Below, piece by piece: positions 1 through 64,000 of a DNA stretch of 64,000 nt. Under the pieces are notes generated by a model that saw only the letters and a program-made list of their open reading frames with translations, ran no database searches and was not told the DNA's origin. Each line of letters starts with the position of its first letter. Within the stretch, counting starts at the first letter, position 1. A program made the position numbers and the translations under genes. This DNA is from an uncultured virus (IMG/VR IMGVR_UViG_3300031992_002320). Lineage: Duplodnaviria; Heunggongvirae; Uroviricota; Caudoviricetes. The stretch lies in IMG/VR virus record IMGVR_UViG_3300031992_002320. One strand, 5' to 3'.

Positions 1-36
1 TATGTTTCCAACACCAATGTTAGTGATTCCTACTAA
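1..36 (+). CDS. 3' end of an upstream CDS (partial)
   Basis: Open frame YVSNTNVSDSY ending TAA at 34-36, followed by a terminator. Confidence 0.4.
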   Translation, partial: YVSNTNVSDSY

Positions 37-56
37 GGTTTGATGTTTTGATATGA

Positions 57-103
57 GCAGCCTACCATCTGATGTATTTAGGTGGTAGGCTGTTTTTCTT
101 TTT
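57..103 (+). terminator. Rho-independent terminator
   Basis: Stem GCAGCCTACCATCTGA (57-72) / TTAGGTGGTAGGCTGT (78-93) followed by a T-rich tract. Confidence 0.85.
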
Positions 104-111
104 GTTTTCTT

Positions 112-290
112 TGAGTCGGGTGTTAGCCTATGTTGCATATAGTGCTGAGTTTATTGTGGAGGACCTTTCGATGGTGTTGTTGTGGCTCATATCGAAGTTG
201 GACAAGGACAGTGACTTTGGTAAGTGGTTATCGGATGTGTTCAAGTGGTAGTTATTCAGCGAGGGCCGTTTTGGTGATGCACCCGACTCA
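112..290 (+). ncRNA. Candidate structured RNA: 179-nt rod with central bubble (6S-like shape, or structured small-ORF mRNA)
   Basis: TGAGTCGGGTGT (112-123) pairs with GCACCCGACTCA (279-290); GCTGAGT (143-149) pairs with ATTCAGC (254-260); largely unpaired region between the two helices. Confidence 0.45.
171..251 (+). CDS. Possible 26 aa peptide MVLLWLISKLDKDSDFGKWLSDVFKW
   Basis: GGAGG at 158-162, ATG 171, TAG 249-251; below the ORF-track cutoff; lies inside the RNA rod. Confidence 0.35.
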   Translation: MVLLWLISKLDKDSDFGKWLSDVFKW

Positions 291-298
291 TTGAATAT

Positions 299-477
299 CA
301 ACGCCATTAAGTTAAGGGGTTGAGTAGCTCGACGAGGCGTAAGAGTTGCGGATAAGATGCTCCTAATAATAGCCGGAATTGCTGTTTAAGTCAGCCGCGT
401 AAGTTGCATCACTGATAAGCTCCGGCATCGCTGCAAGGTTCGAATCCTTGTCTTAACTCCTTAATTTAATGGCGTTG
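299..477 (+). ncRNA. tRNA/tmRNA-like RNA (core 316-460) within a 26-bp closing stem
   Basis: T-arm CAAGG-TTCGAAT-CCTTG (434-450); GGGGTTGAG (316-324) pairs with CTTAACTCC (452-460) with G3:U; TAGCTC...GAGT D-arm-like element; no canonical anticodon arm and no encoded CCA. Confidence 0.6.
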
Positions 478-487
478 TTGAATATAT

Positions 488-793
488 TTGGGGGTGTTGA
501 TTTTGGAGGAGGAGGTTCTTGAGTTCATTCATCGGAGGTTTCCGAGTGATTGTTCTTGGTGTTCGGGGAACTGTTATTTCTTTGGTGTGATCCTCTTGGC
601 AAGATTCCCGGAGGGGAAGCTTTTGTATGATGTGATTGATGGGCATTTTGTGGTTCGTATAGGGGATGCCTATTATGACTGGACTGGGAAGGTGGATATG
701 CCTTATGTGGAGCATTATCTCGTTGAGTGGGATAAGTTCGATGAGTATGACTCCTTGTGGAAGGAGCGTATAGTCAGGGATTGTGTGATGTAA
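488..793 (+). CDS. Small hypothetical protein with possible Cys-His-Asp triad
   Basis: GNCYFF, GHFV and YYDW motifs; start codon uncertain. Confidence 0.7.
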   Translation: MGVLILEEEVLEFIHRRFPSDCSWCSGNCYFFGVILLARFPEGKLLYDVIDGHFVVRIGDAYYDWTGKVDMPYVEHYLVEWDKFDEYDSLWKERIVRDCVM

Positions 794-800
794 ATTGTTG

Positions 801-829
801 TTGACAGTAATGTTTTATTGTGTTATATT
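801..829 (+). promoter_or_regulatory. Sigma-A/70 promoter with extended -10
   Basis: TTGACA 801-806, 17-nt spacer, TG at 821-822, TATATT 824-829; GAGG RBS then ATG 859. Confidence 0.8.
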
Positions 830-858
830 GGTTTTGGGTAGATTAGAGGTATTTTAGC

Positions 859-1392
859 ATGGGTTCTGACTTTTTGGACGATGGATATGATGATATATTT
901 GGGCCGCCCGATGATGCCGAGTTTGAAGAGCCCGAAGATGCTTTCGAGGAAGGTGCCGAGGGTGCGTCAGAGGGGGCTGAAAATGGTTTGAAAGGTGTTG
1001 AGGGTGCCAAAGGAGTGCCTGAAGGGGGTGTTTCAGGTGTTGAAGCATCTTCCGGGGGTGCCGAGGAGGCTCCAAATTCGCCCAATTTGGCTTCCAAGGC
1101 AGATTCAGTGGTTTCTCCTACCTCTGATGTTCCAAATCCGTCTGTGGGGCCGTCTGGTGTGTCAGATTCGGGTTCTGTGGGTGGTTCAGATGATGATCTT
1201 GATATTTCTGCCTTTGCTGCGGCGTATGGGGCAGGAAATGCCTCAGAGGGGGCCACGGAGGATTCCGTGGAGGCTTCCGAGGATGCTGGTGCCCCACAGG
1301 GGGCGGTGAGGTCTGCTGGGCCTACTGGATTGTATTCTAATAGGGGTTTAGGTGCCCTTGCAAATAAGATTGTTGGATTGTTTACGAAATAA
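859..1392 (+). CDS. Acidic low-complexity protein with C-terminal amphipathic helix
   Basis: D/E/G/S/A-rich body; ends GLGALANKIVGLFTK. Confidence 0.75.
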   Translation: MGSDFLDDGYDDIFGPPDDAEFEEPEDAFEEGAEGASEGAENGLKGVEGAKGVPEGGVSGVEASSGGAEEAPNSPNLASKADSVVSPTSDVPNPSVGPSGVSDSGSVGGSDDDLDISAFAAAYGAGNASEGATEDSVEASEDAGAPQGAVRSAGPTGLYSNRGLGALANKIVGLFTK

Positions 1393-1413
1393 AAGATTGG
1401 AGGGTTTTGTTAT

Positions 1414-2082
1414 ATGGCTGAGTCAGTTGGATTGGATGCTTATGTTGGTGCTGGGAAGACCACGGCGGAGAGTGTTGATGGTTTCGGAGTTGATGCTTGG
1501 ATGCTGAGGGTTGTGTCCCGATTATTTGATTTTAGGGGCAAGGTTGGTCGATCAGGTCAGCCCAATAAGCGTACACCCGTGGGTTATCGTGTGGAGAACA
1601 TCGGTGATCGTGTGATTCTGGTGCGTAGAAACTGTATTGACTCGACTGGGGTTGGTACTTTTGAGAGGGTTGATCAGTTGGCTCCCGGAGGAACCTTGGC
1701 GCTCAGTTCATATGAGCTTGCGAGACTTCTTGCAAGATCTGAGTTTGGGTTTATGACCTCCAATGGTTATATGACTGGTAAGTATCGTCATGTCACCGCT
1801 GGTGGTGATGTATCTGGGGCTGTTAGGGATTATCTCGGTTCGAGGTATTTTGTATGTCCGGGGGATAGTTTACCTTCGGAGTCCATCAATGTGAGCATGA
1901 CGGATCTTTCTGTTCGTGAGGAGTTCCGTGAGACCTTTGGTGATATGGCGGTTGATTCAGCGTCGGGTGGTAGAGTATCTGCTGTTGTACAGGCCGATGC
2001 TGATTTTCTGCAGTTGCTTGAGGAGAATAACATGATGGATGTTGTGAGTGTTGATTCTGTACCGGGTGATGAGGAGGAATAA
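1414..2082 (+). CDS. Hypothetical protein
   Basis: 222 aa ORF with GGAGG RBS and element-typical codon use. Confidence 0.8.
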   Translation: MAESVGLDAYVGAGKTTAESVDGFGVDAWMLRVVSRLFDFRGKVGRSGQPNKRTPVGYRVENIGDRVILVRRNCIDSTGVGTFERVDQLAPGGTLALSSYELARLLARSEFGFMTSNGYMTGKYRHVTAGGDVSGAVRDYLGSRYFVCPGDSLPSESINVSMTDLSVREEFRETFGDMAVDSASGGRVSAVVQADADFLQLLEENNMMDVVSVDSVPGDEEE

Positions 2083-2084
2083 TT

Positions 2085-2825
2085 ATGAGACGTCGTTGTT
2101 TGTGTGGTGTTCTTGTTTTGAGCTGTGTGTTGGCATTGGCTGGTTGTAAGAAGGAGGAGCCCACCACGGTAGGTGGCCTTTCTGATAACACCGTGGATAC
2201 AGTGGTTCAGGAGACTGTTTCTTCGGATACTGTTACAACTACCGATGGTGAGGAGGTTGAGATTACGGTTGATGCCTCTGATGATGAGACGGTTGAGGAA
2301 GCGGTTGATGAGATCTTCCATGCGGATGAGGGTGGAGATACAAGTGATTTCAAGGTTGGTACCCGTATGGGTGTTTCGGGTACTGGTGGTTTCATCGTTG
2401 TTGATGGCGTAGGTATTTATGCGGATCTCGGAGCTATCATGACTCCGAAGGGAACTCCTACGACGGGTGTGTTGGAGGAGGATACGGATCTCGATGGCAG
2501 AGCGGATGTTTCCACTGCTGTTGTCAATTATGTTTCTGTGGGTGATGCGTTCTATGGGGCCTATCTTCAGGGTTTTGTAGGGGGTACTAATTCAGCCCTT
2601 TTCAAAGATTATTGTTCGACCAAGAAGGGATCTACCGAGGTTGGTGGTTTTAAGTTTGACTTATACGGCAATAAGTATGATGCCGTGGCCTACTGTGCTG
2701 ACCTTGATTGTATGATCGTGTTCAACACTATGCCTCTTGATGATTCTGTTGAGGCGGATGCGGCATATAAGAACCTTGAGTATTTCATGGATAATTTCGT
2801 ATTCGGTGTTGATATGAATAAATAA
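2085..2825 (+). CDS. Putative lipoprotein
   Basis: Basic N-terminus, hydrophobic stretch, lipobox LAGC, acidic Thr-rich linker. Confidence 0.75.
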   Translation: MRRRCLCGVLVLSCVLALAGCKKEEPTTVGGLSDNTVDTVVQETVSSDTVTTTDGEEVEITVDASDDETVEEAVDEIFHADEGGDTSDFKVGTRMGVSGTGGFIVVDGVGIYADLGAIMTPKGTPTTGVLEEDTDLDGRADVSTAVVNYVSVGDAFYGAYLQGFVGGTNSALFKDYCSTKKGSTEVGGFKFDLYGNKYDAVAYCADLDCMIVFNTMPLDDSVEADAAYKNLEYFMDNFVFGVDMNK

Positions 2826-2844
2826 ATGATTTGGAGGACTTACT

Positions 2845-3699
2845 TTGAAGGTTTTAAGTTTATTTGATGGTATATCTTGTGGGATGGTTGCACTTGAGCG
2901 TTGTGGTTTTCCGGTTGAGCGTTATGTGGCGTATGAGATTGAGGAATCCGCTGTTCGCATTAGTGAGCGCAACTATCCCTTTATTGAGCATCGTGGGGAT
3001 GTGTTCAAGGCGGACTTTAAGGAGTTCGAGGGGTTTGACCTTTTGATTGGGGGTTCACCTTGTACTTATTGGTCCATTTCGCAGACTCATCATCGTGAGG
3101 TTACGCCCGATGGCTTCGGTGGTAAGCTCTTTATGGAGTATGTCAGGGCATTGCGTGAGAGTGGGTGCAAGTGGTTCTTGTATGAGAATAATTACTCGAT
3201 AGACCGTGGCATCAAGCGTTTCATTTCTGATGAGCTTGGTGTGGAGCCGGTCACAATCGATTCTGGTTTGGTTTGTGGTCAGCAGCGTAAGCGTTGTTAT
3301 TGGACCAACATCGGATATATTACCAAGCCGCGGGATAAGGGCATTTGTGTCCTTGATGCGATTCGTGGTACGCATGATATGTTCTGTCCGAACAGTGATC
3401 CCGTGAGGGTTGGCAAGGTAGGTCAGGGGCGACAGGGTTGTCGTATTTATAGTGCCTTGGGTAAGGGTGTGACTATGTTGGCTTCCGAGGTTCCCGGTAT
3501 CTATCGAATTCCTACCGAGGATGGTGGGTACGAGGATGTTCATCTTACGCCCGAGGAGGCGGAGAGGATGCAGACCTTGCCGGTTGGTTATACGGCTGGG
3601 GAGTCCAAGAGTGCGAGGTATCATGGTATCGGCAATGGTTGGACAGTTGATGTTATCTGTCATATTTTGAATCACATACCTGAGTCTCAGCGTGTGTGA
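2845..3699 (+). CDS. DNA (cytosine-5) methyltransferase, orphan
   Basis: Motif I LSLFDGISCG, catalytic GGSPC, ENN, QQRKRCYW, ERMQTLP, GNGW; TTG start with GGAGG. Confidence 0.92.
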   Translation: MKVLSLFDGISCGMVALERCGFPVERYVAYEIEESAVRISERNYPFIEHRGDVFKADFKEFEGFDLLIGGSPCTYWSISQTHHREVTPDGFGGKLFMEYVRALRESGCKWFLYENNYSIDRGIKRFISDELGVEPVTIDSGLVCGQQRKRCYWTNIGYITKPRDKGICVLDAIRGTHDMFCPNSDPVRVGKVGQGRQGCRIYSALGKGVTMLASEVPGIYRIPTEDGGYEDVHLTPEEAERMQTLPVGYTAGESKSARYHGIGNGWTVDVICHILNHIPESQRV

Positions 3700-3739
3700 T
3701 TTTGGTATTTGTGTATATTGAGGATTTGGAGGGTTTCTA

Positions 3740-4843
3740 ATGGCTGACAGTTTGTATCGTAAGTATAGACCTGTGTCTTTGGATGATTATTCGTCTGATA
3801 AGATTAAGATGCGCGTTCGTGGTTTGATGCAGGGTGGTGTTGAAAACTTACCCCACTTTTGGATCATTGCTGGTACGCATGGTTGTGGTAAGACCACATT
3901 GGCGAGGATCATGGCAAGGGTTCTGATGTGTACTAATCCGGTTAATGGTGATGCATGTGGGGAGTGTCCTACTTGTAAGGCCATGGAGGATTTCATCTTG
4001 ACAGGTGATCCCGTGCCGGGTGTTGAGGAGGTTAATGTAGCTTCCGAGGGTGGCAAGGCATCTTTGATAAGTACCATTACCAAGGCTTCGGAGCCTTCGT
4101 TTTTGTCACAGCGTACGATACTTATTCTGGATGAGGTTCAGAATGCATCTGTTCAAGGTCAGCAGGCCTTGCTTAAGCCATTGGAGGATATTCCCGATCA
4201 TCTGTTTGTTTTGATGGCTACTACGGAGATCAATAAGATTCTCCCTACGATACAGAGCCGTGCGGGTGTTACCATTCGTGTTACGGCTCATCCGGTGCCT
4301 GAGGTTGTTGGAAGGTTGGACAAGGTCTGCAAGGCGGAGGGTATCAAGGCCACGAAGGGTGCGTTGCGTTTGATAGCAAGGCATGAGGGTGGTATTTTCC
4401 GTGATAGTTTCAACCGTTTGGAGCAGGCTGCTGCCGCTGTGCATGGTGGGACTATCCGTGAAGAGGATGTTTTGGGGCTCTATGATATAGTGCCCGTGGA
4501 TATGTACTTGAATTTCCTTAATGCGTGTGAGAAGGGGGATTTGAGTGAGGCGTACTTGATTATCCGACGCATTGTTGGTTCGGGTGTGGATCCGGCGGCA
4601 TACATCTTGGGTATGTTGGGTGAGATTACGGAGGCCGTGGACAGTTGTTATTCTGGTGGGGCTTCTGGTGGTCTTGTGGATTGGGTTAAGGCACACGATG
4701 ACGGGTTAATTTTTCGGATTATGAGATTGCTCGGTAATCATAGTGTACATCCTACATCGACTGTTGGGGGTGTGCGTGTAAGTGTGGACAGTGAATTCTT
4801 CTATCTTGCCGCGTGTATGGTGGAAGTATTTAATGGTAAATAG
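3740..4843 (+). CDS. dnaX: DNA polymerase III gamma/tau-like clamp loader ATPase (short form)
   Basis: LYRKYRP, Walker A GTHGCGKTT, Zn motif C...CGECPTC, LDEVQ, ALLKPLE, TIQSR. Confidence 0.88.
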   Translation: MADSLYRKYRPVSLDDYSSDKIKMRVRGLMQGGVENLPHFWIIAGTHGCGKTTLARIMARVLMCTNPVNGDACGECPTCKAMEDFILTGDPVPGVEEVNVASEGGKASLISTITKASEPSFLSQRTILILDEVQNASVQGQQALLKPLEDIPDHLFVLMATTEINKILPTIQSRAGVTIRVTAHPVPEVVGRLDKVCKAEGIKATKGALRLIARHEGGIFRDSFNRLEQAAAAVHGGTIREEDVLGLYDIVPVDMYLNFLNACEKGDLSEAYLIIRRIVGSGVDPAAYILGMLGEITEAVDSCYSGGASGGLVDWVKAHDDGLIFRIMRLLGNHSVHPTSTVGGVRVSVDSEFFYLAACMVEVFNGK

Positions 4844-4859
4844 TTGAGGAGGTTTCGTT

Positions 4860-5768
4860 ATGAAGAAGAGACTATTGGTAAGTTTTGTGACTGGGTTGAT
4901 GCTCGTCAATATGTTCAGCATGACCGTATTTGCGTCTGGTGGAGATACTGATACAACTCCTACCACGGAGGTTACTACGGAGACCACCACGGAGGATACT
5001 GGTACTTCCACATCCGATGGTTCTGTAGAGAGTATCTTCAAGCCGGTGTCTGATCCCATTGAGATTGGTACTACCGATCCGGGTACTGGTGGTAGTGATA
5101 CTGGTACTACTGTTGATCAGGGTGGTGATACTCTTTCTGGATATGGCATCGATACTGTTCAGCCCATTCACGATGAGAAGGCTGATGCGGTTGCAGCCAA
5201 GATTAAGAAGGTTGGTGGTACTTTGACAACTATCTTCATTGCCTTGCTTATGGCGGGTATGTCGGTAGGGGTTATCATTGACCTTATCTATATTGCAACT
5301 CCCCTTAAGGGATTGCTTGATTCCCTTGCTAACTCTGGTATCTACCTCGTAAGTATGGAGGCATATCAGGCTGCTGGTCAGATGGGTATGGGCCGTGGTC
5401 GTGGTATGGGAGGCAGAGGCATGGGCATGGGCCGTCGTGGTATGATGGGCGGTGGCATGGGCATGGGCATGGGTGCCGGAGGTATGGGCATGGGTGCTGG
5501 TGGCATGGGTATGGGTGCCGGTGGCATGGGCATGGCTGGTGGCATGGGCATGGATCCTATGGCTGGTGGTATGGCTGGTCCTCAGGCGGGTATGCATGGT
5601 GCTGGTGGTGGAGGCGTCAAGATGTATTGCAAGGCGGTTCTCGGTAAGTTCATCCTTGTAGCATTTATGATCGTTCTCTTGTTCAGTGGTTGGGCATTCA
5701 GCCTTGGTGGTATCTTGGCCAACTGGCTTGTAAGCCTTACCTCTAATCTTGGTGGTGGTATTTTATGA
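4860..5768 (+). CDS. Membrane protein, pilin-like paralog 1, with signal peptide and Gly/Met-rich loop
   Basis: Signal peptide ending TVFA; TM-DLIYIATP...LVSMEAYQAA...MYCK-TM pattern shared with 7476 and 8139. Confidence 0.7.
   Translation: MKKRLLVSFVTGLMLVNMFSMTVFASGGDTDTTPTTEVTTETTTEDTGTSTSDGSVESIFKPVSDPIEIGTTDPGTGGSDTGTTVDQGGDTLSGYGIDTVQPIHDEKADAVAAKIKKVGGTLTTIFIALLMAGMSVGVIIDLIYIATPLKGLLDSLANSGIYLVSMEAYQAAGQMGMGRGRGMGGRGMGMGRRGMMGGGMGMGMGAGGMGMGAGGMGMGAGGMGMAGGMGMDPMAGGMAGPQAGMHGAGGGGVKMYCKAVLGKFILVAFMIVLLFSGWAFSLGGILANWLVSLTSNLGGGIL
5382..5580 (+). repeat. Intragenic degenerate repeat encoding (GMGMGAG)n / GRGMG
   Basis: ~21-bp units such as GGCATGGGCATGGGTGCCGGA tandemly repeated around 5454-5550. 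Confidence 0.85.
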
Positions 5769-6076
5769 GTTTGATGTCGGAGTTGTTTCCGTGGTCCTAT
5801 CGAGCTTGGAAGAGTCGTCGTGAGGATCGGAGCCGAGTGGCTCGTAATCGAGATCATGTAGTTAATATGATGGACCAGAGGCGTCATGAGCAGGCCGTGT
5901 TCACTGGTGTGAATGATCTTTGTTTGAAGATATTTCAGTGTTCGGGTACCAAGTTCATTGACCTCTCTGTTCCACCGGAGGATTTCAACATTGTTGTTGG
6001 TATGCTCGCAGGCAATCGGTTCTTGTACAAGGGGCAGATTGTTGGAGATAAAATAAGGTTTTTTAAGGAATTTTGA
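5765..6076 (+). CDS. Hypothetical protein
   Basis: 103 aa ORF overlapping the previous stop (ATGA). Confidence 0.65.
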   Translation: MSLMSELFPWSYRAWKSRREDRSRVARNRDHVVNMMDQRRHEQAVFTGVNDLCLKIFQCSGTKFIDLSVPPEDFNIVVGMLAGNRFLYKGQIVGDKIRFFKEF

Positions 6077-6093
6077 TTTGGGGGTGTTTCTTT

Positions 6094-6339
6094 ATGAGAA
6101 GTGCAGTGATTGAGGGGATAGCTAAGCGTTGTGGTTTACCTAAGACTGTGGTTCGCAAGGTTCTTCAGGCAGAGTTCGATACCTGTGTTGAGTTGCTCGC
6201 CAAGGGTGAGGGTGTCAGCATAAATGGTGTAGGTATCTCTTATCGTAGTGATACTCCACAGGATGCGGGTTCTGCGAAGCGTTTTCGTGCGATGGTCAGT
6301 GATAGACTTCGTTCTGCGGTGCTTGAGCGTACAAAATAA
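6094..6339 (+). CDS. HU/IHF-like DNA-binding protein (divergent)
   Basis: VIEGIAKRCGLPKTVVRKVL...ELLAKGEGVSINGVG matches the HU helix-helix-strand pattern; shortened arm; start moved to ATG 6094. Confidence 0.65.
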   Translation: MRSAVIEGIAKRCGLPKTVVRKVLQAEFDTCVELLAKGEGVSINGVGISYRSDTPQDAGSAKRFRAMVSDRLRSAVLERTK

Positions 6340-6371
6340 AATACTGATTTTGATGATTTGGAGGTTGTGGT

Positions 6372-7460
6372 ATGGGCGTAAGCTACAGTTTTAGGGGTGA
6401 TAGGCTTCTCAATCGTGTTGAGAAGAGGGTTGTGCAGGATCGTGTTCGTCTGTCGAAGGATTTGAGGGACATGATAAAGATGGCGAATAGTAATCGCTGT
6501 TGCTATTGTGGTGATAAGTTCGATGGAGGTACCATCGATCATTTCATTCCTATCGCGCGTGGTGGCTCAAATAATCACGATAACCTCCTACCCGCGTGTG
6601 CGGTTTGTAACGAGGCAAAGGGTTCGCAGGTGTGGGACACGAGTTGTCTTGCGGATAATGTGGACTCTTTGTTCCGTGATGTGGCTCAGGTACGTATAGA
6701 TGACTTCGTGGAGTATAGTCACGGTTTAAATCATTTTAGGGCTTTGGTGTGTGATCGATATTTGTTCGATATTGCGCCACTCATTTTTGTTTTTCCGAAT
6801 GGTCGTAAGGCGGCTTCGAAGGGTGTCAAGCGTAAGGGTTACAAGGTAGCGTTTGAGAGGTGTCAGATTAAGCCGGAGTTCTCTTTGGTGGGGGCATTTC
6901 AGACAGCCTTAGAGAAGCTACATATGTGTGATCATCCGGAGGATGTGCCCGAGAATTATGAGTTTCTGTGTTTGTTCACTGATTTCTTCGCGGTGACAGT
7001 GGATGGGTGTTTGGTTGGTTTCTTTGTTTTACATCCGAGTTGGGATGAGGCGGCTGGGCAGCGTGTATTCAAGGTTAATTGGTATACGCTCACGGCTTCC
7101 GTTACAGGGCTTCAGGGGTTATCTTGTTTGGATGATACTCTGATTTGGACTTTGTTACACGAGCTTGGTGGCTTTGATTATATCGGTTTCGAGTCTGGTG
7201 CGAATGCTGGTGTGGATGGTTTGTTTAAGCAGTGGGAGTATCAGTTTACGCATGATCCTTCCGAGGCAAGCGGTTTTATAGGCATCACACTTGCAGATTT
7301 TAATTATGATGAGCATCCCGATGTATTTAAAGTAGGCGGGACTCAGTTCTTGGAAAACTACTGGGTTTCCGGTGAATGCGAAGCTTGGTGTAAGAAACAT
7401 AAGAATGTGGCATGGATGAAGGATGCGTTTTGTTCCGTGTCACCTAATGTCGGTAAGTAA
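6372..7460 (+). CDS. HNH endonuclease domain protein with unknown C-terminal region
   Basis: CCYCG...TIDHFIPIARGGSNNHDNLLPACAVCNEAKG. Confidence 0.88.
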   Translation: MGVSYSFRGDRLLNRVEKRVVQDRVRLSKDLRDMIKMANSNRCCYCGDKFDGGTIDHFIPIARGGSNNHDNLLPACAVCNEAKGSQVWDTSCLADNVDSLFRDVAQVRIDDFVEYSHGLNHFRALVCDRYLFDIAPLIFVFPNGRKAASKGVKRKGYKVAFERCQIKPEFSLVGAFQTALEKLHMCDHPEDVPENYEFLCLFTDFFAVTVDGCLVGFFVLHPSWDEAAGQRVFKVNWYTLTASVTGLQGLSCLDDTLIWTLLHELGGFDYIGFESGANAGVDGLFKQWEYQFTHDPSEASGFIGITLADFNYDEHPDVFKVGGTQFLENYWVSGECEAWCKKHKNVAWMKDAFCSVSPNVGK

Positions 7461-7475
7461 TTAGGAGGAGCTATT

Positions 7476-8045
7476 ATGAATGCTGTGTATTTAAATTCAA
7501 TGTGTGGCATGTTGCTGACGGGTACTGGGGGTTTGACACCCGATACCGATAAGGCATGGGAGGTTCTGAATCCGGTTGTTGGGCCGTTCAGAATCGTATT
7601 AGGTGTTCTCTGTATCGTGGCTGCGGTTGGTATCGCGCTCTATACAGCGATGGAGATCAGTTACATCTTGTTCCCGGTTCTTCGTTCTGGGACTCCCGGA
7701 GGTGGAGGCCACGGTGGACAGGGTGGTGCCGGAGGCGGTGGTGGTGCCAAGGGTGGCATCGAGAGAATCGTTTCCGAGGAGGCTAAGTATGCTGTTAAGA
7801 CAGCAGAGACCACTCATCAGAATGCTCTCTTGATTTATTTCAAGAAGCGTGCAGTGGCGTATATCATCCTTGGTATGATGCTTGCGCTTTTGATGTCTGG
7901 TGGTATCTACAGCTTGATTTCACTTGGTGGCAAGGCTGGATCTGGTGTAACTCAGATGGTTGATGATTACACAAGTCAGGATGATTCAGGGTTCAATACT
8001 ATCTTCACTCCGGGTGGACAGCAGCAGCAACAGACAGGTCCTTAA
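7476..8045 (+). CDS. Membrane protein, pilin-like paralog 2
   Basis: TM-EISYILFP, Gly-rich loop, IVSEEAKYAV, IYFKKR-TM; strong AGGAGG RBS. Confidence 0.7.
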   Translation: MNAVYLNSMCGMLLTGTGGLTPDTDKAWEVLNPVVGPFRIVLGVLCIVAAVGIALYTAMEISYILFPVLRSGTPGGGGHGGQGGAGGGGGAKGGIERIVSEEAKYAVKTAETTHQNALLIYFKKRAVAYIILGMMLALLMSGGIYSLISLGGKAGSGVTQMVDDYTSQDDSGFNTIFTPGGQQQQQTGP

Positions 8046-8069
8046 CTGAAGATCGGTGGTTTGTTTTTG

Positions 8070-8119
8070 AGGGGACGCAATCTCTGTATTTACATTGATT
8101 GTGTTCCCTTATTTTATTT
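8070..8119 (+). terminator. Rho-independent terminator
   Basis: AGGGGACGCAATC (8070-8082) / GATTGTGTTCCCT (8097-8109) followed by TATTTTATTT. Confidence 0.75.
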
Positions 8120-8138
8120 AGTATTTTGGAGGTCTTTT

Positions 8139-8633
8139 ATGGGGGTAAGTATTGCGGATCAATTGGCTGCCTTCTTGGAGGAGATATCGAATGCATTAGG
8201 GCGAGATAATGGTGGTTTAGGTTATGTTATCTCTGATCATATTGTTGATTGGGGTATTCAGTTTTTGACTGTTTGTGCCTTGGCGCTCAGTTTGTTTATG
8301 GTTGTGCGTGTGGCCGCGGATACTGTTATCTTATCCATACCCGTGGTGCGTTTGGGTTATACAGAGCTTCGTAGTCGTTGGAAGTCCAAGGGTGGTGCCT
8401 TGGGTAAGGTGGTTTCGGCTCGTACCGTTGTTGATGGGGCGCTTAAGGAGTCTGCCACTAAGGGTACGATGACCGCGGGGTTCATCTACTATTTCAAGCA
8501 TATGGTGCCGGCGTTCATTATATGGGGTATATTCCTATCCATCTTTTTCTTCAACACCAATGCTTTCATATGGTTTGGGAATAAGTTCTCCGAGTGGGTT
8601 TATTATAAGTTTCTGCCGTTATTAGGAGGTTGA
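8139..8633 (+). CDS. Membrane protein, pilin-like paralog 3
   Basis: TM-DTVILSIP...VVSA...YYFKH-TM; start moved to ATG 8139 after GGAGG. Confidence 0.65.
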   Translation: MGVSIADQLAAFLEEISNALGRDNGGLGYVISDHIVDWGIQFLTVCALALSLFMVVRVAADTVILSIPVVRLGYTELRSRWKSKGGALGKVVSARTVVDGALKESATKGTMTAGFIYYFKHMVPAFIIWGIFLSIFFFNTNAFIWFGNKFSEWVYYKFLPLLGG

Positions 8634-8634
8634 T

Positions 8635-11574
8635 ATGAGGGGTAAGTTTCGTCGTGTAATATGTGTTCTATTGATATTCGTGATGCTGACCTCTATGACT
8701 GGTTGCGGCATTAAGGGTATCAGTTCAATTTCGACTCTTTCTTCAGGTTTGAGTTCTATTGGTGCCTATATTCTGAACAGTGAGAATGCTACACAGGCCT
8801 CTTTGAAGGGTGTAGGTTTCTATTATACTGCTCAGGCTTTGGTTTCGCCTGATTCTGATTTGTCTGTGCATCTTACTGGTATTGGTATGTCAGATGAGCA
8901 GGAGGCTGCTTTTACGACTTTGATTTCCAATTATGATTCTGCCGTGATTGGTACTACTGGGATTGTAAGGCGTGTTGAGTTGACCGTTACCACGGATAAT
9001 AAAGGTAGTGAGAAGGATTATTATCTTGGGCCGTCAGATGGTACTGATTCACCCGATTCGATGAGTGATATCAAGCTTGAGGAGAAGAAGGATGATCTCG
9101 AGGATGAATTTGATGTTCGTGGCATTATGCTGAATGATGATGGATATGGGCTTCCGTCTTTAATATCTACAATTGCCAAGGGATCCTCGTTGGATAAGGA
9201 TGATAAAGACTATATGCTCTCTGCTGCCGGGCCTGCGACTATGTATACGGGTTGGGATGGGGATGCTGATAGTGATTTCTTGTATAGAAAGTTCGAGGTT
9301 GGTGATCCGGTAGGTTTCAATATCTTTGGGGATTCACGAGAGGGTTCTGTAGGTGACTTACAGGTGCTTTCTGCGAATGCCGATATGGGTACGGTAGAGG
9401 AGCAGGTGGGCAGTGCCATTGATCAGTATAAGTTGGATGGTCAGAACATAGATCCGGCGTATGCAACTTGGACAAGTTCATTTGTATCGTCGGGTGTTCG
9501 TCTGATGCCTCCGGGGGTTTCGATGGTTTGTACCTCGCTTGTGCCGCGTGTTTCGGATGGTGATTTGATTGATACCCTTAATAGTGATTTCGTGCCGGGG
9601 CGTGTAGGTCTTGTTGTTGATGATAAGACGCATGAGCCGGCTGTTATTACATCTTTATATGGGCCTAACCCTTTGGTTGTTAATGCTATGGCGCGTGGGT
9701 TAACCTTGGGTGAGACTGGTACTTTCCTTTTGTTCAATGGTAAGACCTATCTTATGAGTTATCCGGTTTATACGTTGGGTGGTTTCTACAGTGATGACAG
9801 TGGCAATGTAACTGTAATGCTTTCCCCGGCGTGCATGAGATATTCGCTCATCACGCATGGTGTTAGTTATTTCAAGAATGGTGTTTGGGGTTCTCCGTTT
9901 GGTCTCAAGGGCACTGATGAGGTTGTAGATCCTAACTATGTCGACTTCAACTTGGTGGGTGGCATTGGTGATTCACTCCGTCAGGTGGGTTCTTGTAATA
10001 TGTTCGTGGGCATGGATGATAAGGAGGTTTCGTCATTCAAGGATGGTTGGGAGGCCTTGTTTACGGATTATTATGTGCCCGTGGATAGGGAGATTGATAA
10101 GGCGGAGCATTATAATTCTTTCTTTGATAGTTTTACTTATAGTGGGTTTGCCTCATATAGTGATGCGGGTAAGTTGGCATTGTTGGGGAAGGATCCGAAT
10201 ACCACAATTCTCCCCACATGGGATGAGTATTCATCTGGGGATGCTTTTACTGAGTATGTGGAGAATTTGAGTACCAACTGTGATACGGGTAAGGTGCCGA
10301 GGTTGGTGCTCTGTGATTATGTTGAGGGTACATTCTTGCCGGGGGTTGCTACGGGGGGTTACTCCGAGCATCTTTGTGTTACTGGCCGTAAGATAAGGTT
10401 GTCCGATACCATCTTTGGTGGGGCTACTACTGTTAATGGTGATCAGTATGCCTTGAATGTTGTACCGTGTGCAACGACTGTAATCGGGCACTATATCTCG
10501 ATTGATGGTTCTGTTCTGGAGAGTGTGTATCTTGGGGATATCTGTGATGTGCCAGCGCTTACTGGTAGTTCTTATCTGACTCTTGGGAGTGCGCCTACGG
10601 TGGCTGGATTTGGGCATAACAGTTTGCAGGTTAGTACCTCATCCAATGGGGTTTCTGCCACGGCCACGATTGTTGATTTGTTGGATCCGTCGTGTGCCAC
10701 GATTAGTTCTTCTGATCGATATGTTGATAGGCTCTGTGTGGATAGTGGCTGTATACCGAATTTGACAACTCTTACGGTACCGACGGTGGTTCAGCTTTCC
10801 AATGTTCAGGGGATGGCTGATGGTTTCTATGGATCCGTTGTGAGTTTGGCGGATATAACACAGGATACGAGGATTACGGAGCTGTCATATTTGAGCAGCA
10901 ATTTCATTCGACCTGTTGTTGGTTTGCCGGGAACCTATACAGAGGATGTCAGTGCCGAGGATCGTACATGTATGTCGATGTATGTTCTTGGGGTTGCCAC
11001 GGGTGTTTCGAAGTCTAATTTCTATGCATATGCTTCGGGTGTTGGTGCCAAGGATTCCTTGTATTGGTGGGATAATTATCTCCATTATTGGGGGTTCGGT
11101 TATTCCGTGAAGATTGATACCGTTGTTAATTACATCAAGACCAACTATAGCTTTTATGTGACCGCCGATACTTGGAGACCGGGGGATTATCTCGATGAGC
11201 TTGAGTATTGGACAACTGAGCTTAAGGGTGGTAAGGCTGCCGAGAGGCTTGTAGATGTCTTACATGTAGTCTCGTTGATTCTTGGTGTTTTGATGATGTT
11301 GTATGCGGCGCTTCTGTTGTTCGCATGGTTCTGGGATGTAGTGGGTAGTTCGGACACGAACCTTTACTATAAGGTTTCATTCCCCCATAAGCGTGCCGTG
11401 GAGAAGAAGTCTGGTGTTAAGGGGCAGCTTGAGCAGACATTGGCGGGTGCGATATGGACCTCGGTTAAGTGGTTCTTGGTTGGCTTTGCGATTTATTCCA
11501 TAGGTTTGGTTTATGTTCTTATAGTGCTGCTCAAGTTTGTAGTTATAGCGTTAAGATTCTTTGGTCTTGGATGA
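8635..11574 (+). CDS. Large lipoprotein-like protein with C-terminal transmembrane helices
   Basis: Lipobox-like MTGC; ~850 aa predicted extracellular region; hydrophobic helices at the C-terminus. Confidence 0.75.
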   Translation: MRGKFRRVICVLLIFVMLTSMTGCGIKGISSISTLSSGLSSIGAYILNSENATQASLKGVGFYYTAQALVSPDSDLSVHLTGIGMSDEQEAAFTTLISNYDSAVIGTTGIVRRVELTVTTDNKGSEKDYYLGPSDGTDSPDSMSDIKLEEKKDDLEDEFDVRGIMLNDDGYGLPSLISTIAKGSSLDKDDKDYMLSAAGPATMYTGWDGDADSDFLYRKFEVGDPVGFNIFGDSREGSVGDLQVLSANADMGTVEEQVGSAIDQYKLDGQNIDPAYATWTSSFVSSGVRLMPPGVSMVCTSLVPRVSDGDLIDTLNSDFVPGRVGLVVDDKTHEPAVITSLYGPNPLVVNAMARGLTLGETGTFLLFNGKTYLMSYPVYTLGGFYSDDSGNVTVMLSPACMRYSLITHGVSYFKNGVWGSPFGLKGTDEVVDPNYVDFNLVGGIGDSLRQVGSCNMFVGMDDKEVSSFKDGWEALFTDYYVPVDREIDKAEHYNSFFDSFTYSGFASYSDAGKLALLGKDPNTTILPTWDEYSSGDAFTEYVENLSTNCDTGKVPRLVLCDYVEGTFLPGVATGGYSEHLCVTGRKIRLSDTIFGGATTVNGDQYALNVVPCATTVIGHYISIDGSVLESVYLGDICDVPALTGSSYLTLGSAPTVAGFGHNSLQVSTSSNGVSATATIVDLLDPSCATISSSDRYVDRLCVDSGCIPNLTTLTVPTVVQLSNVQGMADGFYGSVVSLADITQDTRITELSYLSSNFIRPVVGLPGTYTEDVSAEDRTCMSMYVLGVATGVSKSNFYAYASGVGAKDSLYWWDNYLHYWGFGYSVKIDTVVNYIKTNYSFYVTADTWRPGDYLDELEYWTTELKGGKAAERLVDVLHVVSLILGVLMMLYAALLLFAWFWDVVGSSDTNLYYKVSFPHKRAVEKKSGVKGQLEQTLAGAIWTSVKWFLVGFAIYSIGLVYVLIVLLKFVVIALRFFGLG

Positions 11575-11584
11575 GGTGTTTAAT

Positions 11585-14500
11585 ATGAGATTTGAGGGTT
11601 TTTTGAAGAAGATTACTTCGGGTAAGTTCCGCAGATTTGTGTGTGCCACATTATCTGCGGTGCTTTTGGTAGGATCTTTATCTTTGTATGTTCTTGCGGG
11701 TGGCACGGGGCAGACTCGTAATACCTATTTGGGTACTGCGGTTGCTGTGGGTTCACCCATTCTTAATCCGGATTTCTCCACTGATAATTGGAATCCGTAT
11801 GAGATGGAGGTTTGGGGGATTTACTTATCCAACTTTGTAAGGCCTCTGCAGGATACTTATGAGTCCGCTTTTACGAATGGTGGTCCGGGTGTTACGGCAT
11901 TGGAGATAGGCTCCGGGAATAATCCGGATAGTAATGCCTATCTGAAGGTTTTGCTCAATTATGCTGTTACCACTCAGAAGCAGAGTTTATCGGATTTGTA
12001 TGTGGGGTTCGTTGCTGATGGTGGAAGTGCAAATCAGATTTATTCTTCCCCGGATTCGGCGAATTCGACTGGTGTGTTTGCTCATGCTCACTTGTACGAC
12101 TTATACTGTTGTGGTTTGATAGTCGGGTGTGATGATGGGGTGCTTCAGTACAGTGATGATAAGAAGTTCGTGGATGGTACTACTCATGGTGGTGCTGCCA
12201 AGGATTCCGTTTTGAATTATGATTTGTTCTTGCAGGATTATCATGTTGTGTTCTTCAAAGAGGTCAAGGGTGAGAAGAAGGTTATGTTCGATACTTCGAG
12301 CCGATATGACCTTGATATGCTCAACAGCATGCTCGTTATGTACGGGTATTCCAATTCGGTATTTGGGGATGCTTTCATAGCCAATAGAGACGGTGTTATC
12401 AGATGTGATCCATTTGGTAACTTTGTTCTTAATGATGGGACTATGGTATTTCCGGCGGCGTGCAATTCTCATTTCCTTGCTGGAGGTGTTCATAACTACC
12501 TGAATTCGGTGGTTGTGAATGGTTTTACCTCTGTTGCGGATCCTTGTGTTAATGGTAAGGGGCCTAATGATACAGCGAGTGCTTATTTCAGAGGTTTGGC
12601 GGATACGAGTTGGCGTAATAATATCTTGAGTGAGAGTTTCCCTTGTTCCTATGACGGTAAGGTTCATGGTTGTTTTTATCAGAGTTCTATGGACTGGTAT
12701 TTTACCTCCGAGGGACAGTCCTTTTTGAGTGAGCACCCGGCGGAGTCCACTTGGCAGGCTACACGTGCCATAGCGGAGAGTTCCGTAGGGGATGGTAATT
12801 TGGTGGTGCCGGTTCGTTTTGCGGTGCCTGTGCCCTTGACGGAGTGTCAAAAGATCGGTGAAACCAAGATATCAAGTTTGCTGTCAAATGGGAATTTTAT
12901 CTGGTGTATTGCTCCGCAGATTAATAATAGTATGGTGGGGTACCATTTTTGGAATTCAGAGGATTTGACAGCCCGTGCGGTAGATGAGATTGTGTATCCT
13001 AATGGTGGTACAACTAATCTGTTTACTACCATTGATGATGGTTGTTTTAGACTCACGGATAGTCAGGTTTGGGTAGCGGATGGTATTGGGCCAGATGGTA
13101 TAGATGATGATGGTTTTAATACTGCGGATGCCACAAATCTGATGTTTGGTTTATCTGCGAGGGCTTATGTTCGTGCAATGCGTGGAGAGACCTTGCAGGG
13201 TGTGGATAGCAGCCGTGCGGCGTACTATGATGCCTTGATGTCTACTGGTGATGGTGATTATTGCTGGGGTGATGACATGGGGGATATCAAGTTTGAGTAC
13301 ATGGGTGCCATCACGGGTTCGAAGAAGGGTGTGACTTGGTATGCATCACAGTACAATGGTGGAAATAATTCATCACGTGGTGATGTTCCGCAGTCTTATC
13401 ATACTATGTGGAAGTGTTTCTGGTTTGATGATAATACCTCTGCATCTATCCGTAGCATGGCTTCATGTTTCGGTGGTACACAGTATGGGGCTTTTGGTGA
13501 GGCGTGTGCCGAGCTATATGTGAGTTATCTTTCAGCGTTTGGAATTGGCAAGGATCAGGATTCCTATGGTACTGCAATTTCCATTTCTGATTTTGATGAG
13601 AATTTCTTTTCCGCTGGGGTTCTGTTACAAGATCAGACCGTATTTAATGGTGCGGGAGCGGGTGAGACTGATGCGGATAAGTTAGGTCGACTTCGTAATA
13701 ATCTGAATCTCTATATGGATCCCAAGGCGGGTGCTGAGTATCGTGCTTCTCTTATGACTAATCAGTTCAAGGAATGGTGTTATAGTCTTTACAGTTCACT
13801 CGTTGGTCGTGATGAGGGCAAGCAGAGTTCTTCAGCGGGTGGTTTCTTACTGCCGTCTGTGGCGGAGAGTCCGCTGTTGTCCTTTATATTGGATCATTGG
13901 TTTATCGTGTTCGGTGTGGTGCTTCTGCTTGTTATTGGGTTTTCCATTTATAGTGCAGGGGTTAATCATAAGGCATGGTACTGGGTTGTTATGTCCGTGG
14001 CGTTTAGTGGGGTTCTGCTTGTCATTATCCCTAATCTTGCACGAGGTACAATCTTGGGTGTTAACTCGGCGGGTGGTGCCTTGCTGGCCCCGGATATGAG
14101 TTTATGGGTAGCCGAGGAGATTGTGGATATTCGTGCGTTGGAGGTTGGTGCTGTTGATAATTATGGTGATGATGCTGACTCACAGCTTGAGGCTACGGGT
14201 AATTTGGATATGATGCTCCGTAGTGATGCCGTTCAGACGATTCGAATTGATCAGGATATCTTCAGTAAGCATAATGTTACCGTTGAGGGCATCTATAAGG
14301 ATGTTGCGATGGGGAACTATTTGTCCGCTATGTGGGTTGTGCCGGCTCTGCTCAACAGCCGTACCAAGGTTGATGATAAGGGTAATTATAGTGCGGATAA
14401 GGGCTTCTATACTTTGATGTCGGAGTGTGAGACCATCTATTGGCAGTATCATCCCGAAAATGTGTTTGATAGTTACACGATTTCGAGTTTGAGTGCTATG

Positions 14501-16999
14501 GGTAGCAGTGTTGGATCCTCTCTTGTGGATACAACCTTTGATTATTCTGCAGGGGCTGGTTCTACGAATGTTCATTGGCATAGTATCAGCGGTTTGATTT
14601 CTGGTGTGGATGGTATTCACAATTCTACAGCGATGTTCGATGAGGACCTCTGTACTGATACCTTTGCTCATAGTAGTTATGTTTTCAGTGGTGATGTGAG
14701 TGGTATCATCGCAGCCAAGAAGGATGAGGAGCGTACCAAGCTCATTGAGGATTATTTCTATAACTGTGCGGTATCTTCCGTTAACAGTTTTGGTGGTGAT
14801 GATGTTGTTGCGCGTGCGGCTTCATTCGATATTCATACTGTTCGTGAGGATAATGGTGGTTTCTATCTGACTGGTACCGAGACGGTTTATCCTTATTTCT
14901 ACTGTGTATTGCAGGATACTTTCTCTGGTTTCAACACGACTCAGATGTATGATGCCATTATTGGTAAGGAGACTTCGGATAGTCCGATTCCGTTGTCGTT
15001 TGTGAATGCCACAACTGGTGGTGATTACATTGTGTTCAGTAATACGGGTTCTACCGTTGGTGAGGATCATGTTTGGGATGCCAATGCGGTTGCTGTTGAT
15101 AAGCATCGTGATGTTTTGGATCTTGATTACTTCTTCCGTTACTATGCGCCCGAGATGTATGCAATCAATTTGATGTATGCGGGTACTTATGATCAGGATG
15201 GAGTTTATTCCGAGGATGATTTGCTGGGTGAGGCCTATCCTTTGTTGAATGATAGGAGTAAGGCATGGCTCATGTCATCTAACTGGACCATTAAGTTATA
15301 TGAGAATCCGAGCTTTACGAAGCCGGCGGTTGTAAACTCTCCGAGTTTGGGTGCTGTGGATGTTGTTCCGATTATGCCTTGGACCTATCCCGATGATAGA
15401 CCGTTCATCGTATGTAGGGCACAGATGGAGGCCTATGGTCTTACAGAGCGTGAGCTCACGGCGGTTGAGATTCTTGCGGTTAATGCGAATGATGATGCTG
15501 CGGATGAGATTATAAGGGGTGTCAACCTTTATCAGACCTCTTTGGATCGTAATGCGTTCATAGGTACGATTGCTCTTGGTTGCATGACTGATTTCAATTC
15601 GACCTTTAATGTGGGTTCTGGGTTGTTCTCATCACAGTATACCTTGATGCCGGATACAGTTCCTTGTGTCAGCCTTGGGTTTGACAGAGGTTTCTCTGGT
15701 ATCATGTATGGTGCCTCGCCCGTGGTTTCTGGTATGCCCGAGACGGCTGTTTATAACTCCATCTTGAATGGGGATGTTATATTCGACCTGTTGATAGTTG
15801 TTGTGGCGTTCATTGGATGTAAGATAGTTCCTTTGTTGAGGCTTATAACACTCATCGTGTATATTTTGCTCGCTACTTGGGTTATCATCTATCATTGTGA
15901 GGGTGGATTTAAGCTCAGGCTGGGTATCTGTTTCAGTATGGTGATGATGTTTGGTGCATTTGCATTGCTGAATATCGGTCATCTCGCCATTATCGGATAT
16001 TTCATCCGTTCAGCGAGTGGTACGCTTCTCTCTGGTGGGGCTATGACTGGCCTTGGTGGTTGGTTGACGATTCTTGTGTTGTTCATTGTGTATGGTTTGT
16101 ATATCTTCTTGAATATCCGCCTTCTCGCGTTCTATATCCGTAACAGAAATGACCTCGGATTCGAGTATGGTAGGGTGTTTATGGAGAACATTCATACTCA
16201 GGGTGTAATGAGAACGCTTGGTGGTTTCGCAACATCCTTTGCGAAGGGTTCGAAGGGTGGTTTCGGTTCAGCGAGAGACCTTCAGAACGATATCAAGAAC
16301 GAGCAGGGTGCTACGGATGCCACAGTTGGTGAGCAGCTCGGAGGTAATAATTCTTCGAGTAACACAGGTTCTGGTGGTTCTGATCAGGTTGGTGGATCCG
16401 GTGGTGGTTCTGATCCCGTGGGTACTGGTATTGCTGCGGGTGCAACTGGTGCGGCTGCCGTTGAGATTGCAAGGGCTTCTGATGCGGATGTTGATTTCGA
16501 TCAGGCTCGTCGTGAGGCCGAGGTTCTCGGAGATATCGATGGTGGTGGTGTTACATCGGGTGAGATACGAGATAGGATGCAGGCTGGTCAGGTGGCTCAG
16601 GATACCCTTGTGGATAATAATTCCATGTCGGGTGGTGTAAGTTCTGCTGGTGTGGCTGATAGGTCGGTTGGTGGTACTCCGATAAGTGGTATTGGTTCGG
16701 CGGGTGTTGAGGATTCGACTCCCGGAGGAATGCCGCTTAGTGGTACAGCTCCGATATCTGTTGTGGATAAGACCAATAGCTCATCTGGTGGTGGTGTAGC
16801 CTCTGCGGTTGGTGGTGTAGCCTCATCCGTGGGTAGTGCGGTCAAGACTGGTGCCAATGCTGTTGGTGGAGGTGTAAGGACTGTTGCTCATGCGGTTACT
16901 GGTGATGTGGCTGGTGCTGTTCAGGCCGCGAGTGATACAGTTGCTCCGAAGAGCGAGCCTCCGAAGGGACCGGCGAAGGATACTCTTGTAGATCATTGA
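11585..16999 (+). CDS. Giant polytopic membrane protein (1804 aa), candidate VirB6/TcpH-like channel subunit
   Basis: Signal/TM, large soluble domain, TM pair near aa 780-820, second large domain, ~4 TM near aa 1410-1525, G/S/A-rich tail; start at ATG 11585 after GAGGTG; function inferred from context. Confidence 0.6.
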   Translation: MRFEGFLKKITSGKFRRFVCATLSAVLLVGSLSLYVLAGGTGQTRNTYLGTAVAVGSPILNPDFSTDNWNPYEMEVWGIYLSNFVRPLQDTYESAFTNGGPGVTALEIGSGNNPDSNAYLKVLLNYAVTTQKQSLSDLYVGFVADGGSANQIYSSPDSANSTGVFAHAHLYDLYCCGLIVGCDDGVLQYSDDKKFVDGTTHGGAAKDSVLNYDLFLQDYHVVFFKEVKGEKKVMFDTSSRYDLDMLNSMLVMYGYSNSVFGDAFIANRDGVIRCDPFGNFVLNDGTMVFPAACNSHFLAGGVHNYLNSVVVNGFTSVADPCVNGKGPNDTASAYFRGLADTSWRNNILSESFPCSYDGKVHGCFYQSSMDWYFTSEGQSFLSEHPAESTWQATRAIAESSVGDGNLVVPVRFAVPVPLTECQKIGETKISSLLSNGNFIWCIAPQINNSMVGYHFWNSEDLTARAVDEIVYPNGGTTNLFTTIDDGCFRLTDSQVWVADGIGPDGIDDDGFNTADATNLMFGLSARAYVRAMRGETLQGVDSSRAAYYDALMSTGDGDYCWGDDMGDIKFEYMGAITGSKKGVTWYASQYNGGNNSSRGDVPQSYHTMWKCFWFDDNTSASIRSMASCFGGTQYGAFGEACAELYVSYLSAFGIGKDQDSYGTAISISDFDENFFSAGVLLQDQTVFNGAGAGETDADKLGRLRNNLNLYMDPKAGAEYRASLMTNQFKEWCYSLYSSLVGRDEGKQSSSAGGFLLPSVAESPLLSFILDHWFIVFGVVLLLVIGFSIYSAGVNHKAWYWVVMSVAFSGVLLVIIPNLARGTILGVNSAGGALLAPDMSLWVAEEIVDIRALEVGAVDNYGDDADSQLEATGNLDMMLRSDAVQTIRIDQDIFSKHNVTVEGIYKDVAMGNYLSAMWVVPALLNSRTKVDDKGNYSADKGFYTLMSECETIYWQYHPENVFDSYTISSLSAMGSSVGSSLVDTTFDYSAGAGSTNVHWHSISGLISGVDGIHNSTAMFDEDLCTDTFAHSSYVFSGDVSGIIAAKKDEERTKLIEDYFYNCAVSSVNSFGGDDVVARAASFDIHTVREDNGGFYLTGTETVYPYFYCVLQDTFSGFNTTQMYDAIIGKETSDSPIPLSFVNATTGGDYIVFSNTGSTVGEDHVWDANAVAVDKHRDVLDLDYFFRYYAPEMYAINLMYAGTYDQDGVYSEDDLLGEAYPLLNDRSKAWLMSSNWTIKLYENPSFTKPAVVNSPSLGAVDVVPIMPWTYPDDRPFIVCRAQMEAYGLTERELTAVEILAVNANDDAADEIIRGVNLYQTSLDRNAFIGTIALGCMTDFNSTFNVGSGLFSSQYTLMPDTVPCVSLGFDRGFSGIMYGASPVVSGMPETAVYNSILNGDVIFDLLIVVVAFIGCKIVPLLRLITLIVYILLATWVIIYHCEGGFKLRLGICFSMVMMFGAFALLNIGHLAIIGYFIRSASGTLLSGGAMTGLGGWLTILVLFIVYGLYIFLNIRLLAFYIRNRNDLGFEYGRVFMENIHTQGVMRTLGGFATSFAKGSKGGFGSARDLQNDIKNEQGATDATVGEQLGGNNSSSNTGSGGSDQVGGSGGGSDPVGTGIAAGATGAAAVEIARASDADVDFDQARREAEVLGDIDGGGVTSGEIRDRMQAGQVAQDTLVDNNSMSGGVSSAGVADRSVGGTPISGIGSAGVEDSTPGGMPLSGTAPISVVDKTNSSSGGGVASAVGGVASSVGSAVKTGANAVGGGVRTVAHAVTGDVAGAVQAASDTVAPKSEPPKGPAKDTLVDH

Positions 17000-17023
17000 T
17001 ATTGAATTTGTGGTGTTGATAAT

Positions 17024-17057
17024 GAGAACCTCCCACATAGTCTGGGGGGTTCTCTTA
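17024..17057 (+). terminator. Hairpin / probable terminator
   Basis: GAGAACCTCCCA (17024-17035) / TGGGGGGTTCTC (17043-17054); weak U-tract. Confidence 0.65.
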
Positions 17058-17075
17058 TGTGTGGAGGTGTATAAA

Positions 17076-17321
17076 ATGGGGTTATTCAGTAAATATGGTG
17101 ATGTTGAAAGGCGGGGCTGGACCGTAGATAAGAAGCGTCATTTGGTGTATGTGAAGACCGAGTTCTTATCTATGGTGGAGGGTTTCTTCAAGGATGCCGC
17201 TGGTGATTATGAACTTGTTGAGTATGTTGGGGGTTCGGGCATCACGGCTAAATATCAGCGTAGGTACTGTTCAGCAGCTACCCTAAATGGGAATGTTATC
17301 CCGATGTTAAAGAGCCTCTGA
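17076..17321 (+). CDS. Hypothetical protein (81 aa)
   Basis: GGAGGTG RBS before ATG 17076. Confidence 0.7.
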   Translation: MGLFSKYGDVERRGWTVDKKRHLVYVKTEFLSMVEGFFKDAAGDYELVEYVGGSGITAKYQRRYCSAATLNGNVIPMLKSL

Positions 17322-17336
17322 TGGGGGCTCTCTTTT
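17311..17336 (+). terminator. Rho-independent terminator
   Basis: AGAGCCTC / GGGGCTCT stem followed by CTTTT. Confidence 0.65.
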
Positions 17337-17399
17337 GTTCTGTTATTGTGGACTGGTTTCGGTTGTATTCTCTATGAGATTGTTTGTAAGGAGGCTATT

Positions 17400-17651
17400 A
17401 TGAAGGAATTTAAGATCGATTTGTGTGGTATTGATAAGGTTAAGGCGTTTGCGAGACTTACATCTTCGGAGTGTGAGGGTGGTGTGTCTATTCATAGCGG
17501 CAGATGGGTTATTGATGGGAAGTCAATTATGGGAATCTTCTCTCTTGATCTTTCCAAGCCGGTGCATGTGTTCTTTGATTCGGAAGAGGATGGTTTGAAG
17601 TTATACAACACGCTTGTGGCTGATGGCTTCAAGATTGAGACTGTGGAGTGA
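17400..17651 (+). CDS. HPr-family protein lacking His15
   Basis: SGRWVIDGKSIMGIFSLDLSKP (Ser46 motif); GID where HPr has GIH/GLH; AGGAGG RBS before ATG 17400. Confidence 0.8.
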   Translation: MKEFKIDLCGIDKVKAFARLTSSECEGGVSIHSGRWVIDGKSIMGIFSLDLSKPVHVFFDSEEDGLKLYNTLVADGFKIETVE

Positions 17652-17657
17652 TAGTTT

Positions 17658-18758
17658 ATGACAAGTTCTGATCGTTTGGATACTTTTGGTCGAGGGCCAA
17701 ATATGACATTCCCCACTGGTGTTGGTGGGGGTGTAGCCCACGAGGATTCATTCTTTTCGGAGGGCAGGTTGTTCGGAATGGGGGCTGTAGGACTCAGCCT
17801 CTTGTTCGCGTTAATTTTCATGCGTAAGGTTCCGATATTTTGGCTTATTTACATTCCGACAGCCATCTTCATTTTGAGGTTTTTGGTGTTCAATGAGGCG
17901 TGGTATCGGAGTGTGATTAAGGCGTGTCATTTCGGTGAGCCTTTTGTGGATGCGGAGCTTACCGGTGTTCTCAACTATGGTGTTGTTGGGGATGGAGCTG
18001 GGTATTTCTTGCTTGAGTCGGGTAAGGTTTGTATGTGCCTTGAGGTGGTTCGAGATAGTCTTGTTGGCCGTGGTGCCAATTTCAAGGAGTTCTTGTTCAG
18101 TTGTGAGAGTGATGCATTACAGTTCTTGCTCAAGGCTGGTTATGAGGTGGAGAAGAGTTCCTTGATGTTTCCGGGGCACACGGATAGGCGTTTGGAGAAT
18201 ATTTATCCCAATGTCGGTAACTGTGCGGTGGGGGACTTATTAGACGAGCAGCACACTTTCACCTTGAGGTTTGCGAGTGGGCTTAAGTATGAGCGTGTGA
18301 TTTGGTTTGTTTACACAGATAGTGTTGGTGAGCTGGATGTCCTTTATGATGACCTCCGTCATGTTCTTCACGATTTGCATCAGGGGTTCGTGAGGTCTCG
18401 TATCATGCCGGTGGAGGATATCAAGACTGTGGCGGACCATCATCTTGGTGTTCGTGTCACCACGATGGCTGGTGTGCAGGTTACGGATGAGGTTGTCAAA
18501 CCTGTTCTGTGTGGTGTAGCAATCGATGATTTGTATTATTATGCGGGGGAATTGGGGAATGTATCTTCTCGTTTCCACGCTGTTTCCGTAGATGGGAATC
18601 TCACGGATATTGTGGATAAGTATTGTGATGAGGCTGTGGCGTCTGGGGATGCTGAGGCTTTGTCCGTTGGCATGCGGACCACTTATGGTTTGAAGGCGGA
18701 TGATGGTGTGGTTGGAGCATCTCTGCAGGAGAGGTTGTCTGGGTTGCATCTTGAATAG
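17658..18758 (+). CDS. Two-TM membrane protein with cytoplasmic domain, PrgI/TcpE (VirB3)-like by topology
   Basis: Two N-terminal TM helices followed by a soluble alpha/beta domain; lies upstream of the VirB4-like gene; family inferred. Confidence 0.5.
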   Translation: MTSSDRLDTFGRGPNMTFPTGVGGGVAHEDSFFSEGRLFGMGAVGLSLLFALIFMRKVPIFWLIYIPTAIFILRFLVFNEAWYRSVIKACHFGEPFVDAELTGVLNYGVVGDGAGYFLLESGKVCMCLEVVRDSLVGRGANFKEFLFSCESDALQFLLKAGYEVEKSSLMFPGHTDRRLENIYPNVGNCAVGDLLDEQHTFTLRFASGLKYERVIWFVYTDSVGELDVLYDDLRHVLHDLHQGFVRSRIMPVEDIKTVADHHLGVRVTTMAGVQVTDEVVKPVLCGVAIDDLYYYAGELGNVSSRFHAVSVDGNLTDIVDKYCDEAVASGDAEALSVGMRTTYGLKADDGVVGASLQERLSGLHLE

Positions 18759-18785
18759 ATTGACTATGTTGAGGAGGTTGAGTAT

Positions 18786-20579
18786 ATGATTAGTGTTCTA
18801 ATTGGGCTTTCAGAGTCGAAGGCGGAGCAGATTCGTGGTGTCATTGGTAAGGACATGGAGTTCCACTCCTATCCGAATCTGAATGCCTTTTTTGCCGATT
18901 CGAAGCGTTTTCGTGAGCTTGATAAATTGTTCTTATGGGATTCGATTTCCGTGGGTACGAGGCCTGAGGTTTCAGATGCTTTAGCAAGGCTTGCTGGTAT
19001 CTGTGCAAATCTCTATCATGCCCCGGAGGTGTGTTTTGTTGAGCAGGATCGTTCGGCGTGTGCCTTTGTGCATGAGAATACTCTCAATGTTGAGCACCAT
19101 ATGATCGTGTGTTGTGGTGGGTTGAATGATATGATGCCCATCCTTGGTGCTTTCTTCACCAAGTCTTTGAGTAGTCTTGAGACTTCGGGAGTTATACATG
19201 GTGTTTATACTGCTGCCGATTATCAGAAGGATATGGAGGCCATAACTCTTACCGCGGATTTCGAGGGCATGGATGAGTTCGAGATGTCTGGTGGTAGTGG
19301 TGCTTCTGGTGGGGCTGATGCATTTGATCCGAATGACTTATTCGGTGGTGATGATGATTTTGGCAGTGCTGGTAGTGCTGCAACTGCAAGTGAGCCGGAT
19401 GAGTTTGATATGGCTGGTATGTTCGAGGATGTTCCGCCACAGGCTTCTGATGAGTCCGTTCCCGGTGGGGGTGCTGGTGGCTTCGATGAGTTCGATGCGG
19501 CCGATAATGGTCCTGCTGTTGGTGGTGGATTTGGTGGTGATGAGTTTGAGGTTACACAACAGCCTGTGTTTGAGGATGTGCCTCCGGTGAGTGCCGCGCC
19601 CGTTGGTGGGGATGAGTTCTCTGCTGTTGGGGCTTCTGCACAGCCGACTGAGATATCCTTTGATATGCCTACGGGTGAGGTACCGATGCAGGAGGAGGCT
19701 ACGGTCACCCCGGATCCTACCTCTCGTAGTGGCAAGGATTTGATGAAGGGCCTTAAGACTCTTACCCATTCACAGGGGCGTGCGATAGCGGTGTGTGGTA
19801 CGGCTGATTCGGGTACTACTACCGTTGCTTATAATATGGGTGTTGTTCTTGCCGGTTTGGGCTTTAGGGTTCTTCTGGTGGATCTTACGGGTAGTTCCCA
19901 CGGTTTGTCACAGATAAGCCTTGATGGTTTCCGTATGATTCCGTATGACAGCATGGTTGTTCGTAACCTTATTCAGGGTGGTCTTACCTCCATCGGTAAG
20001 CCTATGGTTGTTCGCAAGAACTTGGCCATAGCTTGTTGTGGTGTTGGTGTGGATCCATATAATGTGGCCGAGATTTATACTGAGCAGCAGTTGTACAAGG
20101 TTCACAATCAGTTGGCAAGTAAGTTTGATTTCATCATTTACGATATGGATCTGAAGGATGTGTTGAGCTTTTATAAGGGCTTTGCCGTTGTTGGTGATAC
20201 GGTATGTACCTTTAAGGGTTCCATGTCGGGTGCCATGCATATGATGTGTGAGTTTGGTAATGCGGATGACCTTGATACCTCCGAGCTTATCTTGCAGAGT
20301 GCGAGGTTCTTACCTACACAGGTAGTTGATGCTACTTGGTCTTTGGGAGGAGCCATCGTGCATGGTCGTAAGGTATCTCTTAAGGGTGTGGATACCATCC
20401 TTGATGAGATTCTCGGTGGTGAGAGTGATTTCGATTTCAATGCGGTTTCATTGTTACCCACATTCGTTTATGATCCGATGGTGGTGCGTAGTGAGTGCAC
20501 CAAGAAGGCTTATGTAGAGACTTCGAAGGATGCGATGAACTACTTTATGTCTGTTGTTGGGGAGGTCACAGGATGTTAA
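18786..20579 (+). CDS. ParA/MinD/CpaE-like P-loop protein with degenerate Walker A
   Basis: AIAVCGTADSGTTTVAYNMG...GFRVLLVDL and KFDFIIYD; N-terminal alpha/beta domain; long acidic DEF-rich linker. Confidence 0.7.
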   Translation: MISVLIGLSESKAEQIRGVIGKDMEFHSYPNLNAFFADSKRFRELDKLFLWDSISVGTRPEVSDALARLAGICANLYHAPEVCFVEQDRSACAFVHENTLNVEHHMIVCCGGLNDMMPILGAFFTKSLSSLETSGVIHGVYTAADYQKDMEAITLTADFEGMDEFEMSGGSGASGGADAFDPNDLFGGDDDFGSAGSAATASEPDEFDMAGMFEDVPPQASDESVPGGGAGGFDEFDAADNGPAVGGGFGGDEFEVTQQPVFEDVPPVSAAPVGGDEFSAVGASAQPTEISFDMPTGEVPMQEEATVTPDPTSRSGKDLMKGLKTLTHSQGRAIAVCGTADSGTTTVAYNMGVVLAGLGFRVLLVDLTGSSHGLSQISLDGFRMIPYDSMVVRNLIQGGLTSIGKPMVVRKNLAIACCGVGVDPYNVAEIYTEQQLYKVHNQLASKFDFIIYDMDLKDVLSFYKGFAVVGDTVCTFKGSMSGAMHMMCEFGNADDLDTSELILQSARFLPTQVVDATWSLGGAIVHGRKVSLKGVDTILDEILGGESDFDFNAVSLLPTFVYDPMVVRSECTKKAYVETSKDAMNYFMSVVGEVTGC

Positions 20580-21979
20580 TTCATAGTGATTTTGTATCTT
20601 CATGGCGTGATATTGGGGAGGTTGATGACACAGTTGTGTTTGACCTCTCTGGTGATGTTAGTGGGGATGATGAAGTTGGATATTTGGATCTCTTGGACGA
20701 GTTGATTCGTGAGGATGGGCTTCGTACATTCATCTTGGAGCATCCGGATGTAAATTATATGCTTTTGTTTGATGACAATTGTTCATTCAAGCTTAGTCCT
20801 TGGGCTGGGTATGCTCTGTGGTGTTTGTGGTACGAGTGTATTCTCAAGCAGAGACTCCATCTCGGCGGGATTAAGGTTCAGCGTGGCAATGATGTGTTGG
20901 ATTTGCCTTTGGCTGGGTTCAAGTTGTTCTTTGGGGACTTCTGTCGTGCCCTTATGTATTGTGTGAATGCCGGGGGTACTGAGGGGCTTATCGTTATGAG
21001 TCCTTTGGTTTATGGATCCCGTGAGACTCTTGATATCTTGAGTGGTTGCATCGTGGATGCTATGTCTGGTGGTGTTGCCATCGAGACCGAGGATTGGGGT
21101 GATAGTGCGAATGCTCGTAGCCTTGAGACCGAGGTCAGCCGCCTTGAGGATCAGTTGACTGGTTTGAAGTCTGATTATGAGAGCAAGGAGCGTGGTTACC
21201 TTGCGAAGATAGAATCGATGCAGAGGGAGCTTGAGGTGGCCACGAGCAGTCGTAGTGTCACGGTGTTCAGTGAGGCCTCTGGAACCCCTTATCACAGCCT
21301 GCAGTTTGGTTCTGTTATGGGTGTGCGTGTTGGTTCGGTTGTTTATATCAAGGAGCTTAGCAATGTCAGGGGTGTTAATTCCGCTTTGTGGGCTGCGATG
21401 TTCAAGCTCAGCCGTGTGAATGTTCCTTATCGTTTCATCATCTATGATTCAGATAGTTTCATTCAGGGTAGGTATGGTGATACCCCGGTATATAAGTTCT
21501 CTGATTTCAGTGCGAATGCGGAGATGATTCTTTCCAAGCCGGGATTTGTTATGCAGGATCCGGTTCTTGTACCTCTTGAGAGGTTGCTTCAGGAGGATGT
21601 GCGTGTGTTGTTCGTAATCGATAGACTCCATTATGCGGATGATATGATTATCGGTTCTGGTGTTGATCGTTATGTAACTGTCAACACGGGTGGTGATTAT
21701 GCCGCTGCAACTGGGGTTCTCGGTGTGAATGTGGATGAGATTATCACCACATCCGATTGTTCGGCTCTTGGTGCCAAGGATGTGCGTGAGCACTCTCATG
21801 CGATTATCTTGACCGAGAATAATATCTTGAAGCGTGACCGTACCAATCTTGGTATGGGGCATAAGGAGCTTGGTGATAATCCTTACTTCACTAAGGTTTG
21901 TGCGTCGATTATGAATCAGGGGCGTGCGAAGGGTAAATCCCTTGTTGATGTGTTCTTGAGTAGTGTTGGGGGTGTCTAA
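20573..21979 (+). CDS. Hypothetical protein with central coiled coil
   Basis: LETEVSRLEDQLTGLKSDYESKE...; start moved to ATG 20573 after GGAGG. Confidence 0.75.
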   Translation: MLIHSDFVSSWRDIGEVDDTVVFDLSGDVSGDDEVGYLDLLDELIREDGLRTFILEHPDVNYMLLFDDNCSFKLSPWAGYALWCLWYECILKQRLHLGGIKVQRGNDVLDLPLAGFKLFFGDFCRALMYCVNAGGTEGLIVMSPLVYGSRETLDILSGCIVDAMSGGVAIETEDWGDSANARSLETEVSRLEDQLTGLKSDYESKERGYLAKIESMQRELEVATSSRSVTVFSEASGTPYHSLQFGSVMGVRVGSVVYIKELSNVRGVNSALWAAMFKLSRVNVPYRFIIYDSDSFIQGRYGDTPVYKFSDFSANAEMILSKPGFVMQDPVLVPLERLLQEDVRVLFVIDRLHYADDMIIGSGVDRYVTVNTGGDYAAATGVLGVNVDEIITTSDCSALGAKDVREHSHAIILTENNILKRDRTNLGMGHKELGDNPYFTKVCASIMNQGRAKGKSLVDVFLSSVGGV

Positions 21980-23950
21980 TTGGGCCGTATTTTTAATCAT
22001 TTCAAGAGTATATTGGGTGTGTATGACCATCTGTTCAGTTCAAGGTTGTTGAGTGATACATCATCTCTGCACTCTTGTGCACCCGATCAGGTTGTTTTTG
22101 ATACCGGTGGCGTTTATACGTCATCGGTTGCTTCGCGTGTATATCTTTTGTTTGGTATTCCGGCGTCTGTTCCGCGTGGTTTCCTTGAGTTGTTTAGGAA
22201 TAAGTGTGTGGGCAGTACGGTTGTGGACTGTCATATCTTATGCAAGCCTTACACCATTGATTGGGGTTCTCATGAGATGCGTGCAAGGATGGCTGCATGG
22301 TCGGAGTTTTCCAAGGAGCATGAGGGTGGTGTGGATGTGTTCACCTATTACAACCACAAGGACGATATGGATACCCGTGCTCGTTTGATTGAGAGTACGA
22401 AGTTGTTTGAGTTTTATGATTTGAATAACCATCGTGCGGTTACCAATGTTGTTTATTGGTTGCGTGTGTGGGGGCCGAGTACCTTTGATGGTGTCAGTGA
22501 TTTGAACGAGAGTTGTCGAGGTATTATCGGGCTTGCGAATACGCTTGGTTTCCGTGTTGTTTCGGATGATTTGCGTGTTCGTGGGTGGTTGCGTGAGTTG
22601 TCACCGTTCTCGCGTGTTGAGGGCAATAAGCGTGATGCTCTGCCCGAGCGTATGGTGGTGGATGATATCATTGCTCATTCCGATGTTCAGCATCAGGGGC
22701 CTTTTGGTACGGATGGTACGGTTCTTGGTTTGGATGTTCTTTGTGGTTTGCCGGCGCTCTATCATTTCCGTAGGGAGCCGGATAGTCCCGAGGTTTGGCT
22801 TGTAGCTGGTAAGACTGGTTCTGGTAAGTCTTATTGGGGCAAGGATAAAATCATACAGTTTATGGGCTTGGGGTATCAGGTTTGTGTAGCCGATTATGAG
22901 GGTGATGAGTATACTCCGTTGGCTGATTATATGCGTGGTGTGAAGCCGGGAAGTGTTGAGGTTATCGACATGAGTCCGGGTTCTGGTGTTTATTTTGATC
23001 CGAGTATCATTGCGGAGCCTACGGGTGCGAAGGAGCTTGATTCGAGGGCTAAGGCGGATGCTGAGTCCTTTATCACGGCCATCTTTGTTACTCTGATTGC
23101 CGAGAATGGGGACATTTCGGTTGAGGCTCACCGTGTTCTTCAGATGGCTATTGAGCGTATGTATGACTGTGTGGGTGTTACGGATGATCCATCCACTTGG
23201 AGCAATTCTCGTAGGGCCTCTCTCCGTGGTGTGTATGATGAGCTTTCGGTCATGGTTGAGTTTGGTGAGTTTGCGAATGGTGTAGATGATGCCAAGCATG
23301 CCGCGGCGGTTCAGATGCATGATGCTTTGGCTGTTCATTTTGAGGCTGGTGAGAGTAGTGTGTTCCGTAAGAGTATTGATATTGATTCTCTTTATGGGGC
23401 GGAGTTGGTTGTTTTCTCATTTGGTATGCGTGGTCGTGATCCGGGTTCTGCGGGTAAGCGTCTTTTGGCGGTTAAGCAGTTGTGTGTTGCGTATGTCAAT
23501 AATCTGCTCAGTAACTATGGCAAGTATGTTCGTCATACCTTTAATGTCAAGATCTGGGAGGAGTTTCAGCGTTGGGGCCGTCAGGCGGGTTCTGGTACTG
23601 TAATCCTTGATTCCGTTACTGGTGGTCGTAAGCGTGGTAACATCGATTTCATTTTGACCAATGATTTACAGGCTTTGATGGCGGATGATGGCGTTGTTGG
23701 TGCTCTCCGTCAGAATATTACGGCGTATGCTTTGGGTAAGTTGGATCCTACGGTTCAGGATACCTTTATGGATAATTTCAAATTGCGTGTGCTTGCGGGT
23801 GATTTGGAGAGAGTTGGACAAGGTAAGGGTGCATATAATCATAGTTTCTGTGTGTATATCAGTAACATCAATATGTGTACCGTGGTTCGTACTGAGCTGT
23901 CCAATGTTATTGTTGAGAGTGGTATTTTCAATACGGGGGTACGGAGTTAA
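21980..23950 (+). CDS. VirB4/TraE-like conjugative ATPase
   Basis: Walker A VAGKTGSGKS, VADYEGDEY, helical insertion, Walker B-like KIWEEF, GRKRG arginine motif. Confidence 0.75.
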   Translation: MGRIFNHFKSILGVYDHLFSSRLLSDTSSLHSCAPDQVVFDTGGVYTSSVASRVYLLFGIPASVPRGFLELFRNKCVGSTVVDCHILCKPYTIDWGSHEMRARMAAWSEFSKEHEGGVDVFTYYNHKDDMDTRARLIESTKLFEFYDLNNHRAVTNVVYWLRVWGPSTFDGVSDLNESCRGIIGLANTLGFRVVSDDLRVRGWLRELSPFSRVEGNKRDALPERMVVDDIIAHSDVQHQGPFGTDGTVLGLDVLCGLPALYHFRREPDSPEVWLVAGKTGSGKSYWGKDKIIQFMGLGYQVCVADYEGDEYTPLADYMRGVKPGSVEVIDMSPGSGVYFDPSIIAEPTGAKELDSRAKADAESFITAIFVTLIAENGDISVEAHRVLQMAIERMYDCVGVTDDPSTWSNSRRASLRGVYDELSVMVEFGEFANGVDDAKHAAAVQMHDALAVHFEAGESSVFRKSIDIDSLYGAELVVFSFGMRGRDPGSAGKRLLAVKQLCVAYVNNLLSNYGKYVRHTFNVKIWEEFQRWGRQAGSGTVILDSVTGGRKRGNIDFILTNDLQALMADDGVVGALRQNITAYALGKLDPTVQDTFMDNFKLRVLAGDLERVGQGKGAYNHSFCVYISNINMCTVVRTELSNVIVESGIFNTGVRS

Positions 23951-24144
23951 TGCTTTATGGTGTTTTGATTGGTATAGGGCTTATGATTATAGGGCTCTGT
24001 TTTCGATTTAGATTCTATGCTGATGATGAGTCGAGGGCAAATGTGGCGAGTGGTTTGGGTGTGTTCATCGGGACCTTTGCCGTTCTTGCGATTATTGCCA
24101 TCGGTATTAGGGTTGTGACTTGGTTATTGGGAGGTGCTGCATAG
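23950..24144 (+). CDS. Small two-TM membrane protein
   Basis: 64 aa, two hydrophobic helices, translationally coupled on both sides. Confidence 0.65.
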   Translation: MLYGVLIGIGLMIIGLCFRFRFYADDESRANVASGLGVFIGTFAVLAIIAIGIRVVTWLLGGAA

Positions 24145-26459
24145 TGGCTAATGCTTTTGGTGGTGGTAATTCAACGACACGAGCAGGGTATGGTCCTTCA
24201 GATATGGCTAACGGTTCGAATGTTCTGCAGGGGGCTGCTGGACCGTCAATGTGGGGTGGTATGCCGGGAGGTGCACCACCTACTTCATCTAATGCTGGTG
24301 GTGTGCCGGGTGGTCAGTCGCAGGCAGGTCAGCCGATGGGACTCAATGATATTATGGGTGCCGTAGGTGGGAGTCCTATGGGTGGCAATCAGATGGGTAT
24401 GAATCCTATGGGTGGTATGATGGGCCAGCAGATGGGTGGCATGAATGGTGCTGTTGCTGGTGATGAGGGGATGTATTCGGATGTCGATGTCGGTGGTGAC
24501 GGGATTGGTGATGCGATCCTCAAGTATTATTTTGATGCTCTCAAGTCATTTCTTACTGGTTTCGGGGGGATTCTCAAGGGTGTAATGAGTGGTTTATTCA
24601 CGCAGATTCCTTTGTGTGAGCTCGGTGGTGTGTGGGTATTCTGGCTCATTTTTGGTGTTGTCCTTGTCGTTGGTGGTTTCATTGCGTGGTTGTTTTCAGG
24701 TCATGCTCTTTGGGCCTCAATGATAATCGGGGCCGGTTTTGCACACATTGGTGGTGGTGTGATTTTCGGTACTTATGTGACTATTCTTCTTACTCAGGGT
24801 GCTACGCATTTCTTGAGTGGGGGGAATGTTATGGATAGTGTGGAGATTCAGACTATGATGTCTGATTTCGATAATTTGAGTGATGGTTCTGCCGAGGATG
24901 AGGGTGCTGCTGATTCAGTGCCGGAGGCTTCCGACGAGGATTTGAGAGGTTTCAATGTTCTTGATGATATGGGACCGTCAGCGGAGGCTGCGGTTTCTTC
25001 TGTTCCTACTGGTGGAGGTCAGACGGCGGATCAGGCGGCTCAGCATCAGGAGGCCGCTTCTCAATCTCTTGATGAGATTAACAGTTTGGCAAGTCTTACT
25101 GGTTACGGGGCGTTGTTCAAGATTGCATTGGATGTTCTCCCGGTGGGTGTTAAGGATTTCACGAATAAGATTGTCATTGAGCCCGAGTCACAGATTTGGA
25201 AGGGGCTTGAGGCGGCTGTCATTAAGGCCATCCGTGCGGTGACTGGTTTGGCGGTTGATGATATCAGTTCTTCCTTGGTTTCCTTGGAGCGTATCCATAA
25301 TATTTACACGATGCGAGTTACTCGTACTCTTAAACTCCACACAGCGGCACAGCTTAAGGAGTTTGATGATGAGCTTTCATCCTTTATTGCGGGCAAGCAG
25401 GAGGGTGGAGCTGCAATGGTTGTAGGTAAGACTAATAATGCACCCGTTTGTTCTACAGTTACACAGGGTGAATACTATGTCATAAGTGTTCGTATGCAGA
25501 ATGGTGGGGTTATTCTCCTTGGTGATGTTTATCGTACCAAGGAGTTTCAGGAGTTTATGCAAAGTGGGGCCAAGATGCCTATCTGCCTTGGTATCAATGC
25601 TGCGGGTAGTATGTGTTTCTATGATGCGAAGATGGATACCTCGGTTATGCTCTGTGGTCAGACTCGTTCCGGTAAGTCTTGGTTCGTGACTTACTATCTG
25701 CTCAACTTTATGTTGCTTAAGAGTCCGATGGAGTTTCAGGCGGTGATTGTGGATCCGAAGAATACTGCGTTGCTTCGTACATTGAGTTTGATGCCGCATG
25801 TTATGGGTTATCATGTGGTTTCACAGGGAGATACGGTGGATAAGATGCTTATGCTTCTTTCCGAGTTTGTTGAGGTTGAGGGTGAGCGTCGTAAGAAGCT
25901 TCTTCTCGATGCCGGTGTGGATAACTACTGGGATTACATTGCCAAGTTTGGCAAGGAGAGTTTGCCTCAGTTGTTGTTCTTCATTGATGAGTTTGCCTCT
26001 GTTGTGGCCGAGTTCAATGAGTGTGATAAGGAGAAGCAGGCGCGTTGGAACAATCTCTTGAAGGTTTTGGTTACACAGTTCCCGGCATTTGGCATGAGGT
26101 TTATGATTGTGCCTCACCGTGTGCTCCGTACTGTTGATCCTACTTTTCGTGATTTGGTTAAGTTCAAGGCTACGTTCTGTTCTGATGAGACCTTGTCGAC
26201 TGGTAACCTCGGTGTGAAGAAGGTTAATATGACGCTTACATCGCCGGGTGATATGGCTTGGATCAGTGATTTGCAGAGAGATCCTATGTACACTCATGGT
26301 ATGGGTGTTGCTGTGGATGATGACATCACCAAGCGAGTCATCAAGAATCTTGCCAAGGCTTGTTATCGTATGGAGCTTGAGGTTCCGGAGATGAAGAAGT
26401 TCATGAAGCATTGTTGCAATCGTAATGAGGTTGAGGTTGTTAAGCAGTTGAAGGGCTAA
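24144..26459 (+). CDS. FtsK/SpoIIIE-family membrane ATPase (TcpA-like coupling protein candidate)
   Basis: Two TM helices; PICLG, CGQTRSGKS, IVDPK, FFIDEF, PGD; no C-terminal gamma domain; GTG start 24144 after GGAGG. Confidence 0.85.
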   Translation: MANAFGGGNSTTRAGYGPSDMANGSNVLQGAAGPSMWGGMPGGAPPTSSNAGGVPGGQSQAGQPMGLNDIMGAVGGSPMGGNQMGMNPMGGMMGQQMGGMNGAVAGDEGMYSDVDVGGDGIGDAILKYYFDALKSFLTGFGGILKGVMSGLFTQIPLCELGGVWVFWLIFGVVLVVGGFIAWLFSGHALWASMIIGAGFAHIGGGVIFGTYVTILLTQGATHFLSGGNVMDSVEIQTMMSDFDNLSDGSAEDEGAADSVPEASDEDLRGFNVLDDMGPSAEAAVSSVPTGGGQTADQAAQHQEAASQSLDEINSLASLTGYGALFKIALDVLPVGVKDFTNKIVIEPESQIWKGLEAAVIKAIRAVTGLAVDDISSSLVSLERIHNIYTMRVTRTLKLHTAAQLKEFDDELSSFIAGKQEGGAAMVVGKTNNAPVCSTVTQGEYYVISVRMQNGGVILLGDVYRTKEFQEFMQSGAKMPICLGINAAGSMCFYDAKMDTSVMLCGQTRSGKSWFVTYYLLNFMLLKSPMEFQAVIVDPKNTALLRTLSLMPHVMGYHVVSQGDTVDKMLMLLSEFVEVEGERRKKLLLDAGVDNYWDYIAKFGKESLPQLLFFIDEFASVVAEFNECDKEKQARWNNLLKVLVTQFPAFGMRFMIVPHRVLRTVDPTFRDLVKFKATFCSDETLSTGNLGVKKVNMTLTSPGDMAWISDLQRDPMYTHGMGVAVDDDITKRVIKNLAKACYRMELEVPEMKKFMKHCCNRNEVEVVKQLKG

Positions 26460-26470
26460 GGAGGTTTGTT

Positions 26471-26848
26471 ATGGATGCTTCTTTGAAGAAGATGGTCAGG
26501 GAGCTGGTGTTGAGAGGTCTTACCCTTGTTGATTATGGTTGGTCTGATGTTCGTAAGGGACAGGTGCAGGATATGAGTTTTAAGTATAAGGTCGATGATA
26601 ATCCCGATGTCCATGAGATTGAGCTTGGAGATGTGGATGTGGATCTCTACGAGGATTGTGGGGATGTCTGTGTGGATTTCGGGGATAACTTGTATATGCT
26701 GGATCCTATGGGTACTGGTGTTGTGGACTTCTTCGAGGATTTCGAGGCTGATAAGCCGGGAATTCAGCTTAAGGATATCGAGCCCATTCATATCGAGTTT
26801 GATGTGGATGAGTTCTATTCCAAGTTAATGGATTACTACGAGTATTGA
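26471..26848 (+). CDS. Small acidic hypothetical protein
   Basis: AGGAGG RBS; 125 aa, Asp-rich. Confidence 0.75.
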   Translation: MDASLKKMVRELVLRGLTLVDYGWSDVRKGQVQDMSFKYKVDDNPDVHEIELGDVDVDLYEDCGDVCVDFGDNLYMLDPMGTGVVDFFEDFEADKPGIQLKDIEPIHIEFDVDEFYSKLMDYYEY

Positions 26849-26931
26849 TGTGTGTTGCATAGTGGTACTCGTGATGTATTTTGTTGTATCTATAATGGGC
26901 TTATTGTGAGTCCTTTGTGTGGAGGTGTTTT

Positions 26932-29160
26932 ATGAAATTTAGGCGTTTGATGCGTGGGGGTGTGGTACCCGTAGTCTTGTCGATGTCCTTGCTCTTATCT
27001 GGGTGTGGGGTTTCGTATAAGGACACAACACCACAGAGTGCTTTTATGTCTCGATATGAGGCGTTGAATAATGGTAATCTTTCGGCTGGTGACGATGGTT
27101 GGCACAGGACCTTTGCTACGCAGTCTCTTGGGCTTAAGCCATATACAGGGGATACTACAGACTTGGATAACTATGTAGGTCTCTTGGAGGGTTTGCTCGC
27201 TGGAGAGGATGCCAACCTCAGTTCGCTTGTTATGGCTGACAGTGTAGCGGAGAGTTTCCGTTATATCTTGGATCGTTTCAAGCTCACAAATGGTACCACT
27301 GTGTCTTATGAGTGTGTGGGTGATATCTACAGAGTTACACGAACCTATGATGGTAGTAAGTGTACTCAGATGGAGTTCCCGGATGGCATCGAGTATTGTG
27401 CATTGCCGGGTTATTACAGACAGTTGGCTGATGGTCGTTGGTATCGTGATGACCTTATGGCGGTTCTCTGTGTGGGTGCCATGAATGCTTACTGTGTGGA
27501 AAATCAGATCACGAAGCAGTTCTCCTTTGATGTGGAGACTGGTTCTTTGTTGATTACGGATGGTGTTCCGCGTGAGGTTTCCATTCAGCTTCGTGCTGAT
27601 GGTCGTGGTTTCATCTATGATGGTCAGGAGGTTGAGGTTCAGACCACAATCGATATCACTGATTTCATCACGGTTGTGGATGATGGTGCTGATGAAGGCG
27701 AGGAGGGTGATTCAGCCTCTGAAGATGAGGCTGATGTTGCCGATGCTGATGATGGTGGTACCGATGGTGGAACAGGATCTGATATCTCTATGGGTGTAAC
27801 AGACCTCGTAGAGCTTTCTTATGATGATTATAAGGCTTTCATCAATAAGGTTACCGATAGTGGTGGTACGGTGTTGAATACCTTTAAGGATATTCCGGTT
27901 GATGAGCGTATACCTGAGGATTCAAGGCTTACTGTTCCTATCAGTGCGATTTTGGATGTTGTAGGTATTCCGAGTGGTTCTATTAGTACCGCGAATACTG
28001 ACATCTTCGATGAGGTTGATAGTTTCGGTGGTAGGGGTTGTGTTGCTGGGGCTGGTACCTATGCAATCGATTCTCTTGTGAAGGGTGCTTATTCACCCGA
28101 TGCCAAGGTGGTAGTTGACTATTATCTCCGCCGTACCGATTCTGGTTTCGAGACTATCGGTGTTCTCGTTAATGGTTATGACTGTGGTGTTGCTCAGACC
28201 ATTGATAATATGGATTCTGTAGCTTGTTCTGGTGTTGTGTGGGATGCCATCAGAGAGATTTGTATGGAGAGTGACAGGGCATTTACAAACCTCGATTTGA
28301 TTTCCATCGGTGATGGTAGTATCTACTTGGACAAGGGTTATCTTGCTAAGGCCGTCTTTGGTAAAGAGGGTATGATAATGCGTGAGACTCTCACCACACC
28401 TCAGAGGGTTATCGCCTTTGATTCGGCTACTGCGACTTATGTTGTTGCGGCGGACAGAACATTCGCTTCTTGTGATATGGATGGTGGTTGTGTAGGCCGT
28501 TATTCCGAGGATATGCTTATTGCTATCCGTTTCTTTGATGACGGACCTCGTATCGTTGATGAGTATGGGTATGATTTCAATCTCGTTGGTGATCCTTACA
28601 TAAGTATCATGAGTTATGCTGATATCGTTGATGAGGGACTTTGGAGATATTCTGCAGAGGTTGATGATGAGGCCAAGGAGGGTATCAAGGAGCTTCTTAC
28701 CATCTTCTATCAGGCTCAGAATGATAAGGTTATGTCGGTTTCCACTGCCGAGGATGCGGAGAGGCTTGGATATTCTCTTGGTATCAAGACCGTGTTCCTT
28801 GATGGTGATCCATTACTTTCTGCGGATCAGCGTGATTTGTTCGTAGATCACATAGTTGATCGTATTACATACAGTGGTGGCAAGAGTGTGGTTGCTGGTA
28901 ACATCGTTTCCTATATGGGCTCTACTGGAACCTATGTGGATGTTATGGTTGATGATACCTATGATTACGGCACATTCAGTATTACGGATACCGTGGTTTA
29001 CTCGTTTGTGAACACTGCCGAGGGTTGGCGTATCTGTGATATGGATATTATTAACACCGAGAAGGTGTTCCGTGATGGTACGGTTGCGGCTTCTACTGGT
29101 ACGGGTACTGCATCGCAGAATGCGGCGCCCGAGGCCACAGAGTCACCCGAAGGTAACTAA
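26932..29160 (+). CDS. Large lipoprotein, possible NTF2-like (VirB8/TcpC-like) C-terminal domains
   Basis: Lipobox LSGC; C-terminal strands ending DDGPRIVD and AEGWRICD; fold is inference. Confidence 0.65.
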   Translation: MKFRRLMRGGVVPVVLSMSLLLSGCGVSYKDTTPQSAFMSRYEALNNGNLSAGDDGWHRTFATQSLGLKPYTGDTTDLDNYVGLLEGLLAGEDANLSSLVMADSVAESFRYILDRFKLTNGTTVSYECVGDIYRVTRTYDGSKCTQMEFPDGIEYCALPGYYRQLADGRWYRDDLMAVLCVGAMNAYCVENQITKQFSFDVETGSLLITDGVPREVSIQLRADGRGFIYDGQEVEVQTTIDITDFITVVDDGADEGEEGDSASEDEADVADADDGGTDGGTGSDISMGVTDLVELSYDDYKAFINKVTDSGGTVLNTFKDIPVDERIPEDSRLTVPISAILDVVGIPSGSISTANTDIFDEVDSFGGRGCVAGAGTYAIDSLVKGAYSPDAKVVVDYYLRRTDSGFETIGVLVNGYDCGVAQTIDNMDSVACSGVVWDAIREICMESDRAFTNLDLISIGDGSIYLDKGYLAKAVFGKEGMIMRETLTTPQRVIAFDSATATYVVAADRTFASCDMDGGCVGRYSEDMLIAIRFFDDGPRIVDEYGYDFNLVGDPYISIMSYADIVDEGLWRYSAEVDDEAKEGIKELLTIFYQAQNDKVMSVSTAEDAERLGYSLGIKTVFLDGDPLLSADQRDLFVDHIVDRITYSGGKSVVAGNIVSYMGSTGTYVDVMVDDTYDYGTFSITDTVVYSFVNTAEGWRICDMDIINTEKVFRDGTVAASTGTGTASQNAAPEATESPEGN

Positions 29161-29216
29161 TGTGACTACCGTGTGAGACGGTTTAATCTATCTTGATGAT
29201 TTGGAGGGTTTGAGAT

Positions 29217-30134
29217 ATGCATTATGGTATTACTTATGTTGGCAATAAGTCCAAGGTAATGGAGCAGGTCATTGGGTGTATGCCCGCTGCGGACACTTTT
29301 GTGGATTTGTTCGGTGGTGGTGGTGCGGTTACGCATGCTGCAATCTTATCCAACAAGTACCAGAACTTTAAGGTTAACGATATCGACGGTAGGGCCTTGC
29401 GATTATTTCGCAAGAGCCTTGCCGGTGATTTCATAGGTAAATCTCCGGATTGGGTTACTCGTGATGTGTTCCTTGCTAATAAGCGCAAGGCACCACATGA
29501 GCAGGATCCGGAGGTTTCTTTGTTTTGGTCGTTTTCGTCTGGTATGGAGAGTTATGTAGTTTCGCTGGCTGATTACAAACTGAAGTATGGTTTGTTTATG
29601 TTGGCCTATCATAACGATTCATCTGCGCTCAAGGGCTTGTTGCCTGATGCGGTTTGGTCGGCGTTGCCCGATTATAGTGCTTATCCTTATACGCAGGCTA
29701 TGAGTAGTTACTGTGCGTGGTTTGGGGATTGCATCAAGAGTGGTATGCTCTCCAAGGATTTCGCGCCTCTCACCAAGTTTCAGCCCAATCAGGGTTATAG
29801 CAATGCTGGTGAGTTGTATAAGTCGGTTGGGTTCGCTGCGGATAATATTTCCTATACTTTTGGTTCATATGATGAAGTTGAGTTTGATGGGGATTGTGTT
29901 GTGTATTGTGATATCCCCTATCGTGATACTTGTACGGCTGGTTATGAGCCGATAGATTACGAGAAGTTCTATCAGTGGGCTTTGGATGTGAGCAAGAAGC
30001 ATCCGTTGTTCATCAGTGAATATAATATGCCCGAGGATAGATTCGATTTATTTATGGAGATGCCAACCCGTTGTGGGTTAAATCGTGAGGCTGCTGTGGA
30101 GCGTCTCTTTGTGCCTAAGGGCGGATGTATTTAG
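29217..30134 (+). CDS. DNA adenine methyltransferase (Dam/D12 class), orphan
   Basis: YVGNKSK, FVDLFGGGG, VNDID, VVYCDIPY, ISEY. Confidence 0.88.
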   Translation: MHYGITYVGNKSKVMEQVIGCMPAADTFVDLFGGGGAVTHAAILSNKYQNFKVNDIDGRALRLFRKSLAGDFIGKSPDWVTRDVFLANKRKAPHEQDPEVSLFWSFSSGMESYVVSLADYKLKYGLFMLAYHNDSSALKGLLPDAVWSALPDYSAYPYTQAMSSYCAWFGDCIKSGMLSKDFAPLTKFQPNQGYSNAGELYKSVGFAADNISYTFGSYDEVEFDGDCVVYCDIPYRDTCTAGYEPIDYEKFYQWALDVSKKHPLFISEYNMPEDRFDLFMEMPTRCGLNREAAVERLFVPKGGCI

Positions 30135-30145
30135 GAGGATCTGTT

Positions 30146-30874
30146 ATGAAGCGTAAGATTAGTTTGGGTTTGGTTTGTGTCATGTTGATGTGCATGCTCT
30201 CTGGTTGTGGTAATGAGTGGAAGACCAAGTATGAGGACCTCTCGGTTCAGTACAATAATCTTCGTAATGCTTATTCCGTGGCTGTTGCGAGCAATGCTGG
30301 TGTGGGTGGTATTCCCACTTATGATGGCACTTTTGATTATGGTGAGGCTGGTTGGGTGTTCCCACAGAACTTTGGGTATCCGGGTTCGACGGGTGCTCTG
30401 CCGGGAATGACTGTTACTTGTGGTGGTGGAGTTTGTACTTGTACAGTTACTCAGGGTTGGGCTGCTACTTGTGAGAGTAATGTGATTTATCTTTATAATC
30501 CGGGACTTGGTGTGAGTGGTTGTATCCGTGTGGGTGATCATTCTGCATCTACTCTTACCACTGGTGAGAAGGTGGTTGTTGATGCAGCAGCACTTAAGAC
30601 TTATCTCGCAGCCTATATTGGGGATGCTGGTACTGGTGTGAAGTATCGTGATATTTATCTTGGTACTACGGCGAATCCCGGTGTTGGGGCTGATTGTTCA
30701 GTTCTCGTAGATGGTTCGGATACTGCACAGGTTCGTGTTGGTCTTGTTGGGGATTCAACATCGGATGTCACTTATGTGTTTATCTATCATGGTGCGGTTG
30801 ATTCGGCTGTGGATCAGGCCATCTTGAGTTTACTTGGTTCGGTTACTTTGTCCAATAAGAAATTGGAGGTTTAA
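30146..30874 (+). CDS. Putative lipoprotein
   Basis: MKRK, hydrophobic stretch, LSGC lipobox, short coiled coil; AGGAGG RBS. Confidence 0.75.
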   Translation: MKRKISLGLVCVMLMCMLSGCGNEWKTKYEDLSVQYNNLRNAYSVAVASNAGVGGIPTYDGTFDYGEAGWVFPQNFGYPGSTGALPGMTVTCGGGVCTCTVTQGWAATCESNVIYLYNPGLGVSGCIRVGDHSASTLTTGEKVVVDAAALKTYLAAYIGDAGTGVKYRDIYLGTTANPGVGADCSVLVDGSDTAQVRVGLVGDSTSDVTYVFIYHGAVDSAVDQAILSLLGSVTLSNKKLEV

Positions 30875-30879
30875 GGTCT

Positions 30880-32442
30880 ATGAGTTTTGCGATTGGTACA
30901 TTCAATGAGCCTTATGTGGGCAACATTAATGAGCATATTCGTGATCAGGTAGATGACATCATGGGGCGTTCTGAAGTAGGGGCGCCTTTTGATTCGCTCT
31001 TTGAGAATTGTCTTTTGGAGTGTGATTGGGAAGATGCCATGAAGGAGCATCGTGATGTCAATGAGTCCGAGAGGCACCTTGGAGGGGCTCGTTGGTATCA
31101 GTTTCAGGCTGCAATTAAGACCTTGCTTATCAAGCGTCAGCTTCTTGCCGATGAGTGTGGTTTAGGTAAGACGGTTGAGGTTTGTATCTTTGTCAATCTG
31201 CTTCATATGATTCCCAATGGGGAGGTGCCTACCTTTATCGTGTGTGCCCCGGATGCTGTTGTGGCTAAGCAGTGGCAGAAGGCGTTGCTTAAGTTCTGTG
31301 GGTTATATTTCCCTATCATTGGGGCTTCGGATGTTGAGGGATATAAGGACAGTGTTTTGAATGGGCATGGTTGTATCGTCAATCATAAGATGCTCAATAA
31401 TCATAATTCTGCCTTGGCGGATACGGCTCTTGGTGGTTGCATGACTCGTAAGGTGGCTTTCATCCTTGATGAGAGTGCTTGTGTTAAGAACCGTAATTCC
31501 TTGACTTATCAGAGGATGCAGATCTTTGCTCAGCATGTTGAGTATTTGGTTATGTGTAATGCCACGGCATATGAGATGCAGTTGGAGGATATGTTCACTC
31601 AGTTTAATCTGCTTGAGCCGGAGATTCTCCATAATGTCACTTGGATGCGCAATCATTATGTGACTATGGGTAAGCGCAAGATTTGGAAGGGCCGTGGTAA
31701 GTATATTGAGGCGTGGACGCCTATCGGTTATCATGATCAGGATGCCTTTAGGATTCGTGTTAAGTGGTGGTTCATTTCGCGTGGTCGTAAGGAGCTTGGT
31801 CTCGAGGAGGAGGATTGGTCTACTGTTGATATCACAGCACACATTGTGGATCTTTCGGTTGAGCAGAAGGCTTATTGTAAGTCGCATAAGTCCAAGTCGA
31901 ATTGGGATGAGGCTCTGAACTGTCCTATGATGCTTGCTGGGTGTGGCCTTACTCTTGATGGTGCGCCTAAGGTTGAGGAGTTCTGCAGGGTTTATGGGGC
32001 TCCCGGTGTGACCGGTGTGATGGTGTATTGCTTCCATATTCGAACCTGTGATTATTTGGCTGATAGGTTGCGTAGTTTAGGAAAATCGGTGGGGGTTATC
32101 AATGGATCCACGAAGCCTTCAGATAGGTTGGCTGCTGTTGAGGGATTCAATAGTGGTACAGTGGATATCTTGATTACCAATACGGTTAAGGGTATGGACC
32201 TTGATGGTGGTAGTGGTGTGGTTATCATGAGTCCTCTTGGTAATCCGGCGAGGGTTCTGCAGGTACTCAGCCGTATCCGTCGTGGTACATCCGATGCTGG
32301 TAAGACTTTTGATATCTTCTGCTATCGTACTTGGGAGCTTGGGTTGTACAAGAATGCTTTTGAGTCAGCTCGAATGATGTGTGATTTTCAGGGTACTCGT
32401 AATGAGTTTCTATTAAATGTTTTAGGCAAGTTGAATGCCTAA
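30880..32442 (+). CDS. SNF2-family helicase/ATPase (divergent)
   Basis: YQ, LLADECGLGKT, ILDESA, NATA, GMDL, QVLSRIRR. Confidence 0.85.
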   Translation: MSFAIGTFNEPYVGNINEHIRDQVDDIMGRSEVGAPFDSLFENCLLECDWEDAMKEHRDVNESERHLGGARWYQFQAAIKTLLIKRQLLADECGLGKTVEVCIFVNLLHMIPNGEVPTFIVCAPDAVVAKQWQKALLKFCGLYFPIIGASDVEGYKDSVLNGHGCIVNHKMLNNHNSALADTALGGCMTRKVAFILDESACVKNRNSLTYQRMQIFAQHVEYLVMCNATAYEMQLEDMFTQFNLLEPEILHNVTWMRNHYVTMGKRKIWKGRGKYIEAWTPIGYHDQDAFRIRVKWWFISRGRKELGLEEEDWSTVDITAHIVDLSVEQKAYCKSHKSKSNWDEALNCPMMLAGCGLTLDGAPKVEEFCRVYGAPGVTGVMVYCFHIRTCDYLADRLRSLGKSVGVINGSTKPSDRLAAVEGFNSGTVDILITNTVKGMDLDGGSGVVIMSPLGNPARVLQVLSRIRRGTSDAGKTFDIFCYRTWELGLYKNAFESARMMCDFQGTRNEFLLNVLGKLNA

Positions 32443-32884
32443 TGTGGAGGTTAAGGACATGAGATATGGTAATGGTATTTCCTTTGAGGGAGCTTGTAAG
32501 TTGGACAAGGAGCGTATCCGTAAGGCGTTCGAGAATAAGACGATTGTGGATTGGGATGAGGACGGTAATCCCATCTGTGAGGATGTGAGTGCCGAGCAGG
32601 CTCAGGAGGAGATTATCTCTATTTTCGATAACTGTGTTTATCAGGGTATCGAGGCTCTTCGTACTGGTAGGGTTCTTGAGCGGATGATCAAGGATGCCAC
32701 TGGTAAGGTTGCGGATCAGAAGACTTTTATGAAGCTCTACATGGAGGATTCGGCCAAGGGTGGTGAGTATGAGTATGATGGAGATGTTGATCTGGCTGAG
32801 TCTGCTGTTGACGGGGACGATGATGCCGAAGATGATAATATTCCCGGACAGCTTACTCTCGATGATTGGGATGATCTGAAGTAA
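32435..32884 (+). CDS. Acidic hypothetical protein
   Basis: 149 aa; overlaps the previous stop; C-terminal IPGQLTLDD resembles a sliding-clamp-binding motif. Confidence 0.7.
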   Translation: MPNVEVKDMRYGNGISFEGACKLDKERIRKAFENKTIVDWDEDGNPICEDVSAEQAQEEIISIFDNCVYQGIEALRTGRVLERMIKDATGKVADQKTFMKLYMEDSAKGGEYEYDGDVDLAESAVDGDDDAEDDNIPGQLTLDDWDDLK

Positions 32885-32909
32885 CTTTTACTAAAGGTGG
32901 ATTGATGAT

Positions 32910-33680
32910 ATGTTGATGATTTTTGATAAGTCCGTCGAGGACATCTGTCGAGAGGGGGATCCCATTCTCGACCTTGAACTTGTGAATAGAGGGCTCGCTG
33001 CTCATGAGGGTTTTGCAAAGGATCCTTATGGGAGTTGCATAGGTTTTGGGATGCACTTTCCGAGCACTTGTAAGAGTTATAGAGATGCTTGTAATGGTTT
33101 CAAGGGTTTTGACCTTGCGATGAATGGCATCATTGGTATTCTTGATAGGATGCGTGATGCTGATACTGCTGCGGGTGTTTGTTGTAATCTTGTTCTCACA
33201 TTCCCACCGGGGATGGGGCAGGAGGTTATCACCACTCTGATGCAGTTCTATGTGAAGAGATTTTTCTTAAGGAGTTCCATTGAGTGTGGGGGCGTTTCGG
33301 GTTTGATACACACTTATGACCTTGGGTTTTTGAAGGAGGGTATCACGGATGAGTACCGTGGCCATAATTTCCGAGGTATCTTAAGTGGTGGTATTCTATG
33401 TATCCGTCTCTCTGGTGATGTGACCTATGATACACGGCTTCTTCGTGGTGTATTATCTTATCGGGCATCACATTTCGGTGTGGACTCTTTTTTGACTGTT
33501 ATTGTTAATGAGTTCAGTGCCTTGCTCTATACTGGTGATGGGTTTAACGGAACATCGTTCTGGAATCCATTTTTCAGAGGGAGCGGGTTTTCCCATTACT
33601 ATACCTACTACCTGAATGACAGGGAGGATGGGAATATAGATATGGGTGAGCTGGTATCAAAGTTGGACAGTGTAATATAA
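32910..33680 (+). CDS. Hypothetical protein, possibly a degenerate DnaC/IstB-like P-loop fold
   Basis: LVLTFPPGMGQE at a P-loop-like position without Lys; LRGVLSYR...TVIV; near the DnaB-like gene; weak. Confidence 0.45.
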   Translation: MLMIFDKSVEDICREGDPILDLELVNRGLAAHEGFAKDPYGSCIGFGMHFPSTCKSYRDACNGFKGFDLAMNGIIGILDRMRDADTAAGVCCNLVLTFPPGMGQEVITTLMQFYVKRFFLRSSIECGGVSGLIHTYDLGFLKEGITDEYRGHNFRGILSGGILCIRLSGDVTYDTRLLRGVLSYRASHFGVDSFLTVIVNEFSALLYTGDGFNGTSFWNPFFRGSGFSHYYTYYLNDREDGNIDMGELVSKLDSVI

Positions 33681-33693
33681 ATGTTTTAGGAGG

Positions 33694-34431
33694 GTGTATG
33701 ATATGGTGACTTTGGGGGATTTGTTAATTCCTATACTGAGCAAGAAGCCGGGGGTGTACTGCAGGGTACGTTTAAAGCCTTTTGAGGGCCAGCTTCGTGT
33801 GAATGGGGGTAGATGTGTTGTTTATGATAATTCTGCAGCACCCATTGTAAATCTCAGAGGGGATTGTTCCTTTGATGGTGGTTTGCTTGATGTGAATGTT
33901 AATGGTCTTGGTGGTGAGGGCGGAAGTATACTTCGTATAGCCGCACCCGATGGATCTTTTTATAGCATGCGTGGTCTCGGAGCCAAGGATTTCTGTGGTA
34001 CCATCTATCTGTTGGGTGATCTTGCTGTGACTTATAAGGATGGTCACATTATGGAGCGCAGTGCGATGGGTGCTGGTCATTACTTGGATGACTTGGATGC
34101 TGATCGTTTTATTTACTATCATCCCGACACTACTGTATTTGGGCTTCGTGCCGTTTACAGTGCTCTTGGTGGTGATAATGGTAATTCGGGCCGTGTTGAA
34201 GGTCTTGCGGGTAATGCTGTTGAGGCCGTTCCGGGGTACAGTGTTGATGCGGTTATCAAGGGTGTCAGCAGTGGAGATGTTCTCGGCTATGTTCTTATGG
34301 ATTCTCTTGGTGTTGCGCATAATTTCCGTGAGGATGATGTCAAATACTTCATCTCTATGGGCCGTGTCGGAGGTGTGTCCGATATAAGCGATTTGGATTC
34401 TATGGATCTACGCGTTGTTTGGACAAGATAG
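33694..34431 (+). CDS. Hypothetical protein
   Basis: 245 aa ORF with AGGAGG RBS. Confidence 0.75.
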   Translation: MYDMVTLGDLLIPILSKKPGVYCRVRLKPFEGQLRVNGGRCVVYDNSAAPIVNLRGDCSFDGGLLDVNVNGLGGEGGSILRIAAPDGSFYSMRGLGAKDFCGTIYLLGDLAVTYKDGHIMERSAMGAGHYLDDLDADRFIYYHPDTTVFGLRAVYSALGGDNGNSGRVEGLAGNAVEAVPGYSVDAVIKGVSSGDVLGYVLMDSLGVAHNFREDDVKYFISMGRVGGVSDISDLDSMDLRVVWTR

Positions 34432-34467
34432 TTCATAAGATTTTGATGGTTTGGAGGGATTGTAGTT

Positions 34468-36021
34468 ATGAGAACTTTTAGGGATTCCATTGCGGATTCT
34501 AAACTACCTATCATTTTTGGTCGTTTGATATCTGCCGGCGGTGTTGATGCCGACATGGATCAGTTGGATTTTTTCAGAGGTGAGTTTCCGAAGAATATCT
34601 TCCCGGATGAGTATTGCCCCTTATATGCGTTTATCATGAGCAAGCACATTTCTGGTGGTGATGTTTCATGGGAGCTCTTACTCGATGCGGACCGTGCTTC
34701 GTTCCTTAACAGTGAGAATATCATCAAGGACAGATGTCTTGGTGGTGTTAATGTTACCGAGGAGAGTTTCTGGGTTCAGTTCAAGCTATTGGTACTTGAT
34801 ATCGTTGGTAAGTGTCGTGATTTGAGTGTGAGTCAGCAGGATTTCCTTGATGCGGTTAAGGTTTATAAGGCTTGGTATTTGGATAGATTCTATGTGGACC
34901 TTTTGGAGGTTTGTACAAGGATAGATCTTTCAGGTGGCTGGGTTTATAGGCGTGGTCGTAGATGTTTCTTACAGGGTTATACAGGTGCCAAGTCCTATTA
35001 TGCGGATCAGCTTTTGTTGCTTGAGTCTTTGCGCAATAATAAGGGTTCCGGCACCGTTTCTATTGATGAGAGTTGGTTGACCAACGGTTTCTTGGAGATG
35101 CGTAAGGGGTATAACACCATCGTGGACTTTGGTTTAGCCCCGGTTGATAAGACGATGAAGTTCTGCAAGGGGCATCTTATTGGTATTGCTGGTCCTCCGA
35201 AGGGTGGTAAGACAAGGACCGCCGTTTATATGGTTGCTCGTTGTTTACTCCGTGGGTTGAATGTTTGTGTTTGGCCTTTGGAGGGTTCTGTGAATGAGTG
35301 GTTGTCGATGGTTGGTGCCTCCATCATTGCACAGGAGAAGGAGATTCTCACCGCGTCTGGTGTGCATGTGCCTTATATTTCGAGTATGGATTTCCTTGGT
35401 GGCACGAAGTCAGCCGATGCTGATGTGCAGATTACTGGGGTGCTTACTGCTCTTGCCACTCATAGTGGTTTTGGTTCTTGTCGACAGCTCGGTAGGCTCG
35501 AGTTCATTGAGCAGAGTGCCGAGGCTGGTTCTTTCTTGGATGTTCTGGATACCAAGTTTGAGGGTAGGAGTTCGGAGCTTGTGCCCGATGTTCTTGTTAT
35601 TGATCCCTTGATTAACATTCTTGGTGATGGATCTGTTTCCAAGTCCGAGCGTATCAGTGATTGTTACATACGTTTCAAGGATTATGTTCAGCATAAGCGT
35701 AATGTTCTTGGTATTGTTCCTTGTCAGCTCAAACAGGAGAGTATCAAGGCGTTGAAGGGACATGCGGATGCCACTCTTGATGAGACGAGTGGTGGTGAAT
35801 CTTCAGAGACCATCCGTACCCCGGATTATGTCATCGGTATTTATGCATCCGATGAGGAGCGTGCGGAGTCTCGTCAGAGAATTTACTGTGTTGCCAATAG
35901 GCATGGAGCGGCGTTTCAGATGTTCTATGCTCATATGGATTTTGGATGTTGTTGTTATAGTCCCGATGATGCTGCAAGGATGGTTAATCTTCCATCTGCT
36001 GTTGCGGCTGTTGGTCAGTAA
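34468..36021 (+). CDS. DnaB-like (SF4) replicative helicase, divergent
   Basis: GIAGPPKGGKT, WPLEG, LVIDPL, CQL, SSETIRTPDYVI, NRHG correspond to H1, H1a, H2, H3 and H4. Confidence 0.8.
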   Translation: MRTFRDSIADSKLPIIFGRLISAGGVDADMDQLDFFRGEFPKNIFPDEYCPLYAFIMSKHISGGDVSWELLLDADRASFLNSENIIKDRCLGGVNVTEESFWVQFKLLVLDIVGKCRDLSVSQQDFLDAVKVYKAWYLDRFYVDLLEVCTRIDLSGGWVYRRGRRCFLQGYTGAKSYYADQLLLLESLRNNKGSGTVSIDESWLTNGFLEMRKGYNTIVDFGLAPVDKTMKFCKGHLIGIAGPPKGGKTRTAVYMVARCLLRGLNVCVWPLEGSVNEWLSMVGASIIAQEKEILTASGVHVPYISSMDFLGGTKSADADVQITGVLTALATHSGFGSCRQLGRLEFIEQSAEAGSFLDVLDTKFEGRSSELVPDVLVIDPLINILGDGSVSKSERISDCYIRFKDYVQHKRNVLGIVPCQLKQESIKALKGHADATLDETSGGESSETIRTPDYVIGIYASDEERAESRQRIYCVANRHGAAFQMFYAHMDFGCCCYSPDDAARMVNLPSAVAAVGQ

Positions 36022-36039
36022 TGTTTTGGAGGTGTTCAT

Positions 36040-36729
36040 ATGGATGTGAGTGCATTACTTGGTGGTGGTCACGGTGAGGATATGGAGGCCGTGTATGATT
36101 TGTTGGTAGGATGGGGTTCTAATGATCCCTCTTGTCCGCAGGCGGATGTGGCTTGTTATCTTACCGAGCAGGAGAAGGCGGATGTGGATGCCCTTTGTGA
36201 GCGTTTGAATGGTGTCATCTCTGGTGTGGTTGTTGTGGATAGTGATGTTGAGGATCTTGGTGGGGATGCTGCCCTTTATGGTGATGAGAAGGACATCAAG
36301 TGTTGTGTCATCCATTTCCGTCCCGAGCTTGTTTATGGGGTTTGGTGTATGTTTGCCAAGGATGATGTCAAGAGTTTTCTTGAGGACCGCAAGGAGATCA
36401 TGAAATCCTTGTATGCTGATGTGGCTGCGGACTTGCGCAAGATTCTTTCGAGTGGGACCTACAGGAATGGGGATGACTATTATCTCTATGCGGGATCCGA
36501 GAGTGGTCTGATGCCGGGGTTTGGTAGTTTCAATGGGACCTCTTATTGGAGGATTACGGAGATTGGTTATTTCGACCTTTGTACCGTGGTTTCGAAGGCA
36601 CTTATCAATTCGGGTATTCCGAAGGCTCTCGGTTATGAGTCCGCGGAGATGCCCAAGGATTTCTTTACCGTGAGGGGTGTTGTGGGTAATAACATCATCT
36701 TCGGTTTGGATTTCAATGTTTTTGAGTGA
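36040..36729 (+). CDS. Hypothetical protein
   Basis: GGAGGTG RBS, 229 aa. Confidence 0.75.
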   Translation: MDVSALLGGGHGEDMEAVYDLLVGWGSNDPSCPQADVACYLTEQEKADVDALCERLNGVISGVVVVDSDVEDLGGDAALYGDEKDIKCCVIHFRPELVYGVWCMFAKDDVKSFLEDRKEIMKSLYADVAADLRKILSSGTYRNGDDYYLYAGSESGLMPGFGSFNGTSYWRITEIGYFDLCTVVSKALINSGIPKALGYESAEMPKDFFTVRGVVGNNIIFGLDFNVFE

Positions 36730-36739
36730 GGTTGAGCTT

Positions 36740-37192
36740 ATGAGTTTTGTTACTTTCTCGTTTCTCGTCTTTGGTGTGCTCATACTGGTAATGCTGGGTT
36801 CTCTGTTTATTGTTGATCGGCTTTATATACTTCTTGTTGAGGGGATTGTGGCACTTGTGATCATAGTGAGTCTTGGGTGTATCGGTGGTAGTCCCTATAC
36901 CGATACGGTAGTGGGTAAGTTTGAGATTGTGCCGGTGGATGGTTCTTATCTGCTTTGGGTGGGTAGGACTGGTTCATCCCTTAAGGTGTTTGTGGAGTCG
37001 GAGAATGGTACTGGTTATGTGACCAAGCCGCTTGATGATTATGTGTTTGTGGGTGATGTTGCGGATGATGAGCCTTGTTATGTGGATGTATTGGATAGGG
37101 AGCGTCATTGGTTGTTTATAAAGGTCAAGACGAAGGCGTATGCCGTTCATCTTCACGAGGATATGACAGGAGGTAGAGATGACCGTGGGTGA
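36740..37192 (+). CDS. Membrane protein
   Basis: Two N-terminal TM helices; start moved to ATG 36740. Confidence 0.7.
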   Translation: MSFVTFSFLVFGVLILVMLGSLFIVDRLYILLVEGIVALVIIVSLGCIGGSPYTDTVVGKFEIVPVDGSYLLWVGRTGSSLKVFVESENGTGYVTKPLDDYVFVGDVADDEPCYVDVLDRERHWLFIKVKTKAYAVHLHEDMTGGRDDRG

Positions 37193-38129
37193 GGAAAGGG
37201 ATCATTTTGGTTATGATCCGGTTACGGATACTTATGAGGATGTGAAGGATAAGGGTGGTTTATCTGGAATCCAATGGGGGATTATCCTTAGTGTGATTAT
37301 CGCGATTATCATTGGTGTTCTGTTCGCATTGGTTGCGTATCCGTATCTGAAGGAGCATATGTGGGATCATGAGGCGCCTCCCTTTGATCTGGATGATGAT
37401 TTCAAGGCGATGTGGGAGTCCACGGCTTGTGTGGCCGTGGGGGAGAGTGTTGCGGAGGCCTTTAGTTCTGCAGATGTTGATGAGGTGTTGGACTCGGACA
37501 CGATTGTGTTCGATGTTCCGTTGCGTGAGAAGGCTGCTAAGGGCCCCGGTGGTGAGATCCGCTGGGGTTCTTCCATTATTGAGGCTGTGCCCGATGTGGT
37601 GGAGTCAGAGGAGGTGGAGTCCGAGGGGGCCTCGGCTACGCCTGCTGCCCCGGTTCTGACGGTGGATGATTATCTTGGTCTGGTGCCCGATGATGTTCGG
37701 GAGGCTTTTAGGGCCACGGGGTTCTCTGTGGTTAAGATGGACCGTGATTTGGGGACATTTCTCTATGGTGAGGGTGGTCAGAAGGTTCTTGGTGCCACGG
37801 ATCCGGCCAATAAGGTGGTTTATATCGATCAGAGGGACTGTGCGAATGCCGCCATTCTTCACGAGATGGGCCACGTGTTCGATTTTGCTGGTGGAGGCTT
37901 GGGACATGGCTGTGATGAGTTTCAGGGGCTCTACGGGGTGAATTGGAGGTCTTGGTGGAGCTCTTATGGGATGGATGTGAGCAATTATGATACCCCTTTG
38001 GAGGGTTATGCTCAGTGTTTTGAGATTTATTTCTTGAAGCCGGAGTGTCTGGATGAGGCCACGAGGGGGTTCATTTCGTCAGAGTTGGCGAGGATAGTAC
38101 AGTTTTGGGTATCAAATGAGGTTTTGTAG
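37179..38129 (+). CDS. Membrane-anchored zinc metallopeptidase (anthrax-LF/PPEP-like zincin)
   Basis: One TM helix; ILHEMGHVFD; downstream EGYAQCFEIYF. Confidence 0.75.
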   Translation: MTVGEERDHFGYDPVTDTYEDVKDKGGLSGIQWGIILSVIIAIIIGVLFALVAYPYLKEHMWDHEAPPFDLDDDFKAMWESTACVAVGESVAEAFSSADVDEVLDSDTIVFDVPLREKAAKGPGGEIRWGSSIIEAVPDVVESEEVESEGASATPAAPVLTVDDYLGLVPDDVREAFRATGFSVVKMDRDLGTFLYGEGGQKVLGATDPANKVVYIDQRDCANAAILHEMGHVFDFAGGGLGHGCDEFQGLYGVNWRSWWSSYGMDVSNYDTPLEGYAQCFEIYFLKPECLDEATRGFISSELARIVQFWVSNEVL

Positions 38130-38199
38130 TGTTTTTTGATATTTGGGGTGTATTTTGTGTGTATGAGCGCATAGGTGTGGTTCTAAATGTTTTTGGAGG

Positions 38200-39795
38200 G
38201 TGATTATGGGAAAATTATCTTTGGATATTGATCTTACAGAGGCTACGGAGGCGGCTGAGGCGGCCAACGAGGCGGTTGTAGACGAGGAGACTGGTATTTC
38301 TGCGGATGAAGGCTCTACGGGGGCAAATTCGGCTGAGAATGGCTCGAATTCGGAGGCATCTGGGGGTAAATCGGGTGACCACTCTTTGGATACGGGTGGT
38401 TCTGATGATACGGCAGCCAATAAGAAGGTCAAGAGGACCAAGAAGGTCACTCGTGAGGTTGTGAGTTTGCCCACCATCGCGGTTGGGATGGCGGATTTCA
38501 GTGATATTCACGTTGAGGATGCTTATGTGGGTTCAACGAGGGTTCGTCATAAGAATGGGACCTTGTCGGTAGCCGAGGGTTGTGATGACCTTATGCTTGA
38601 GTATCTGCCTCTTACGGCTTTGTTCGTTCTTGAGGGTGTTCCGAGGATGCGTGATGTGGTTGTGGATCCTCGTTTGGAGGCTTCGATTGCCGCCAATGGT
38701 ATCCTTGAGCCGCTTCTCGTTGTGGATGTTGGTGGGGCCGAGAGTTATTCGTTCCTTGTTCTTGATGGTGCAAGGCGTCTTGCTGTGGCTCACAAGCTGG
38801 GGATTGAGAGAGTCCCTTGTGTGTTTGGGCATGATTGGAGGACTAATAATACCGGCTTCATCGAGGCTGTTTGCAATATGCATCGTGAGTGGGGGCCGGT
38901 GGAGTTCTATAACCTTTTGGTACTTGCCCATGCCGGTGGTCTTTCGAATGAGCGTTTGCTTAATTCGGTTTGTACGGTTGATGATGGTGATTTTTATAAG
39001 CTCAGTGATATCGCGGCGGATGCGGATATGGGAGAGATTCTTGAGAAGCTCTTGGCTGGTAAGTTCCGTCACACCGAGATTGCGGTGGCTTATAAGCGTG
39101 TAGAGAGTTTGCGTAAGCAGGCCGCTATCGATGATGTTGAGGGTGAGGAGTCTGAGGAGGGTGCTGAGGCTTCTGCCGAGGGTGGCGAGGATGCGCCTCT
39201 TGTTCCTTATGATGCCCATGTCGACTTTGATGCACTTTCTGCCGAGGGTATTTCGGGTGAGGACCTTAAGAGTCAGGTTGAGAAGGGTGATTCCATCGAG
39301 GGCTTTGGTGCTCATCAGCAGGAGGTTGGCAATCGTGAGTGCATCGATCCGGCGATTCGTAAGGCGGTTATGATTCGTTCTGCTGGCCGTTGTGTATGTT
39401 GTGGCCGTGGTGGTGAGAGTTATGTGGACTGCCTTGATTGTCATCATATCGTGCCCGTGTTCCTTGGTGGTAAGGATGAGGTTGATAACTGTGCAATGCT
39501 CTGCATCACTTGTCACCGTATGGTTCACTTGTATGGCAATGGATCCTTGGTTCTTGATGATGCTTTGGAGAAGAAGTATTTTGACCTTACCGATGAGGAA
39601 CTTAAGCTCTATCCGAGTGAGGGTATCTTCCTTGCCGAGCGTGATAGGATGAGCCGTATTGTAAGGCTTGGAACCATCATTCGTGAGGGTGCGGCGGTTC
39701 AGAAGAAGTCGCGTGAGCAGCTTCGTGATGAGCATCCGGTTGGCAACCTTGGCAGGAGAATGCCGGGTGTGAATGGTGTTCAGACAGAGGCATAG
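38200..39795 (+). CDS. ParB/Srx N-terminal domain fused to a C-terminal HNH nuclease
   Basis: SIAANGILEPLLV...LDGARRL; CVCCG...CHHIVPVFLGGKD...N...LCITCH. Confidence 0.85.
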   Translation: MIMGKLSLDIDLTEATEAAEAANEAVVDEETGISADEGSTGANSAENGSNSEASGGKSGDHSLDTGGSDDTAANKKVKRTKKVTREVVSLPTIAVGMADFSDIHVEDAYVGSTRVRHKNGTLSVAEGCDDLMLEYLPLTALFVLEGVPRMRDVVVDPRLEASIAANGILEPLLVVDVGGAESYSFLVLDGARRLAVAHKLGIERVPCVFGHDWRTNNTGFIEAVCNMHREWGPVEFYNLLVLAHAGGLSNERLLNSVCTVDDGDFYKLSDIAADADMGEILEKLLAGKFRHTEIAVAYKRVESLRKQAAIDDVEGEESEEGAEASAEGGEDAPLVPYDAHVDFDALSAEGISGEDLKSQVEKGDSIEGFGAHQQEVGNRECIDPAIRKAVMIRSAGRCVCCGRGGESYVDCLDCHHIVPVFLGGKDEVDNCAMLCITCHRMVHLYGNGSLVLDDALEKKYFDLTDEELKLYPSEGIFLAERDRMSRIVRLGTIIREGAAVQKKSREQLRDEHPVGNLGRRMPGVNGVQTEA

Positions 39796-39820
39796 TTGAT
39801 AATTTGTTATACAGTTATTT

Positions 39821-39854
39821 GGGGTATTCCTTTTGTGGGGGTACCCCTTATTTT
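39821..39854 (+). terminator. Rho-independent terminator
   Basis: GGGGTATTCC / GGGGTACCCC followed by TTATTTT. Confidence 0.75.
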
Positions 39855-39876
39855 GTTCAGTGATGGAGGTATGTTT

Positions 39877-40992
39877 ATGGTGTCACGAGTTAAGGTTTCC
39901 AATGTCCGTTCTGTGGGTGGAGTGGATGTTTGTGATGTTGAGTTTTTCGATACCGATGGTTCTCTGCCTAAGTTAGAGGGTGTGCCTTGTGTGTCTGTTT
40001 GTAAGTTCATGTCGGGTGCGGAATCCGCTGTGGAGACGGAGTTGGATACTGGCATGGTTCAGAGTTTGTCGGGTGGATCCGGAGGATCTGGTGATGAGAG
40101 TGATTTCCATAAGCTCATTATGCAGGGGTTTAGGGATAATCGTCTGGTCAGTGACTTGGTTGACTTCGGGTTCTCTGATGATAACCTTAGGGAATTGGCC
40201 TTGATGCATCGTGATGGTAATGAGGATCTTAAGTCCTACATCGAGGATTTGCTGGAGGATTGCAATTTCCATACGGAGTGTGGTGCTTTCAGTGAGGGCA
40301 TGTATGATGATTATCTTGGTGAGGATGATGCCACGGGTGCCTTTTGCATGGATGACATCGTGTTAGGGGACCGTAGTAGTATATTTTATTATCCCGATGT
40401 AGACTTTGTTAACTGTGTGGGTGTACCCGTGCATGATTATAAGGCTTTGGATAAGTGGGCGAGGCGGCATGATGTGTATAAGAGTGGTAGATGTGATAAG
40501 ATTGGAGTTTTTTTCAATCTTACTTTGTCGGGGTTAAAGAAGTTGCATAGGCGCATGCATGCTTTTGATTCGGGGCTTATGGAGTGTGTAGAAGATACGG
40601 ATGTAAGTATGTATGCAATAAAAGGTGTTTGTGATCTGAGACCTCTGGTTGAGAATATTGGAGTTGTAAATGATTTTGATCGGGTTATGTCTGGGGAGGT
40701 TCGGTGTACTGAGGGGCGTGTGCTGGAGGATGCTATAGACTTTAGTTTTGAGTTCACTATGGGGAAAGATAATTCTGTCTGGGATGGGGCCTCTATTATT
40801 GGTTTGCATCTGATGGAACAGGATAATGATGGTGGTGATTTCTTCTTTGGTGGGTTAGAAAGCGTGCATCTTTATGATGAGGAGTTGTTCAGTGTGGCGC
40901 GTATGGCCTTCATGCAGAGGTTTGGATTAAAAGGGGCCATTCTTGGTGAAGGGCTTCGTGGCTTGATTGGGAAGGAGATTCAGTTGGCATAG
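39877..40992 (+). CDS. Shared-N-domain family member 1
   Basis: MVSRVKVS...CDVEFFDTDGSLPKLEGV; GGAGGT RBS; start moved to ATG 39877. Confidence 0.75.
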   Translation: MVSRVKVSNVRSVGGVDVCDVEFFDTDGSLPKLEGVPCVSVCKFMSGAESAVETELDTGMVQSLSGGSGGSGDESDFHKLIMQGFRDNRLVSDLVDFGFSDDNLRELALMHRDGNEDLKSYIEDLLEDCNFHTECGAFSEGMYDDYLGEDDATGAFCMDDIVLGDRSSIFYYPDVDFVNCVGVPVHDYKALDKWARRHDVYKSGRCDKIGVFFNLTLSGLKKLHRRMHAFDSGLMECVEDTDVSMYAIKGVCDLRPLVENIGVVNDFDRVMSGEVRCTEGRVLEDAIDFSFEFTMGKDNSVWDGASIIGLHLMEQDNDGGDFFFGGLESVHLYDEELFSVARMAFMQRFGLKGAILGEGLRGLIGKEIQLA

Positions 40993-41004
40993 TGGAGGTG
41001 TGGT

Positions 41005-41793
41005 ATGCTTTCAAAGGTTAGTTTGACCGCATGTGGTGATAATGTTTTTAATGTGGTTCTTACGGATGATGTTCTTGGAGACTTGCCGGAGCTTAATGGG
41101 ATTAGTGCCAAGGATATTATTGCGTATTTGAGAGGTAGTGAGGGTGTAGACTGCAATTTCAAGATTGATGCTTCGCGTGTAGTGTTGGATGATGATCTAT
41201 TTGAGCCAGAGTCGCGTTGGTTTAAGGATAAGTCTTACTTGGTTAGGGATAAGGTGTGGGTGCCACAGAATTCTGTTGGGATTCGGCCTAATGTTACATT
41301 TGGTCAGATGCAGTTCGTGTTCGATGTTCTTACGGATGAGATTCGTGATATGACAGATAATGTGTATTGTTGTTCCTATGTGAGTGGTGAGTATATTAGT
41401 CATGGTTCTCGTCAAATGGAGGATTATCGAGAGTCTGCTCATACTGGGTTCATTGTTAATGTGCAGGATGGGACTGTTACGTATGGTATCGAGAAGCTGG
41501 TCCTTGTTAATAAGGGCTTACATAGGGATGTCTTAGAATATAAAAACACTGGGAGTGTATCCATTCGGAGTTCAAAGGTTTTAAGCATGCTTTCTGGGTT
41601 GTCAGTGAATAGAATTATTTTTAGAGAGTCCTTTGATAGCAGTCGGGATGATGGGGAGGCTCTTATTTTTGTGAATGAGTCAGACATGTATGTCTGTGTT
41701 AAGTTGGATCCTGACTTGGTTAAAAACTTTAATAAGCATTATACGAGTAGGACGGATTGGAGTTCCATACCGTTGAGTGATTTTGATTGTTAA
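41005..41793 (+). CDS. Shared-N-domain family member 2
   Basis: MLSKVSL...FNVVLTDDVLGDLPELNGI...CNFKI. Confidence 0.8.
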   Translation: MLSKVSLTACGDNVFNVVLTDDVLGDLPELNGISAKDIIAYLRGSEGVDCNFKIDASRVVLDDDLFEPESRWFKDKSYLVRDKVWVPQNSVGIRPNVTFGQMQFVFDVLTDEIRDMTDNVYCCSYVSGEYISHGSRQMEDYRESAHTGFIVNVQDGTVTYGIEKLVLVNKGLHRDVLEYKNTGSVSIRSSKVLSMLSGLSVNRIIFRESFDSSRDDGEALIFVNESDMYVCVKLDPDLVKNFNKHYTSRTDWSSIPLSDFDC

Positions 41794-41817
41794 TCCTTTT
41801 GTTTAGGAGGTGGATAT

Positions 41818-43077
41818 ATGGTTTCGAAGATTACTTTGTCTGATGTTGGTGGGGCCTTTGATATGGTTCTTACCGATGATGTGCTTGGGGATTTGCCCAC
41901 TCTCAATTCCGTTTCGGAGGAGAGTGTTATAGCGTATGCGAAGGGGGCCACTGGAGCCACCTTTAATTTTGAGATCGTGGGTAATCGTGTTGTTCTTGGT
42001 GGTAAGCCGGTGGCCAAGCCCAAGGCCAAGGCTGTAGCTGGGGATGGCAGTAAGGCGATTCAGAAGAAATTCAATGCCTTTATAAATAAATATTGGGAGT
42101 TCGGTGATGAGAATTGTAGTGCGTCGATGTGTACATCTAAATACTATGGGGATTGGTTTCATGTGAAGAAGGGTGTGTCCCCGGCTGATGTATATCGTGA
42201 CTTGGTTGAGCTTAAAAAGATGTCGGGTATGTCTGTGAGGGATTTAATTTTTGGGTATACTCATCCTTGTGTGAAGGGTGGTGTGTTCCATTATAGTCAT
42301 TACACTCATTATCCGTATGAGAGTGCTAAGACCAAGGAATACTGGAAGAGTGTTTATTATGCCATTGGGGAGTCTTTGGAGTCGTTATACAAGAAGCTTG
42401 ATTCCATTGATAAGTCCTTGGATGCCACTCTCGTTTATATCGATTGCGGTGTTTGTACTTGGGGTAATATCCCGGAGGAGTTCGTGACTGATGATGTCAA
42501 ATACCATTTTGGCTCGATGCGGTGTACTAAAAAGTTCTGTGTGGAGTCGGAGCCCACTAAGGCGGATCTTAAGTCCCTTAAGGAGGATTTATGGTGGAGC
42601 GACATTTCGGATTCGTTCTTCCCGATTTCTGTGGATTTGGCCAAGGATATTTTGAAAAATAATTCGGTGTTGTTGAGGGCCATTCTACGCCGTGAGGGTA
42701 CTAAGTATTATGATTTGGGTGCGGACTATGTAGATGCTTTAATTCAGAGTCGATCTTGGGGTACCGCAAGTGTGAAGGATCTGTTTAGGGCCTTGAGTTC
42801 TGCAGAGCCTTTGCCTGTGTTGACTCTTAATTATGTTGTGGCTCAGCATCCGAATTCTGCGGCTGAGGTGCTCTTTGATATGGTTGCCAAGCAGAAGCGT
42901 TATAGTTCCGAGTATGAACTTAATACCGAGGATGCGAACTATGGTAGATATGTTGGTGTTGTGAAGGCTCTTACGAATGAGAATTTGCTTGGGATGATTA
43001 ATGTGAAGCCTTTGTTATTTGATATGGTGATGGATGCGGATCGTAGGGAGATGCTTCGTAGTATGCGTAGGGGTTAA
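41818..43077 (+). CDS. Shared-N-domain family member 3
   Basis: MVSKITLS...FDMVLTDDVLGDLPTLNSV...FNFEI. Confidence 0.8.
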   Translation: MVSKITLSDVGGAFDMVLTDDVLGDLPTLNSVSEESVIAYAKGATGATFNFEIVGNRVVLGGKPVAKPKAKAVAGDGSKAIQKKFNAFINKYWEFGDENCSASMCTSKYYGDWFHVKKGVSPADVYRDLVELKKMSGMSVRDLIFGYTHPCVKGGVFHYSHYTHYPYESAKTKEYWKSVYYAIGESLESLYKKLDSIDKSLDATLVYIDCGVCTWGNIPEEFVTDDVKYHFGSMRCTKKFCVESEPTKADLKSLKEDLWWSDISDSFFPISVDLAKDILKNNSVLLRAILRREGTKYYDLGADYVDALIQSRSWGTASVKDLFRALSSAEPLPVLTLNYVVAQHPNSAAEVLFDMVAKQKRYSSEYELNTEDANYGRYVGVVKALTNENLLGMINVKPLLFDMVMDADRREMLRSMRRG

Positions 43078-43098
43078 TGGTATTCAGGAGGGTGTGAT

Positions 43099-43515
43099 GT
43101 GGTAGTTTATGGTTTCTATGGTTTAGGCAAGTCCACCTTTTGTAAGGAGCACTCGGAGTGTTGTCGTGATTTGGATGTTCAGATTGATGGGGATCCTATG
43201 GTGACCGAGCGAGAGGTTCGTGAGAGTGCTGGTTGTGGTGGTTTGGTGTTTACCAATTGTCTGTGTGTATTTGATATTGTGGATATCGCTTTCATCCCGG
43301 ATGATGTGAATTTTGTTATTGATAGGTTGCGTCGGAGGGGTAATGTGTCCGATGAGTTTATTGATTTGTTTGTTCGTGGGGAGTTTGTGACCTTGCCGTG
43401 TGATTATCGTGGTAAGGTTATTCGTTTGGGTGCGGATGAGTATATTTCGGATTATGAGGATTTGCTGATGCAGGGTGTTCATTATCCTTATTTTCCGTCT
43501 ATGGATTGTGATTAG
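43099..43515 (+). CDS. Small P-loop kinase-like protein
   Basis: N-terminal VVYGFYGLGKSTF; RLRRRG lid-like motif. Confidence 0.7.
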   Translation: MVVYGFYGLGKSTFCKEHSECCRDLDVQIDGDPMVTEREVRESAGCGGLVFTNCLCVFDIVDIAFIPDDVNFVIDRLRRRGNVSDEFIDLFVRGEFVTLPCDYRGKVIRLGADEYISDYEDLLMQGVHYPYFPSMDCD

Positions 43516-43533
43516 GCAAAGGGGGTTCTGTTT

Positions 43534-44025
43534 ATGCTGGTGAAGGTTTTGGTGTTGAATCCTATAAGTCATGGGACCGAGGATTTTTGTGATATTCAGC
43601 TCATTGATGATTCTTTGGGTAGTCTCCCTTTGTTGAGGAATGTAAATTGTAGTCAGTTGCATGAGTATCTTAGTGGGGCTGGTTCGGTGGAGACGAATTT
43701 TGAGTTGAGTGGTAATAATTTGGTTATGGTGGATGATCAGCCTTATTTCCCTAATCGCAAGCTTGTTGAAAAGAGTTCGGTTGTTTTTGATCCGAATAAT
43801 ATTTTTGGTAAGACTTTGGAGGATTGGTATTTTGCGGCGTGTGGTATGTATGAACAGTATTGTTCGGAGAATGGTGGTGATGATGCGGATTATGAGGAGG
43901 TTGTCTCTTTGGATGATTTCAAGGCGGATTTAGAGGGGTTGTATGCCGAGGCAGTTAATTCTGGTGATGATGCTGGTGGGTTTTGTAGATTGCTGGATGA
44001 CTGGGTATATAATCAGGTGAACTAA
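43534..44025 (+). CDS. Shared-N-domain family member 4
   Basis: MLVKVLV...CDIQLIDDSLGSLPLLRNV...TNFEL. Confidence 0.8.
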   Translation: MLVKVLVLNPISHGTEDFCDIQLIDDSLGSLPLLRNVNCSQLHEYLSGAGSVETNFELSGNNLVMVDDQPYFPNRKLVEKSSVVFDPNNIFGKTLEDWYFAACGMYEQYCSENGGDDADYEEVVSLDDFKADLEGLYAEAVNSGDDAGGFCRLLDDWVYNQVN

Positions 44026-44037
44026 GAGGAGGTTTAT

Positions 44038-45294
44038 ATGCTTTGTAAGATTGAGATTTCCAATGCTGTACATGGTAGTGATAGTGACTACTGTACGGTT
44101 GTTCTTGTGGATGATGTGTTTGGTCGATTGCCGGAGCTTCATGATGTTCCGGCATCACAGTTGTATAAGTATTTGGAGACCAGCACCGAGGAGATGGTGT
44201 GCAACTTTAGTCTGGGTGCTGATACCAATAGGTTTGAGACGGTTGATGGTGCGCCCTTTAGTGACGATGCCAAGACTGTGGTTGATGTTTGGAGGGAGTT
44301 TAATAATTCCGCGTGTTTGGCGGAGCATAATCGAGATAATAGGGTTATTTTTGCTTGGGATGATCATTGCTGTTGTGTGCCACGGGTTATAGACTGTGAT
44401 GGTGGTGTTAAGGCCAATTTATTTTTATATGGGTACGACGTGGAGAGTAGGAATTCAGGTGTGGCTGTTTATTGTGTGCCGAATCGTGGTTTCGTGGTTT
44501 TATCCAAGCGTTTGGGTGGTCTTAGCCATCCTTGGGGTTACGTGAAGAGGCTTCTTTCAGAGGGTGCGGCAAGAGCTCTTGTCTTACCGGTTAGTGCTGG
44601 TGTGGGTTGGCATTTTACGGGGGCTCGTGTTGCGGATGAGTTAGGAGACTTAGGGAGAGGTTGCAAGGATGTGGTGATGTACACCTATGAGAAGTCTGGT
44701 GAGGTTTGTGATGTTATATCATATACGGACGCATCTGGAATATTGAGGAGTTGTGTGAATGATGATGACGTTGCATATGAGCTTGATTGTTTTGAGGATA
44801 CTTGGCTCTGTGATGATGCCTTGAGTCGATATGAGCACTATTTATCAAAGTTGAGTAAGAGTGAGCCTTTTTCTGATGCTGTGGGTGAGCCTTTTTCTGG
44901 ACCTGTGGGTGACCTTGAGGGATGGGATGTGGAAGCTATACAACAAAATATGCAGTGGGCCCATGATAAGTTGATTCGTAGGATCAATGATACCTATCGG
45001 GTTCTCAATATGTATTGTGATGTAGGGGCTGGTGAGCCGGGGCTTATTGTTCATTCGGGTGATTATGTTTCTTATGGTGTTGATGTGAGTGGGTATCCGC
45101 TTGGTCAGTATGAGATTATTGATGCGGACTTGAATGATACATTCCATGAGCTCGGTTTTGATGAGGTTGTTCTTCGTGGGGCCGATAAGGATCATGTTGG
45201 TTGTCACAAGACATCTGATGAGTCCCTTACGGTATATGTGGACTTGGCCGCCGATTATGTGAGAGGGTTTAAGAGTCACATAGGTAAGAGGTAG
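44038..45294 (+). CDS. Shared-N-domain family member 5
   Basis: MLCKIEIS...CTVVLVDDVFGRLPELHDV...CNFSL. Confidence 0.8.
   Translation: MLCKIEISNAVHGSDSDYCTVVLVDDVFGRLPELHDVPASQLYKYLETSTEEMVCNFSLGADTNRFETVDGAPFSDDAKTVVDVWREFNNSACLAEHNRDNRVIFAWDDHCCCVPRVIDCDGGVKANLFLYGYDVESRNSGVAVYCVPNRGFVVLSKRLGGLSHPWGYVKRLLSEGAARALVLPVSAGVGWHFTGARVADELGDLGRGCKDVVMYTYEKSGEVCDVISYTDASGILRSCVNDDDVAYELDCFEDTWLCDDALSRYEHYLSKLSKSEPFSDAVGEPFSGPVGDLEGWDVEAIQQNMQWAHDKLIRRINDTYRVLNMYCDVGAGEPGLIVHSGDYVSYGVDVSGYPLGQYEIIDADLNDTFHELGFDEVVLRGADKDHVGCHKTSDESLTVYVDLAADYVRGFKSHIGKR
44861..44912 (+). repeat. 24-bp tandem duplication at an interdomain linker
   Basis: GTGAGCCTTTTTCTGATGCTGTGG followed by GTGAGCCTTTTTCTGGACCTGTGG, then GTGA. 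Confidence 0.8.
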
Positions 45295-45310
45295 TTTGGA
45301 GGTGTTTTTA

Positions 45311-45760
45311 ATGGCTGGTAGTTCTAATGGTTCTGTACCGCAGACTGTGGTGAGGTTACGTTCAAGGGTGGCGGCTTTGAGCAGTGCGGAGGCTGCGCTG
45401 GGGCATAATTCGGAGGAGTTTAAGCGACTCAAGGAGGAGTGTGAGCGTTGTGTCATCTTCAGGGCCATATCTTTTGTCATTGGGGTTCTGTTGATGCTCA
45501 TATATCTGCTTCTCGTTGCACCGAGGAACTCCGTTGGTGGTTTTGATATTCAGTTTATATTGCCGGCCATTGTTGTGCTTGTGGTTTATGTTGGTGTCAC
45601 CGCCTATATGGAGTCGAGTATTAATTCACCTTGGTTCGGCAAGTGGAATTTTTATTATGACTGGTATCGAGGGCACAGCAGTAGGCGTGGGCGTGGTGGT
45701 GAGTCGCCGGAGATTACGTCAGATGCGATATCAAAGTTTGTGAAGGGGCTTTACAGTTAA
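45311..45760 (+). CDS. Two-TM membrane protein
   Basis: GGAGGTG RBS, ATG 45311; two hydrophobic helices. Confidence 0.7.
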   Translation: MAGSSNGSVPQTVVRLRSRVAALSSAEAALGHNSEEFKRLKEECERCVIFRAISFVIGVLLMLIYLLLVAPRNSVGGFDIQFILPAIVVLVVYVGVTAYMESSINSPWFGKWNFYYDWYRGHSSRRGRGGESPEITSDAISKFVKGLYS

Positions 45761-45770
45761 GCCCCTTTTC
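45743..45770 (+). terminator. Rho-independent terminator
   Basis: AAGGGGCTT (45743-45751) / AAGCCCCTT (45759-45767) followed by TTC. Confidence 0.75.
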
Positions 45771-45864
45771 CATTGTTCATTTTATTTCCCTTTTTGGTAT
45801 ATGTTGTATTACTTTTAGGGTTTTTACTGTTTTAATCCATATTTGGGTTTTATAGGAGGTCTAT

Positions 45865-47721
45865 ATGATTACTAAGATGGAGGTTAGTCACGGTTCGGGT
45901 GATGGGTTGTTTAATCTTACCCTTACCGATGCTATGTGTGGGGCGTTGCCCATGATGCCTGATGTATCCATGATGGGTGTTCTCGTATATTACGATGGTT
46001 GTGATAATATGCCGGAGTGTAATTTCACGGTTCGTGATGATGGCAATGGTGGTCGTAAGATTGTCATCAATGGTGAGATCGCCGAGGGTGATGCGGATGT
46101 TGAGGTGCATGGTGGCACTATTGTAAATCTATCTGGTCTCAAGGCAGAGCAGGAGATGAAGCGTGAGAAGGTGAAGAAGATGACTGCTGCCGAGAGGCGT
46201 AAGAACCTTTCTGGTGGTCGACAGTCTGCGGTTAAGGAGATGCTTGCGGCTGTGGAGGAGGGTATCCGTAATTCCGAGGATCAGACCTTCTTGGGTTCGA
46301 AGCAGAGAAAGGATTATGTAGCTGCACAGAAGGAGGCTTGGGAGCGTCAGAAGCAGGAGAATCTCAAGCGTCTTGCGGAGAGGACTGAGGCCACATCTGG
46401 GCAGGTGGATGCTGGAGAGATAATTTTGGATCCGACCACGATGAGTTTGCGTAGGAAGGATTCTTGGTTGGCGGAGGTTTCCGTGAATGGTCTTGAGGGG
46501 GCTGATACGGAGTTGCCTTTGGATGATGGTTCTGATATTCAGTTCATGAAGGATACTGGGATGATGTACTGGGGTTTGCTTTCCGAGGAGGGCTTTAAGC
46601 GTGAGGTGAATCTTGCACAGTATTACTGGAATGGTAGTTCCGTTATGCATTGTAAGACCGTGGGTGATAAGCTCAGGGCCGTTATTAAGTATATTGGTGA
46701 TTATGATATCTATATGGGCAGTTTGTTGACGGTGCTCTTGAGTAAGGGTACTCGTAAGGACCTTACGGGTATTCTTGCACAGGGTGGTGCCTTGGTTCTC
46801 TTTAGGGGCAAGGATGGGACGCGTCAGAGGACTGCTTTTGTTGATGGTACAAATATGTTCATTTCGATGGAGATGCTCTCGGCTCTGCCCTTACCTCATC
46901 TCGCATTTTTGATTATGCATGAGCTCAGGCACCTGCTTAACCGTGATTGTATGCGTGGGGTGGGGCATTTCCGTAAGTATTGGAATATCGCAATCGATGC
47001 GGTGGTTAATATGGAGCTTGCAAAGCTCTATTGTTTGGACAGGTTCAAGGATCCCTATTCTCTTATCGATGGGGTTCACGAGCGTGGATTTGTGAAGTTC
47101 TCTGATGTTGCACCGAAGGTTTCCAAGGATGGTGCCGGTAAGATGAATTTTGATGAGACAGCGGCGGAGTTGGATGCCATCTTTGGTGGTGGGCTTGGTA
47201 CTTCCGTTACTGCCGAGGCTGAGGCATCTGCCGATGTTGTGTTTAAGCCGAGTGGTGATGATATGATTGCGGATTGTACTCAGGGGCCCATGTTCGTTTA
47301 TGGTGGTGTGTTCTTCCCGGACCTTGATATTTCGGTTATGAAGGCCGAGGGCTTTTATAAGTATCTCATGTCAAAGGTTCAGGATAATGGTCTTATTGGT
47401 GCTGGTGCGCCGCAGCCGATGAGTAATGCTAATGGCAAGACTCCTACGAAGCTCACAGATGAGGACTTGAATAATGGTATGGGTTCGGATGAGCTTCTGT
47501 TATCTGATCCTTCAGCTCAGATGGGTGATATGGATTCTGATATGGGCCAGGCGGTAACTATGGATAGTGGTGAGGAGGCTGCGGAGAAGCTCAAGAAGCT
47601 GATCATGTGTCTTAAGGAGGGTGTTGATGTGTTTGGCAATCCTTTGCCGGCAACTGCACAGGCCTCTGTTCGTGCCATTGTGAATAAATATGTTGGGGCA
47701 TTTTCATTGCCGCAGATTTAA
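45865..47721 (+). CDS. Shared-N-domain member 6 fused to a DUF2201_N-type putative metallopeptidase
   Basis: MITKMEVS...FNLTLTDAMCGALPMMPDV...CNFTV; charged helix; TAFVDG, FLIMHELRHLL, WNIAIDAVVN. Confidence 0.8.
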   Translation: MITKMEVSHGSGDGLFNLTLTDAMCGALPMMPDVSMMGVLVYYDGCDNMPECNFTVRDDGNGGRKIVINGEIAEGDADVEVHGGTIVNLSGLKAEQEMKREKVKKMTAAERRKNLSGGRQSAVKEMLAAVEEGIRNSEDQTFLGSKQRKDYVAAQKEAWERQKQENLKRLAERTEATSGQVDAGEIILDPTTMSLRRKDSWLAEVSVNGLEGADTELPLDDGSDIQFMKDTGMMYWGLLSEEGFKREVNLAQYYWNGSSVMHCKTVGDKLRAVIKYIGDYDIYMGSLLTVLLSKGTRKDLTGILAQGGALVLFRGKDGTRQRTAFVDGTNMFISMEMLSALPLPHLAFLIMHELRHLLNRDCMRGVGHFRKYWNIAIDAVVNMELAKLYCLDRFKDPYSLIDGVHERGFVKFSDVAPKVSKDGAGKMNFDETAAELDAIFGGGLGTSVTAEAEASADVVFKPSGDDMIADCTQGPMFVYGGVFFPDLDISVMKAEGFYKYLMSKVQDNGLIGAGAPQPMSNANGKTPTKLTDEDLNNGMGSDELLLSDPSAQMGDMDSDMGQAVTMDSGEEAAEKLKKLIMCLKEGVDVFGNPLPATAQASVRAIVNKYVGAFSLPQI

Positions 47722-47734
47722 GTGAGGTGAGCGT

Positions 47735-49588
47735 ATGCAATTACAGGAGTTGGTTAAGACTGGTGCGATTTCAGATCTTAATGTGTTTTTATCGGATATG
47801 AGTGCGGCCTTGTCCCTTTGTGGTATGAATCCGGATGGTTCGCAGAAGGGGGCTAAAAATCAGCAGAATCAGCAACAGCAGAATCCACAGCAGGGTGGTT
47901 CTGGTGGTGGTTCTGATGCTTCTGATGCGGATGATGATTCCGATGCTGAGGATTCCGATGATTCTTCCGGTGGTGGTGGTTCACAGGGAGGCAATTCCAA
48001 GGAGTCAGACGACTCTGAAGATTCACAGGGTGCCGGTGGTGATAGTGCTGATGCTCCGCAGGCTGGGGATCAGGGTAGTGGTACCGGTGATCCGCAGGAT
48101 GGTGAGTCTGGTAGTGGTGCTGGGGATCAGGAAAGTGATGAGCAGGGGGATGGTTCTGGTGATTCACAGGATGGTTCTTCTGGTGGTGGGGATTCCACGG
48201 GTGCTAATAATAAGTCCAATGGTGGAGCCTCTGGGGAGTCATCTGATGATTCTGATGAGGGTAGTGACGGAATTCCAAAGGGTAGTAATGGTAAGGGGAA
48301 TAATAATGATGCCTTTAAGCACAATGCTGACGATGAGGGTTCGGATGGTGCTGTCGAGGATTCTATGGGATCCATTGGGGGTGAGGAGTCAGGTGTTAAT
48401 ACCTTGAATGACTTATCCAAGATGCTTGATTCTGCCTTGGATGGGAAGACCCCGGAGGTACCGAAGTCCCTTGATGCTTTCGGTGGTTCTATGGATATGG
48501 ATAAATACGATGAGTTGTGGAATGACCTTGTTGAGACTCAGAATGATGATGGTGTGTCCACAAATATCGGGCATGATGGTGATTCCTTGGATAAGCTTGA
48601 ACAGGAGGCTAAGGCTCAGCAGGAGGCTCAGGAGGCTCGTGATAGGATCATGAAGGCTATGGAGGAGCAGCTTAATGCAAATGGTGATGGCTCTTATGGC
48701 GGTGGTTCTGCAGGTTCTGATGGTGGTTTGCGTGAGCTCGGTCTTTCCAAGGGCCTTGATGGTGGTTTGTTGTCTTGGGAGGATTGGATGATTGATAAGT
48801 TGACATCCGTTCCCGGTGTCAGTAGGGCTTGGGATAGTATGTCGGGCCGCCCGATGTATTCCCTTGCGAATGATATGCCGGCAAGGGGTACTGTGGATGT
48901 TTTGAAGCCGGCGGGTATCACTTGTGATGTGTTTATTGACTGTTCGGGTTCAATGTCGGATCCGATGCTTCGTACCATTTTCTATAATCTGCTGGCTTTG
49001 TCTAATTGGGCCGAGGAGCAGATTTCTCGTATGAATGAGGATGCAGGTGCCGAGGGTATCTTCGAGATGCGTGTGTTCTTCTGGGATGATGAGGTATTGA
49101 GTTTTGCAAGTTGTGAATCGGCGGATGACTTTGTCAAGGGTGGTTTCAATGCCATTTCTGGTGGTGGTACGGACGGTTCATGTGTGTTCCGTTTTATGAG
49201 GTACCTTGACGGGGTTGTTATGTGGGATGGTTCTACAGAGACCGGTATTCCTTTGTTGGACAACCTGAATGAGACGGAGCTCAGGAGGTTCATTGATATG
49301 CGTGATAGCAGAATCGATAAGTTCTCTTATGTCAAGAGTTATGACGGTTCTGCAAGGGCTCTCAAGGTTGTGTTTACGGATGGTTACTTTGATTGGGATG
49401 CTATGCCGGATAAGCCTTGGTTGGAGACCGAATACAATGATATTTCTTGGACTGATGAGGATCTCTTGTGGGTTTTTGTTACGGATGACTATAAGCCTTC
49501 ATCTTCTTATATCGAGAATATGCGTCAGAATGTGCCTTATGGTAATGTCGCTTTCTTGGGAAGTAAGGCGAGTGTGGTTGATGTCTAA
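47735..49588 (+). CDS. VWA-like domain protein (DUF2201 C-terminal type) with long D/G/S/Q-rich linker
   Basis: MIDAS motif VFIDCSGSM, GGGTD, VFTDGY, LLWV. Confidence 0.85.
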   Translation: MQLQELVKTGAISDLNVFLSDMSAALSLCGMNPDGSQKGAKNQQNQQQQNPQQGGSGGGSDASDADDDSDAEDSDDSSGGGGSQGGNSKESDDSEDSQGAGGDSADAPQAGDQGSGTGDPQDGESGSGAGDQESDEQGDGSGDSQDGSSGGGDSTGANNKSNGGASGESSDDSDEGSDGIPKGSNGKGNNNDAFKHNADDEGSDGAVEDSMGSIGGEESGVNTLNDLSKMLDSALDGKTPEVPKSLDAFGGSMDMDKYDELWNDLVETQNDDGVSTNIGHDGDSLDKLEQEAKAQQEAQEARDRIMKAMEEQLNANGDGSYGGGSAGSDGGLRELGLSKGLDGGLLSWEDWMIDKLTSVPGVSRAWDSMSGRPMYSLANDMPARGTVDVLKPAGITCDVFIDCSGSMSDPMLRTIFYNLLALSNWAEEQISRMNEDAGAEGIFEMRVFFWDDEVLSFASCESADDFVKGGFNAISGGGTDGSCVFRFMRYLDGVVMWDGSTETGIPLLDNLNETELRRFIDMRDSRIDKFSYVKSYDGSARALKVVFTDGYFDWDAMPDKPWLETEYNDISWTDEDLLWVFVTDDYKPSSSYIENMRQNVPYGNVAFLGSKASVVDV

Positions 49589-49661
49589 TATTTTGGTTGT
49601 TTTGTAGTGGGTTGTATTACATTTGGTTGTTATACATGCTTTATGAGTTAGGAGGTATGAT

Positions 49662-51560
49662 ATGAGTAATGGTTTGTTAGATCCCGTAGGACGTGCGGAA
49701 GATCTGCAGAATTCACAGGAAACTATTACGCTCAGTGGTATTCGTGAGATGATTAAATCTCGTATGCTTGCCATTCAGCGTGAGTATGCCTTGGCGGGCA
49801 GAGAGTTTATCAAAAATTATGATGGGGACAGGATGGCTGCAATCACGGCGCTCGATACTTATTTCGAGCCGATGCCGGGTGTTGATGATATCATGAAGTC
49901 CTCTGCCACATTGATTACCTCTACCCCCGGTATTGGTAAGACGCAGACGATCTCGCAGATCTGTGAGGAGCTTGGTATTGGGTGTGTTACGCTCAATGTT
50001 TCGAGTTTGTCGAGTGATACAGTTCGTGGTATTCCGATGGTTATCAAGAATAACGATTTCATTCGTGATGAGGATGGGAATATCATTACCACAGAGGGTG
50101 GTGGGGTTGGTACTACCGAGGTTGGTGGTACGCTTAAGGTTGCCCCTTATGCTGGTTTGCCGGTAACTCGTGATTCGGCGGCTGCAATGGGTTGGACGGA
50201 TGCTCAGATTTCCGCCTTTGCCAGAAAGCCGAATACGGATCTTGAGAAGGCTCTTGGTTGGGAAGGTGGTTTCGCGCCGAAGTTCGGTGTGTTCGTTATA
50301 GACGAGTTCTTGGCGGTTGATAAGAACTATCAGGCCGAGCTTAGACCTCTGTTTACCTTTGAGAATGGTAACCGTGGTTTCGTAAGTTCGGGTTATCTGA
50401 TGCCGAGGAACTGGATGGTTATCGCCTTTGGTAATGGTATTGGTCAGGGTGGTAGACGTAGTGATGGTTTGGATCCCTTTGTCGCCAATGCGTTCTGTGG
50501 TGGTATCTACACCTTGCTGGCATCTCCCAAGGATTGGTTGAGTTTCGCTGGCGCCAAGGGTTATCCCGATTTGATTTGTGGTTTCATCGAGTATTCTGCG
50601 ATGCAGGATCATGAGCGTCACATCGGTGACTTGGCTTATATTCCGCCTAAGGGTGATTTGGAGTATAAGACAAGGGGTGGTATTACCTCACCTCGTATGT
50701 GGGAGGCTCTGTGTCTGCGTATGATAACTGCGGCGCATGATGAGGAGGCTCGTAGCAGACTTGGTAATAAGACCTTGGTTGAGGTGCTTGCGGAGCAGGC
50801 TGCGAATGCGGAGGATCCCAAGGAGCGTTCTCTTTGCAAGCGTCTTGCAACTCTGAATACTATGTTGGAGGTTATGGCACCCGAGGAGGTTGTTAAGGAG
50901 AAGCCGGCCAAGGGTGGTAAGAAGGATAAGGATACGGATGAGGATAAGCCGCCTAAGGGTAAGGTTTTTGCCGGTGGTGGTTATGTGGATGTTGATACGG
51001 TGTTGAAGCTCGCTCATGCGTTGATGCCTTCAGTGGTTTATAGCCGTTTTGAGGGCTACTGCACAGGTTTGGTTGAGGTTTCAGCACTTGTGGATGCCAC
51101 TGATATTCTTGAGAAGGGTGAGGTTGATCTCAAGGCTCTTTCCAAGTTTGTTAATACCTCTGGTGGTGAGCTTCTTGCCAATCTCGTTACCACACTTTGT
51201 GGTTCGGAGATGCGTAGAAGGATTGAGGTTTTCAATGCCGAGAAGAAGGGCGTTGGTGCTAATCTCAAGAGTAATTCATCCGAGGCTATTCATCTTTGTA
51301 CCAATTATGCAAATTTCCTTAAGTGGCTCATCGCGTCACCTGTTGGTGAGGATATCACGATGTGTCATGCGGTTGGTGATCGTTTTGGTGGCATTCGTGT
51401 TACGGACGGTAGTGGTGCAAGAGTGGATATGTTCACTTGCTTGAAGAAGCTCTATGCAATGATGATTTCCACGAAGGCCATTACCTTGGGTGATGTTAAT
51501 GGGGCGGATAATTTCAAAGTTTATTTGCAGATGTTTGCGCCCGCATACTTTAGAGATTAA
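49662..51560 (+). CDS. MoxR/AAA_5-type AAA+ ATPase
   Basis: STPGIGKT, VRGIP, FVIDEF, IAFGN, SPRMWE. Confidence 0.82.
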   Translation: MSNGLLDPVGRAEDLQNSQETITLSGIREMIKSRMLAIQREYALAGREFIKNYDGDRMAAITALDTYFEPMPGVDDIMKSSATLITSTPGIGKTQTISQICEELGIGCVTLNVSSLSSDTVRGIPMVIKNNDFIRDEDGNIITTEGGGVGTTEVGGTLKVAPYAGLPVTRDSAAAMGWTDAQISAFARKPNTDLEKALGWEGGFAPKFGVFVIDEFLAVDKNYQAELRPLFTFENGNRGFVSSGYLMPRNWMVIAFGNGIGQGGRRSDGLDPFVANAFCGGIYTLLASPKDWLSFAGAKGYPDLICGFIEYSAMQDHERHIGDLAYIPPKGDLEYKTRGGITSPRMWEALCLRMITAAHDEEARSRLGNKTLVEVLAEQAANAEDPKERSLCKRLATLNTMLEVMAPEEVVKEKPAKGGKKDKDTDEDKPPKGKVFAGGGYVDVDTVLKLAHALMPSVVYSRFEGYCTGLVEVSALVDATDILEKGEVDLKALSKFVNTSGGELLANLVTTLCGSEMRRRIEVFNAEKKGVGANLKSNSSEAIHLCTNYANFLKWLIASPVGEDITMCHAVGDRFGGIRVTDGSGARVDMFTCLKKLYAMMISTKAITLGDVNGADNFKVYLQMFAPAYFRD

Positions 51561-51572
51561 GGAGGTGCACTG

Positions 51573-52859
51573 ATGCGAACTTTTAGTTTGGATTACAGTA
51601 GGGTGTCTGATTTGCTTAAGCCTTTAGGTTTCAGTAAGGCCAAGGGTAACGGCAAGTATGAGTTGAGTGTCAATACCGCTGAGGATGGAGATGAAGGACT
51701 TCTTCATTGGAAGGTGGGCATGTTTGGGGGATTTACCTTTAACTGTCCGCCTTGGGGTGAAAACTATCCGAAGTTGGTTGGTATGATTGAGCCGGCATTC
51801 AAGATAGTGGTTGATGGCAAGGTTGTGGGTGTTGAGCTTGTGTTGGCATCCGTCAATGCTTTCATAACCCTTAATCAGTATGTTGAGAGATTTGAGGAGC
51901 TTTGTACCAAGCGTTTCTCCGTTTTTGGTGATGATCCTCATAAGTATCCCTTGCTTAAGGATGATGGTTCTTCAGGGCTTTGCAAGATTGCCATTCCGTA
52001 TTTCTATACTGTGGGTGGTAATGTGATCAAGGAGAACCTTGGACAGCGTTTACTCTATGATGTTATGGCGGAGCTTAATGCAACGGCGGCTGCAAATCCG
52101 AATCTCTATAACGAGGTGAGACGTATCACTTGGGATTGTGGCAAGAAGGGTTATCTTCGTGGTGAGGCCGCTGGTTGGGTTTATAATCTCAACAGTGATG
52201 TTTCGCTTGAGGAGGTGTCCATCTCCAAGGAGCTTTATGATAAGTTCTTGATGGATCCGGCGGTTCGTGCTTTGACTGAGGTGCCCGAGGACTTGTCTGA
52301 TATGCTTTCAGAGGCTGATGGTCAGACAACTAAGTCTGAGTTTACGGCTCGTCAGCGTTCTGTTATAAGTCATTTCTCATCCAAGGGAACTCCGGGGGTT
52401 GACCTCATTGGTAATCCGAGAATCCCGGCGAGACGAATGATTTGGATCATGAATGCGCTTGCTCAGTATGGTGATTATGTGTATAACTTTGTGGGCAAAG
52501 TTTATCCGGACTGGCTTGCAAATTCCGAGGGCTATGGTCAGTATCTTGGTTATCGTGAGTTGGGTGAGGCCTCTCCGTTTAATAAGGATCCGGAGGACGG
52601 TGGTACCTGTGCGGGATGGTCTGATGAGGCATTCCGTGAGGGACTCCTTGGAGGTAAGCTCGTATCCACTCCGTCTTGGTTTCCGACTGGTTTCGGTATT
52701 ATAGATGCGGATATCGCCCGTGGTTTAATCGCCGCGGCTGTAGATGACGAAGCTGGTTTGATTAGAAGGCTTGATACGGCTGTTTCTCCGAATGCCATGG
52801 ATGGTATGGTGGTTTTGTTGGACAACGATCTCTACGAGGAGCAGTGGTTAGCCGAGTAG
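51573..52859 (+). CDS. Hypothetical protein in the AAA/VWA operon
   Basis: AAGGAGGTG RBS, 428 aa. Confidence 0.8.
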   Translation: MRTFSLDYSRVSDLLKPLGFSKAKGNGKYELSVNTAEDGDEGLLHWKVGMFGGFTFNCPPWGENYPKLVGMIEPAFKIVVDGKVVGVELVLASVNAFITLNQYVERFEELCTKRFSVFGDDPHKYPLLKDDGSSGLCKIAIPYFYTVGGNVIKENLGQRLLYDVMAELNATAAANPNLYNEVRRITWDCGKKGYLRGEAAGWVYNLNSDVSLEEVSISKELYDKFLMDPAVRALTEVPEDLSDMLSEADGQTTKSEFTARQRSVISHFSSKGTPGVDLIGNPRIPARRMIWIMNALAQYGDYVYNFVGKVYPDWLANSEGYGQYLGYRELGEASPFNKDPEDGGTCAGWSDEAFREGLLGGKLVSTPSWFPTGFGIIDADIARGLIAAAVDDEAGLIRRLDTAVSPNAMDGMVVLLDNDLYEEQWLAE

Positions 52860-52873
52860 AGGTGGTGTTGTAG

Positions 52874-55800
52874 GTGTTTGGTAATATATTTGGTTCGATT
52901 ACAAAGGCAGTAAGGAAACCTCTCTTTAGGGTGGGGATTGTGGCATTAGTCATAATCTCCATCCTTTTTGTGATATTTTATAAAATGTTTTCCGTGGGTG
53001 TGGATCCCGTGGTGGCTGGAGGTTTGTACTGCATTGATGAGTATGGTGAGAGTTTAGGTGGGTGTACTTGTTATGCTCATTGTGTGCGTGGTGCGGATCT
53101 CTCGGATTTGAGGGAGGCATATAATCGTGAGTATCCGGTAGAGGCTCTCTGGGCAAATGGTTTCTATCTTTCTATGGGACCATCGGAGGCGGCAATCTTT
53201 ATGAGCACTTGTTTGGCTCTGCAGAGTGAGTCTCTCTTTTCGTATGATGTCAATGATGGTGTTTGGTGTTATGAGATTCCGAATCCATCTTACTATGGTG
53301 GGTTGAGTCGTGTTTATTTGGGTGTTGTGCCTGAGGGGTGTGAGAAGTCCTTTGTTGCGGATGATCTGTATGAGGTTGATTTCATCTCTGGGCGCAAGCT
53401 TTGTTTTGTTGATACCGGGTATATTCGTTGGATGCTCGGTGAGATGGGCTGCAGTGTTTATGATGTTCACTCGGCGCTTCAGACATCCTTTGATTTGGGT
53501 GGTGGTGACTATCTGCGTGCTTGTTCTGTAGGTGACTGGGAAGGTTGTCCCGAGATTTCCGCCACAGCGGGTATGTTGTTCCGTGGTATTTGGGAGGCTG
53601 CGGCTCACGGTTATATTCAGGATGCTGATTATGAGTCTATGGCCACTGTTCTGTCTGCTTTCAGCCGTTGGTATGTGGGTGTTGCGGATGAGGCGGACAT
53701 GGATCTGTTGGGCAACTATCTGATGGAGGATGCTGATGGTGATACCACGGTTTATTTGGATTTCCTTGGTGATGGTGAGCGTGGTACTCGTTTCATCAAG
53801 GCAGGTTCTTCTGGTTATACTGGGGGTACTACCGTTGAGGATGATGTGTCGCAGCCTGATGTTGTGGATGGGGAGTATGCTGGTATCTTGAGGCATACAA
53901 CTATCTCTGATGGTTCTTTGGATTATGGTGTGGCCATTCCGCATGATTACAAGTCTGATTATTCTGGGGCTGTCGGTACGCTTGTTACGGATTCATATGG
54001 TGGCCGTGCTTTGAATATTTATCTGCCGGCTGGTTATACGGATACCAAGGTGTATCCGGTTCTTTATTTTAAGATGGGTACCGCTGTGGAGGCCACCCGT
54101 TTTAATAATCACAGTTTCAATAAGGTTTTGGATAATGCCATCGGTAATGGAGATTTGCCTCCGATGGTGTTCGTTGCTATTCAGGGTGAGACTGGTGGTA
54201 ATTGGTTGCCGCAGGATTGCGGTACAGGTATAAGTAATCTGCATGCCCTTGTGAATTATGTTGAGGGCAAATATTCTTGTGGTAGGTCGGCTGATTTCCG
54301 TGCTGTTGCGGGGTGGTCGCGTGGGTGTCAGGAGGTTGCTCAATCTGTTTACACTTGGAAAGAGTGGGATATGTTTGGGTATGTTGGGCTTCAATCCGCC
54401 TATGGTTATACTCAGCAGTTGCTGGGTGAGTATGAGAAGCTCACGGATGTTAAGTCCTTTGTTGGTTTGGTTGCGGGTGATTCGGATGATGGTACATGTC
54501 GTAATCATGTCACCACGGCGATTAACAATAAGGCCAATTGGGGGAATTATGTTTGGGCTCAGATGGTTGGTGGTGCCACCCATGCTGATGTTTATCAGGA
54601 GCGCTATGTGTATGATTCTCTCTTGTGGTGTTTCGGTGGTGGGGCGCCTGCGATGTCTAACACAGCTCCGTCTACGAGTTCGGGGAATACTACAGAGACA
54701 GAGGTAAGTCCAACCTGTGTTGAGGGTTCTCGTTGGGTTCTTCCTACATCTGATAGTGTCTATAAGGATTTTCGTGATAAGGTTCTTGCGAATCCCATGT
54801 ATGAGAAGGGTGGGGATGCGGTTGTTATCTATCTGCTTATGTGTGATAACAAGCGTCTCGGAGTTAATCTCAATTGTGATTTGTGTGAGGCGGGCAATAT
54901 TGAGTTATGTGAGGGATGTTCTTGGGCCGCGGATTATACCTCGGTTTTGAACTTTGTGGCTGATTCCGTTACTGGGCCTACTGGAGGTGGTGGTACTGGC
55001 AAGGGGCTTGGTAATGCAGAGGGTGAGTACAGTTGGTCTCTGCAGGAGTGTACGGGGGATAAATCATACTATGCCTTTATGCAGGGACATGGTTGTTACC
55101 CCGGAGTTCATGTCTCCCCGAATGGGGAGAACTTGGATCCTCATACAATGTTTGAGGGTGTGGACTATGCTGATAATGCCTGTGGGCTTGTTCCGAAGGA
55201 TGGCAGTACGGCGACCAATTCATTTGGTGGGGCTGCGTGTCCGATTTTCAGTTTTGCGGTTTGTTTGTCCAACATCACGGGTGAGGTGATTACTCCGCTT
55301 GAGTTATCACAGATGTGTGGTTGGACGATATCGGGTTCTGGTGGTACATCGGTTGGTTTTGGTGAGACGCAGTCTGGTGTTTTGGTTCGCCCCAATTCAT
55401 CTTTCTATTGTCGTACTTCGTTAGGTAACTTTTCTGCGCCGAATGCTGAGATTTTGGATTGTTTGGGTGAGCTTGCTGAGGGTGTGGAGTTCGTCAGATT
55501 CGAGAGTGATGAGCAGGTTAAGGCTTGTTTTATGGATTCCACGATGGATACCGTTGTTCGTGTAAATACCTCTTGTGCCCATAATAAGACCTTTAGTCTT
55601 GCGGAGTATCCGGTTGATGTTTATTCGACGGGTGGTACGCATTATGACTACGATACGCGTAATCCCGGTTCGGGTTCGTTCACGGCTTGTTCGGGGCATT
55701 TCTATTCCATCTTGGATTATGATCCCGTGACGGATAGGTATCTCTGTTTTGAGTGTTGTAGGACCAATCATTTTATCTTTTGGGCTCATATGGACTTGGA

Positions 55801-57145
55801 TGGTTGTTTGGGTACTTGTATCTTTCAGAGGCCTGCGTCTATGAGGGCGGAGCCCACCTATCCCGGTAGGGGAGATGGTGCTCAGCCGATTTCGGTTGAG
55901 GAGGGCCGTACCGATTCTGCGGTGGTTGCTGGTGGTGTTCAGCTTGGCCAGCGTAGGTTTGATGGTTCTTGGTATACTGAGGTTACGGGTTGGACCGTGA
56001 CGGATAGGGTTGGACAGGTTGGTGGTACCTCGACTGATAAGGTTTCGGGGGCTACCGAGACGAGATACTTTACGAGTATGCCATTTGATTATCCGTCGGG
56101 TGGTTCTGTTTACTATTTGGATTTGGGGTATTATCAGACCGATACGAAGTCATGGCTTACGGAGACCGCCGAGGATATGGGGGTTGAGAATCCATCGTTC
56201 TGGATCAGGAATGCTCTTACTGGGTATGATTCGGGGGTTGAGCGGAATGTGCACAACACCACACAGGGAGCTGATACTGGATATCTTTCGGATTACTCGA
56301 GGGGGCTTTTGGATGGGCTCTATTCGAATGCCATTCCGGGGCGTTTGTTCTGTGGTTCTCCGCTGTTTGCGATAGCGGCGGATGGTACGCCCGTGGCTGA
56401 TACCTATTGGGAGTGTTATTCCGATGCTTCGGGGTTATACAAGCCGGGGCACTTGTTCGGTGGTTTCAGTGCGGGTAACTATAACACCAATGTTCTGTTG
56501 GTTTTGGTTGTGGCCAATGGTAATCAGACGGTATTCGTTCCGGTGACGATTGCGGATGCGAAGGCTCATTATTATCCGTTTGCGTGTGGTCAGACATTCC
56601 TTGTGGTGGATGGTAGCTTTGCTGCATCGGGGCTTAATGGTTCAATTGGTAACAGTAACACGATTCTCCGTTATAAGTTCTTTGATGGTGATGGTTCGCG
56701 TGGTGATAGCTGTTTGAGTGCGCCGTATGCGGGTGCGTATGCCGGTGGTGGAGGCAATGGTCGTATTTATGGATTCAAGCCGTTATCTGGTTTTTCTTGG
56801 CCGCTTTCTTCTGGTCCTGCGGCGCGTTATTGGATGAATGGTGGTATAAATTGCAATCTGACCTTAAACACATCAAATTTGGGTAGTTCTTATGGTGAGT
56901 TTACTGTTGGTGAGTATGTTTCTTACCTTGCTGGTAATAATCTATTACCGGTACCCGATAATGCGGTGGCTTTGGAGACCGAGTCTCAGGCCTTTGCTGG
57001 TGCATATGGTAGGGCACGGGGTACATCGGGTAAGAGTTGGATAAGTATCTTGAATATTGAGGCTGATGCGGGTGTTGTTAGTACCTTGAATCAGTTCGGC
57101 GGTTTAAGTTCGCTTAAGGGGATCATAATGGTTACCCCATATTAG
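52874..57145 (+). CDS. Membrane-anchored multidomain surface protein: alpha/beta-hydrolase esterase plus C39-like cysteine peptidase
   Basis: N-terminal TM; NIYLPAGY...YPVLY, GWSRG nucleophile elbow, GATH; ACPIFSFAVCLSNITGEVITP and FT...GHF. Confidence 0.7.
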   Translation: MFGNIFGSITKAVRKPLFRVGIVALVIISILFVIFYKMFSVGVDPVVAGGLYCIDEYGESLGGCTCYAHCVRGADLSDLREAYNREYPVEALWANGFYLSMGPSEAAIFMSTCLALQSESLFSYDVNDGVWCYEIPNPSYYGGLSRVYLGVVPEGCEKSFVADDLYEVDFISGRKLCFVDTGYIRWMLGEMGCSVYDVHSALQTSFDLGGGDYLRACSVGDWEGCPEISATAGMLFRGIWEAAAHGYIQDADYESMATVLSAFSRWYVGVADEADMDLLGNYLMEDADGDTTVYLDFLGDGERGTRFIKAGSSGYTGGTTVEDDVSQPDVVDGEYAGILRHTTISDGSLDYGVAIPHDYKSDYSGAVGTLVTDSYGGRALNIYLPAGYTDTKVYPVLYFKMGTAVEATRFNNHSFNKVLDNAIGNGDLPPMVFVAIQGETGGNWLPQDCGTGISNLHALVNYVEGKYSCGRSADFRAVAGWSRGCQEVAQSVYTWKEWDMFGYVGLQSAYGYTQQLLGEYEKLTDVKSFVGLVAGDSDDGTCRNHVTTAINNKANWGNYVWAQMVGGATHADVYQERYVYDSLLWCFGGGAPAMSNTAPSTSSGNTTETEVSPTCVEGSRWVLPTSDSVYKDFRDKVLANPMYEKGGDAVVIYLLMCDNKRLGVNLNCDLCEAGNIELCEGCSWAADYTSVLNFVADSVTGPTGGGGTGKGLGNAEGEYSWSLQECTGDKSYYAFMQGHGCYPGVHVSPNGENLDPHTMFEGVDYADNACGLVPKDGSTATNSFGGAACPIFSFAVCLSNITGEVITPLELSQMCGWTISGSGGTSVGFGETQSGVLVRPNSSFYCRTSLGNFSAPNAEILDCLGELAEGVEFVRFESDEQVKACFMDSTMDTVVRVNTSCAHNKTFSLAEYPVDVYSTGGTHYDYDTRNPGSGSFTACSGHFYSILDYDPVTDRYLCFECCRTNHFIFWAHMDLDGCLGTCIFQRPASMRAEPTYPGRGDGAQPISVEEGRTDSAVVAGGVQLGQRRFDGSWYTEVTGWTVTDRVGQVGGTSTDKVSGATETRYFTSMPFDYPSGGSVYYLDLGYYQTDTKSWLTETAEDMGVENPSFWIRNALTGYDSGVERNVHNTTQGADTGYLSDYSRGLLDGLYSNAIPGRLFCGSPLFAIAADGTPVADTYWECYSDASGLYKPGHLFGGFSAGNYNTNVLLVLVVANGNQTVFVPVTIADAKAHYYPFACGQTFLVVDGSFAASGLNGSIGNSNTILRYKFFDGDGSRGDSCLSAPYAGAYAGGGGNGRIYGFKPLSGFSWPLSSGPAARYWMNGGINCNLTLNTSNLGSSYGEFTVGEYVSYLAGNNLLPVPDNAVALETESQAFAGAYGRARGTSGKSWISILNIEADAGVVSTLNQFGGLSSLKGIIMVTPY

Positions 57146-57162
57146 GTTGGTGAGGTGTTGAT

Positions 57163-58245
57163 ATGCGAGAAGAGAATGGAATGGGTAAGTGGATAATTTT
57201 AATCATTGTGCTTGCGGTTATTGCGATTGGTTTGTCAATCGGCATGAAGGCATTGAGGGCTGATAAGCAGAATGATGGTGATGATTTGGTGGTGGCTTCT
57301 GGTGAGCCACTCACCTCTGTTTTGGAGGGGGGTTCTTTTCAGGGGACCTTGAATGCCGATAGGATTGCGACTCTGCAGGGGTTTGTTTTCACGGGTTCTG
57401 CGGGGACTGCGATTAGCGGGCCGTCTGGATCGGTTACGGTTGTGGATGACTTTGAGGAGAGTCCGATTTATACAGAGGCTGCGGATTTTGGTTCTATCTC
57501 CGTGGATGGGGCCGCCTCTCGTAATCCGGGGGCTTATACCGAGGTGGATTATACAGGTTCTATCGAGGGGGTTGCTGGATCCATCGGTGGCACTTTCAAG
57601 TCCGTTGGGGATGTGTATGGCAAGGAGGGAGGTTTATGGCGTTCGCTTTGGAATATGACCGATGTGAAGCTTGGACAGGTTCTTTCTTGTTATGTTTATC
57701 CGCAGGGTGTGATGCGGCATGAGGGAGTTACGATTGATTCTTTCATTTCGGAGTGTGTCATTCCTTGTTATGGTGATGCTTGTTGTGTAGCGAAATATGA
57801 TGTATCCACGGGGGACTGGTCTGTTCAGGGCAATCCCCTTTGGTTGTTGGTATATGGTGGCTATGTGACCTCTTGGGGTGATGATGAGTGTGATCCGAAG
57901 GCGGTGTTGTCATCTGTCAGCCTTGATCATACCGATGTCAGTTCCGAGGAGGTTGATGAGGAGGGTAATCCCATTGGTTCTGTGGGGGATACTTATGTTT
58001 CCTTTGCGGATTGGAGTGGGGATTGGGTATCTTTTGTTGAGTATGATTCCATGTATGTCCCCCTTGAGGTTCCGGCGGGTGCCATAGAGTGTTTTGGCAC
58101 TGATGGATATGCGGTGGTGTTCCGCTATTCGGATGGTCGTGTGTACAAGGAGGTTTATGGCCACGGATCCGTGGATTATACCTTGGATATGGGTGAGACC
58201 TATGAGTGTTTGTTTGATGGCATATATTGCGTGGGAGCGCGTTGA
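57163..58245 (+). CDS. Membrane-anchored extracellular protein
   Basis: Single N-terminal TM, acidic body. Confidence 0.75.
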   Translation: MREENGMGKWIILIIVLAVIAIGLSIGMKALRADKQNDGDDLVVASGEPLTSVLEGGSFQGTLNADRIATLQGFVFTGSAGTAISGPSGSVTVVDDFEESPIYTEAADFGSISVDGAASRNPGAYTEVDYTGSIEGVAGSIGGTFKSVGDVYGKEGGLWRSLWNMTDVKLGQVLSCYVYPQGVMRHEGVTIDSFISECVIPCYGDACCVAKYDVSTGDWSVQGNPLWLLVYGGYVTSWGDDECDPKAVLSSVSLDHTDVSSEEVDEEGNPIGSVGDTYVSFADWSGDWVSFVEYDSMYVPLEVPAGAIECFGTDGYAVVFRYSDGRVYKEVYGHGSVDYTLDMGETYECLFDGIYCVGAR

Positions 58246-58257
58246 TTTGGGGGTGTT

Positions 58258-59097
58258 GTGATGAGATTTAAGCGTATATTGGGTTTTGGTCTTGCTGTGT
58301 GTCTTGTGGCTTCCTTGTGTGGCTGTGGGGCCTCTGAAGGGGGTTCTGGAGCGAAGGGGGCCTCTGTTTCTGTGAGTGCGGAGGACTTTGGTGGTTTATC
58401 TCCCACTGGGGTTGTTGATTCTTGGGCCACGCTTCATTCAGAGCTTGGTGAGTCGGCGCGTCAGGGTGTATTTGACTATACGAGTGCTCTGGTTTCTCAT
58501 GGGGTTTCTGATGGGGCTCAGAAGGTAATTGACGGGCTGTCAACAGAGGGTAGGAATGCTCTTGATACCGCCGAGGGGCGTGTGGAGTTGGCTGGGTTGT
58601 TTGGTTATGAGTCCTCTTTGGATTATTATGTGATGCCGGCGATTGAGTTGGGGGATGGCAGGTACTGTGTGGCTGTTGTTCCACAGCGTGCCGAAGATAA
58701 CATTGGTTGTGTGGGCTTCTTCGATAGTGAGGGGGAGTTATATGATTTTTGGGTGTTATCGGGCACAGGTGGCACTGTTATGGAGAATATTGTCGGTGTG
58801 CGCGGTAGTCGTTCCGCTGGGTATTGTTTAGGGGTATTGCGGAGTTATATAAGTGTTATGTATTCATCGGTTGGGAATAAGCAGGATGCTTTGGATGCGT
58901 GTATGAATGTGCCGGTGAATGCTGCGAATACATTACTTCCGTCAGCGAGTGGTGATATTGAGTTCATATGTAGTGAGACCTCTTGTGACGGGGAGTTCTG
59001 TGAGGCCATCTACTCTGTGGGTAATCAGTATGGTTTTGCATGGTATGTTAATGGTTCTGATAGTGTGTATCTTGGGGTATATGGAGGTTTCTACTGA
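58258..59097 (+). CDS. Putative lipoprotein
   Basis: Basic N-terminus, hydrophobic stretch, LCGC lipobox-like motif. Confidence 0.7.
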   Translation: MMRFKRILGFGLAVCLVASLCGCGASEGGSGAKGASVSVSAEDFGGLSPTGVVDSWATLHSELGESARQGVFDYTSALVSHGVSDGAQKVIDGLSTEGRNALDTAEGRVELAGLFGYESSLDYYVMPAIELGDGRYCVAVVPQRAEDNIGCVGFFDSEGELYDFWVLSGTGGTVMENIVGVRGSRSAGYCLGVLRSYISVMYSSVGNKQDALDACMNVPVNAANTLLPSASGDIEFICSETSCDGEFCEAIYSVGNQYGFAWYVNGSDSVYLGVYGGFY

Positions 59098-60056
59098 TGG
59101 CGGTTATACAGGATGATGAGTTTGATCTCTTAAAACTTATGGAGCAGTCGCCGGATGAGATGATGTTCGGTGGTGTTCAGCCGGTTGTAAGTAATGTTGC
59201 GAGTGTTGATGATGTTAAGAACCTCAGTTCGTATGCGGTTGAGGTTAAGCGTGATAATAAGGGTGGTGGTACGGCCACCGTTACTGTTGGGGCTGGTTTT
59301 GATAAGTCTGGTTTGTGTGAATACCTTGGTTGTGAAGGTATTCGTTTGTTTGTAAATTTCGATATGCTTCGTTTCACGGGTTCAGGTGGTATCGAGCTTG
59401 ATGGTGGGGTGCTCAGTTCTCTTAATCAGGGTTTGGGTGGTATCTCTCGTATGACGGCTTCCATCGAGGCTTATGTGCCGAGTGGGCGTTCCCTTAAGGT
59501 TGAGGGGCTTCGTGGTGTGGATCATGTTGAGACTCGTTTGGGTTCTTATGTTGGTTTCACGAAGGGTGAGGATTATGATTTCTATCCGATTAGTTGGGCC
59601 GACTGTGATATTCTGAATCCGGTGGGGGATACGGGTGTTTTGGAGGATGTCATCGCGGAGCGTGATGTTGATGTTGAGGCTCAGTTGCTTGATAGTGTGG
59701 GGCTTCATCTTGCCCGTGGTTATCAGGAGCATTTCGTGAGGGCGGCGTGTGTTTGTGTTGAGCGTTTATTCACGATTAACTGCTGCCGTGGTTATGGACT
59801 GGCTTCTTGGTTGCTTGGTACCTTGCCTGTTATTGTTCAGGCGAGTTATTCGATGTTGGTTGGGGACATTCTTCTTATTCCCGGTGATTTCAGTTCGGAG
59901 GCTTCGAAGCGTGGGGTTACTCCGAAGGAGTATCTCTCTTGGCTTGAGGGGTATTACGAGCACTGTGGTTTTAATTTGATGGATGTTTCAAAGCTCAAGG
60001 GTTTGTTTGTGAGTGGTGTAGGTCGGGTGTTCAGGCGCCGTTTTCTGTTGTATTGA
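59097..60056 (+). CDS. Protein with C-terminal GNAT-like acetyltransferase fold
   Basis: VERLF...CRGYGLASWLL (acetyl-CoA-binding loop) and YYEHCGF. Confidence 0.6.
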   Translation: MAVIQDDEFDLLKLMEQSPDEMMFGGVQPVVSNVASVDDVKNLSSYAVEVKRDNKGGGTATVTVGAGFDKSGLCEYLGCEGIRLFVNFDMLRFTGSGGIELDGGVLSSLNQGLGGISRMTASIEAYVPSGRSLKVEGLRGVDHVETRLGSYVGFTKGEDYDFYPISWADCDILNPVGDTGVLEDVIAERDVDVEAQLLDSVGLHLARGYQEHFVRAACVCVERLFTINCCRGYGLASWLLGTLPVIVQASYSMLVGDILLIPGDFSSEASKRGVTPKEYLSWLEGYYEHCGFNLMDVSKLKGLFVSGVGRVFRRRFLLY

Positions 60057-60089
60057 TGAGGTGTGTTTTTATGGGAGGTAAGGCGTGTG

Positions 60090-60527
60090 ATGTTTTCGAG
60101 CAATCAGGAGTTTGTGATTTCAGGGCGACTGAGTCCTGAGTATATAGAGAAGGTGCTTAAGATAGCCCTTGATTTATCTGGGCAGAGCGTGCACCTTAGC
60201 AGAGAAGAGCGTGAGCGTGGCTGTATGCTGGTTTATCAGATAACGCCAAGTGGTAGTTATTGCATTGGGTGGGGGTTTGAGGCTTGTCCTGTGGGATGGT
60301 CTGAATTTCAGTTTGATTTTGATTATGAAATAGTTGCACGACTTATCAAGCAGCAGTTAGAGAAGTGTCCTGTAGATAGTTCGGAGGATGAAGGGGATGG
60401 TACCTATGCACCGGGTTTTCTTGCCAAGGCTGTCAGGGAGACATTTGCGTCGGAGAGTGACGGAATTAAAAATCCAAGCTATGGTATTGTGGAATTCCGA
60501 CCTTTCACGTGCTTCTATTCCAAGTAA
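60090..60527 (+). CDS. Hypothetical protein
   Basis: GGAGG RBS; start near 60087-60090. Confidence 0.7.
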   Translation: MFSSNQEFVISGRLSPEYIEKVLKIALDLSGQSVHLSREERERGCMLVYQITPSGSYCIGWGFEACPVGWSEFQFDFDYEIVARLIKQQLEKCPVDSSEDEGDGTYAPGFLAKAVRETFASESDGIKNPSYGIVEFRPFTCFYSK

Positions 60528-60541
60528 GGAGACCTTGTTCT

Positions 60542-60778
60542 ATGGGAAGAGAGCGAAAGATGAATGACGAGGAGTTCCGAGAGTACCGTCGTCAGATAGC
60601 GAGGGAGTCTCAGCGGAAGCGTAGGGGTTTTGCGAAGTTGCATAATCTTTGCAGGCAGTGCTGTCGGGAGAAGGCTTTGCCGATGCGGACGTTGTGTCCT
60701 GTGTGTCTTTTGAAGCAGCGTGAGGTACAGCGGCGATATACAGCGAGATATAAAGTCAAGTCAGTGGATATGGCTTGA
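60542..60778 (+). CDS. Small basic Zn-finger-like protein
   Basis: Arg-rich helices flanking CRQC...LCPVC; AAGGAG RBS before ATG 60542. Confidence 0.65.
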   Translation: MGRERKMNDEEFREYRRQIARESQRKRRGFAKLHNLCRQCCREKALPMRTLCPVCLLKQREVQRRYTARYKVKSVDMA

Positions 60779-60802
60779 GTGTGTGATAGGAGATTTTTAC
60801 TG

Positions 60803-61615
60803 ATGATGAGAATGTTTGATTCTTACGGGGAGTTTGTTGGAGGAATTGAATCCATCTTGGCCGAGGAGGATTTCTCGCCGGGTGATATTTATTGTTTGTT
60901 GGGTGCTGGTTTTGAGCAGCCCTTTGGTGTTCCCACCTTTAATGGTGAGGGAGGCTTGTATGAGGGTGATTATCTCAAGGAGACCTTTAATAAGTGTGCC
61001 GAGGGGAGTGGTGTTACTCTCCGTGATGGGGTTGTGGTTGGATCCGATTTCTCTTGGCCATTGCGTGAGCCATTATCGCGGATGATGTTGGATGAGTTTC
61101 CAAAGTATTTTTCATCCGTGTTCTTTGATTTATATGACAGTGTGCAGGGGTTCTTGAAGTCACATTCCGAGGGTTCTGTGAAGCTTTCGGCGGATGCGAT
61201 TTCCTATCGTGATTTGGTCAGGCGTTTGGTATCGTGTGGGGCCTTGGTTGATACCACTTGTCTTGGTAGGATTGTTGAGCAGGTTTGTGATGTTCGTGTT
61301 CGTCATGTGCATGGGGATTTTTATCATCTTCGCAATCTTGAGGGTGGGGATGAGGTTCTCCGTGATGTGGATTGGAGTGATACAGCTCTCCGTGGGGAGC
61401 TTATGAATACAGGTCGTATCTTGTTGGAGGGCAGGGAGTTCATTCCCGATTTGGTGTATCAGGATGACCTTACCACCGCTGGTGTGAGTCGTGTTGGGAC
61501 GATGATTTCCACGGCGCGTGTTGTGATTGCCATTGGTGTCAATCCGGGTTCGCAGTTGGGGAGGTTGTTGAAGGCTCGTTGTTCAAGGTGTTTGTATTTT
61601 TTAGGGGGTAGATGA
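60803..61615 (+). CDS. Hypothetical protein directly upstream of the McrB-like gene
   Basis: AGGAG RBS, ATG 60803; 1-nt gap to the next gene. Confidence 0.7.
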   Translation: MMRMFDSYGEFVGGIESILAEEDFSPGDIYCLLGAGFEQPFGVPTFNGEGGLYEGDYLKETFNKCAEGSGVTLRDGVVVGSDFSWPLREPLSRMMLDEFPKYFSSVFFDLYDSVQGFLKSHSEGSVKLSADAISYRDLVRRLVSCGALVDTTCLGRIVEQVCDVRVRHVHGDFYHLRNLEGGDEVLRDVDWSDTALRGELMNTGRILLEGREFIPDLVYQDDLTTAGVSRVGTMISTARVVIAIGVNPGSQLGRLLKARCSRCLYFLGGR

Positions 61616-61616
61616 T

Positions 61617-62573
61617 ATGGAGAAACTTAAGGGGCGTATGACATCGGGTATCGATGTTTTTTCTGATAGTGCATCGCAGGGTGAGGCTGCAAGTGCGGAG
61701 CTTGGTGGTGCTCGTAAGTTAGTTGTTGGTGGTGGTTATACGGCGGGTGATTTTGCTGCCAATGCCTTGGGGGTTGATGGTGGTGAGATCAGTTCTCTGC
61801 TTAGGTTCAAGTCGAATCTCATCATGCAGGGTGCTCCCGGTGTTGGTAAGACTTTCGTGGCGAAGCATTTGGCGTATCTGATCATGCATGAGGTGGATCC
61901 GTCTCGTATCATGAATGTTCAGTTCCATGCGAGTTATACTTATGAGTCTTTTGTGGCTGGTTTGTTCCCGGATGGTCATGGTGGTTTCTATCTTCGTGAG
62001 GGTGAGCTCATGAAGGTGTGCAAGAGGGCTGCCGAGGATCCGGATCGACCTTATTTCCTTATCATCGATGAGATTAACCGTGGTAACACCTCGGCAATCT
62101 TCGGTGAGATTTTCTCCCTTATGGAGCGTGAGCATCGTGGGGAGTCTATGGTTCTTAAGTATGATGCCTTGTCTTTGAGTATTCCGAAGAACCTTTATAT
62201 CATCGGCACGATGAATACGGCTGACCGTGGTTTGCAGGCTCTTGACTATGCGTTGAGGCGTCGTTTTGCTTTCTATACGGTGCTTCCGGCGTATGGCAGT
62301 CCCGCGTTTCTTGAGAAGATGAGGTCATACAACTGTCCTCGTTTGATGGAGGCTATCGCATCTATGCAGAGGCTCAATGCTGCGATTGCTGATGATCCTG
62401 TTCTCGGTCCGGGGTATATGGTTGGTCATTCTTATTGGTTTGGTTATAAGACTTTCACTGCGAGTCAGGTGGAGGATATTCTGAAGTATGAGATTTGTCC
62501 TCTATTGCAGGAGTATTGGTTTGATAGGCCTGAGGTTTATAGTATGTGGGAGCATATGCTGGGGGTGAGTTGA
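61617..62573 (+). CDS. mcrB: McrB-like AAA+ GTPase lacking an N-terminal DNA-binding domain
   Basis: GAPGVGKT, VQFHASYTYESFV, IIDEINRGN, GTMNTADR, DYALRRRF, GHSY. Confidence 0.9.
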   Translation: MEKLKGRMTSGIDVFSDSASQGEAASAELGGARKLVVGGGYTAGDFAANALGVDGGEISSLLRFKSNLIMQGAPGVGKTFVAKHLAYLIMHEVDPSRIMNVQFHASYTYESFVAGLFPDGHGGFYLREGELMKVCKRAAEDPDRPYFLIIDEINRGNTSAIFGEIFSLMEREHRGESMVLKYDALSLSIPKNLYIIGTMNTADRGLQALDYALRRRFAFYTVLPAYGSPAFLEKMRSYNCPRLMEAIASMQRLNAAIADDPVLGPGYMVGHSYWFGYKTFTASQVEDILKYEICPLLQEYWFDRPEVYSMWEHMLGVS

Positions 62574-62932
62574 TGGTTTCGCATGGGTTTCTGAAAAAGT
62601 TGGGGGATATCCTTGTTGATACCAATCCAAATGGGCTTGGTATTCCGCAGGGGATTTTCGAGCGTTATACCTTATATCCGGACGAGGTGCTTAGGCTCTA
62701 TGTGGTGGATGAGGTATTCGATGCTTTCAAGGCCAAGTATGGTATTGTGGATAGCACTCTTTCGGATGGTGAGGCTTCCGAGGGTGCTGTACAGGTTTTC
62801 AATAAAATCGTGAGTGGTATGCTCACACAGATTTGTGGTCAGATAGGTCTCAGTGTGGATGAGTTGTCTTGTCGGGTGGCTTGGGTTGGTCATATTGAGG
62901 GGACCTTGTTCTGTGAGTCTTATCCGATTTGA
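62573..62932 (+). CDS. Hypothetical protein between mcrB-like and mcrC-like genes
   Basis: ATG overlaps the mcrB stop (TGATG). Confidence 0.65.
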   Translation: MVSHGFLKKLGDILVDTNPNGLGIPQGIFERYTLYPDEVLRLYVVDEVFDAFKAKYGIVDSTLSDGEASEGAVQVFNKIVSGMLTQICGQIGLSVDELSCRVAWVGHIEGTLFCESYPI

Positions 62933-62941
62933 GGTGTTTGA

Positions 62942-64000
62942 ATGGGTGAAGTATTTGTTATTGAGGATGCCTATAGGCGTTATCTGATGAATATAGGTTT
63001 CACGCTAATGTGTAGTTTTGATGAGAGGGGCAGGTTTCCGCGTGGGATTTGGGACTGCCTCTCTATTTTGGGTATGGAGTCAGACAGTTATCGTGTGATG
63101 GAGGATGTGTTTGGTTTCTATGCCTTGCATTTGTTATCCAATGGTGCTGCTGTAGCGGAGTATCGTTTCCGCGATTGTGAGGGTGTTGTGCCGGCGGGTG
63201 AGCTTAATGTAGAGTCCTCTGTTATTGGTGGTGCCTTGATTGAGGGGCGTGTTTGTTATCGTGAGATGTATTTGGATAATGACACACCGTTGCAGAGGTT
63301 GCTTCGTGATGCGGTGGTCAGGTTTAGTCAGAATCTTGATAGGCTTCGTGGGGTTCTCGATTCCACCAATTCGGATGTGAAGGGTGACCTTAATACCTAT
63401 GAGGGTTATCTGGGCCGTATGAGAGCCAACATTCTCCGTTATGATAAGGGTGAGGGCAATCGCGGTGTTGTTGGCAGTGCGATGTCCATGTTTGCTCTTG
63501 GTAGTGAGAATATCAGTGTGAGTGGTTCTGTGGACGCTCTGCGTAGTCGAATCCTTGAGATGGGGTTTGATACCTCTTGGTCGCTTGGAGGCCATTCGAA
63601 TCGTTTGGAGCTCATTCAGAAGTGCATCGGTAGTCTTGGCAGTGGTCTGCTCTTGCGTTGGTTCAGGCTGTATCGTGATTTTATGACCTTTGAGGGTTAT
63701 GAGTATAATCTGTGGCCTAATCTTAAGACTTTGGAGGCACCTCGTTCCGTGGGTAGGAGTGGTTCAGAGGGGCTCTTGGTTCGTGATTGGCTCAAGTTTT
63801 TGAGAGGTGATTCTGCTGGTTTATCCGAGATGCAGTGTTTGCCTCGTTATATCCTTTTGGATGGTGCTGGGGCCTCGGATGTGGTGGCTTGGAGCCGTCG
63901 TTGTTTTATGGGGGATTGTTATTTCTCTGTTTTGTTTAGGGCGCTGGCTCTGAAGCTTGGTAGTGAGGACTTGCTCACTGGTACCTCTGCTTCTTCGCAG
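62942..64000 (+). CDS. McrC-like protein, partial (runs off the window)
   Basis: Not in the ORF track; hand translation from ATG 62942 (GAGGTG RBS) shows no stop to 64000; EY...GELNVESSV...LIEGRVCY...LDNDTPLQRLLRDAV resembles the McrC N-terminal McrB-contacting region. Confidence 0.55.
   Translation, partial: MGEVFVIEDAYRRYLMNIGFTLMCSFDERGRFPRGIWDCLSILGMESDSYRVMEDVFGFYALHLLSNGAAVAEYRFRDCEGVVPAGELNVESSVIGGALIEGRVCYREMYLDNDTPLQRLLRDAVVRFSQNLDRLRGVLDSTNSDVKGDLNTYEGYLGRMRANILRYDKGEGNRGVVGSAMSMFALGSENISVSGSVDALRSRILEMGFDTSWSLGGHSNRLELIQKCIGSLGSGLLLRWFRLYRDFMTFEGYEYNLWPNLKTLEAPRSVGRSGSEGLLVRDWLKFLRGDSAGLSEMQCLPRYILLDGAGASDVVAWSRRCFMGDCYFSVLFRALALKLGSEDLLTGTSASSQ

Follow-up and report, generated by a model that had tools for sequence, protein, structure and literature searches.

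Results

The window analysed here, a stretch of 64,000 nucleotides, carries 54 non-overlapping + strand ORFs that cover 96% of its length, and an ORF check found all listed ORFs of 4860..29160 on this strand (Table 1). The genes named in a preliminary description of this interval all exist and are tightly packed: gaps between neighbours range from -14 to +27 nt, with the exceptions of 169 nt 5' of the FtsK-like gene, 68 nt 5' of the surface lipoprotein gene and a nominal overlap (-85 nt) at the coiled-coil gene. The overlap belongs to an ORF opening at 20495 and vanishes with the later start at 20573, which is residue 27, where the Atlas record of the protein begins. Membrane topology was read from a hydropathy scan.

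Table 1. Genes of the cluster and its surroundings, with coordinates in the window
Feature	Coordinates	Strand	Matches and remarks
Clamp-loader-like AAA+ ATPase	3740..4843	+	PF13177 E 1e-21; phrog_5846 E 5e-41
302-aa membrane protein	4860..5768	+	three hydrophobic segments (hydropathy scan)
HU-like DNA-binding protein	6073..6339	+	PF00216 E 3.8e-5, 24.3 bits (cut-off 22.4)
HNH endonuclease	6372..7460	+	PF01844 E 7.8e-11; phrog_2118 E 1e-18
Small 2-TM membrane protein, 189 aa	7476..8045	+	TM 40-58, 126-144; Gly-rich loop
Second small 2-TM membrane protein, 190 aa	8061..8633	+	TM 61-79, 148-166
979-aa lipoprotein	8635..11574	+	lipobox LTSMTGC; large extracytoplasmic domain, two C-terminal TM segments
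Giant polytopic membrane protein	11561..16999	+	1812 aa (TTG 11561) or 1804 aa (ATG 11585)
Two small ORFs, 103 and 101 aa	17010..17651	+
366-aa protein	17658..18758	+	TM hairpin and cytoplasmic alpha/beta domain
597-aa scaffold protein	18786..20579	+	receiver-like (beta-alpha)5 N-domain, acidic disordered linker, ParA/MinD-fold C-domain
Coiled-coil cytoplasmic protein, 468 aa	20573..21979	+	ATG at 20573; ORF opens 20495
VirB4-like ATPase, 656 aa	21980..23950	+	Walker A and Walker B both intact
FtsK-like membrane-anchored single-domain ATPase, 779 aa	24120..26459	+	PF01580
125-aa acidic protein	26471..26848	+
Surface lipoprotein	26917..29160	+	747 aa (GTG) or 742 aa (ATG 26932); lipobox LLLSGC
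SNF2-family helicase (outside 4860..29160)	30880..32442	+	PF00176, PF00271
ParB-N and HNH nuclease (outside 4860..29160)	38200..39795	+	PF01844 E 5e-9; ParB_N weak

The clamp-loader-like gene has homologues at the equivalent position in plasmid pXO16 (blastp E 8e-37) and in G003 (E 3e-39), a complete 264.6-kb circular relative with its own replisome, and is a flanking synteny marker outside the apparatus. The genes at 4860-7460, which open the interval and number four (the membrane protein, a 103-aa ORF, the HU-like gene and the HNH endonuclease gene), are only candidate members of the apparatus. The 302-aa membrane protein has no Pfam, PHROG or NCBIfam match; near its position pXO16 and G003 have instead a YdjM-family membrane protein, with which it shares no BLASTP similarity. 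The HNH endonuclease, for which the pairwise comparison of the window with G003 gave no homologue, is probably an inserted or accessory gene.

The 189-aa membrane protein matched three pXO16 paralogues by blastp (E 4e-7, 3e-5 and 3e-4) and a G003 protein (E 2e-6). It and its neighbour had been described as pilin-like paralogues, the weakest item of that description: each has two TM segments and they are weakly paralogous (BLASTP E 0.001, 25% identity over 117 aa), but the match of the 189-aa protein to the T4SS_pilin family PF18895 is sub-threshold (E 0.039, 14.5 bits; cut-off 26.6). The 979-aa lipoprotein, with TM segments at residues 878-896 and 955-973, has a G003 homologue of the same position and size (985 aa, E 4e-8), and scans of Pfam, PHROG and NCBIfam gave no hydrolase domain in it. 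The giant protein, predicted to have two large extracytoplasmic regions, at least six TM segments and a Gly/Ser-rich tail, is likewise without a match in these three collections; in 12 other loci, ORFs that precede the VirB4-like gene are homologous to it (E 1e-7 to 1e-46). The family of the 742/747-aa surface lipoprotein occurs in six gut-type loci. Neither the 125-aa acidic protein, which matched no family, nor the two small ORFs have homologues in related loci; internal ATGs are the likelier starts of the latter, giving 81 and 83 aa, and the second compared with PTS-HPr at a non-significant E of 0.11. Stem-loops lie at 17024-17054 and 17311-17331.

The family of the 366-aa protein is present in 13 loci, pXO16 among them, by iterated HMM search. 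Its AF2 model has a mean pLDDT of 58, with a core (residues 35-263) of about 75. The ten best Foldseek matches in the PDB all belonged to R388 T4SS/TrwK entries (E 9e-4 to 1.3e-2), whereas an independent structure search placed a type VII chain, 7b9f_E of ESX-5, first, tied with VirB4. VIA-align gave Z 9.4 to TrwK residues 13-211 (164 aligned) and Z 8.6 to the ESX-5 chain (rmsd 2.6, 103 aligned), and unrelated folds can also score at Z of about 8-9. From the model, the protein is a candidate membrane anchor of an ATPase complex, resembling either VirB3 plus the VirB4 N-domain or an ESX-5 subunit.

In the 597-aa protein, whose family is present in nine loci and whose domain layout was read from the secondary structure of the AF2 model, the Pfam family AAA_31 matched at no better than E 0.002. 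The modelled C-domain resembles ParA, MinD and FlhG (Foldseek E 2e-7; 243 matches at E<=0.001), and the family profile matched BY-kinase (6e-11), Soj (3e-6) and also MinD in the PDB. The Walker A stretch lacks its lysine, both in the window (CGTADSGTTT) and in the family consensus (GCGGCGTST), in agreement with the degenerate ParA/CpaE-like protein of the preliminary description. The coiled-coil protein was also correctly recognised; its PDB matches were to coiled coils only, its family is present in 11 loci and its stop adjoins the start of the VirB4-like gene.

The VirB4-like gene is the best conserved of the cluster, and the ATPase is genuine, with Walker A (GKTGSGKS) and Walker B (KIWEEFQ) motifs. 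As a single sequence it matched the NCBIfam CD1110-type VirB4 and TraC models with E 8e-6 and 24 bits (cut-offs 325 and 567 bits), far below what standard VirB4/T4SS models require and in keeping with the highly divergent conjugation-type apparatus that had been proposed. A profile of 14 family sequences, across which G282-K283-S284 and E527-E528 are invariant, found the VirB4 C-domain structure 4AG5 first (E 5e-8; next match 0.028). Among 1.84 billion representatives this profile returned 196 cluster representatives at E<=1e-30 and a total of only 853 proteins at E<=0.001, so most VirB4 proteins lie beyond its reach. The second ATPase, likewise genuine, matched PF01580 (E 2.7e-12, 47 bits; cut-off 24). 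It lacks a gamma domain, as had been noted, since the motor match stops about 30 residues short of the C-terminus and there is no Ftsk_gamma match. In the PDB it matched EccC5 (1.3e-6), FtsK (7e-5) and the pCW3-type coupling protein 6o1w (3e-3), and among NCBIfam models EssC (E 7e-14, 50 bits; cut-off 778); the type VII EssC/EccC models thus outscore FtsK and the pCW3 coupling protein. On its sequence the protein is a candidate coupling protein or DNA pump.

The closer relatives are contigs of 26-284 kb filed as viruses in IMG/VR, together with Lachnospiraceae/Clostridia assemblies, and the gene order is common to 11 IMG/VR loci, one Lachnospiraceae MAG contig and G003. No capsid, portal or terminase was found among the 189 of 228 G003 ORFs scanned; the other four near-complete relatives were searched with single Pfam models, and none of the five matched Terminase_6N (over cut-off), Phage_capsid or Phage_portal. 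No relaxase was recognisable in the window by Pfam and PHROG scans, as first described, nor did any of the five near-complete relatives match the relaxase families PF03432, PF01076, PF02486, PF03389 and PF08751 or the tyrosine recombinase family PF00589. A SNF2 helicase lies downstream of the FtsK-like gene in six other loci and in G003; this conserved neighbour is a possible partner in DNA processing. The ParB-N/HNH nuclease has homologues in G003 (E 1.6e-57), in pXO16 (E 6e-18) and on Bacillus subtilis plasmids of about 140 kb; it is a conserved backbone gene and, speculatively, a candidate for the missing nicking enzyme.

Plasmid pXO16 is a 350-kb giant conjugative plasmid of Bacillus thuringiensis. 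According to two reviews, its tip (transfer of israelensis plasmid) locus, delimited in 2018 from bioinformatic and experimental data and involved in conjugation, comprises 25 kb and 16 CDS, among them two ATPases and a hydrolase (PMC9673590, PMC6199540). The reviews also term the locus a novel T4SS type, state that ssDNA is transferred and give the relaxase and oriT of pXO16 as not identified (PMC9673590, PMC6199540). Searched against 72,556 plasmids, the VirB4-like protein matched only 55 records, all from Bacillus/Paenibacillus, and the best were ten pXO16 records (E 7e-44, 92% coverage); pXO16 records were also the best matches of the FtsK-like protein. For eight genes of the cluster and its flanks, homologues could be detected in pXO16 in conserved order, and a ninth, the HU-like gene, has a weak counterpart ORF in the equivalent place (PF00216 E 5.6e-4, below cut-off). 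Colinear blastp matches between the window and pXO16, at identities of 19-26%, include the 2-TM family (4e-7), the giant protein (9e-9; 1834 aa in pXO16), the VirB4-like protein (2e-50, 25% identity over 636 aa), the FtsK-like protein (7e-26) and the SNF2 helicase (2e-27). The coiled-coil protein is similar to a pXO16 412-aa ORF (hhalign 97%, E 3.5e-11) that, as here, sits just upstream of the VirB4-like gene, and the 597-aa protein is linked to pXO16 through its N-domain only, via intermediates (hhalign 86% and 96%). The ParA-like domain, the small ORFs, the 742-aa lipoprotein and the 979-aa lipoprotein had no detectable counterpart in pXO16 (hhalign probability below 1% for the last). A further difference is that pXO16 has the hydrolase TipB, which we guess to be a 710-aa ORF with a weak NlpC/P60 match, whereas the window has no recognisable cell-wall hydrolase.

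Discussion

Judged by sequence homology and gene order, the pXO16 tip locus is the closest annotated relative of the cluster, and the two are distantly related gene for gene. We consider it probable that the cluster encodes a conjugative machine for DNA transfer of the tip (pXO16) type, on a large plasmid-like element that lacks a capsid, has all its genes on one strand and belongs to a gut host of Clostridia type, and, jointly with this, that the apparatus-coding region extends from about 7.5 to 29.2 kb.

One alternative is a protein-secretion machine akin to type VII (ESX/Ess), or a hybrid with a type VII-like FtsK ATPase, that exports proteins and not DNA. The named matches of the FtsK-like domain, led by EssC and EccC5, and the first place of an ESX-5 chain for the 366-aa model would fit this explanation, as would the giant protein, which, as a membrane protein carrying a large external domain, we take to resemble type VIIb EsaA/YueB in topology. 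However, the EssC score is far below its cut-off, the protein has one ATPase domain and not three, the best-conserved gene encodes a VirB4-like ATPase, a hallmark of type IV systems, and Pfam scans of the window gave no WXG100-type family match. The homologous pXO16 locus is moreover a conjugation locus according to the reviews (PMC9673590, PMC6199540), and we regard protein export as unlikely.

Another possibility is that the element is a giant phage, with the cluster serving to assemble virions, to package DNA or to deliver it through a membrane. FtsK/HerA-type ATPases package DNA in membrane-containing phages, the relatives are filed in IMG/VR with CheckV completeness of 89-100%, and the replication genes (clamp loader, DnaB-like, Dda-like, primase, topoisomerase II, ligase) are phage-like; PHROG leaves about 60% of G003 ORFs unmatched, which makes a very divergent virion module conceivable. 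One review notes that the single gene orientation of pXO16 hinted at a phage-like nature, but also states that plaques have not been obtained (PMC6199540). Against a phage, the VirB4-like protein matched none of 50,697 phage records, the five near-complete relatives gave no match to the three virion models, and G003 lacks PHROG 'head and packaging', connector, tail-tube and tail-sheath matches among its scanned ORFs, which makes this explanation very unlikely. The PHROG virion negatives in G003 had exceptions: the VirB4-like protein gave a P-loop trace, and lysin-domain matches were filed under tail/virion-structural families.

Systems of the Tn916/pCW3/ICEBs1 kind pair VirB4 with an FtsK-like coupling protein and the replicon extends beyond the window (a 162-kb contig carries a near-identical protein), but an ordinary Gram-positive type IV system of the MPF_FA/FATA class that evolves fast and has its relaxase and oriT beyond the window is highly improbable given the score against the CD1110-type model, the few proteins returned by the profile and the absence of relaxase and recombinase matches from all five near-complete relatives. 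The earlier suggestion of a relaxase just outside the window is unlikely in view of these relatives and of pXO16.

For the tip-type conjugative machine, we propose from homology that the 1804-aa giant, the small 2-TM proteins and the 979-aa lipoprotein, which ends in a pair of TM segments, would build an envelope-spanning channel and the cell-surface contact. A hexameric VirB4-like ATPase may be held at the membrane by the 366-aa hairpin-plus-alpha/beta protein, the assembly being positioned or scaffolded by the receiver-ParA/MinD pseudo-ATPase and the coiled-coil protein, and the membrane-anchored FtsK-like ATPase would act as coupling protein and DNA pump. DNA would be processed without a canonical relaxase by another factor of the element, speculatively the SNF2 helicase or the ParB-N/HNH nuclease. 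The cluster had been put forward as an undescribed T4SS subtype, a claim not supported in view of its homology and colinearity to the tip locus, already called a novel T4SS type; the machine type is one that has been described, though it is poorly understood.

Arrangement of the cluster

Comparison of sequences makes it likely that the one-strand gene set at about 7.5–29.2 kb encodes a tip-type conjugative DNA-transfer machine, carried on a capsid-less, plasmid-like element; tip (transfer of israelensis plasmid) is a locus of the ~350-kb Bacillus thuringiensis israelensis plasmid pXO16 (pBTHD789-1, NC_018516). The preliminary description had picked out the interval 4860–29160 as a conjugation-like apparatus, and the ORF inventory and the close spacing of the genes confirm what it observed: all of the ORFs that it listed are present, on one strand and tightly packed (see table). 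Neighbouring genes of the cluster overlap or lie 0–27 nt apart; wider gaps precede only the FtsK-like gene (169 nt) and the gene for the 747/742-aa lipoprotein (68 nt). Coding is confined to one strand of the whole window, where 54 non-overlapping + ORFs account for 96% of the sequence, and no tRNA genes were found in these 64 kb. In base composition the window is both extreme and even throughout (G 31%, T 33%, A 20%, C 16%), and every 2-kb bin has a GC skew between +0.23 and +0.42. G and T together make up 64% of the coding strand, and each bin shows a GC skew near +0.3 and an AT skew near −0.24; positive coding-strand GC skew is common to all relatives including pXO16, and a strong excess of T over A is found in the window only.

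Features predicted in and beside the putative transfer cluster
Feature	Position (nt)	Strand
Membrane protein, 302 aa	4860–5768	+
103-aa ORF	5765–6076	+
HU-like protein	6073–6339	+
HNH endonuclease	6372–7460	+
Two 2-TM proteins	7476–8045 and 8061–8633	+
979-aa lipoprotein, two C-terminal TM segments	8635–11574	+
Giant polytopic protein, 1812/1804 aa	11561/11585–16999	+
Two small ORFs	17010–17651	+
366-aa protein, TM hairpin	17658–18758	+
597-aa protein	18786–20579	+
Coiled-coil protein	20495/20573–21979	+
VirB4-like ATPase, 656 aa	21980–23950	+
FtsK-like ATPase, 779 aa	24120–26459	+
Acidic protein, 125 aa	26471–26848	+
Lipoprotein, 747/742 aa	26917–29160	+

Between 3500 and 23400, neither promoter-like sites (33 versus 33.1) nor terminator-like sites (19 versus 20.7) are commoner than in shuffled sequence. 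Strong stem-loops follow the giant gene (17024–17054, 12 pairs) and the next small ORF (17311–17331, 9 pairs), and a promoter-like site lies near them (16996–17023). This combination at 16996–17331 may mark a transcription-unit boundary inside the cluster, the frequency of such sites being only at the level of shuffles. The 83-aa ORF at 17400–17651 is faintly, and not significantly, similar to the region around the HPr phosphorylation site (PF00381, E 0.11). On its two sides the transfer cluster is flanked by a C5-cytosine methyltransferase (2845–3699) and a Dam-type N6-adenine methyltransferase (29217–30134; partial domain match only), and several methyltransferases are also encoded by G003, a complete relative of 264.6 kb. 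At the far end of the window (45865–51560 and 61617–62573) are two paralogue-like proteins of ~617 aa that match the DUF2201_N metallopeptidase/phrog_1314, together with a phrog_1297 ATPase and a MoxR-type one (AAA_5). Homologues of two of the far-end proteins directly follow the helicase gene in G003, and these genes may form a conserved VWA/MoxR-like module. For a 1423-aa protein (52874–57145) the sole family hint was an esterase match below threshold (PF00756, E 8e-4).

Homology with the tip locus of pXO16

A tblastn search of 72,556 plasmids with the VirB4-like protein matched 55 records (52 from Bacillus and three from Paenibacillus), the best being ten copies of pXO16/pBTHD789-1 (~350 kb; E 7e-44, 92% coverage). 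By blastp the pXO16 counterpart of this protein was found at E 2e-50 with 25% identity over 636 aa. The FtsK-like protein, encoded downstream of the VirB4-like one, also has its best matches among plasmids in the pXO16 records (blastp E 7e-26; 779 versus 776 aa). Further counterparts were detected for the giant protein of ~1800 aa (9e-9), the 2-TM family (three paralogues, 4e-7 to 3e-4), the clamp loader (8e-37) and the SNF2/DEAD helicase (2e-27); the matches are colinear between the window and the pXO16 region, and the annotated layouts are alike. More sensitive comparisons extend the list. Iterated HMMs bring a 445-aa ORF of pXO16 into the family of the 366-aa protein, hhalign joins the coiled-coil family to a 412-aa ORF (97%, E 3.5e-11), and the receiver-like N-domain of the 597-aa protein can be connected to a 306-aa ORF by way of an intermediate group (86% and 96%).

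As judged from these comparisons, the cluster has a homologue of the VirB4-like protein of the tip locus, a homologue of the FtsK-like protein downstream of it and additional colinear shared genes. VirB4-like, FtsK-like, ~1800-aa membrane, 2-TM, hairpin, coiled-coil and receiver-like N-domain proteins occur in the same order, with a homologous clamp loader and SNF2 helicase as flanks; single-strand gene orientation, positive GC skew and the lack of a known canonical relaxase are common to both. The two differ in that identity is only 19–26%, that the host clade is another one (the relatives being of gut Clostridia type), that GC content is 47% versus 34% in pXO16, that the giant protein and its large neighbour are in reversed order, and that the window fuses a ParA/MinD-fold domain to the receiver-like protein; no pXO16 counterpart of that domain was detected. 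Nor did hhalign against the pXO16 ORFs detect counterparts of the 979-aa and 742/747-aa lipoproteins or of the small ORFs (probabilities <1%). A 710-aa ORF of pXO16 with a weak NlpC/P60 match has no similarity to the 979-aa or 747-aa proteins; a hydrolase of the NlpC/P60 type is not seen in the window, where no protein matched any cell-wall hydrolase family.

In two reviews the tip locus is described as 25 kb with 16 CDS, delimited by bioinformatic and experimental data, involved in pXO16 conjugation, and encoding two ATPases and the wall hydrolase TipB (PMC9673590, PMC6199540). They give all pXO16 CDS as being in one orientation, state that the relaxase and oriT remain unidentified, and describe the transferred DNA as single-stranded, the mechanism being a distant relative of T4SSs as in pCW3 (PMC9673590, PMC6199540). 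Conjugation of pXO16 is linked to aggregation, it mobilizes ‘non-mobilizable’ plasmids, and it can carry over pieces of the chromosome at least 791 kb long (PMC9673590). The suggestion that the cluster represents an undescribed T4SS subtype is therefore not borne out, as it is homologous and colinear with the tip locus, a machine type described in 2015–2018. By homology it is instead a distant variant of the tip-type machine in a different host clade, with parts added and parts missing. A search of open-access full text returned Bacillus-centred papers only, none of them linking pXO16 to gut or metagenomic relatives.

The two ATPases

The VirB4-like protein of the window is too divergent to be matched by Pfam, and with this single sequence a PDB search gave nothing at E<=1. 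Against NCBIfam it reached 24.4 bits with the CD1110-type VirB4 model (NF045971; cut-off 325) and 24 bits with TraC (TIGR02746; cut-off 567), at E 8e-6, and so falls short of the family-model threshold for a canonical MPF_FA/FATA VirB4. Besides one near-identical copy, a word-based search found 13 relatives that are 26–44% identical and all metagenome-derived. In an alignment of 14 family sequences, Walker A GKS, DYEGDEY, Walker B EE and RKR are invariant; the corresponding profile has the VirB4 C-terminal domain structure 4AG5 as its top PDB match (E 5e-8, the next being at 0.028), and Pfam recognizes AAA_10 in 12 of the 14 members, DUF87 in 11 and P-loop_TraG in six. The VirB4-like ATPase of the preliminary description is real, and its C-terminal ATPase domain with Walker A and B motifs places it in the VirB4 superfamily in the broad sense. 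A search of 1.84 billion cluster representatives with the profile picked up 853 at E<=0.001 and 196 at E<=1e-30; most of them have the full length (640–720 aa), and they form a distinct family of modest size, remote from the majority of VirB4 proteins.

The FtsK-like protein consists of a hydrophobic N-terminal region, an acidic linker and a single motor domain (PF01580, E 2.7e-12). It had been called an FtsK-family ATPase without a gamma domain, and this stands: no gamma domain was matched and there is no room for one. Its best named matches are, in order, type VII EssC/EccC domains, FtsK and the pCW3-type coupling protein. This ranking, and a structural match of the 366-aa model to ESX-5, would suit a cluster that works as a type VII-like protein exporter, but we regard that as improbable. 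The FtsK-like protein scores 50.3 bits against the type VII model TIGR03928 (cut-off 778) and has one ATPase domain only, in contrast to the multi-domain EssC/EccC of type VII (Ess/ESX) secretion; moreover, a VirB4-like ATPase is present, the WXG100 family had no match in Pfam scans of the window, and the phenotype associated with pXO16 is conjugation.

With the Tcp system of pCW3 and Tn916-type MPF_FA systems of Firmicutes the cluster shares a VirB4-family ATPase together with a membrane-anchored, single-domain FtsK-like coupling ATPase, the latter matching the structure of the pCW3-type coupling protein (6o1w, E 0.003). One review likens pXO16 transfer to that of pCW3 (PMC6199540). The window differs from pCW3/Tn916 systems in the low scores of its VirB4-like protein, far under the model cut-offs, and in its much larger subunits; no TcpC/VirB8-like, TcpH/VirB6-like, hydrolase or relaxase families were recognized in the cluster.

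Membrane, scaffold and lipoprotein subunits

The AF2 model of the 366-aa protein (12-sequence alignment; mean pLDDT 58, about 75 for core residues 35–263) consists of a TM hairpin and, C-terminal to it, an alpha/beta domain. The top ten PDB matches in Foldseek are all R388 T4SS/TrwK(VirB4) chains (E 9e-4 to 1.3e-2), and VIA-align places the domain on TrwK residues 13–211 (Z 9.4, rmsd 5.3, 164 aligned). In a search independent of Foldseek, ESX-5 (7b9f_E; Z 8.6, rmsd 2.6, 103 aligned) and TrwK (Z 7.9, 158 aligned) tied at the top, followed by generic ferredoxin-like folds (Z<=7); both best matches are membrane-complex subunits of secretion machines, and no VirB8/TcpC-type fold appeared in the top rows of these searches. 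The model resembles the TrwM/VirB3–TrwK/VirB4 inner-membrane complex of R388 in aligning its alpha/beta domain with the N-terminal ~200 residues of TrwK and in placing a TM hairpin, as in VirB3, before that domain. It differs in that hairpin and domain have a gene of their own, the third one upstream of the ATPase gene, and the similarity is purely structural (7–8% identity), of middling significance, with the ESX-5 chain equally good. Because the Z values are middling, we take the model only to suggest a VirB3 plus VirB4-N-domain-like anchor.

The 597-aa protein is modelled (pLDDT 56.5) as a (beta-alpha)5 receiver-like N-domain, an acidic disordered linker of ~180 residues and a ParA/MinD-fold C-domain, the last with 243 Foldseek matches at E<=0.001 (best E 2e-7). 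Its family profile matches BY-kinases in the PDB at 6e-11, and also Soj and MinD. A receiver-like N-domain with a ParA/MinD-fold domain, the fold being supported by both model and profile, is the TadZ/CpaE architecture and recalls the ParA/MinD proteins of TadZ/CpaE and VirC1 type in secretion and transfer systems. The protein differs from TadZ/CpaE in its acidic linker, in having BY-kinases as its nearest solved relatives by sequence and in lacking both Walker A lysines, which are absent from the window protein and the family consensus alike; without them it probably serves as a scaffold and not as an ATPase. Tad/Flp families (TadA/CpaF ATPase, prepilin peptidase, Flp pilin) had no Pfam match among the 53 scanned ORFs of the window, where divergent forms are possible. 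For the coiled-coil protein, PDB matches were to coiled coils only and an ESM Atlas search gave no usable match; that it might be a second ParA-like protein was ruled out by these PDB matches and by hhalign against the 597-aa family (0.1%).

With the giant protein, a word-based search found a single, near-identical protein (98% identity), located on a 162-kb contig. The 985-aa G003 homologue of the 979-aa lipoprotein (L025:7282–10239) carries an ‘endolysin’ PHROG label which proved to reflect choline-binding-type wall-binding repeats with no catalytic domain. Since these repeats occur in G003 and are missing from the window homologue, they suggest that lipoproteins of the 979-aa type contact the cell wall and are host-adapted.

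Relatives in metagenomes

With the VirB4-like profile, 11 loci were found in IMG/VR contigs of 26–284 kb; genome assemblies contributed four stretches, from a Lachnospiraceae MAG (two) and a Clostridia bacterium (two). The order giant, hairpin, 597-type, coiled-coil, VirB4-like, FtsK-like is conserved, with a lipoprotein and/or helicase in a subset. G003 (264,603 bp, 45% GC) is circular, as indicated by a 55-bp terminal overlap, and its 228 non-overlapping + ORFs make up 92% of the sequence. GC skew is +0.27 to +0.35 in every 20-kb bin and switches nowhere on the circle, which would agree with replication in one direction or with one strand being single-stranded much of the time. The 302-aa protein encoded at 4860–5768 was considered as a homologue of a YdjM-family protein in the same place in G003; the two have no similarity.

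The IMG/VR filing and a phage-like replisome would favour a giant phage as the carrier of these genes. PHROG scans of 189 of the 228 G003 ORFs (those left out were <130 aa or crossed chunk ends) matched a PolIII-alpha-like polymerase, clamp loader, primase, DnaB-like and Dda-like helicases, topoisomerase II and ligase, and further RecJ, RuvC, RNA ligase/PNK, a partition ATPase and transposases. In the same scans capsid, portal, terminase, sheath and tube families went unmatched, and ‘tail’ or ‘head’ labels fell only on lysin or peptidase domains and on a P-loop trace in the VirB4-like protein. None of five near-complete relatives (CheckV 89–100%) had Terminase_6N (PF03237) over cut-off, Phage_capsid (PF05065) or Phage_portal (PF04860), very divergent forms being possible; in every test of this kind, those for relaxases and tyrosine recombinases included, the controls matched in known genomes. 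The window likewise has no capsid, portal or large-terminase PHROG, and tblastn with the VirB4-like protein against 50,697 phage records found nothing. With no virion genes recognized and no match in phage isolates, a giant phage is very unlikely. The relatives typified by G003 have the appearance of giant plasmids, not of phages, and their replication module is of a phage-like kind; virion, relaxase and tyrosine-recombinase families went unmatched and replisome genes are present. Five IMG/VR contigs of 180–284 kb (L006, L008, L011, L013 and L016), which the database lists as viruses (one as a provirus, and two having terminal repeats), carry no detectable capsid, portal or terminase and are probably giant plasmids counted as huge phages.

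DNA processing

No relaxase was recognized among the window ORFs with Pfam, in line with what had been noted from the bare sequence, and relaxase families PF03432, PF01076, PF02486, PF03389 and PF08751, like tyrosine recombinases, have no match in any of the five near-complete relatives, which on this evidence share with pXO16 the absence of a recognizable relaxase. An ordinary MPF_FA system with its relaxase off-window is the least credible reading, given scores of 24 bits against cut-offs of 325 and 567 and no match to the five relaxase families in the five relatives. Directly downstream of the tip-type cluster lies the SNF2 helicase, conserved in pXO16, in other loci and in G003. A ParB-N/HNH nuclease (38200–39795) has homologues in G003 (E 1.6e-57) and pXO16 (E 6e-18), by which it is a backbone gene of the element family, and it is a possible, if speculative, nicking enzyme. 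It is also found in ~140-kb Bacillus subtilis/velezensis plasmids from fermented foods.

Proposed working and significance

We propose that the giant polytopic protein, the 979-aa lipoprotein and the 2-TM proteins would form an envelope-spanning channel and contact structure, and that a hexamer of the VirB4-like ATPase may dock on the 366-aa hairpin protein. Positioning or scaffolding of the assembly could be the task of the receiver-ParA pseudo-ATPase together with the coiled-coil protein, and the membrane-anchored FtsK-like ATPase would pass the DNA on and act as its pump. Nicking and unwinding would fall to non-canonical enzymes, for which the SNF2 helicase and the ParB-N/HNH nuclease are speculative candidates. 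Conservation throughout the family makes a core role in the machine likely for the two ATPases, for the giant membrane, hairpin and coiled-coil proteins and for the 2-TM family; the helicase and nuclease are conserved too, as neighbouring or backbone genes, and the lineage-specific lipoproteins are likely to be host-contact parts.

Taken together, the window and its relatives show pXO16 to be one member of a broad family of giant one-strand elements. The tip-type machine was previously known from a single plasmid lineage in which no relaxase or oriT had been identified, and the gut relatives give comparative leverage on it. More tentatively, these elements may be a widespread unnamed lineage living in gut Firmicutes, ~180–350 kb, capsid-less, one-strand and with their own replisome, of which pXO16 is the sole studied member and in which relaxase-independent VirB4-like/FtsK-like transfer uses a non-HUH DNA-processing module, perhaps the ParB-N/HNH nuclease and SNF2 helicase. 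If true, this would amount to a separate way of processing DNA for conjugation, and databases would be miscounting such elements as huge phages. IMG/VR contigs of very large size that are labelled ‘viral’ can in truth be plasmid-like elements that conjugate, a point that bears on estimates both of huge-phage diversity and of gene flow in the gut.

Follow-up and report, generated by a model that had tools for sequence, protein, structure and literature searches.

A previously uncatalogued domain of about 65 amino acids, here called the N-domain, forms the N-terminus of six proteins encoded at positions 39877-47721 of the window, i.e., the whole stretch of 64,000 nucleotides that was analysed. 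The N-domain is a real, modular and independently folding unit, and the cargo segments that follow it are swapped, inserted or deleted between related elements. One of the six proteins carries a metallopeptidase domain and appears to be half of a split peptidase-VWA protein. We propose, as a quite possible explanation drawn from our analysis, that the N-domain is an adaptor like the effector-associated domains (EADs) and couples variable proteins to a peptidase-VWA-AAA hub. The window represents 64 kb of an undescribed mobile element of ~175 kb, coded on one strand, that comes from metagenomes of the ruminant gut and belongs to ruminant-gut bacteria, with a Firmicute-like host.

Sequence, fold and distribution of the N-domain

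Alignment of the products of the genes starting at 39877, 41005, 41818, 43534, 44038 and 45865 revealed an N-terminal domain common to all six, in which M1 and the D, G, L and P of the motif D-x-x-(x)-G-x-L-P are invariant. The initial annotation had described a shared leader in these genes, which was confirmed using leave-one-out HMMs, each built from five of the N-termini and searched against the 702 six-frame ORFs of at least 40 aa in the window. The omitted member was significantly regained in every case (E 1.1e-8, 7.5e-18, 6.6e-14, 1.2e-16, 1.2e-12 and 2.2e-8, or 1e-8 to 1e-18 in round figures), the best non-member reaching E 0.16, so that the next match always lay at an E-value of at least 0.16. 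No seventh copy was found in the window by HMM search of these 702 ORFs, and profile searches found no copy on the VWA-like or AAA proteins encoded downstream. Eleven of the 15 pairs of N-termini were also matched by BLASTP at E ≤1e-3. Five of the six members contain the motif NF-x-[ILV], as originally stated, with g39877, which has T-E-L-D at this place, as the exception.

The AlphaFold2 model of the N-domain, based on an 18-sequence alignment, shows a compact beta/alpha fold (pLDDT 90.1, pTM 0.74) with the invariant D, G, L and P located in the loop between strand 2 and strand 3. No significant relative was found in Pfam, PHROGs, NCBIfam, PADLOC, PDB, BFVD or the ESM Atlas, which agrees with the domain having been called unrecognized; Pfam gave no match to this region even at E-values up to 5. 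A known DNA-binding or enzymatic family had been named as the finding that would speak against a docking tag, and neither the family searches nor the fold search (best Z 4.8, Foldseek E 0.12) returned any nucleic-acid-binding or enzymatic relative. The N-domain occurs in 8 of 1.84 billion representative proteins, all of them from this element lineage, and is confined to a handful of near-identical elements; the family is thus lineage-restricted.

Organization of the array

All six genes are present as ORFs on the + strand, encoding 163-618 aa from the starts first assigned to them. The first, g39877 (39877-40992; 371 aa), comprises the N-domain in residues 1 to ~60, a Gly/Ser linker and orphan cargo. 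In the full-length model of this protein, the Gly/Ser-rich residues 58-101 have a pLDDT of 27-36, consistent with a linker. It is followed by g41005 (41005-41793; 262 aa), with the N-domain in residues 1-66 (model pLDDT 90) and orphan cargo; g41818 (41818-43077; 419 aa), in which a Pro/Ala/Lys linker joins the N-domain to orphan cargo; g43534 (43534-44025; 163 aa), with an acidic C-terminal module of ~85 aa; g44038 (44038-45294; 418 aa), with mosaic orphan cargo; and g45865 (45865-47721; 618 aa), in which a charged linker leads to a DUF2201_N-type metallopeptidase domain. The six members lie in one gene string, which is interrupted by two + strand genes without an N-domain: w43099 (43099-43515), encoding 138 aa with a Walker-A-like GLGKST motif, and a gene at 45296-45760 encoding a basic protein of ~150 aa with two hydrophobic segments. 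These small genes stand behind g41818 and g44038, respectively, whereas g39877, g41005 and g43534 are each followed, 12-24 nt away, by a further family member. The VWA-like gene 47735 (47735-49588, + strand) begins 13 nt after g45865, and the AAA+-type ATPase gene 49662 (49662-51560, + strand) comes next.

The array begins behind a terminator-like hairpin, in line with the terminator that had been suggested. The hairpin, with 11 pairs (6 G-C), and the T run after it occupy 39821-39847 on the + strand, between the stop of the ParB-HNH gene at 39795 and the ATG of g39877. An upstream TTG at 39796 was considered as the start of g39877 and rejected in favour of the ATG at 39877. Each array gene also has the separate ribosome-binding site ascribed to it, a GGAGG-type site 6-9 nt 5' of the ATG. 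Across the tight, operon-like string from 39877 to 52859 the intergenic gaps measure 1-104 nt, and all 11 starts checked there have their own SD (the start at 52874 being left out).

Exchange of the cargo segments

Beyond residue 70, no pair of array proteins gives a BLASTP match better than E 0.13, in keeping with the divergence reported to set in after ~60-70 aa. Some cargo parts had also been described as more A-rich than the element, and the direction of this difference holds while its size is small (A content 0.225 in the cargo versus 0.202 in both the N-domain parts and the whole window). Besides the peptidase, no recognizable effector domain was found in the cargo with Pfam, PHROGs, PADLOC or NCBIfam, and the model of the g39877 cargo (pLDDT 52) was too poor for a fold search.

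We compared the array with three related elements, giving 13 ortholog comparisons that are not mutually independent. Backbone genes are 97-99% identical among these elements versus 64-95% for the array proteins. The N-domain exceeds its own cargo in conservation in all 13 comparisons, with dN values of 0-0.077 and 0.028-0.235, respectively; dN/dS is 0.14-0.66 for the cargo versus 0.04-0.05 for the DnaB-like, ParB-HNH, AAA and w36040 backbone genes. In g39877 the dS of the cargo (0.52-0.58) is four to eight times that of its N-domain (0.07-0.14), which indicates a recombinational replacement of the cargo. Relatives of g43534 carry a 682-base insertion just behind the N-domain (after window position 43776), which results in a 390-aa form; the first ~75 cargo residues of g39877 (module A) are also found in the 390-aa member of a relative. 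Between g44038 and its ortholog in the related element L003, nucleotide identity is 93-95% in the first 60 codons and 52-85% in codons 61-200, a stretch of ~80 codons is missing from L003, and the C-terminus is 84-100% identical. The homologs found for g41818 are orthologs only (88% and 76% identity). Array genes are gained and lost between related elements, and close relatives possess a seventh family member. The proposal of a constant tag with swappable cargo is thus borne out by the N-domain conservation, by cargo replacement, insertion and deletion, and by the Gly/Ser linker.

The array lies in a fast-evolving accessory zone that includes non-family genes, namely w37179 (88% identity) and w43099 (86%, or 83-86% across the relatives); the relatives have an extra zinc-ribbon gene in the same zone.

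The array had further been likened to polymorphic effector systems. Searches of Pfam, NCBIfam and PADLOC revealed no domain of a toxin, immunity or known trafficking type in it. A polymorphic toxin/immunity locus, with an N-terminal trafficking domain, C-terminal toxins and immunity genes, would account for the constant N-terminus, the variable C-terminus and the small non-family genes at 43099 and 45296, and is highly improbable given these negative searches, the lack of a small candidate immunity gene behind g39877, g41005, g43534 and g45865, and the fact that one of the "cargo" parts is a peptidase with VWA and AAA partners.

A predicted split peptidase-VWA protein and its AAA+ neighbour

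The product of g45865 matches PF13203 (DUF2201_N) at residues 313-387, with 25.4 bits for the whole protein (cut-off 23.2) and 27.3 bits for the C-terminal part alone, a match that spans only profile positions 29-101 of 271. Its HExxH motif is HELRH at residues 352-356. The same protein matches positions 46-113 of phrog_1314, and the 47735 protein matches positions 135-342 (E 2.2e-5). As 47735 thereby supplies the other part of this profile, the two proteins are predicted to be the halves of a split DUF2201-type peptidase-VWA protein. The N-half of the 47735 protein is acidic and of low complexity; its C-half is VWA-like, with the MIDAS-type pattern DxSxS...T...D (DCSGS at 402-406, T479 and D549). 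No Pfam VWA family was found in it, and a homolog search gave orthologs only.

The 49662 ATPase, with the P-loop PGIGKT, matches phrog_1297 (E 2.9e-7), PF00004 (E 0.0016), AAA_19 (E 0.004) and an RFC1-like family (E 4e-5). The relatives encode it with 99% identity, and the sole find of its homolog search was a 99% ortholog. The adjacent MoxR of the initial annotation was not substantiated: 49662 has no match to the MoxR families PF07726 (AAA_3) and PF07728 (AAA_5), and the AAA_5 protein encoded at 61617, probably the gene that had been taken for MoxR, proved to be McrB-like (NF008457, E 5.8e-62). Three destinations had been suggested for the tagged proteins, namely a T4SS-like machine, the adjacent AAA/VWA module and a common scaffold. 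Of these, sequence context best supports the AAA/VWA module, because an array member is the putative peptidase half and the VWA half and AAA+ gene directly follow.

Discussion

We infer the binding of the N-domain to a hub, the identity of its partners and its biological role as follows. The N-domain would be a non-enzymatic adaptor, acting like the EADs of vWA-MoxR conflict systems. One copy would reside on a hub component, namely the HExxH metallopeptidase that makes up one half of the split peptidase-VWA protein, and the hub would be completed by the VWA half and the AAA+ ATPase. The remaining copies would recruit five or six interchangeable accessory proteins, either through contacts between N-domains or via a receptor shared by all copies; the VWA MIDAS site would be one candidate, with the invariant Asp loop of the N-domain as its possible ligand. 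The turnover of the cargo suggests an arms-race role for the array proteins, and the system may serve a large mobile element in defence, counter-defence or competition. It is tempting to speculate further that an uncatalogued adaptor fold creates an "effector rack", in which six to seven quickly exchanged orphan proteins are docked on a split metallopeptidase-VWA-AAA+ machine, a picture that we regard as tentative.

Somewhat unlikely, in our estimate, is that the array proteins are independent paralogs without any hub, the N-domain having a shared role of its own (binding of a host target, ligand or nucleic acid, or self-oligomerization) while the C-terminal parts diversify specificity and the peptidase-VWA-AAA neighbourhood is incidental. 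The tandem, lineage-specific expansion of the family, the conserved loop as a conceivable ligand or target site, the VWA and AAA proteins without an N-domain copy and the rapid evolution of the whole accessory zone, non-family genes included, are all compatible with such paralogs. However, g45865 itself appears to encode one half of the split peptidase-VWA protein and belongs to the tight gene string, the N-domain is small, terminal and separated by linkers like an adaptor, and the fold search gave no nucleic-acid-binding or enzymatic relative.

A transfer signal that directs the array proteins to the T4SS-like apparatus for delivery into recipient cells is less likely and without specific support; we consider it improbable. 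Some conjugative-plasmid proteins are early anti-defence proteins, and the cargo could be of this kind. The element does encode a VirB4-like ATPase (21980; weak, NF045971 E 8e-6), an FtsK/EssC-like ATPase (24120; PF01580 E 2.7e-12, TIGR03928 E 7e-14) and large multi-TM proteins; rapid cargo evolution would be expected of proteins that meet varying recipients, and as no signal peptide or TM segment was found in the six array proteins, a dedicated route would be required for any export. Both ATPase matches, however, fall far under the family cut-offs, and their genes lie 13-18 kb upstream of the array with replication genes between. In this scenario, a split cytoplasmic protein would have just its peptidase half exported. 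Known T4SS signals lie at the C-terminus, and the substrates of T7SS are helical.

It is very improbable that the element is a large phage in which the N-domain targets proteins into a capsid or other assembly and is removed by the array metallopeptidase. Replication genes do match phage families (a clamp loader, phrog_5846, E 5e-41, and a DnaB-like protein, phrog_19; a YunG-like protein is also encoded), a protease gene belongs to the tagged family and a linker follows the tag. Against this, no capsid, portal, terminase or tail family is represented among the 53 proteins of the 64-kb window (~110 kb lies outside it), a close search gave no relatives in a phage collection or IMG/VR, the alignment contains no conserved cleavage motif at the N-domain/cargo junction, and the protease itself bears the tag.

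A docking function of the N-domain, if real, would provide a handle on the function of the widespread, uncharacterized peptidase-VWA and AAA pairs of phages and plasmids, as well as on orphan, fast-evolving proteins. The orphan proteins of the array likely act in rumen conflicts of a large mobile element with its host or rivals. Adaptor coupling has so far been predicted mainly for chromosomal vWA-MoxR systems, and its operation here would place the coupling of variable effectors on a mobile element as well, via an unrelated fold. Should the "effector rack" prove true, coupling of the EAD/death-domain type would extend from the chromosomal immunity of multicellular bacteria to mobile-element weaponry. 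As a small, separable domain with a confident model, the N-domain lends itself to direct fishing for binding partners. Were the array merely a lineage-specific paralog family, its interest would be modest.

Comparison with known systems

The array resembles polymorphic toxin systems in its constant N-terminus, variable C-terminus and recombination at the junction, and differs from them in that it lacks known domains for trafficking, toxicity or immunity, a secretion signal and, behind most members, an immunity gene. With the DUF2201 peptidase-VWA and AAA proteins (PF13203, phrog_1314, phrog_1297) it shares an HExxH motif, a VWA-like part with a MIDAS, a nearby AAA gene and location on a mobile element. 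In one example, the N4-like Delftia phage RG-2014, gene 36 encodes vWFA and DUF2201_N and gene 33 an AAA protein (PMC5735904). In contrast, the present protein appears to be split between two genes with large insertions, and its peptidase half has gained an N-domain common to five neighbouring orphans.

EADs are small, non-enzymatic terminal domains with lineage-specific copies, some of them alpha+beta, in vWA-MoxR and related NTPase conflict systems; according to Kaur, Burroughs, Iyer and Aravind (2020, eLife, PMC7159879), one copy resides on a core component and others on variable effectors in adjacent genes. Described EAD systems typically have two or three copies, compared with six or seven here. 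The 49662 ATPase also lacks a MoxR match, the tagged core would be a DUF2201_N peptidase, with the VWA half encoded separately, rather than a VMAP or iSTAND, the cargo lacks the usual recognizable effector domains, and the setting is a gut-community mobile element instead of a multicellular bacterium. Copies of an EAD interact homotypically, and contacts between N-domains would be the counterpart here. Pfam includes EAD models, and as none of its families is matched by the N-domain, the latter does not belong to a catalogued EAD. Like the EADs, nevertheless, the N-domain is small (~65 aa), stands at residue 1 of all members and has no catalytic match. One copy is on a protein linked to the AAA/vWA module (g45865) and five are on adjacent orphan proteins, a layout that would correspond to that of EADs if the peptidase-VWA-AAA trio were the core of a conflict system.

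An array of genes with a common N-terminal domain

The array is genuine and statistically well supported: a new small domain underlies a modular gene family that evolves fast. The six genes on the + strand, which we designate by their start coordinates (g39877, g41005, g41818, g43534, g44038 and g45865), share an N-terminus of about 65 residues (the N-domain) in which M1 and single D, G, L and P residues are invariant in the alignment, as proposed in the initial annotation. Leave-one-out profiles regained each omitted member with E values of 1.1e-8 to 7.5e-18 among 702 six-frame ORFs of the window, the top non-member having an E value of 0.16, and the profile search found no additional N-domain in the window beyond these six. 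The variable parts behind the N-domain (the cargo) lack pairwise similarity after residue 70 (best E 0.13), in agreement with the proposed constant leader and swappable cargo. The terminator and individual ribosome-binding sites described for the array were also recovered, the former as a terminator-like hairpin at 39821-39847 upstream of the first gene and the latter as a Shine-Dalgarno site for each gene.

Of 14 promoter-like sites detected between 36 and 52 kb, not one is on the + strand, and intergenic gaps measure 1-104 nt throughout 39877 to 52859. Two + strand genes without the N-domain interrupt the array, encoding a small P-loop-like protein (43099) and a two-TM protein (45296). No signal peptide or TM segment was detected in any of the six array proteins. 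Acidity was discounted as an indication of DNA mimicry: of 52 window proteins for which a pI was computed, 48 are below 6.1 and the remaining four are basic (pI 9.0-9.6).

Fold of the N-domain and search for relatives

From 18 aligned N-termini, taken from the window and from two related loci, AlphaFold2 produced a model of the N-domain with a pLDDT of 90.1 and a pTM of 0.74. The modelled elements are a long β hairpin (2-11, 14-21), a strand (30-34), a helix (35-42) and three short strands (52-66), and the predicted loop between strands 2 and 3 holds the invariant D21, G25, L27 and P28 (41005 numbering). The leader had been described as unrecognised, and it still is: there was no significant match in Pfam (E up to 5), PHROGs, NCBIfam or PADLOC, nor in the PDB by profile search (best E 0.4) or Foldseek (best E 0.12), nor in BFVD (best E 0.17). 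A feature-based search of the ESM Atlas gave a top score of 0.79, which is the noise level, and zero matches for g44038. Structural comparison with 48,161 chains (VIA-align) ranked a YeaZ-like ASKHA subdomain first (Z 4.8), with FACT PH-like, TolR and eL38 at Z 4.0-4.4; all were rejected as relatives, these scores being in the range of common arrangements.

The N-domain profile matched 13 of 1.84 billion representative proteins. Eight are true members, all of them orthologs or variants from the same element lineage, and the other five are HYR/Ig-like and coiled repeat proteins with 5-8 short matching stretches each, which we regarded as spurious. A limited literature search on DUF2201 and on rumen extrachromosomal elements found no description of the N-domain family, and none of the DUF2201 papers it found was functional.

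The sixth member lies in a putative peptidase, VWA-like and AAA neighbourhood

The sixth member, g45865, carries a DUF2201_N metallopeptidase domain with an HELRH motif and is followed directly by a VWA-like gene (47735), which has a DxSxS...T...D MIDAS pattern and no VWA family match in Pfam. Because these adjacent genes match consecutive parts of phrog_1314 (positions 46-113 and 135-342 of 394, respectively), we consider that a peptidase-VWA protein is split into two genes here. The profile is labelled 'HNH endonuclease', yet it covers DUF2201_N and VWA. The split (45865-49588) comes with about 230 additional residues behind the peptidase part and, ahead of the VWA part, a low-complexity acidic stretch of about 260. 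In other elements the protein is fused, an example being gene 36 of phage RG-2014 (PMC5735904). An AAA+ ATPase gene at 49662, 99% conserved in relatives, comes next; the ATPase has no match to MoxR families, and the MoxR label that the initial annotation used for the adjacent module is not confirmed. Reasoning by analogy, we tentatively favour a reading in which the N-domain would be an adaptor, docking interchangeable proteins onto a peptidase-VWA-AAA hub.

Variation in related elements is concentrated in the cargo

In the two related loci used for comparison, L002 and L003, backbone proteins are 97-99% identical to those of the window and array proteins 64-95%. All 13 ortholog comparisons show stronger conservation in the N-domain than in the cargo (dN of 0-0.077 versus 0.028-0.235); they are not independent because they were drawn from three related elements. 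Cargo dN/dS is 0.14-0.66 versus 0.04-0.05 in four backbone genes. In g39877 the cargo has a synonymous divergence of 0.52-0.58, four to eight times the value for the N-domain of this gene, and identity profiles reveal mosaic replacement inside the cargo of g39877 and g44038. The relatives have a seventh family member (297 aa) between the first two array genes; in their g43534, 682 bases inserted immediately after the N-domain yield a 390-aa protein, the inserted part of which shares a module of about 75 residues with the g39877 cargo (37% identity). Rearrangements of these kinds, in cargo only, also appear in contigs of two additional DNA runs belonging to other studies. A DNA-level repeat or gene conversion between the paralogs was ruled out, the matches being merely 31-84 nt long at 75-81% identity.

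Between their g41818-like and 43099-like genes, the relatives also have a zinc-ribbon-like gene without the N-domain (about 200 aa, two CxxC pairs; L003 about 11270-11870, L002 about 9510-10100), where the window has a 21-nt gap (43077/43099). This insertion recurs in contigs of runs X4 and X5 (613 bases by X4). Other non-family genes near the array vary as well, with identities of 78-92% (36677-38129) and 83-86% (43099-43515) versus 97-99% for the backbone, so the variable zone is wider than the array family.

The relatives of the g41818 cargo are orthologs only. The full-length model of g39877 is poor (pLDDT 52.3), with residues 58-101 behind the N-domain at pLDDT 27-36, which is consistent with a flexible linker. 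An independent family of paralogs, whose common domain binds a target, would also fit a conserved N-domain with divergent cargo; with one member carrying the peptidase part next to the VWA and AAA genes, we consider it rather unlikely.

Setting of the element and alternative roles of the N-domain

All credible genes in the 64-kb window are coded on the + strand. The composition is extremely and uniformly asymmetric (G 0.309 versus C 0.162; T 0.328 versus A 0.202), with a GC skew of +0.22 to +0.51 and G exceeding C in every 1-kb bin, which suggests that the whole element is replicated in one direction. No tRNA gene was found in the window (1-64000). Positions 31818-53074 match part of L001, a 175-kb metagenome contig, with complete identity, and the sequencing runs in which this stretch occurs carry sheep or bovine gut metagenome labels. 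Of the roughly 175-kb element, about 110 kb falls outside the window. At 99-100% identity, contigs from RNA-library runs X3 and X8, from one sample of one study, match portions of the array (e.g., 41121-41461 and 45778-46052), which is not proof of transcription; their summed depth across 36000-53000 is higher in 49-53 kb than in the array, and uncovered bins carry no meaning.

Replication and DNA-handling genes on the + strand include, by family match, a clamp loader (3740), an SNF2 helicase (30880) and a DnaB-like helicase (34468), together with HNH nucleases and C5 and N6 methyltransferases. A + strand ParB-N/HNH fusion gene (38200-39795; ParB N-terminal domain at residues ~159-209, HNH nuclease at 398-443), 98% conserved in relatives, adjoins the array upstream. 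The + strand block at 8635-29160 resembles a membrane machine, with small proteins, an AAA_31-like protein (18786) and a transfer-like set made up of large multi-TM proteins and two ATPases, one at 21980 with a weak match to VirB4 and one at 24120 of FtsK/EssC-like type. Its 979-aa and 1812-aa proteins have 3 and 7 hydrophobic segments, and its large proteins gave zero sequence matches in Pfam, PHROG, NCBIfam or PDB. That the N-domain is a transfer signal for these T4SS-like genes is improbable; they are distant from the array.

We regard the element as large and so far undescribed, either plasmid-like or phage-like in kind; its putative Firmicute-like host is based on GGAGG ribosome sites, distant Bacillus-type FtsK relatives and a clostridial-type feruloyl-esterase domain. 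This CE1-like domain (residues ~370-512) belongs to a 1423-aa protein (52874-57145, +) with an N-terminal hydrophobic segment; among solved chains, the esterase domains in xylanases Z and Y from clostridia are nearest (E 9e-9), and a fibre-degradation-type domain is unexpected on a mobile element. A + strand defence gene for a McrB-like GTPase (61617-62573; NF008457 E 5.8e-62; AAA_5), probably what the initial annotation elsewhere called MoxR, precedes two unassigned ORFs (62546-64000), with which it probably forms a McrBC-type restriction module.

Searches of 53 window proteins (Pfam, PHROGs) gave no match to capsid, portal, terminase or tail families, and a role of the N-domain as a phage packaging propeptide is very improbable. 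DNA searches with the array against plasmid and phage collections and tblastn searches with the AAA and peptidase parts against phages gave no match, and our searches found no related loci in IMG/VR viral contigs or GTDB-species genome contigs. Least probable of all is a polymorphic toxin locus; the cargo has no family matches apart from the DUF2201_N domain of g45865.

Comparison with effector-associated domains

Returning to the adaptor reading, the domain of the array is small, terminal and non-enzymatic; a putative AAA/VWA-linked module has one copy on one of its components, the other copies are on variable proteins of adjacent genes, and all copies are lineage-specific. PMC7159879 defines effector-associated domains by the same three-part pattern and proposes that they link effectors to core systems via homotypic contacts; it is because of this correspondence that we favour an adaptor. 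The mechanism is inferred, the N-domain belongs to no catalogued family, and the architecture of the array follows a known principle.
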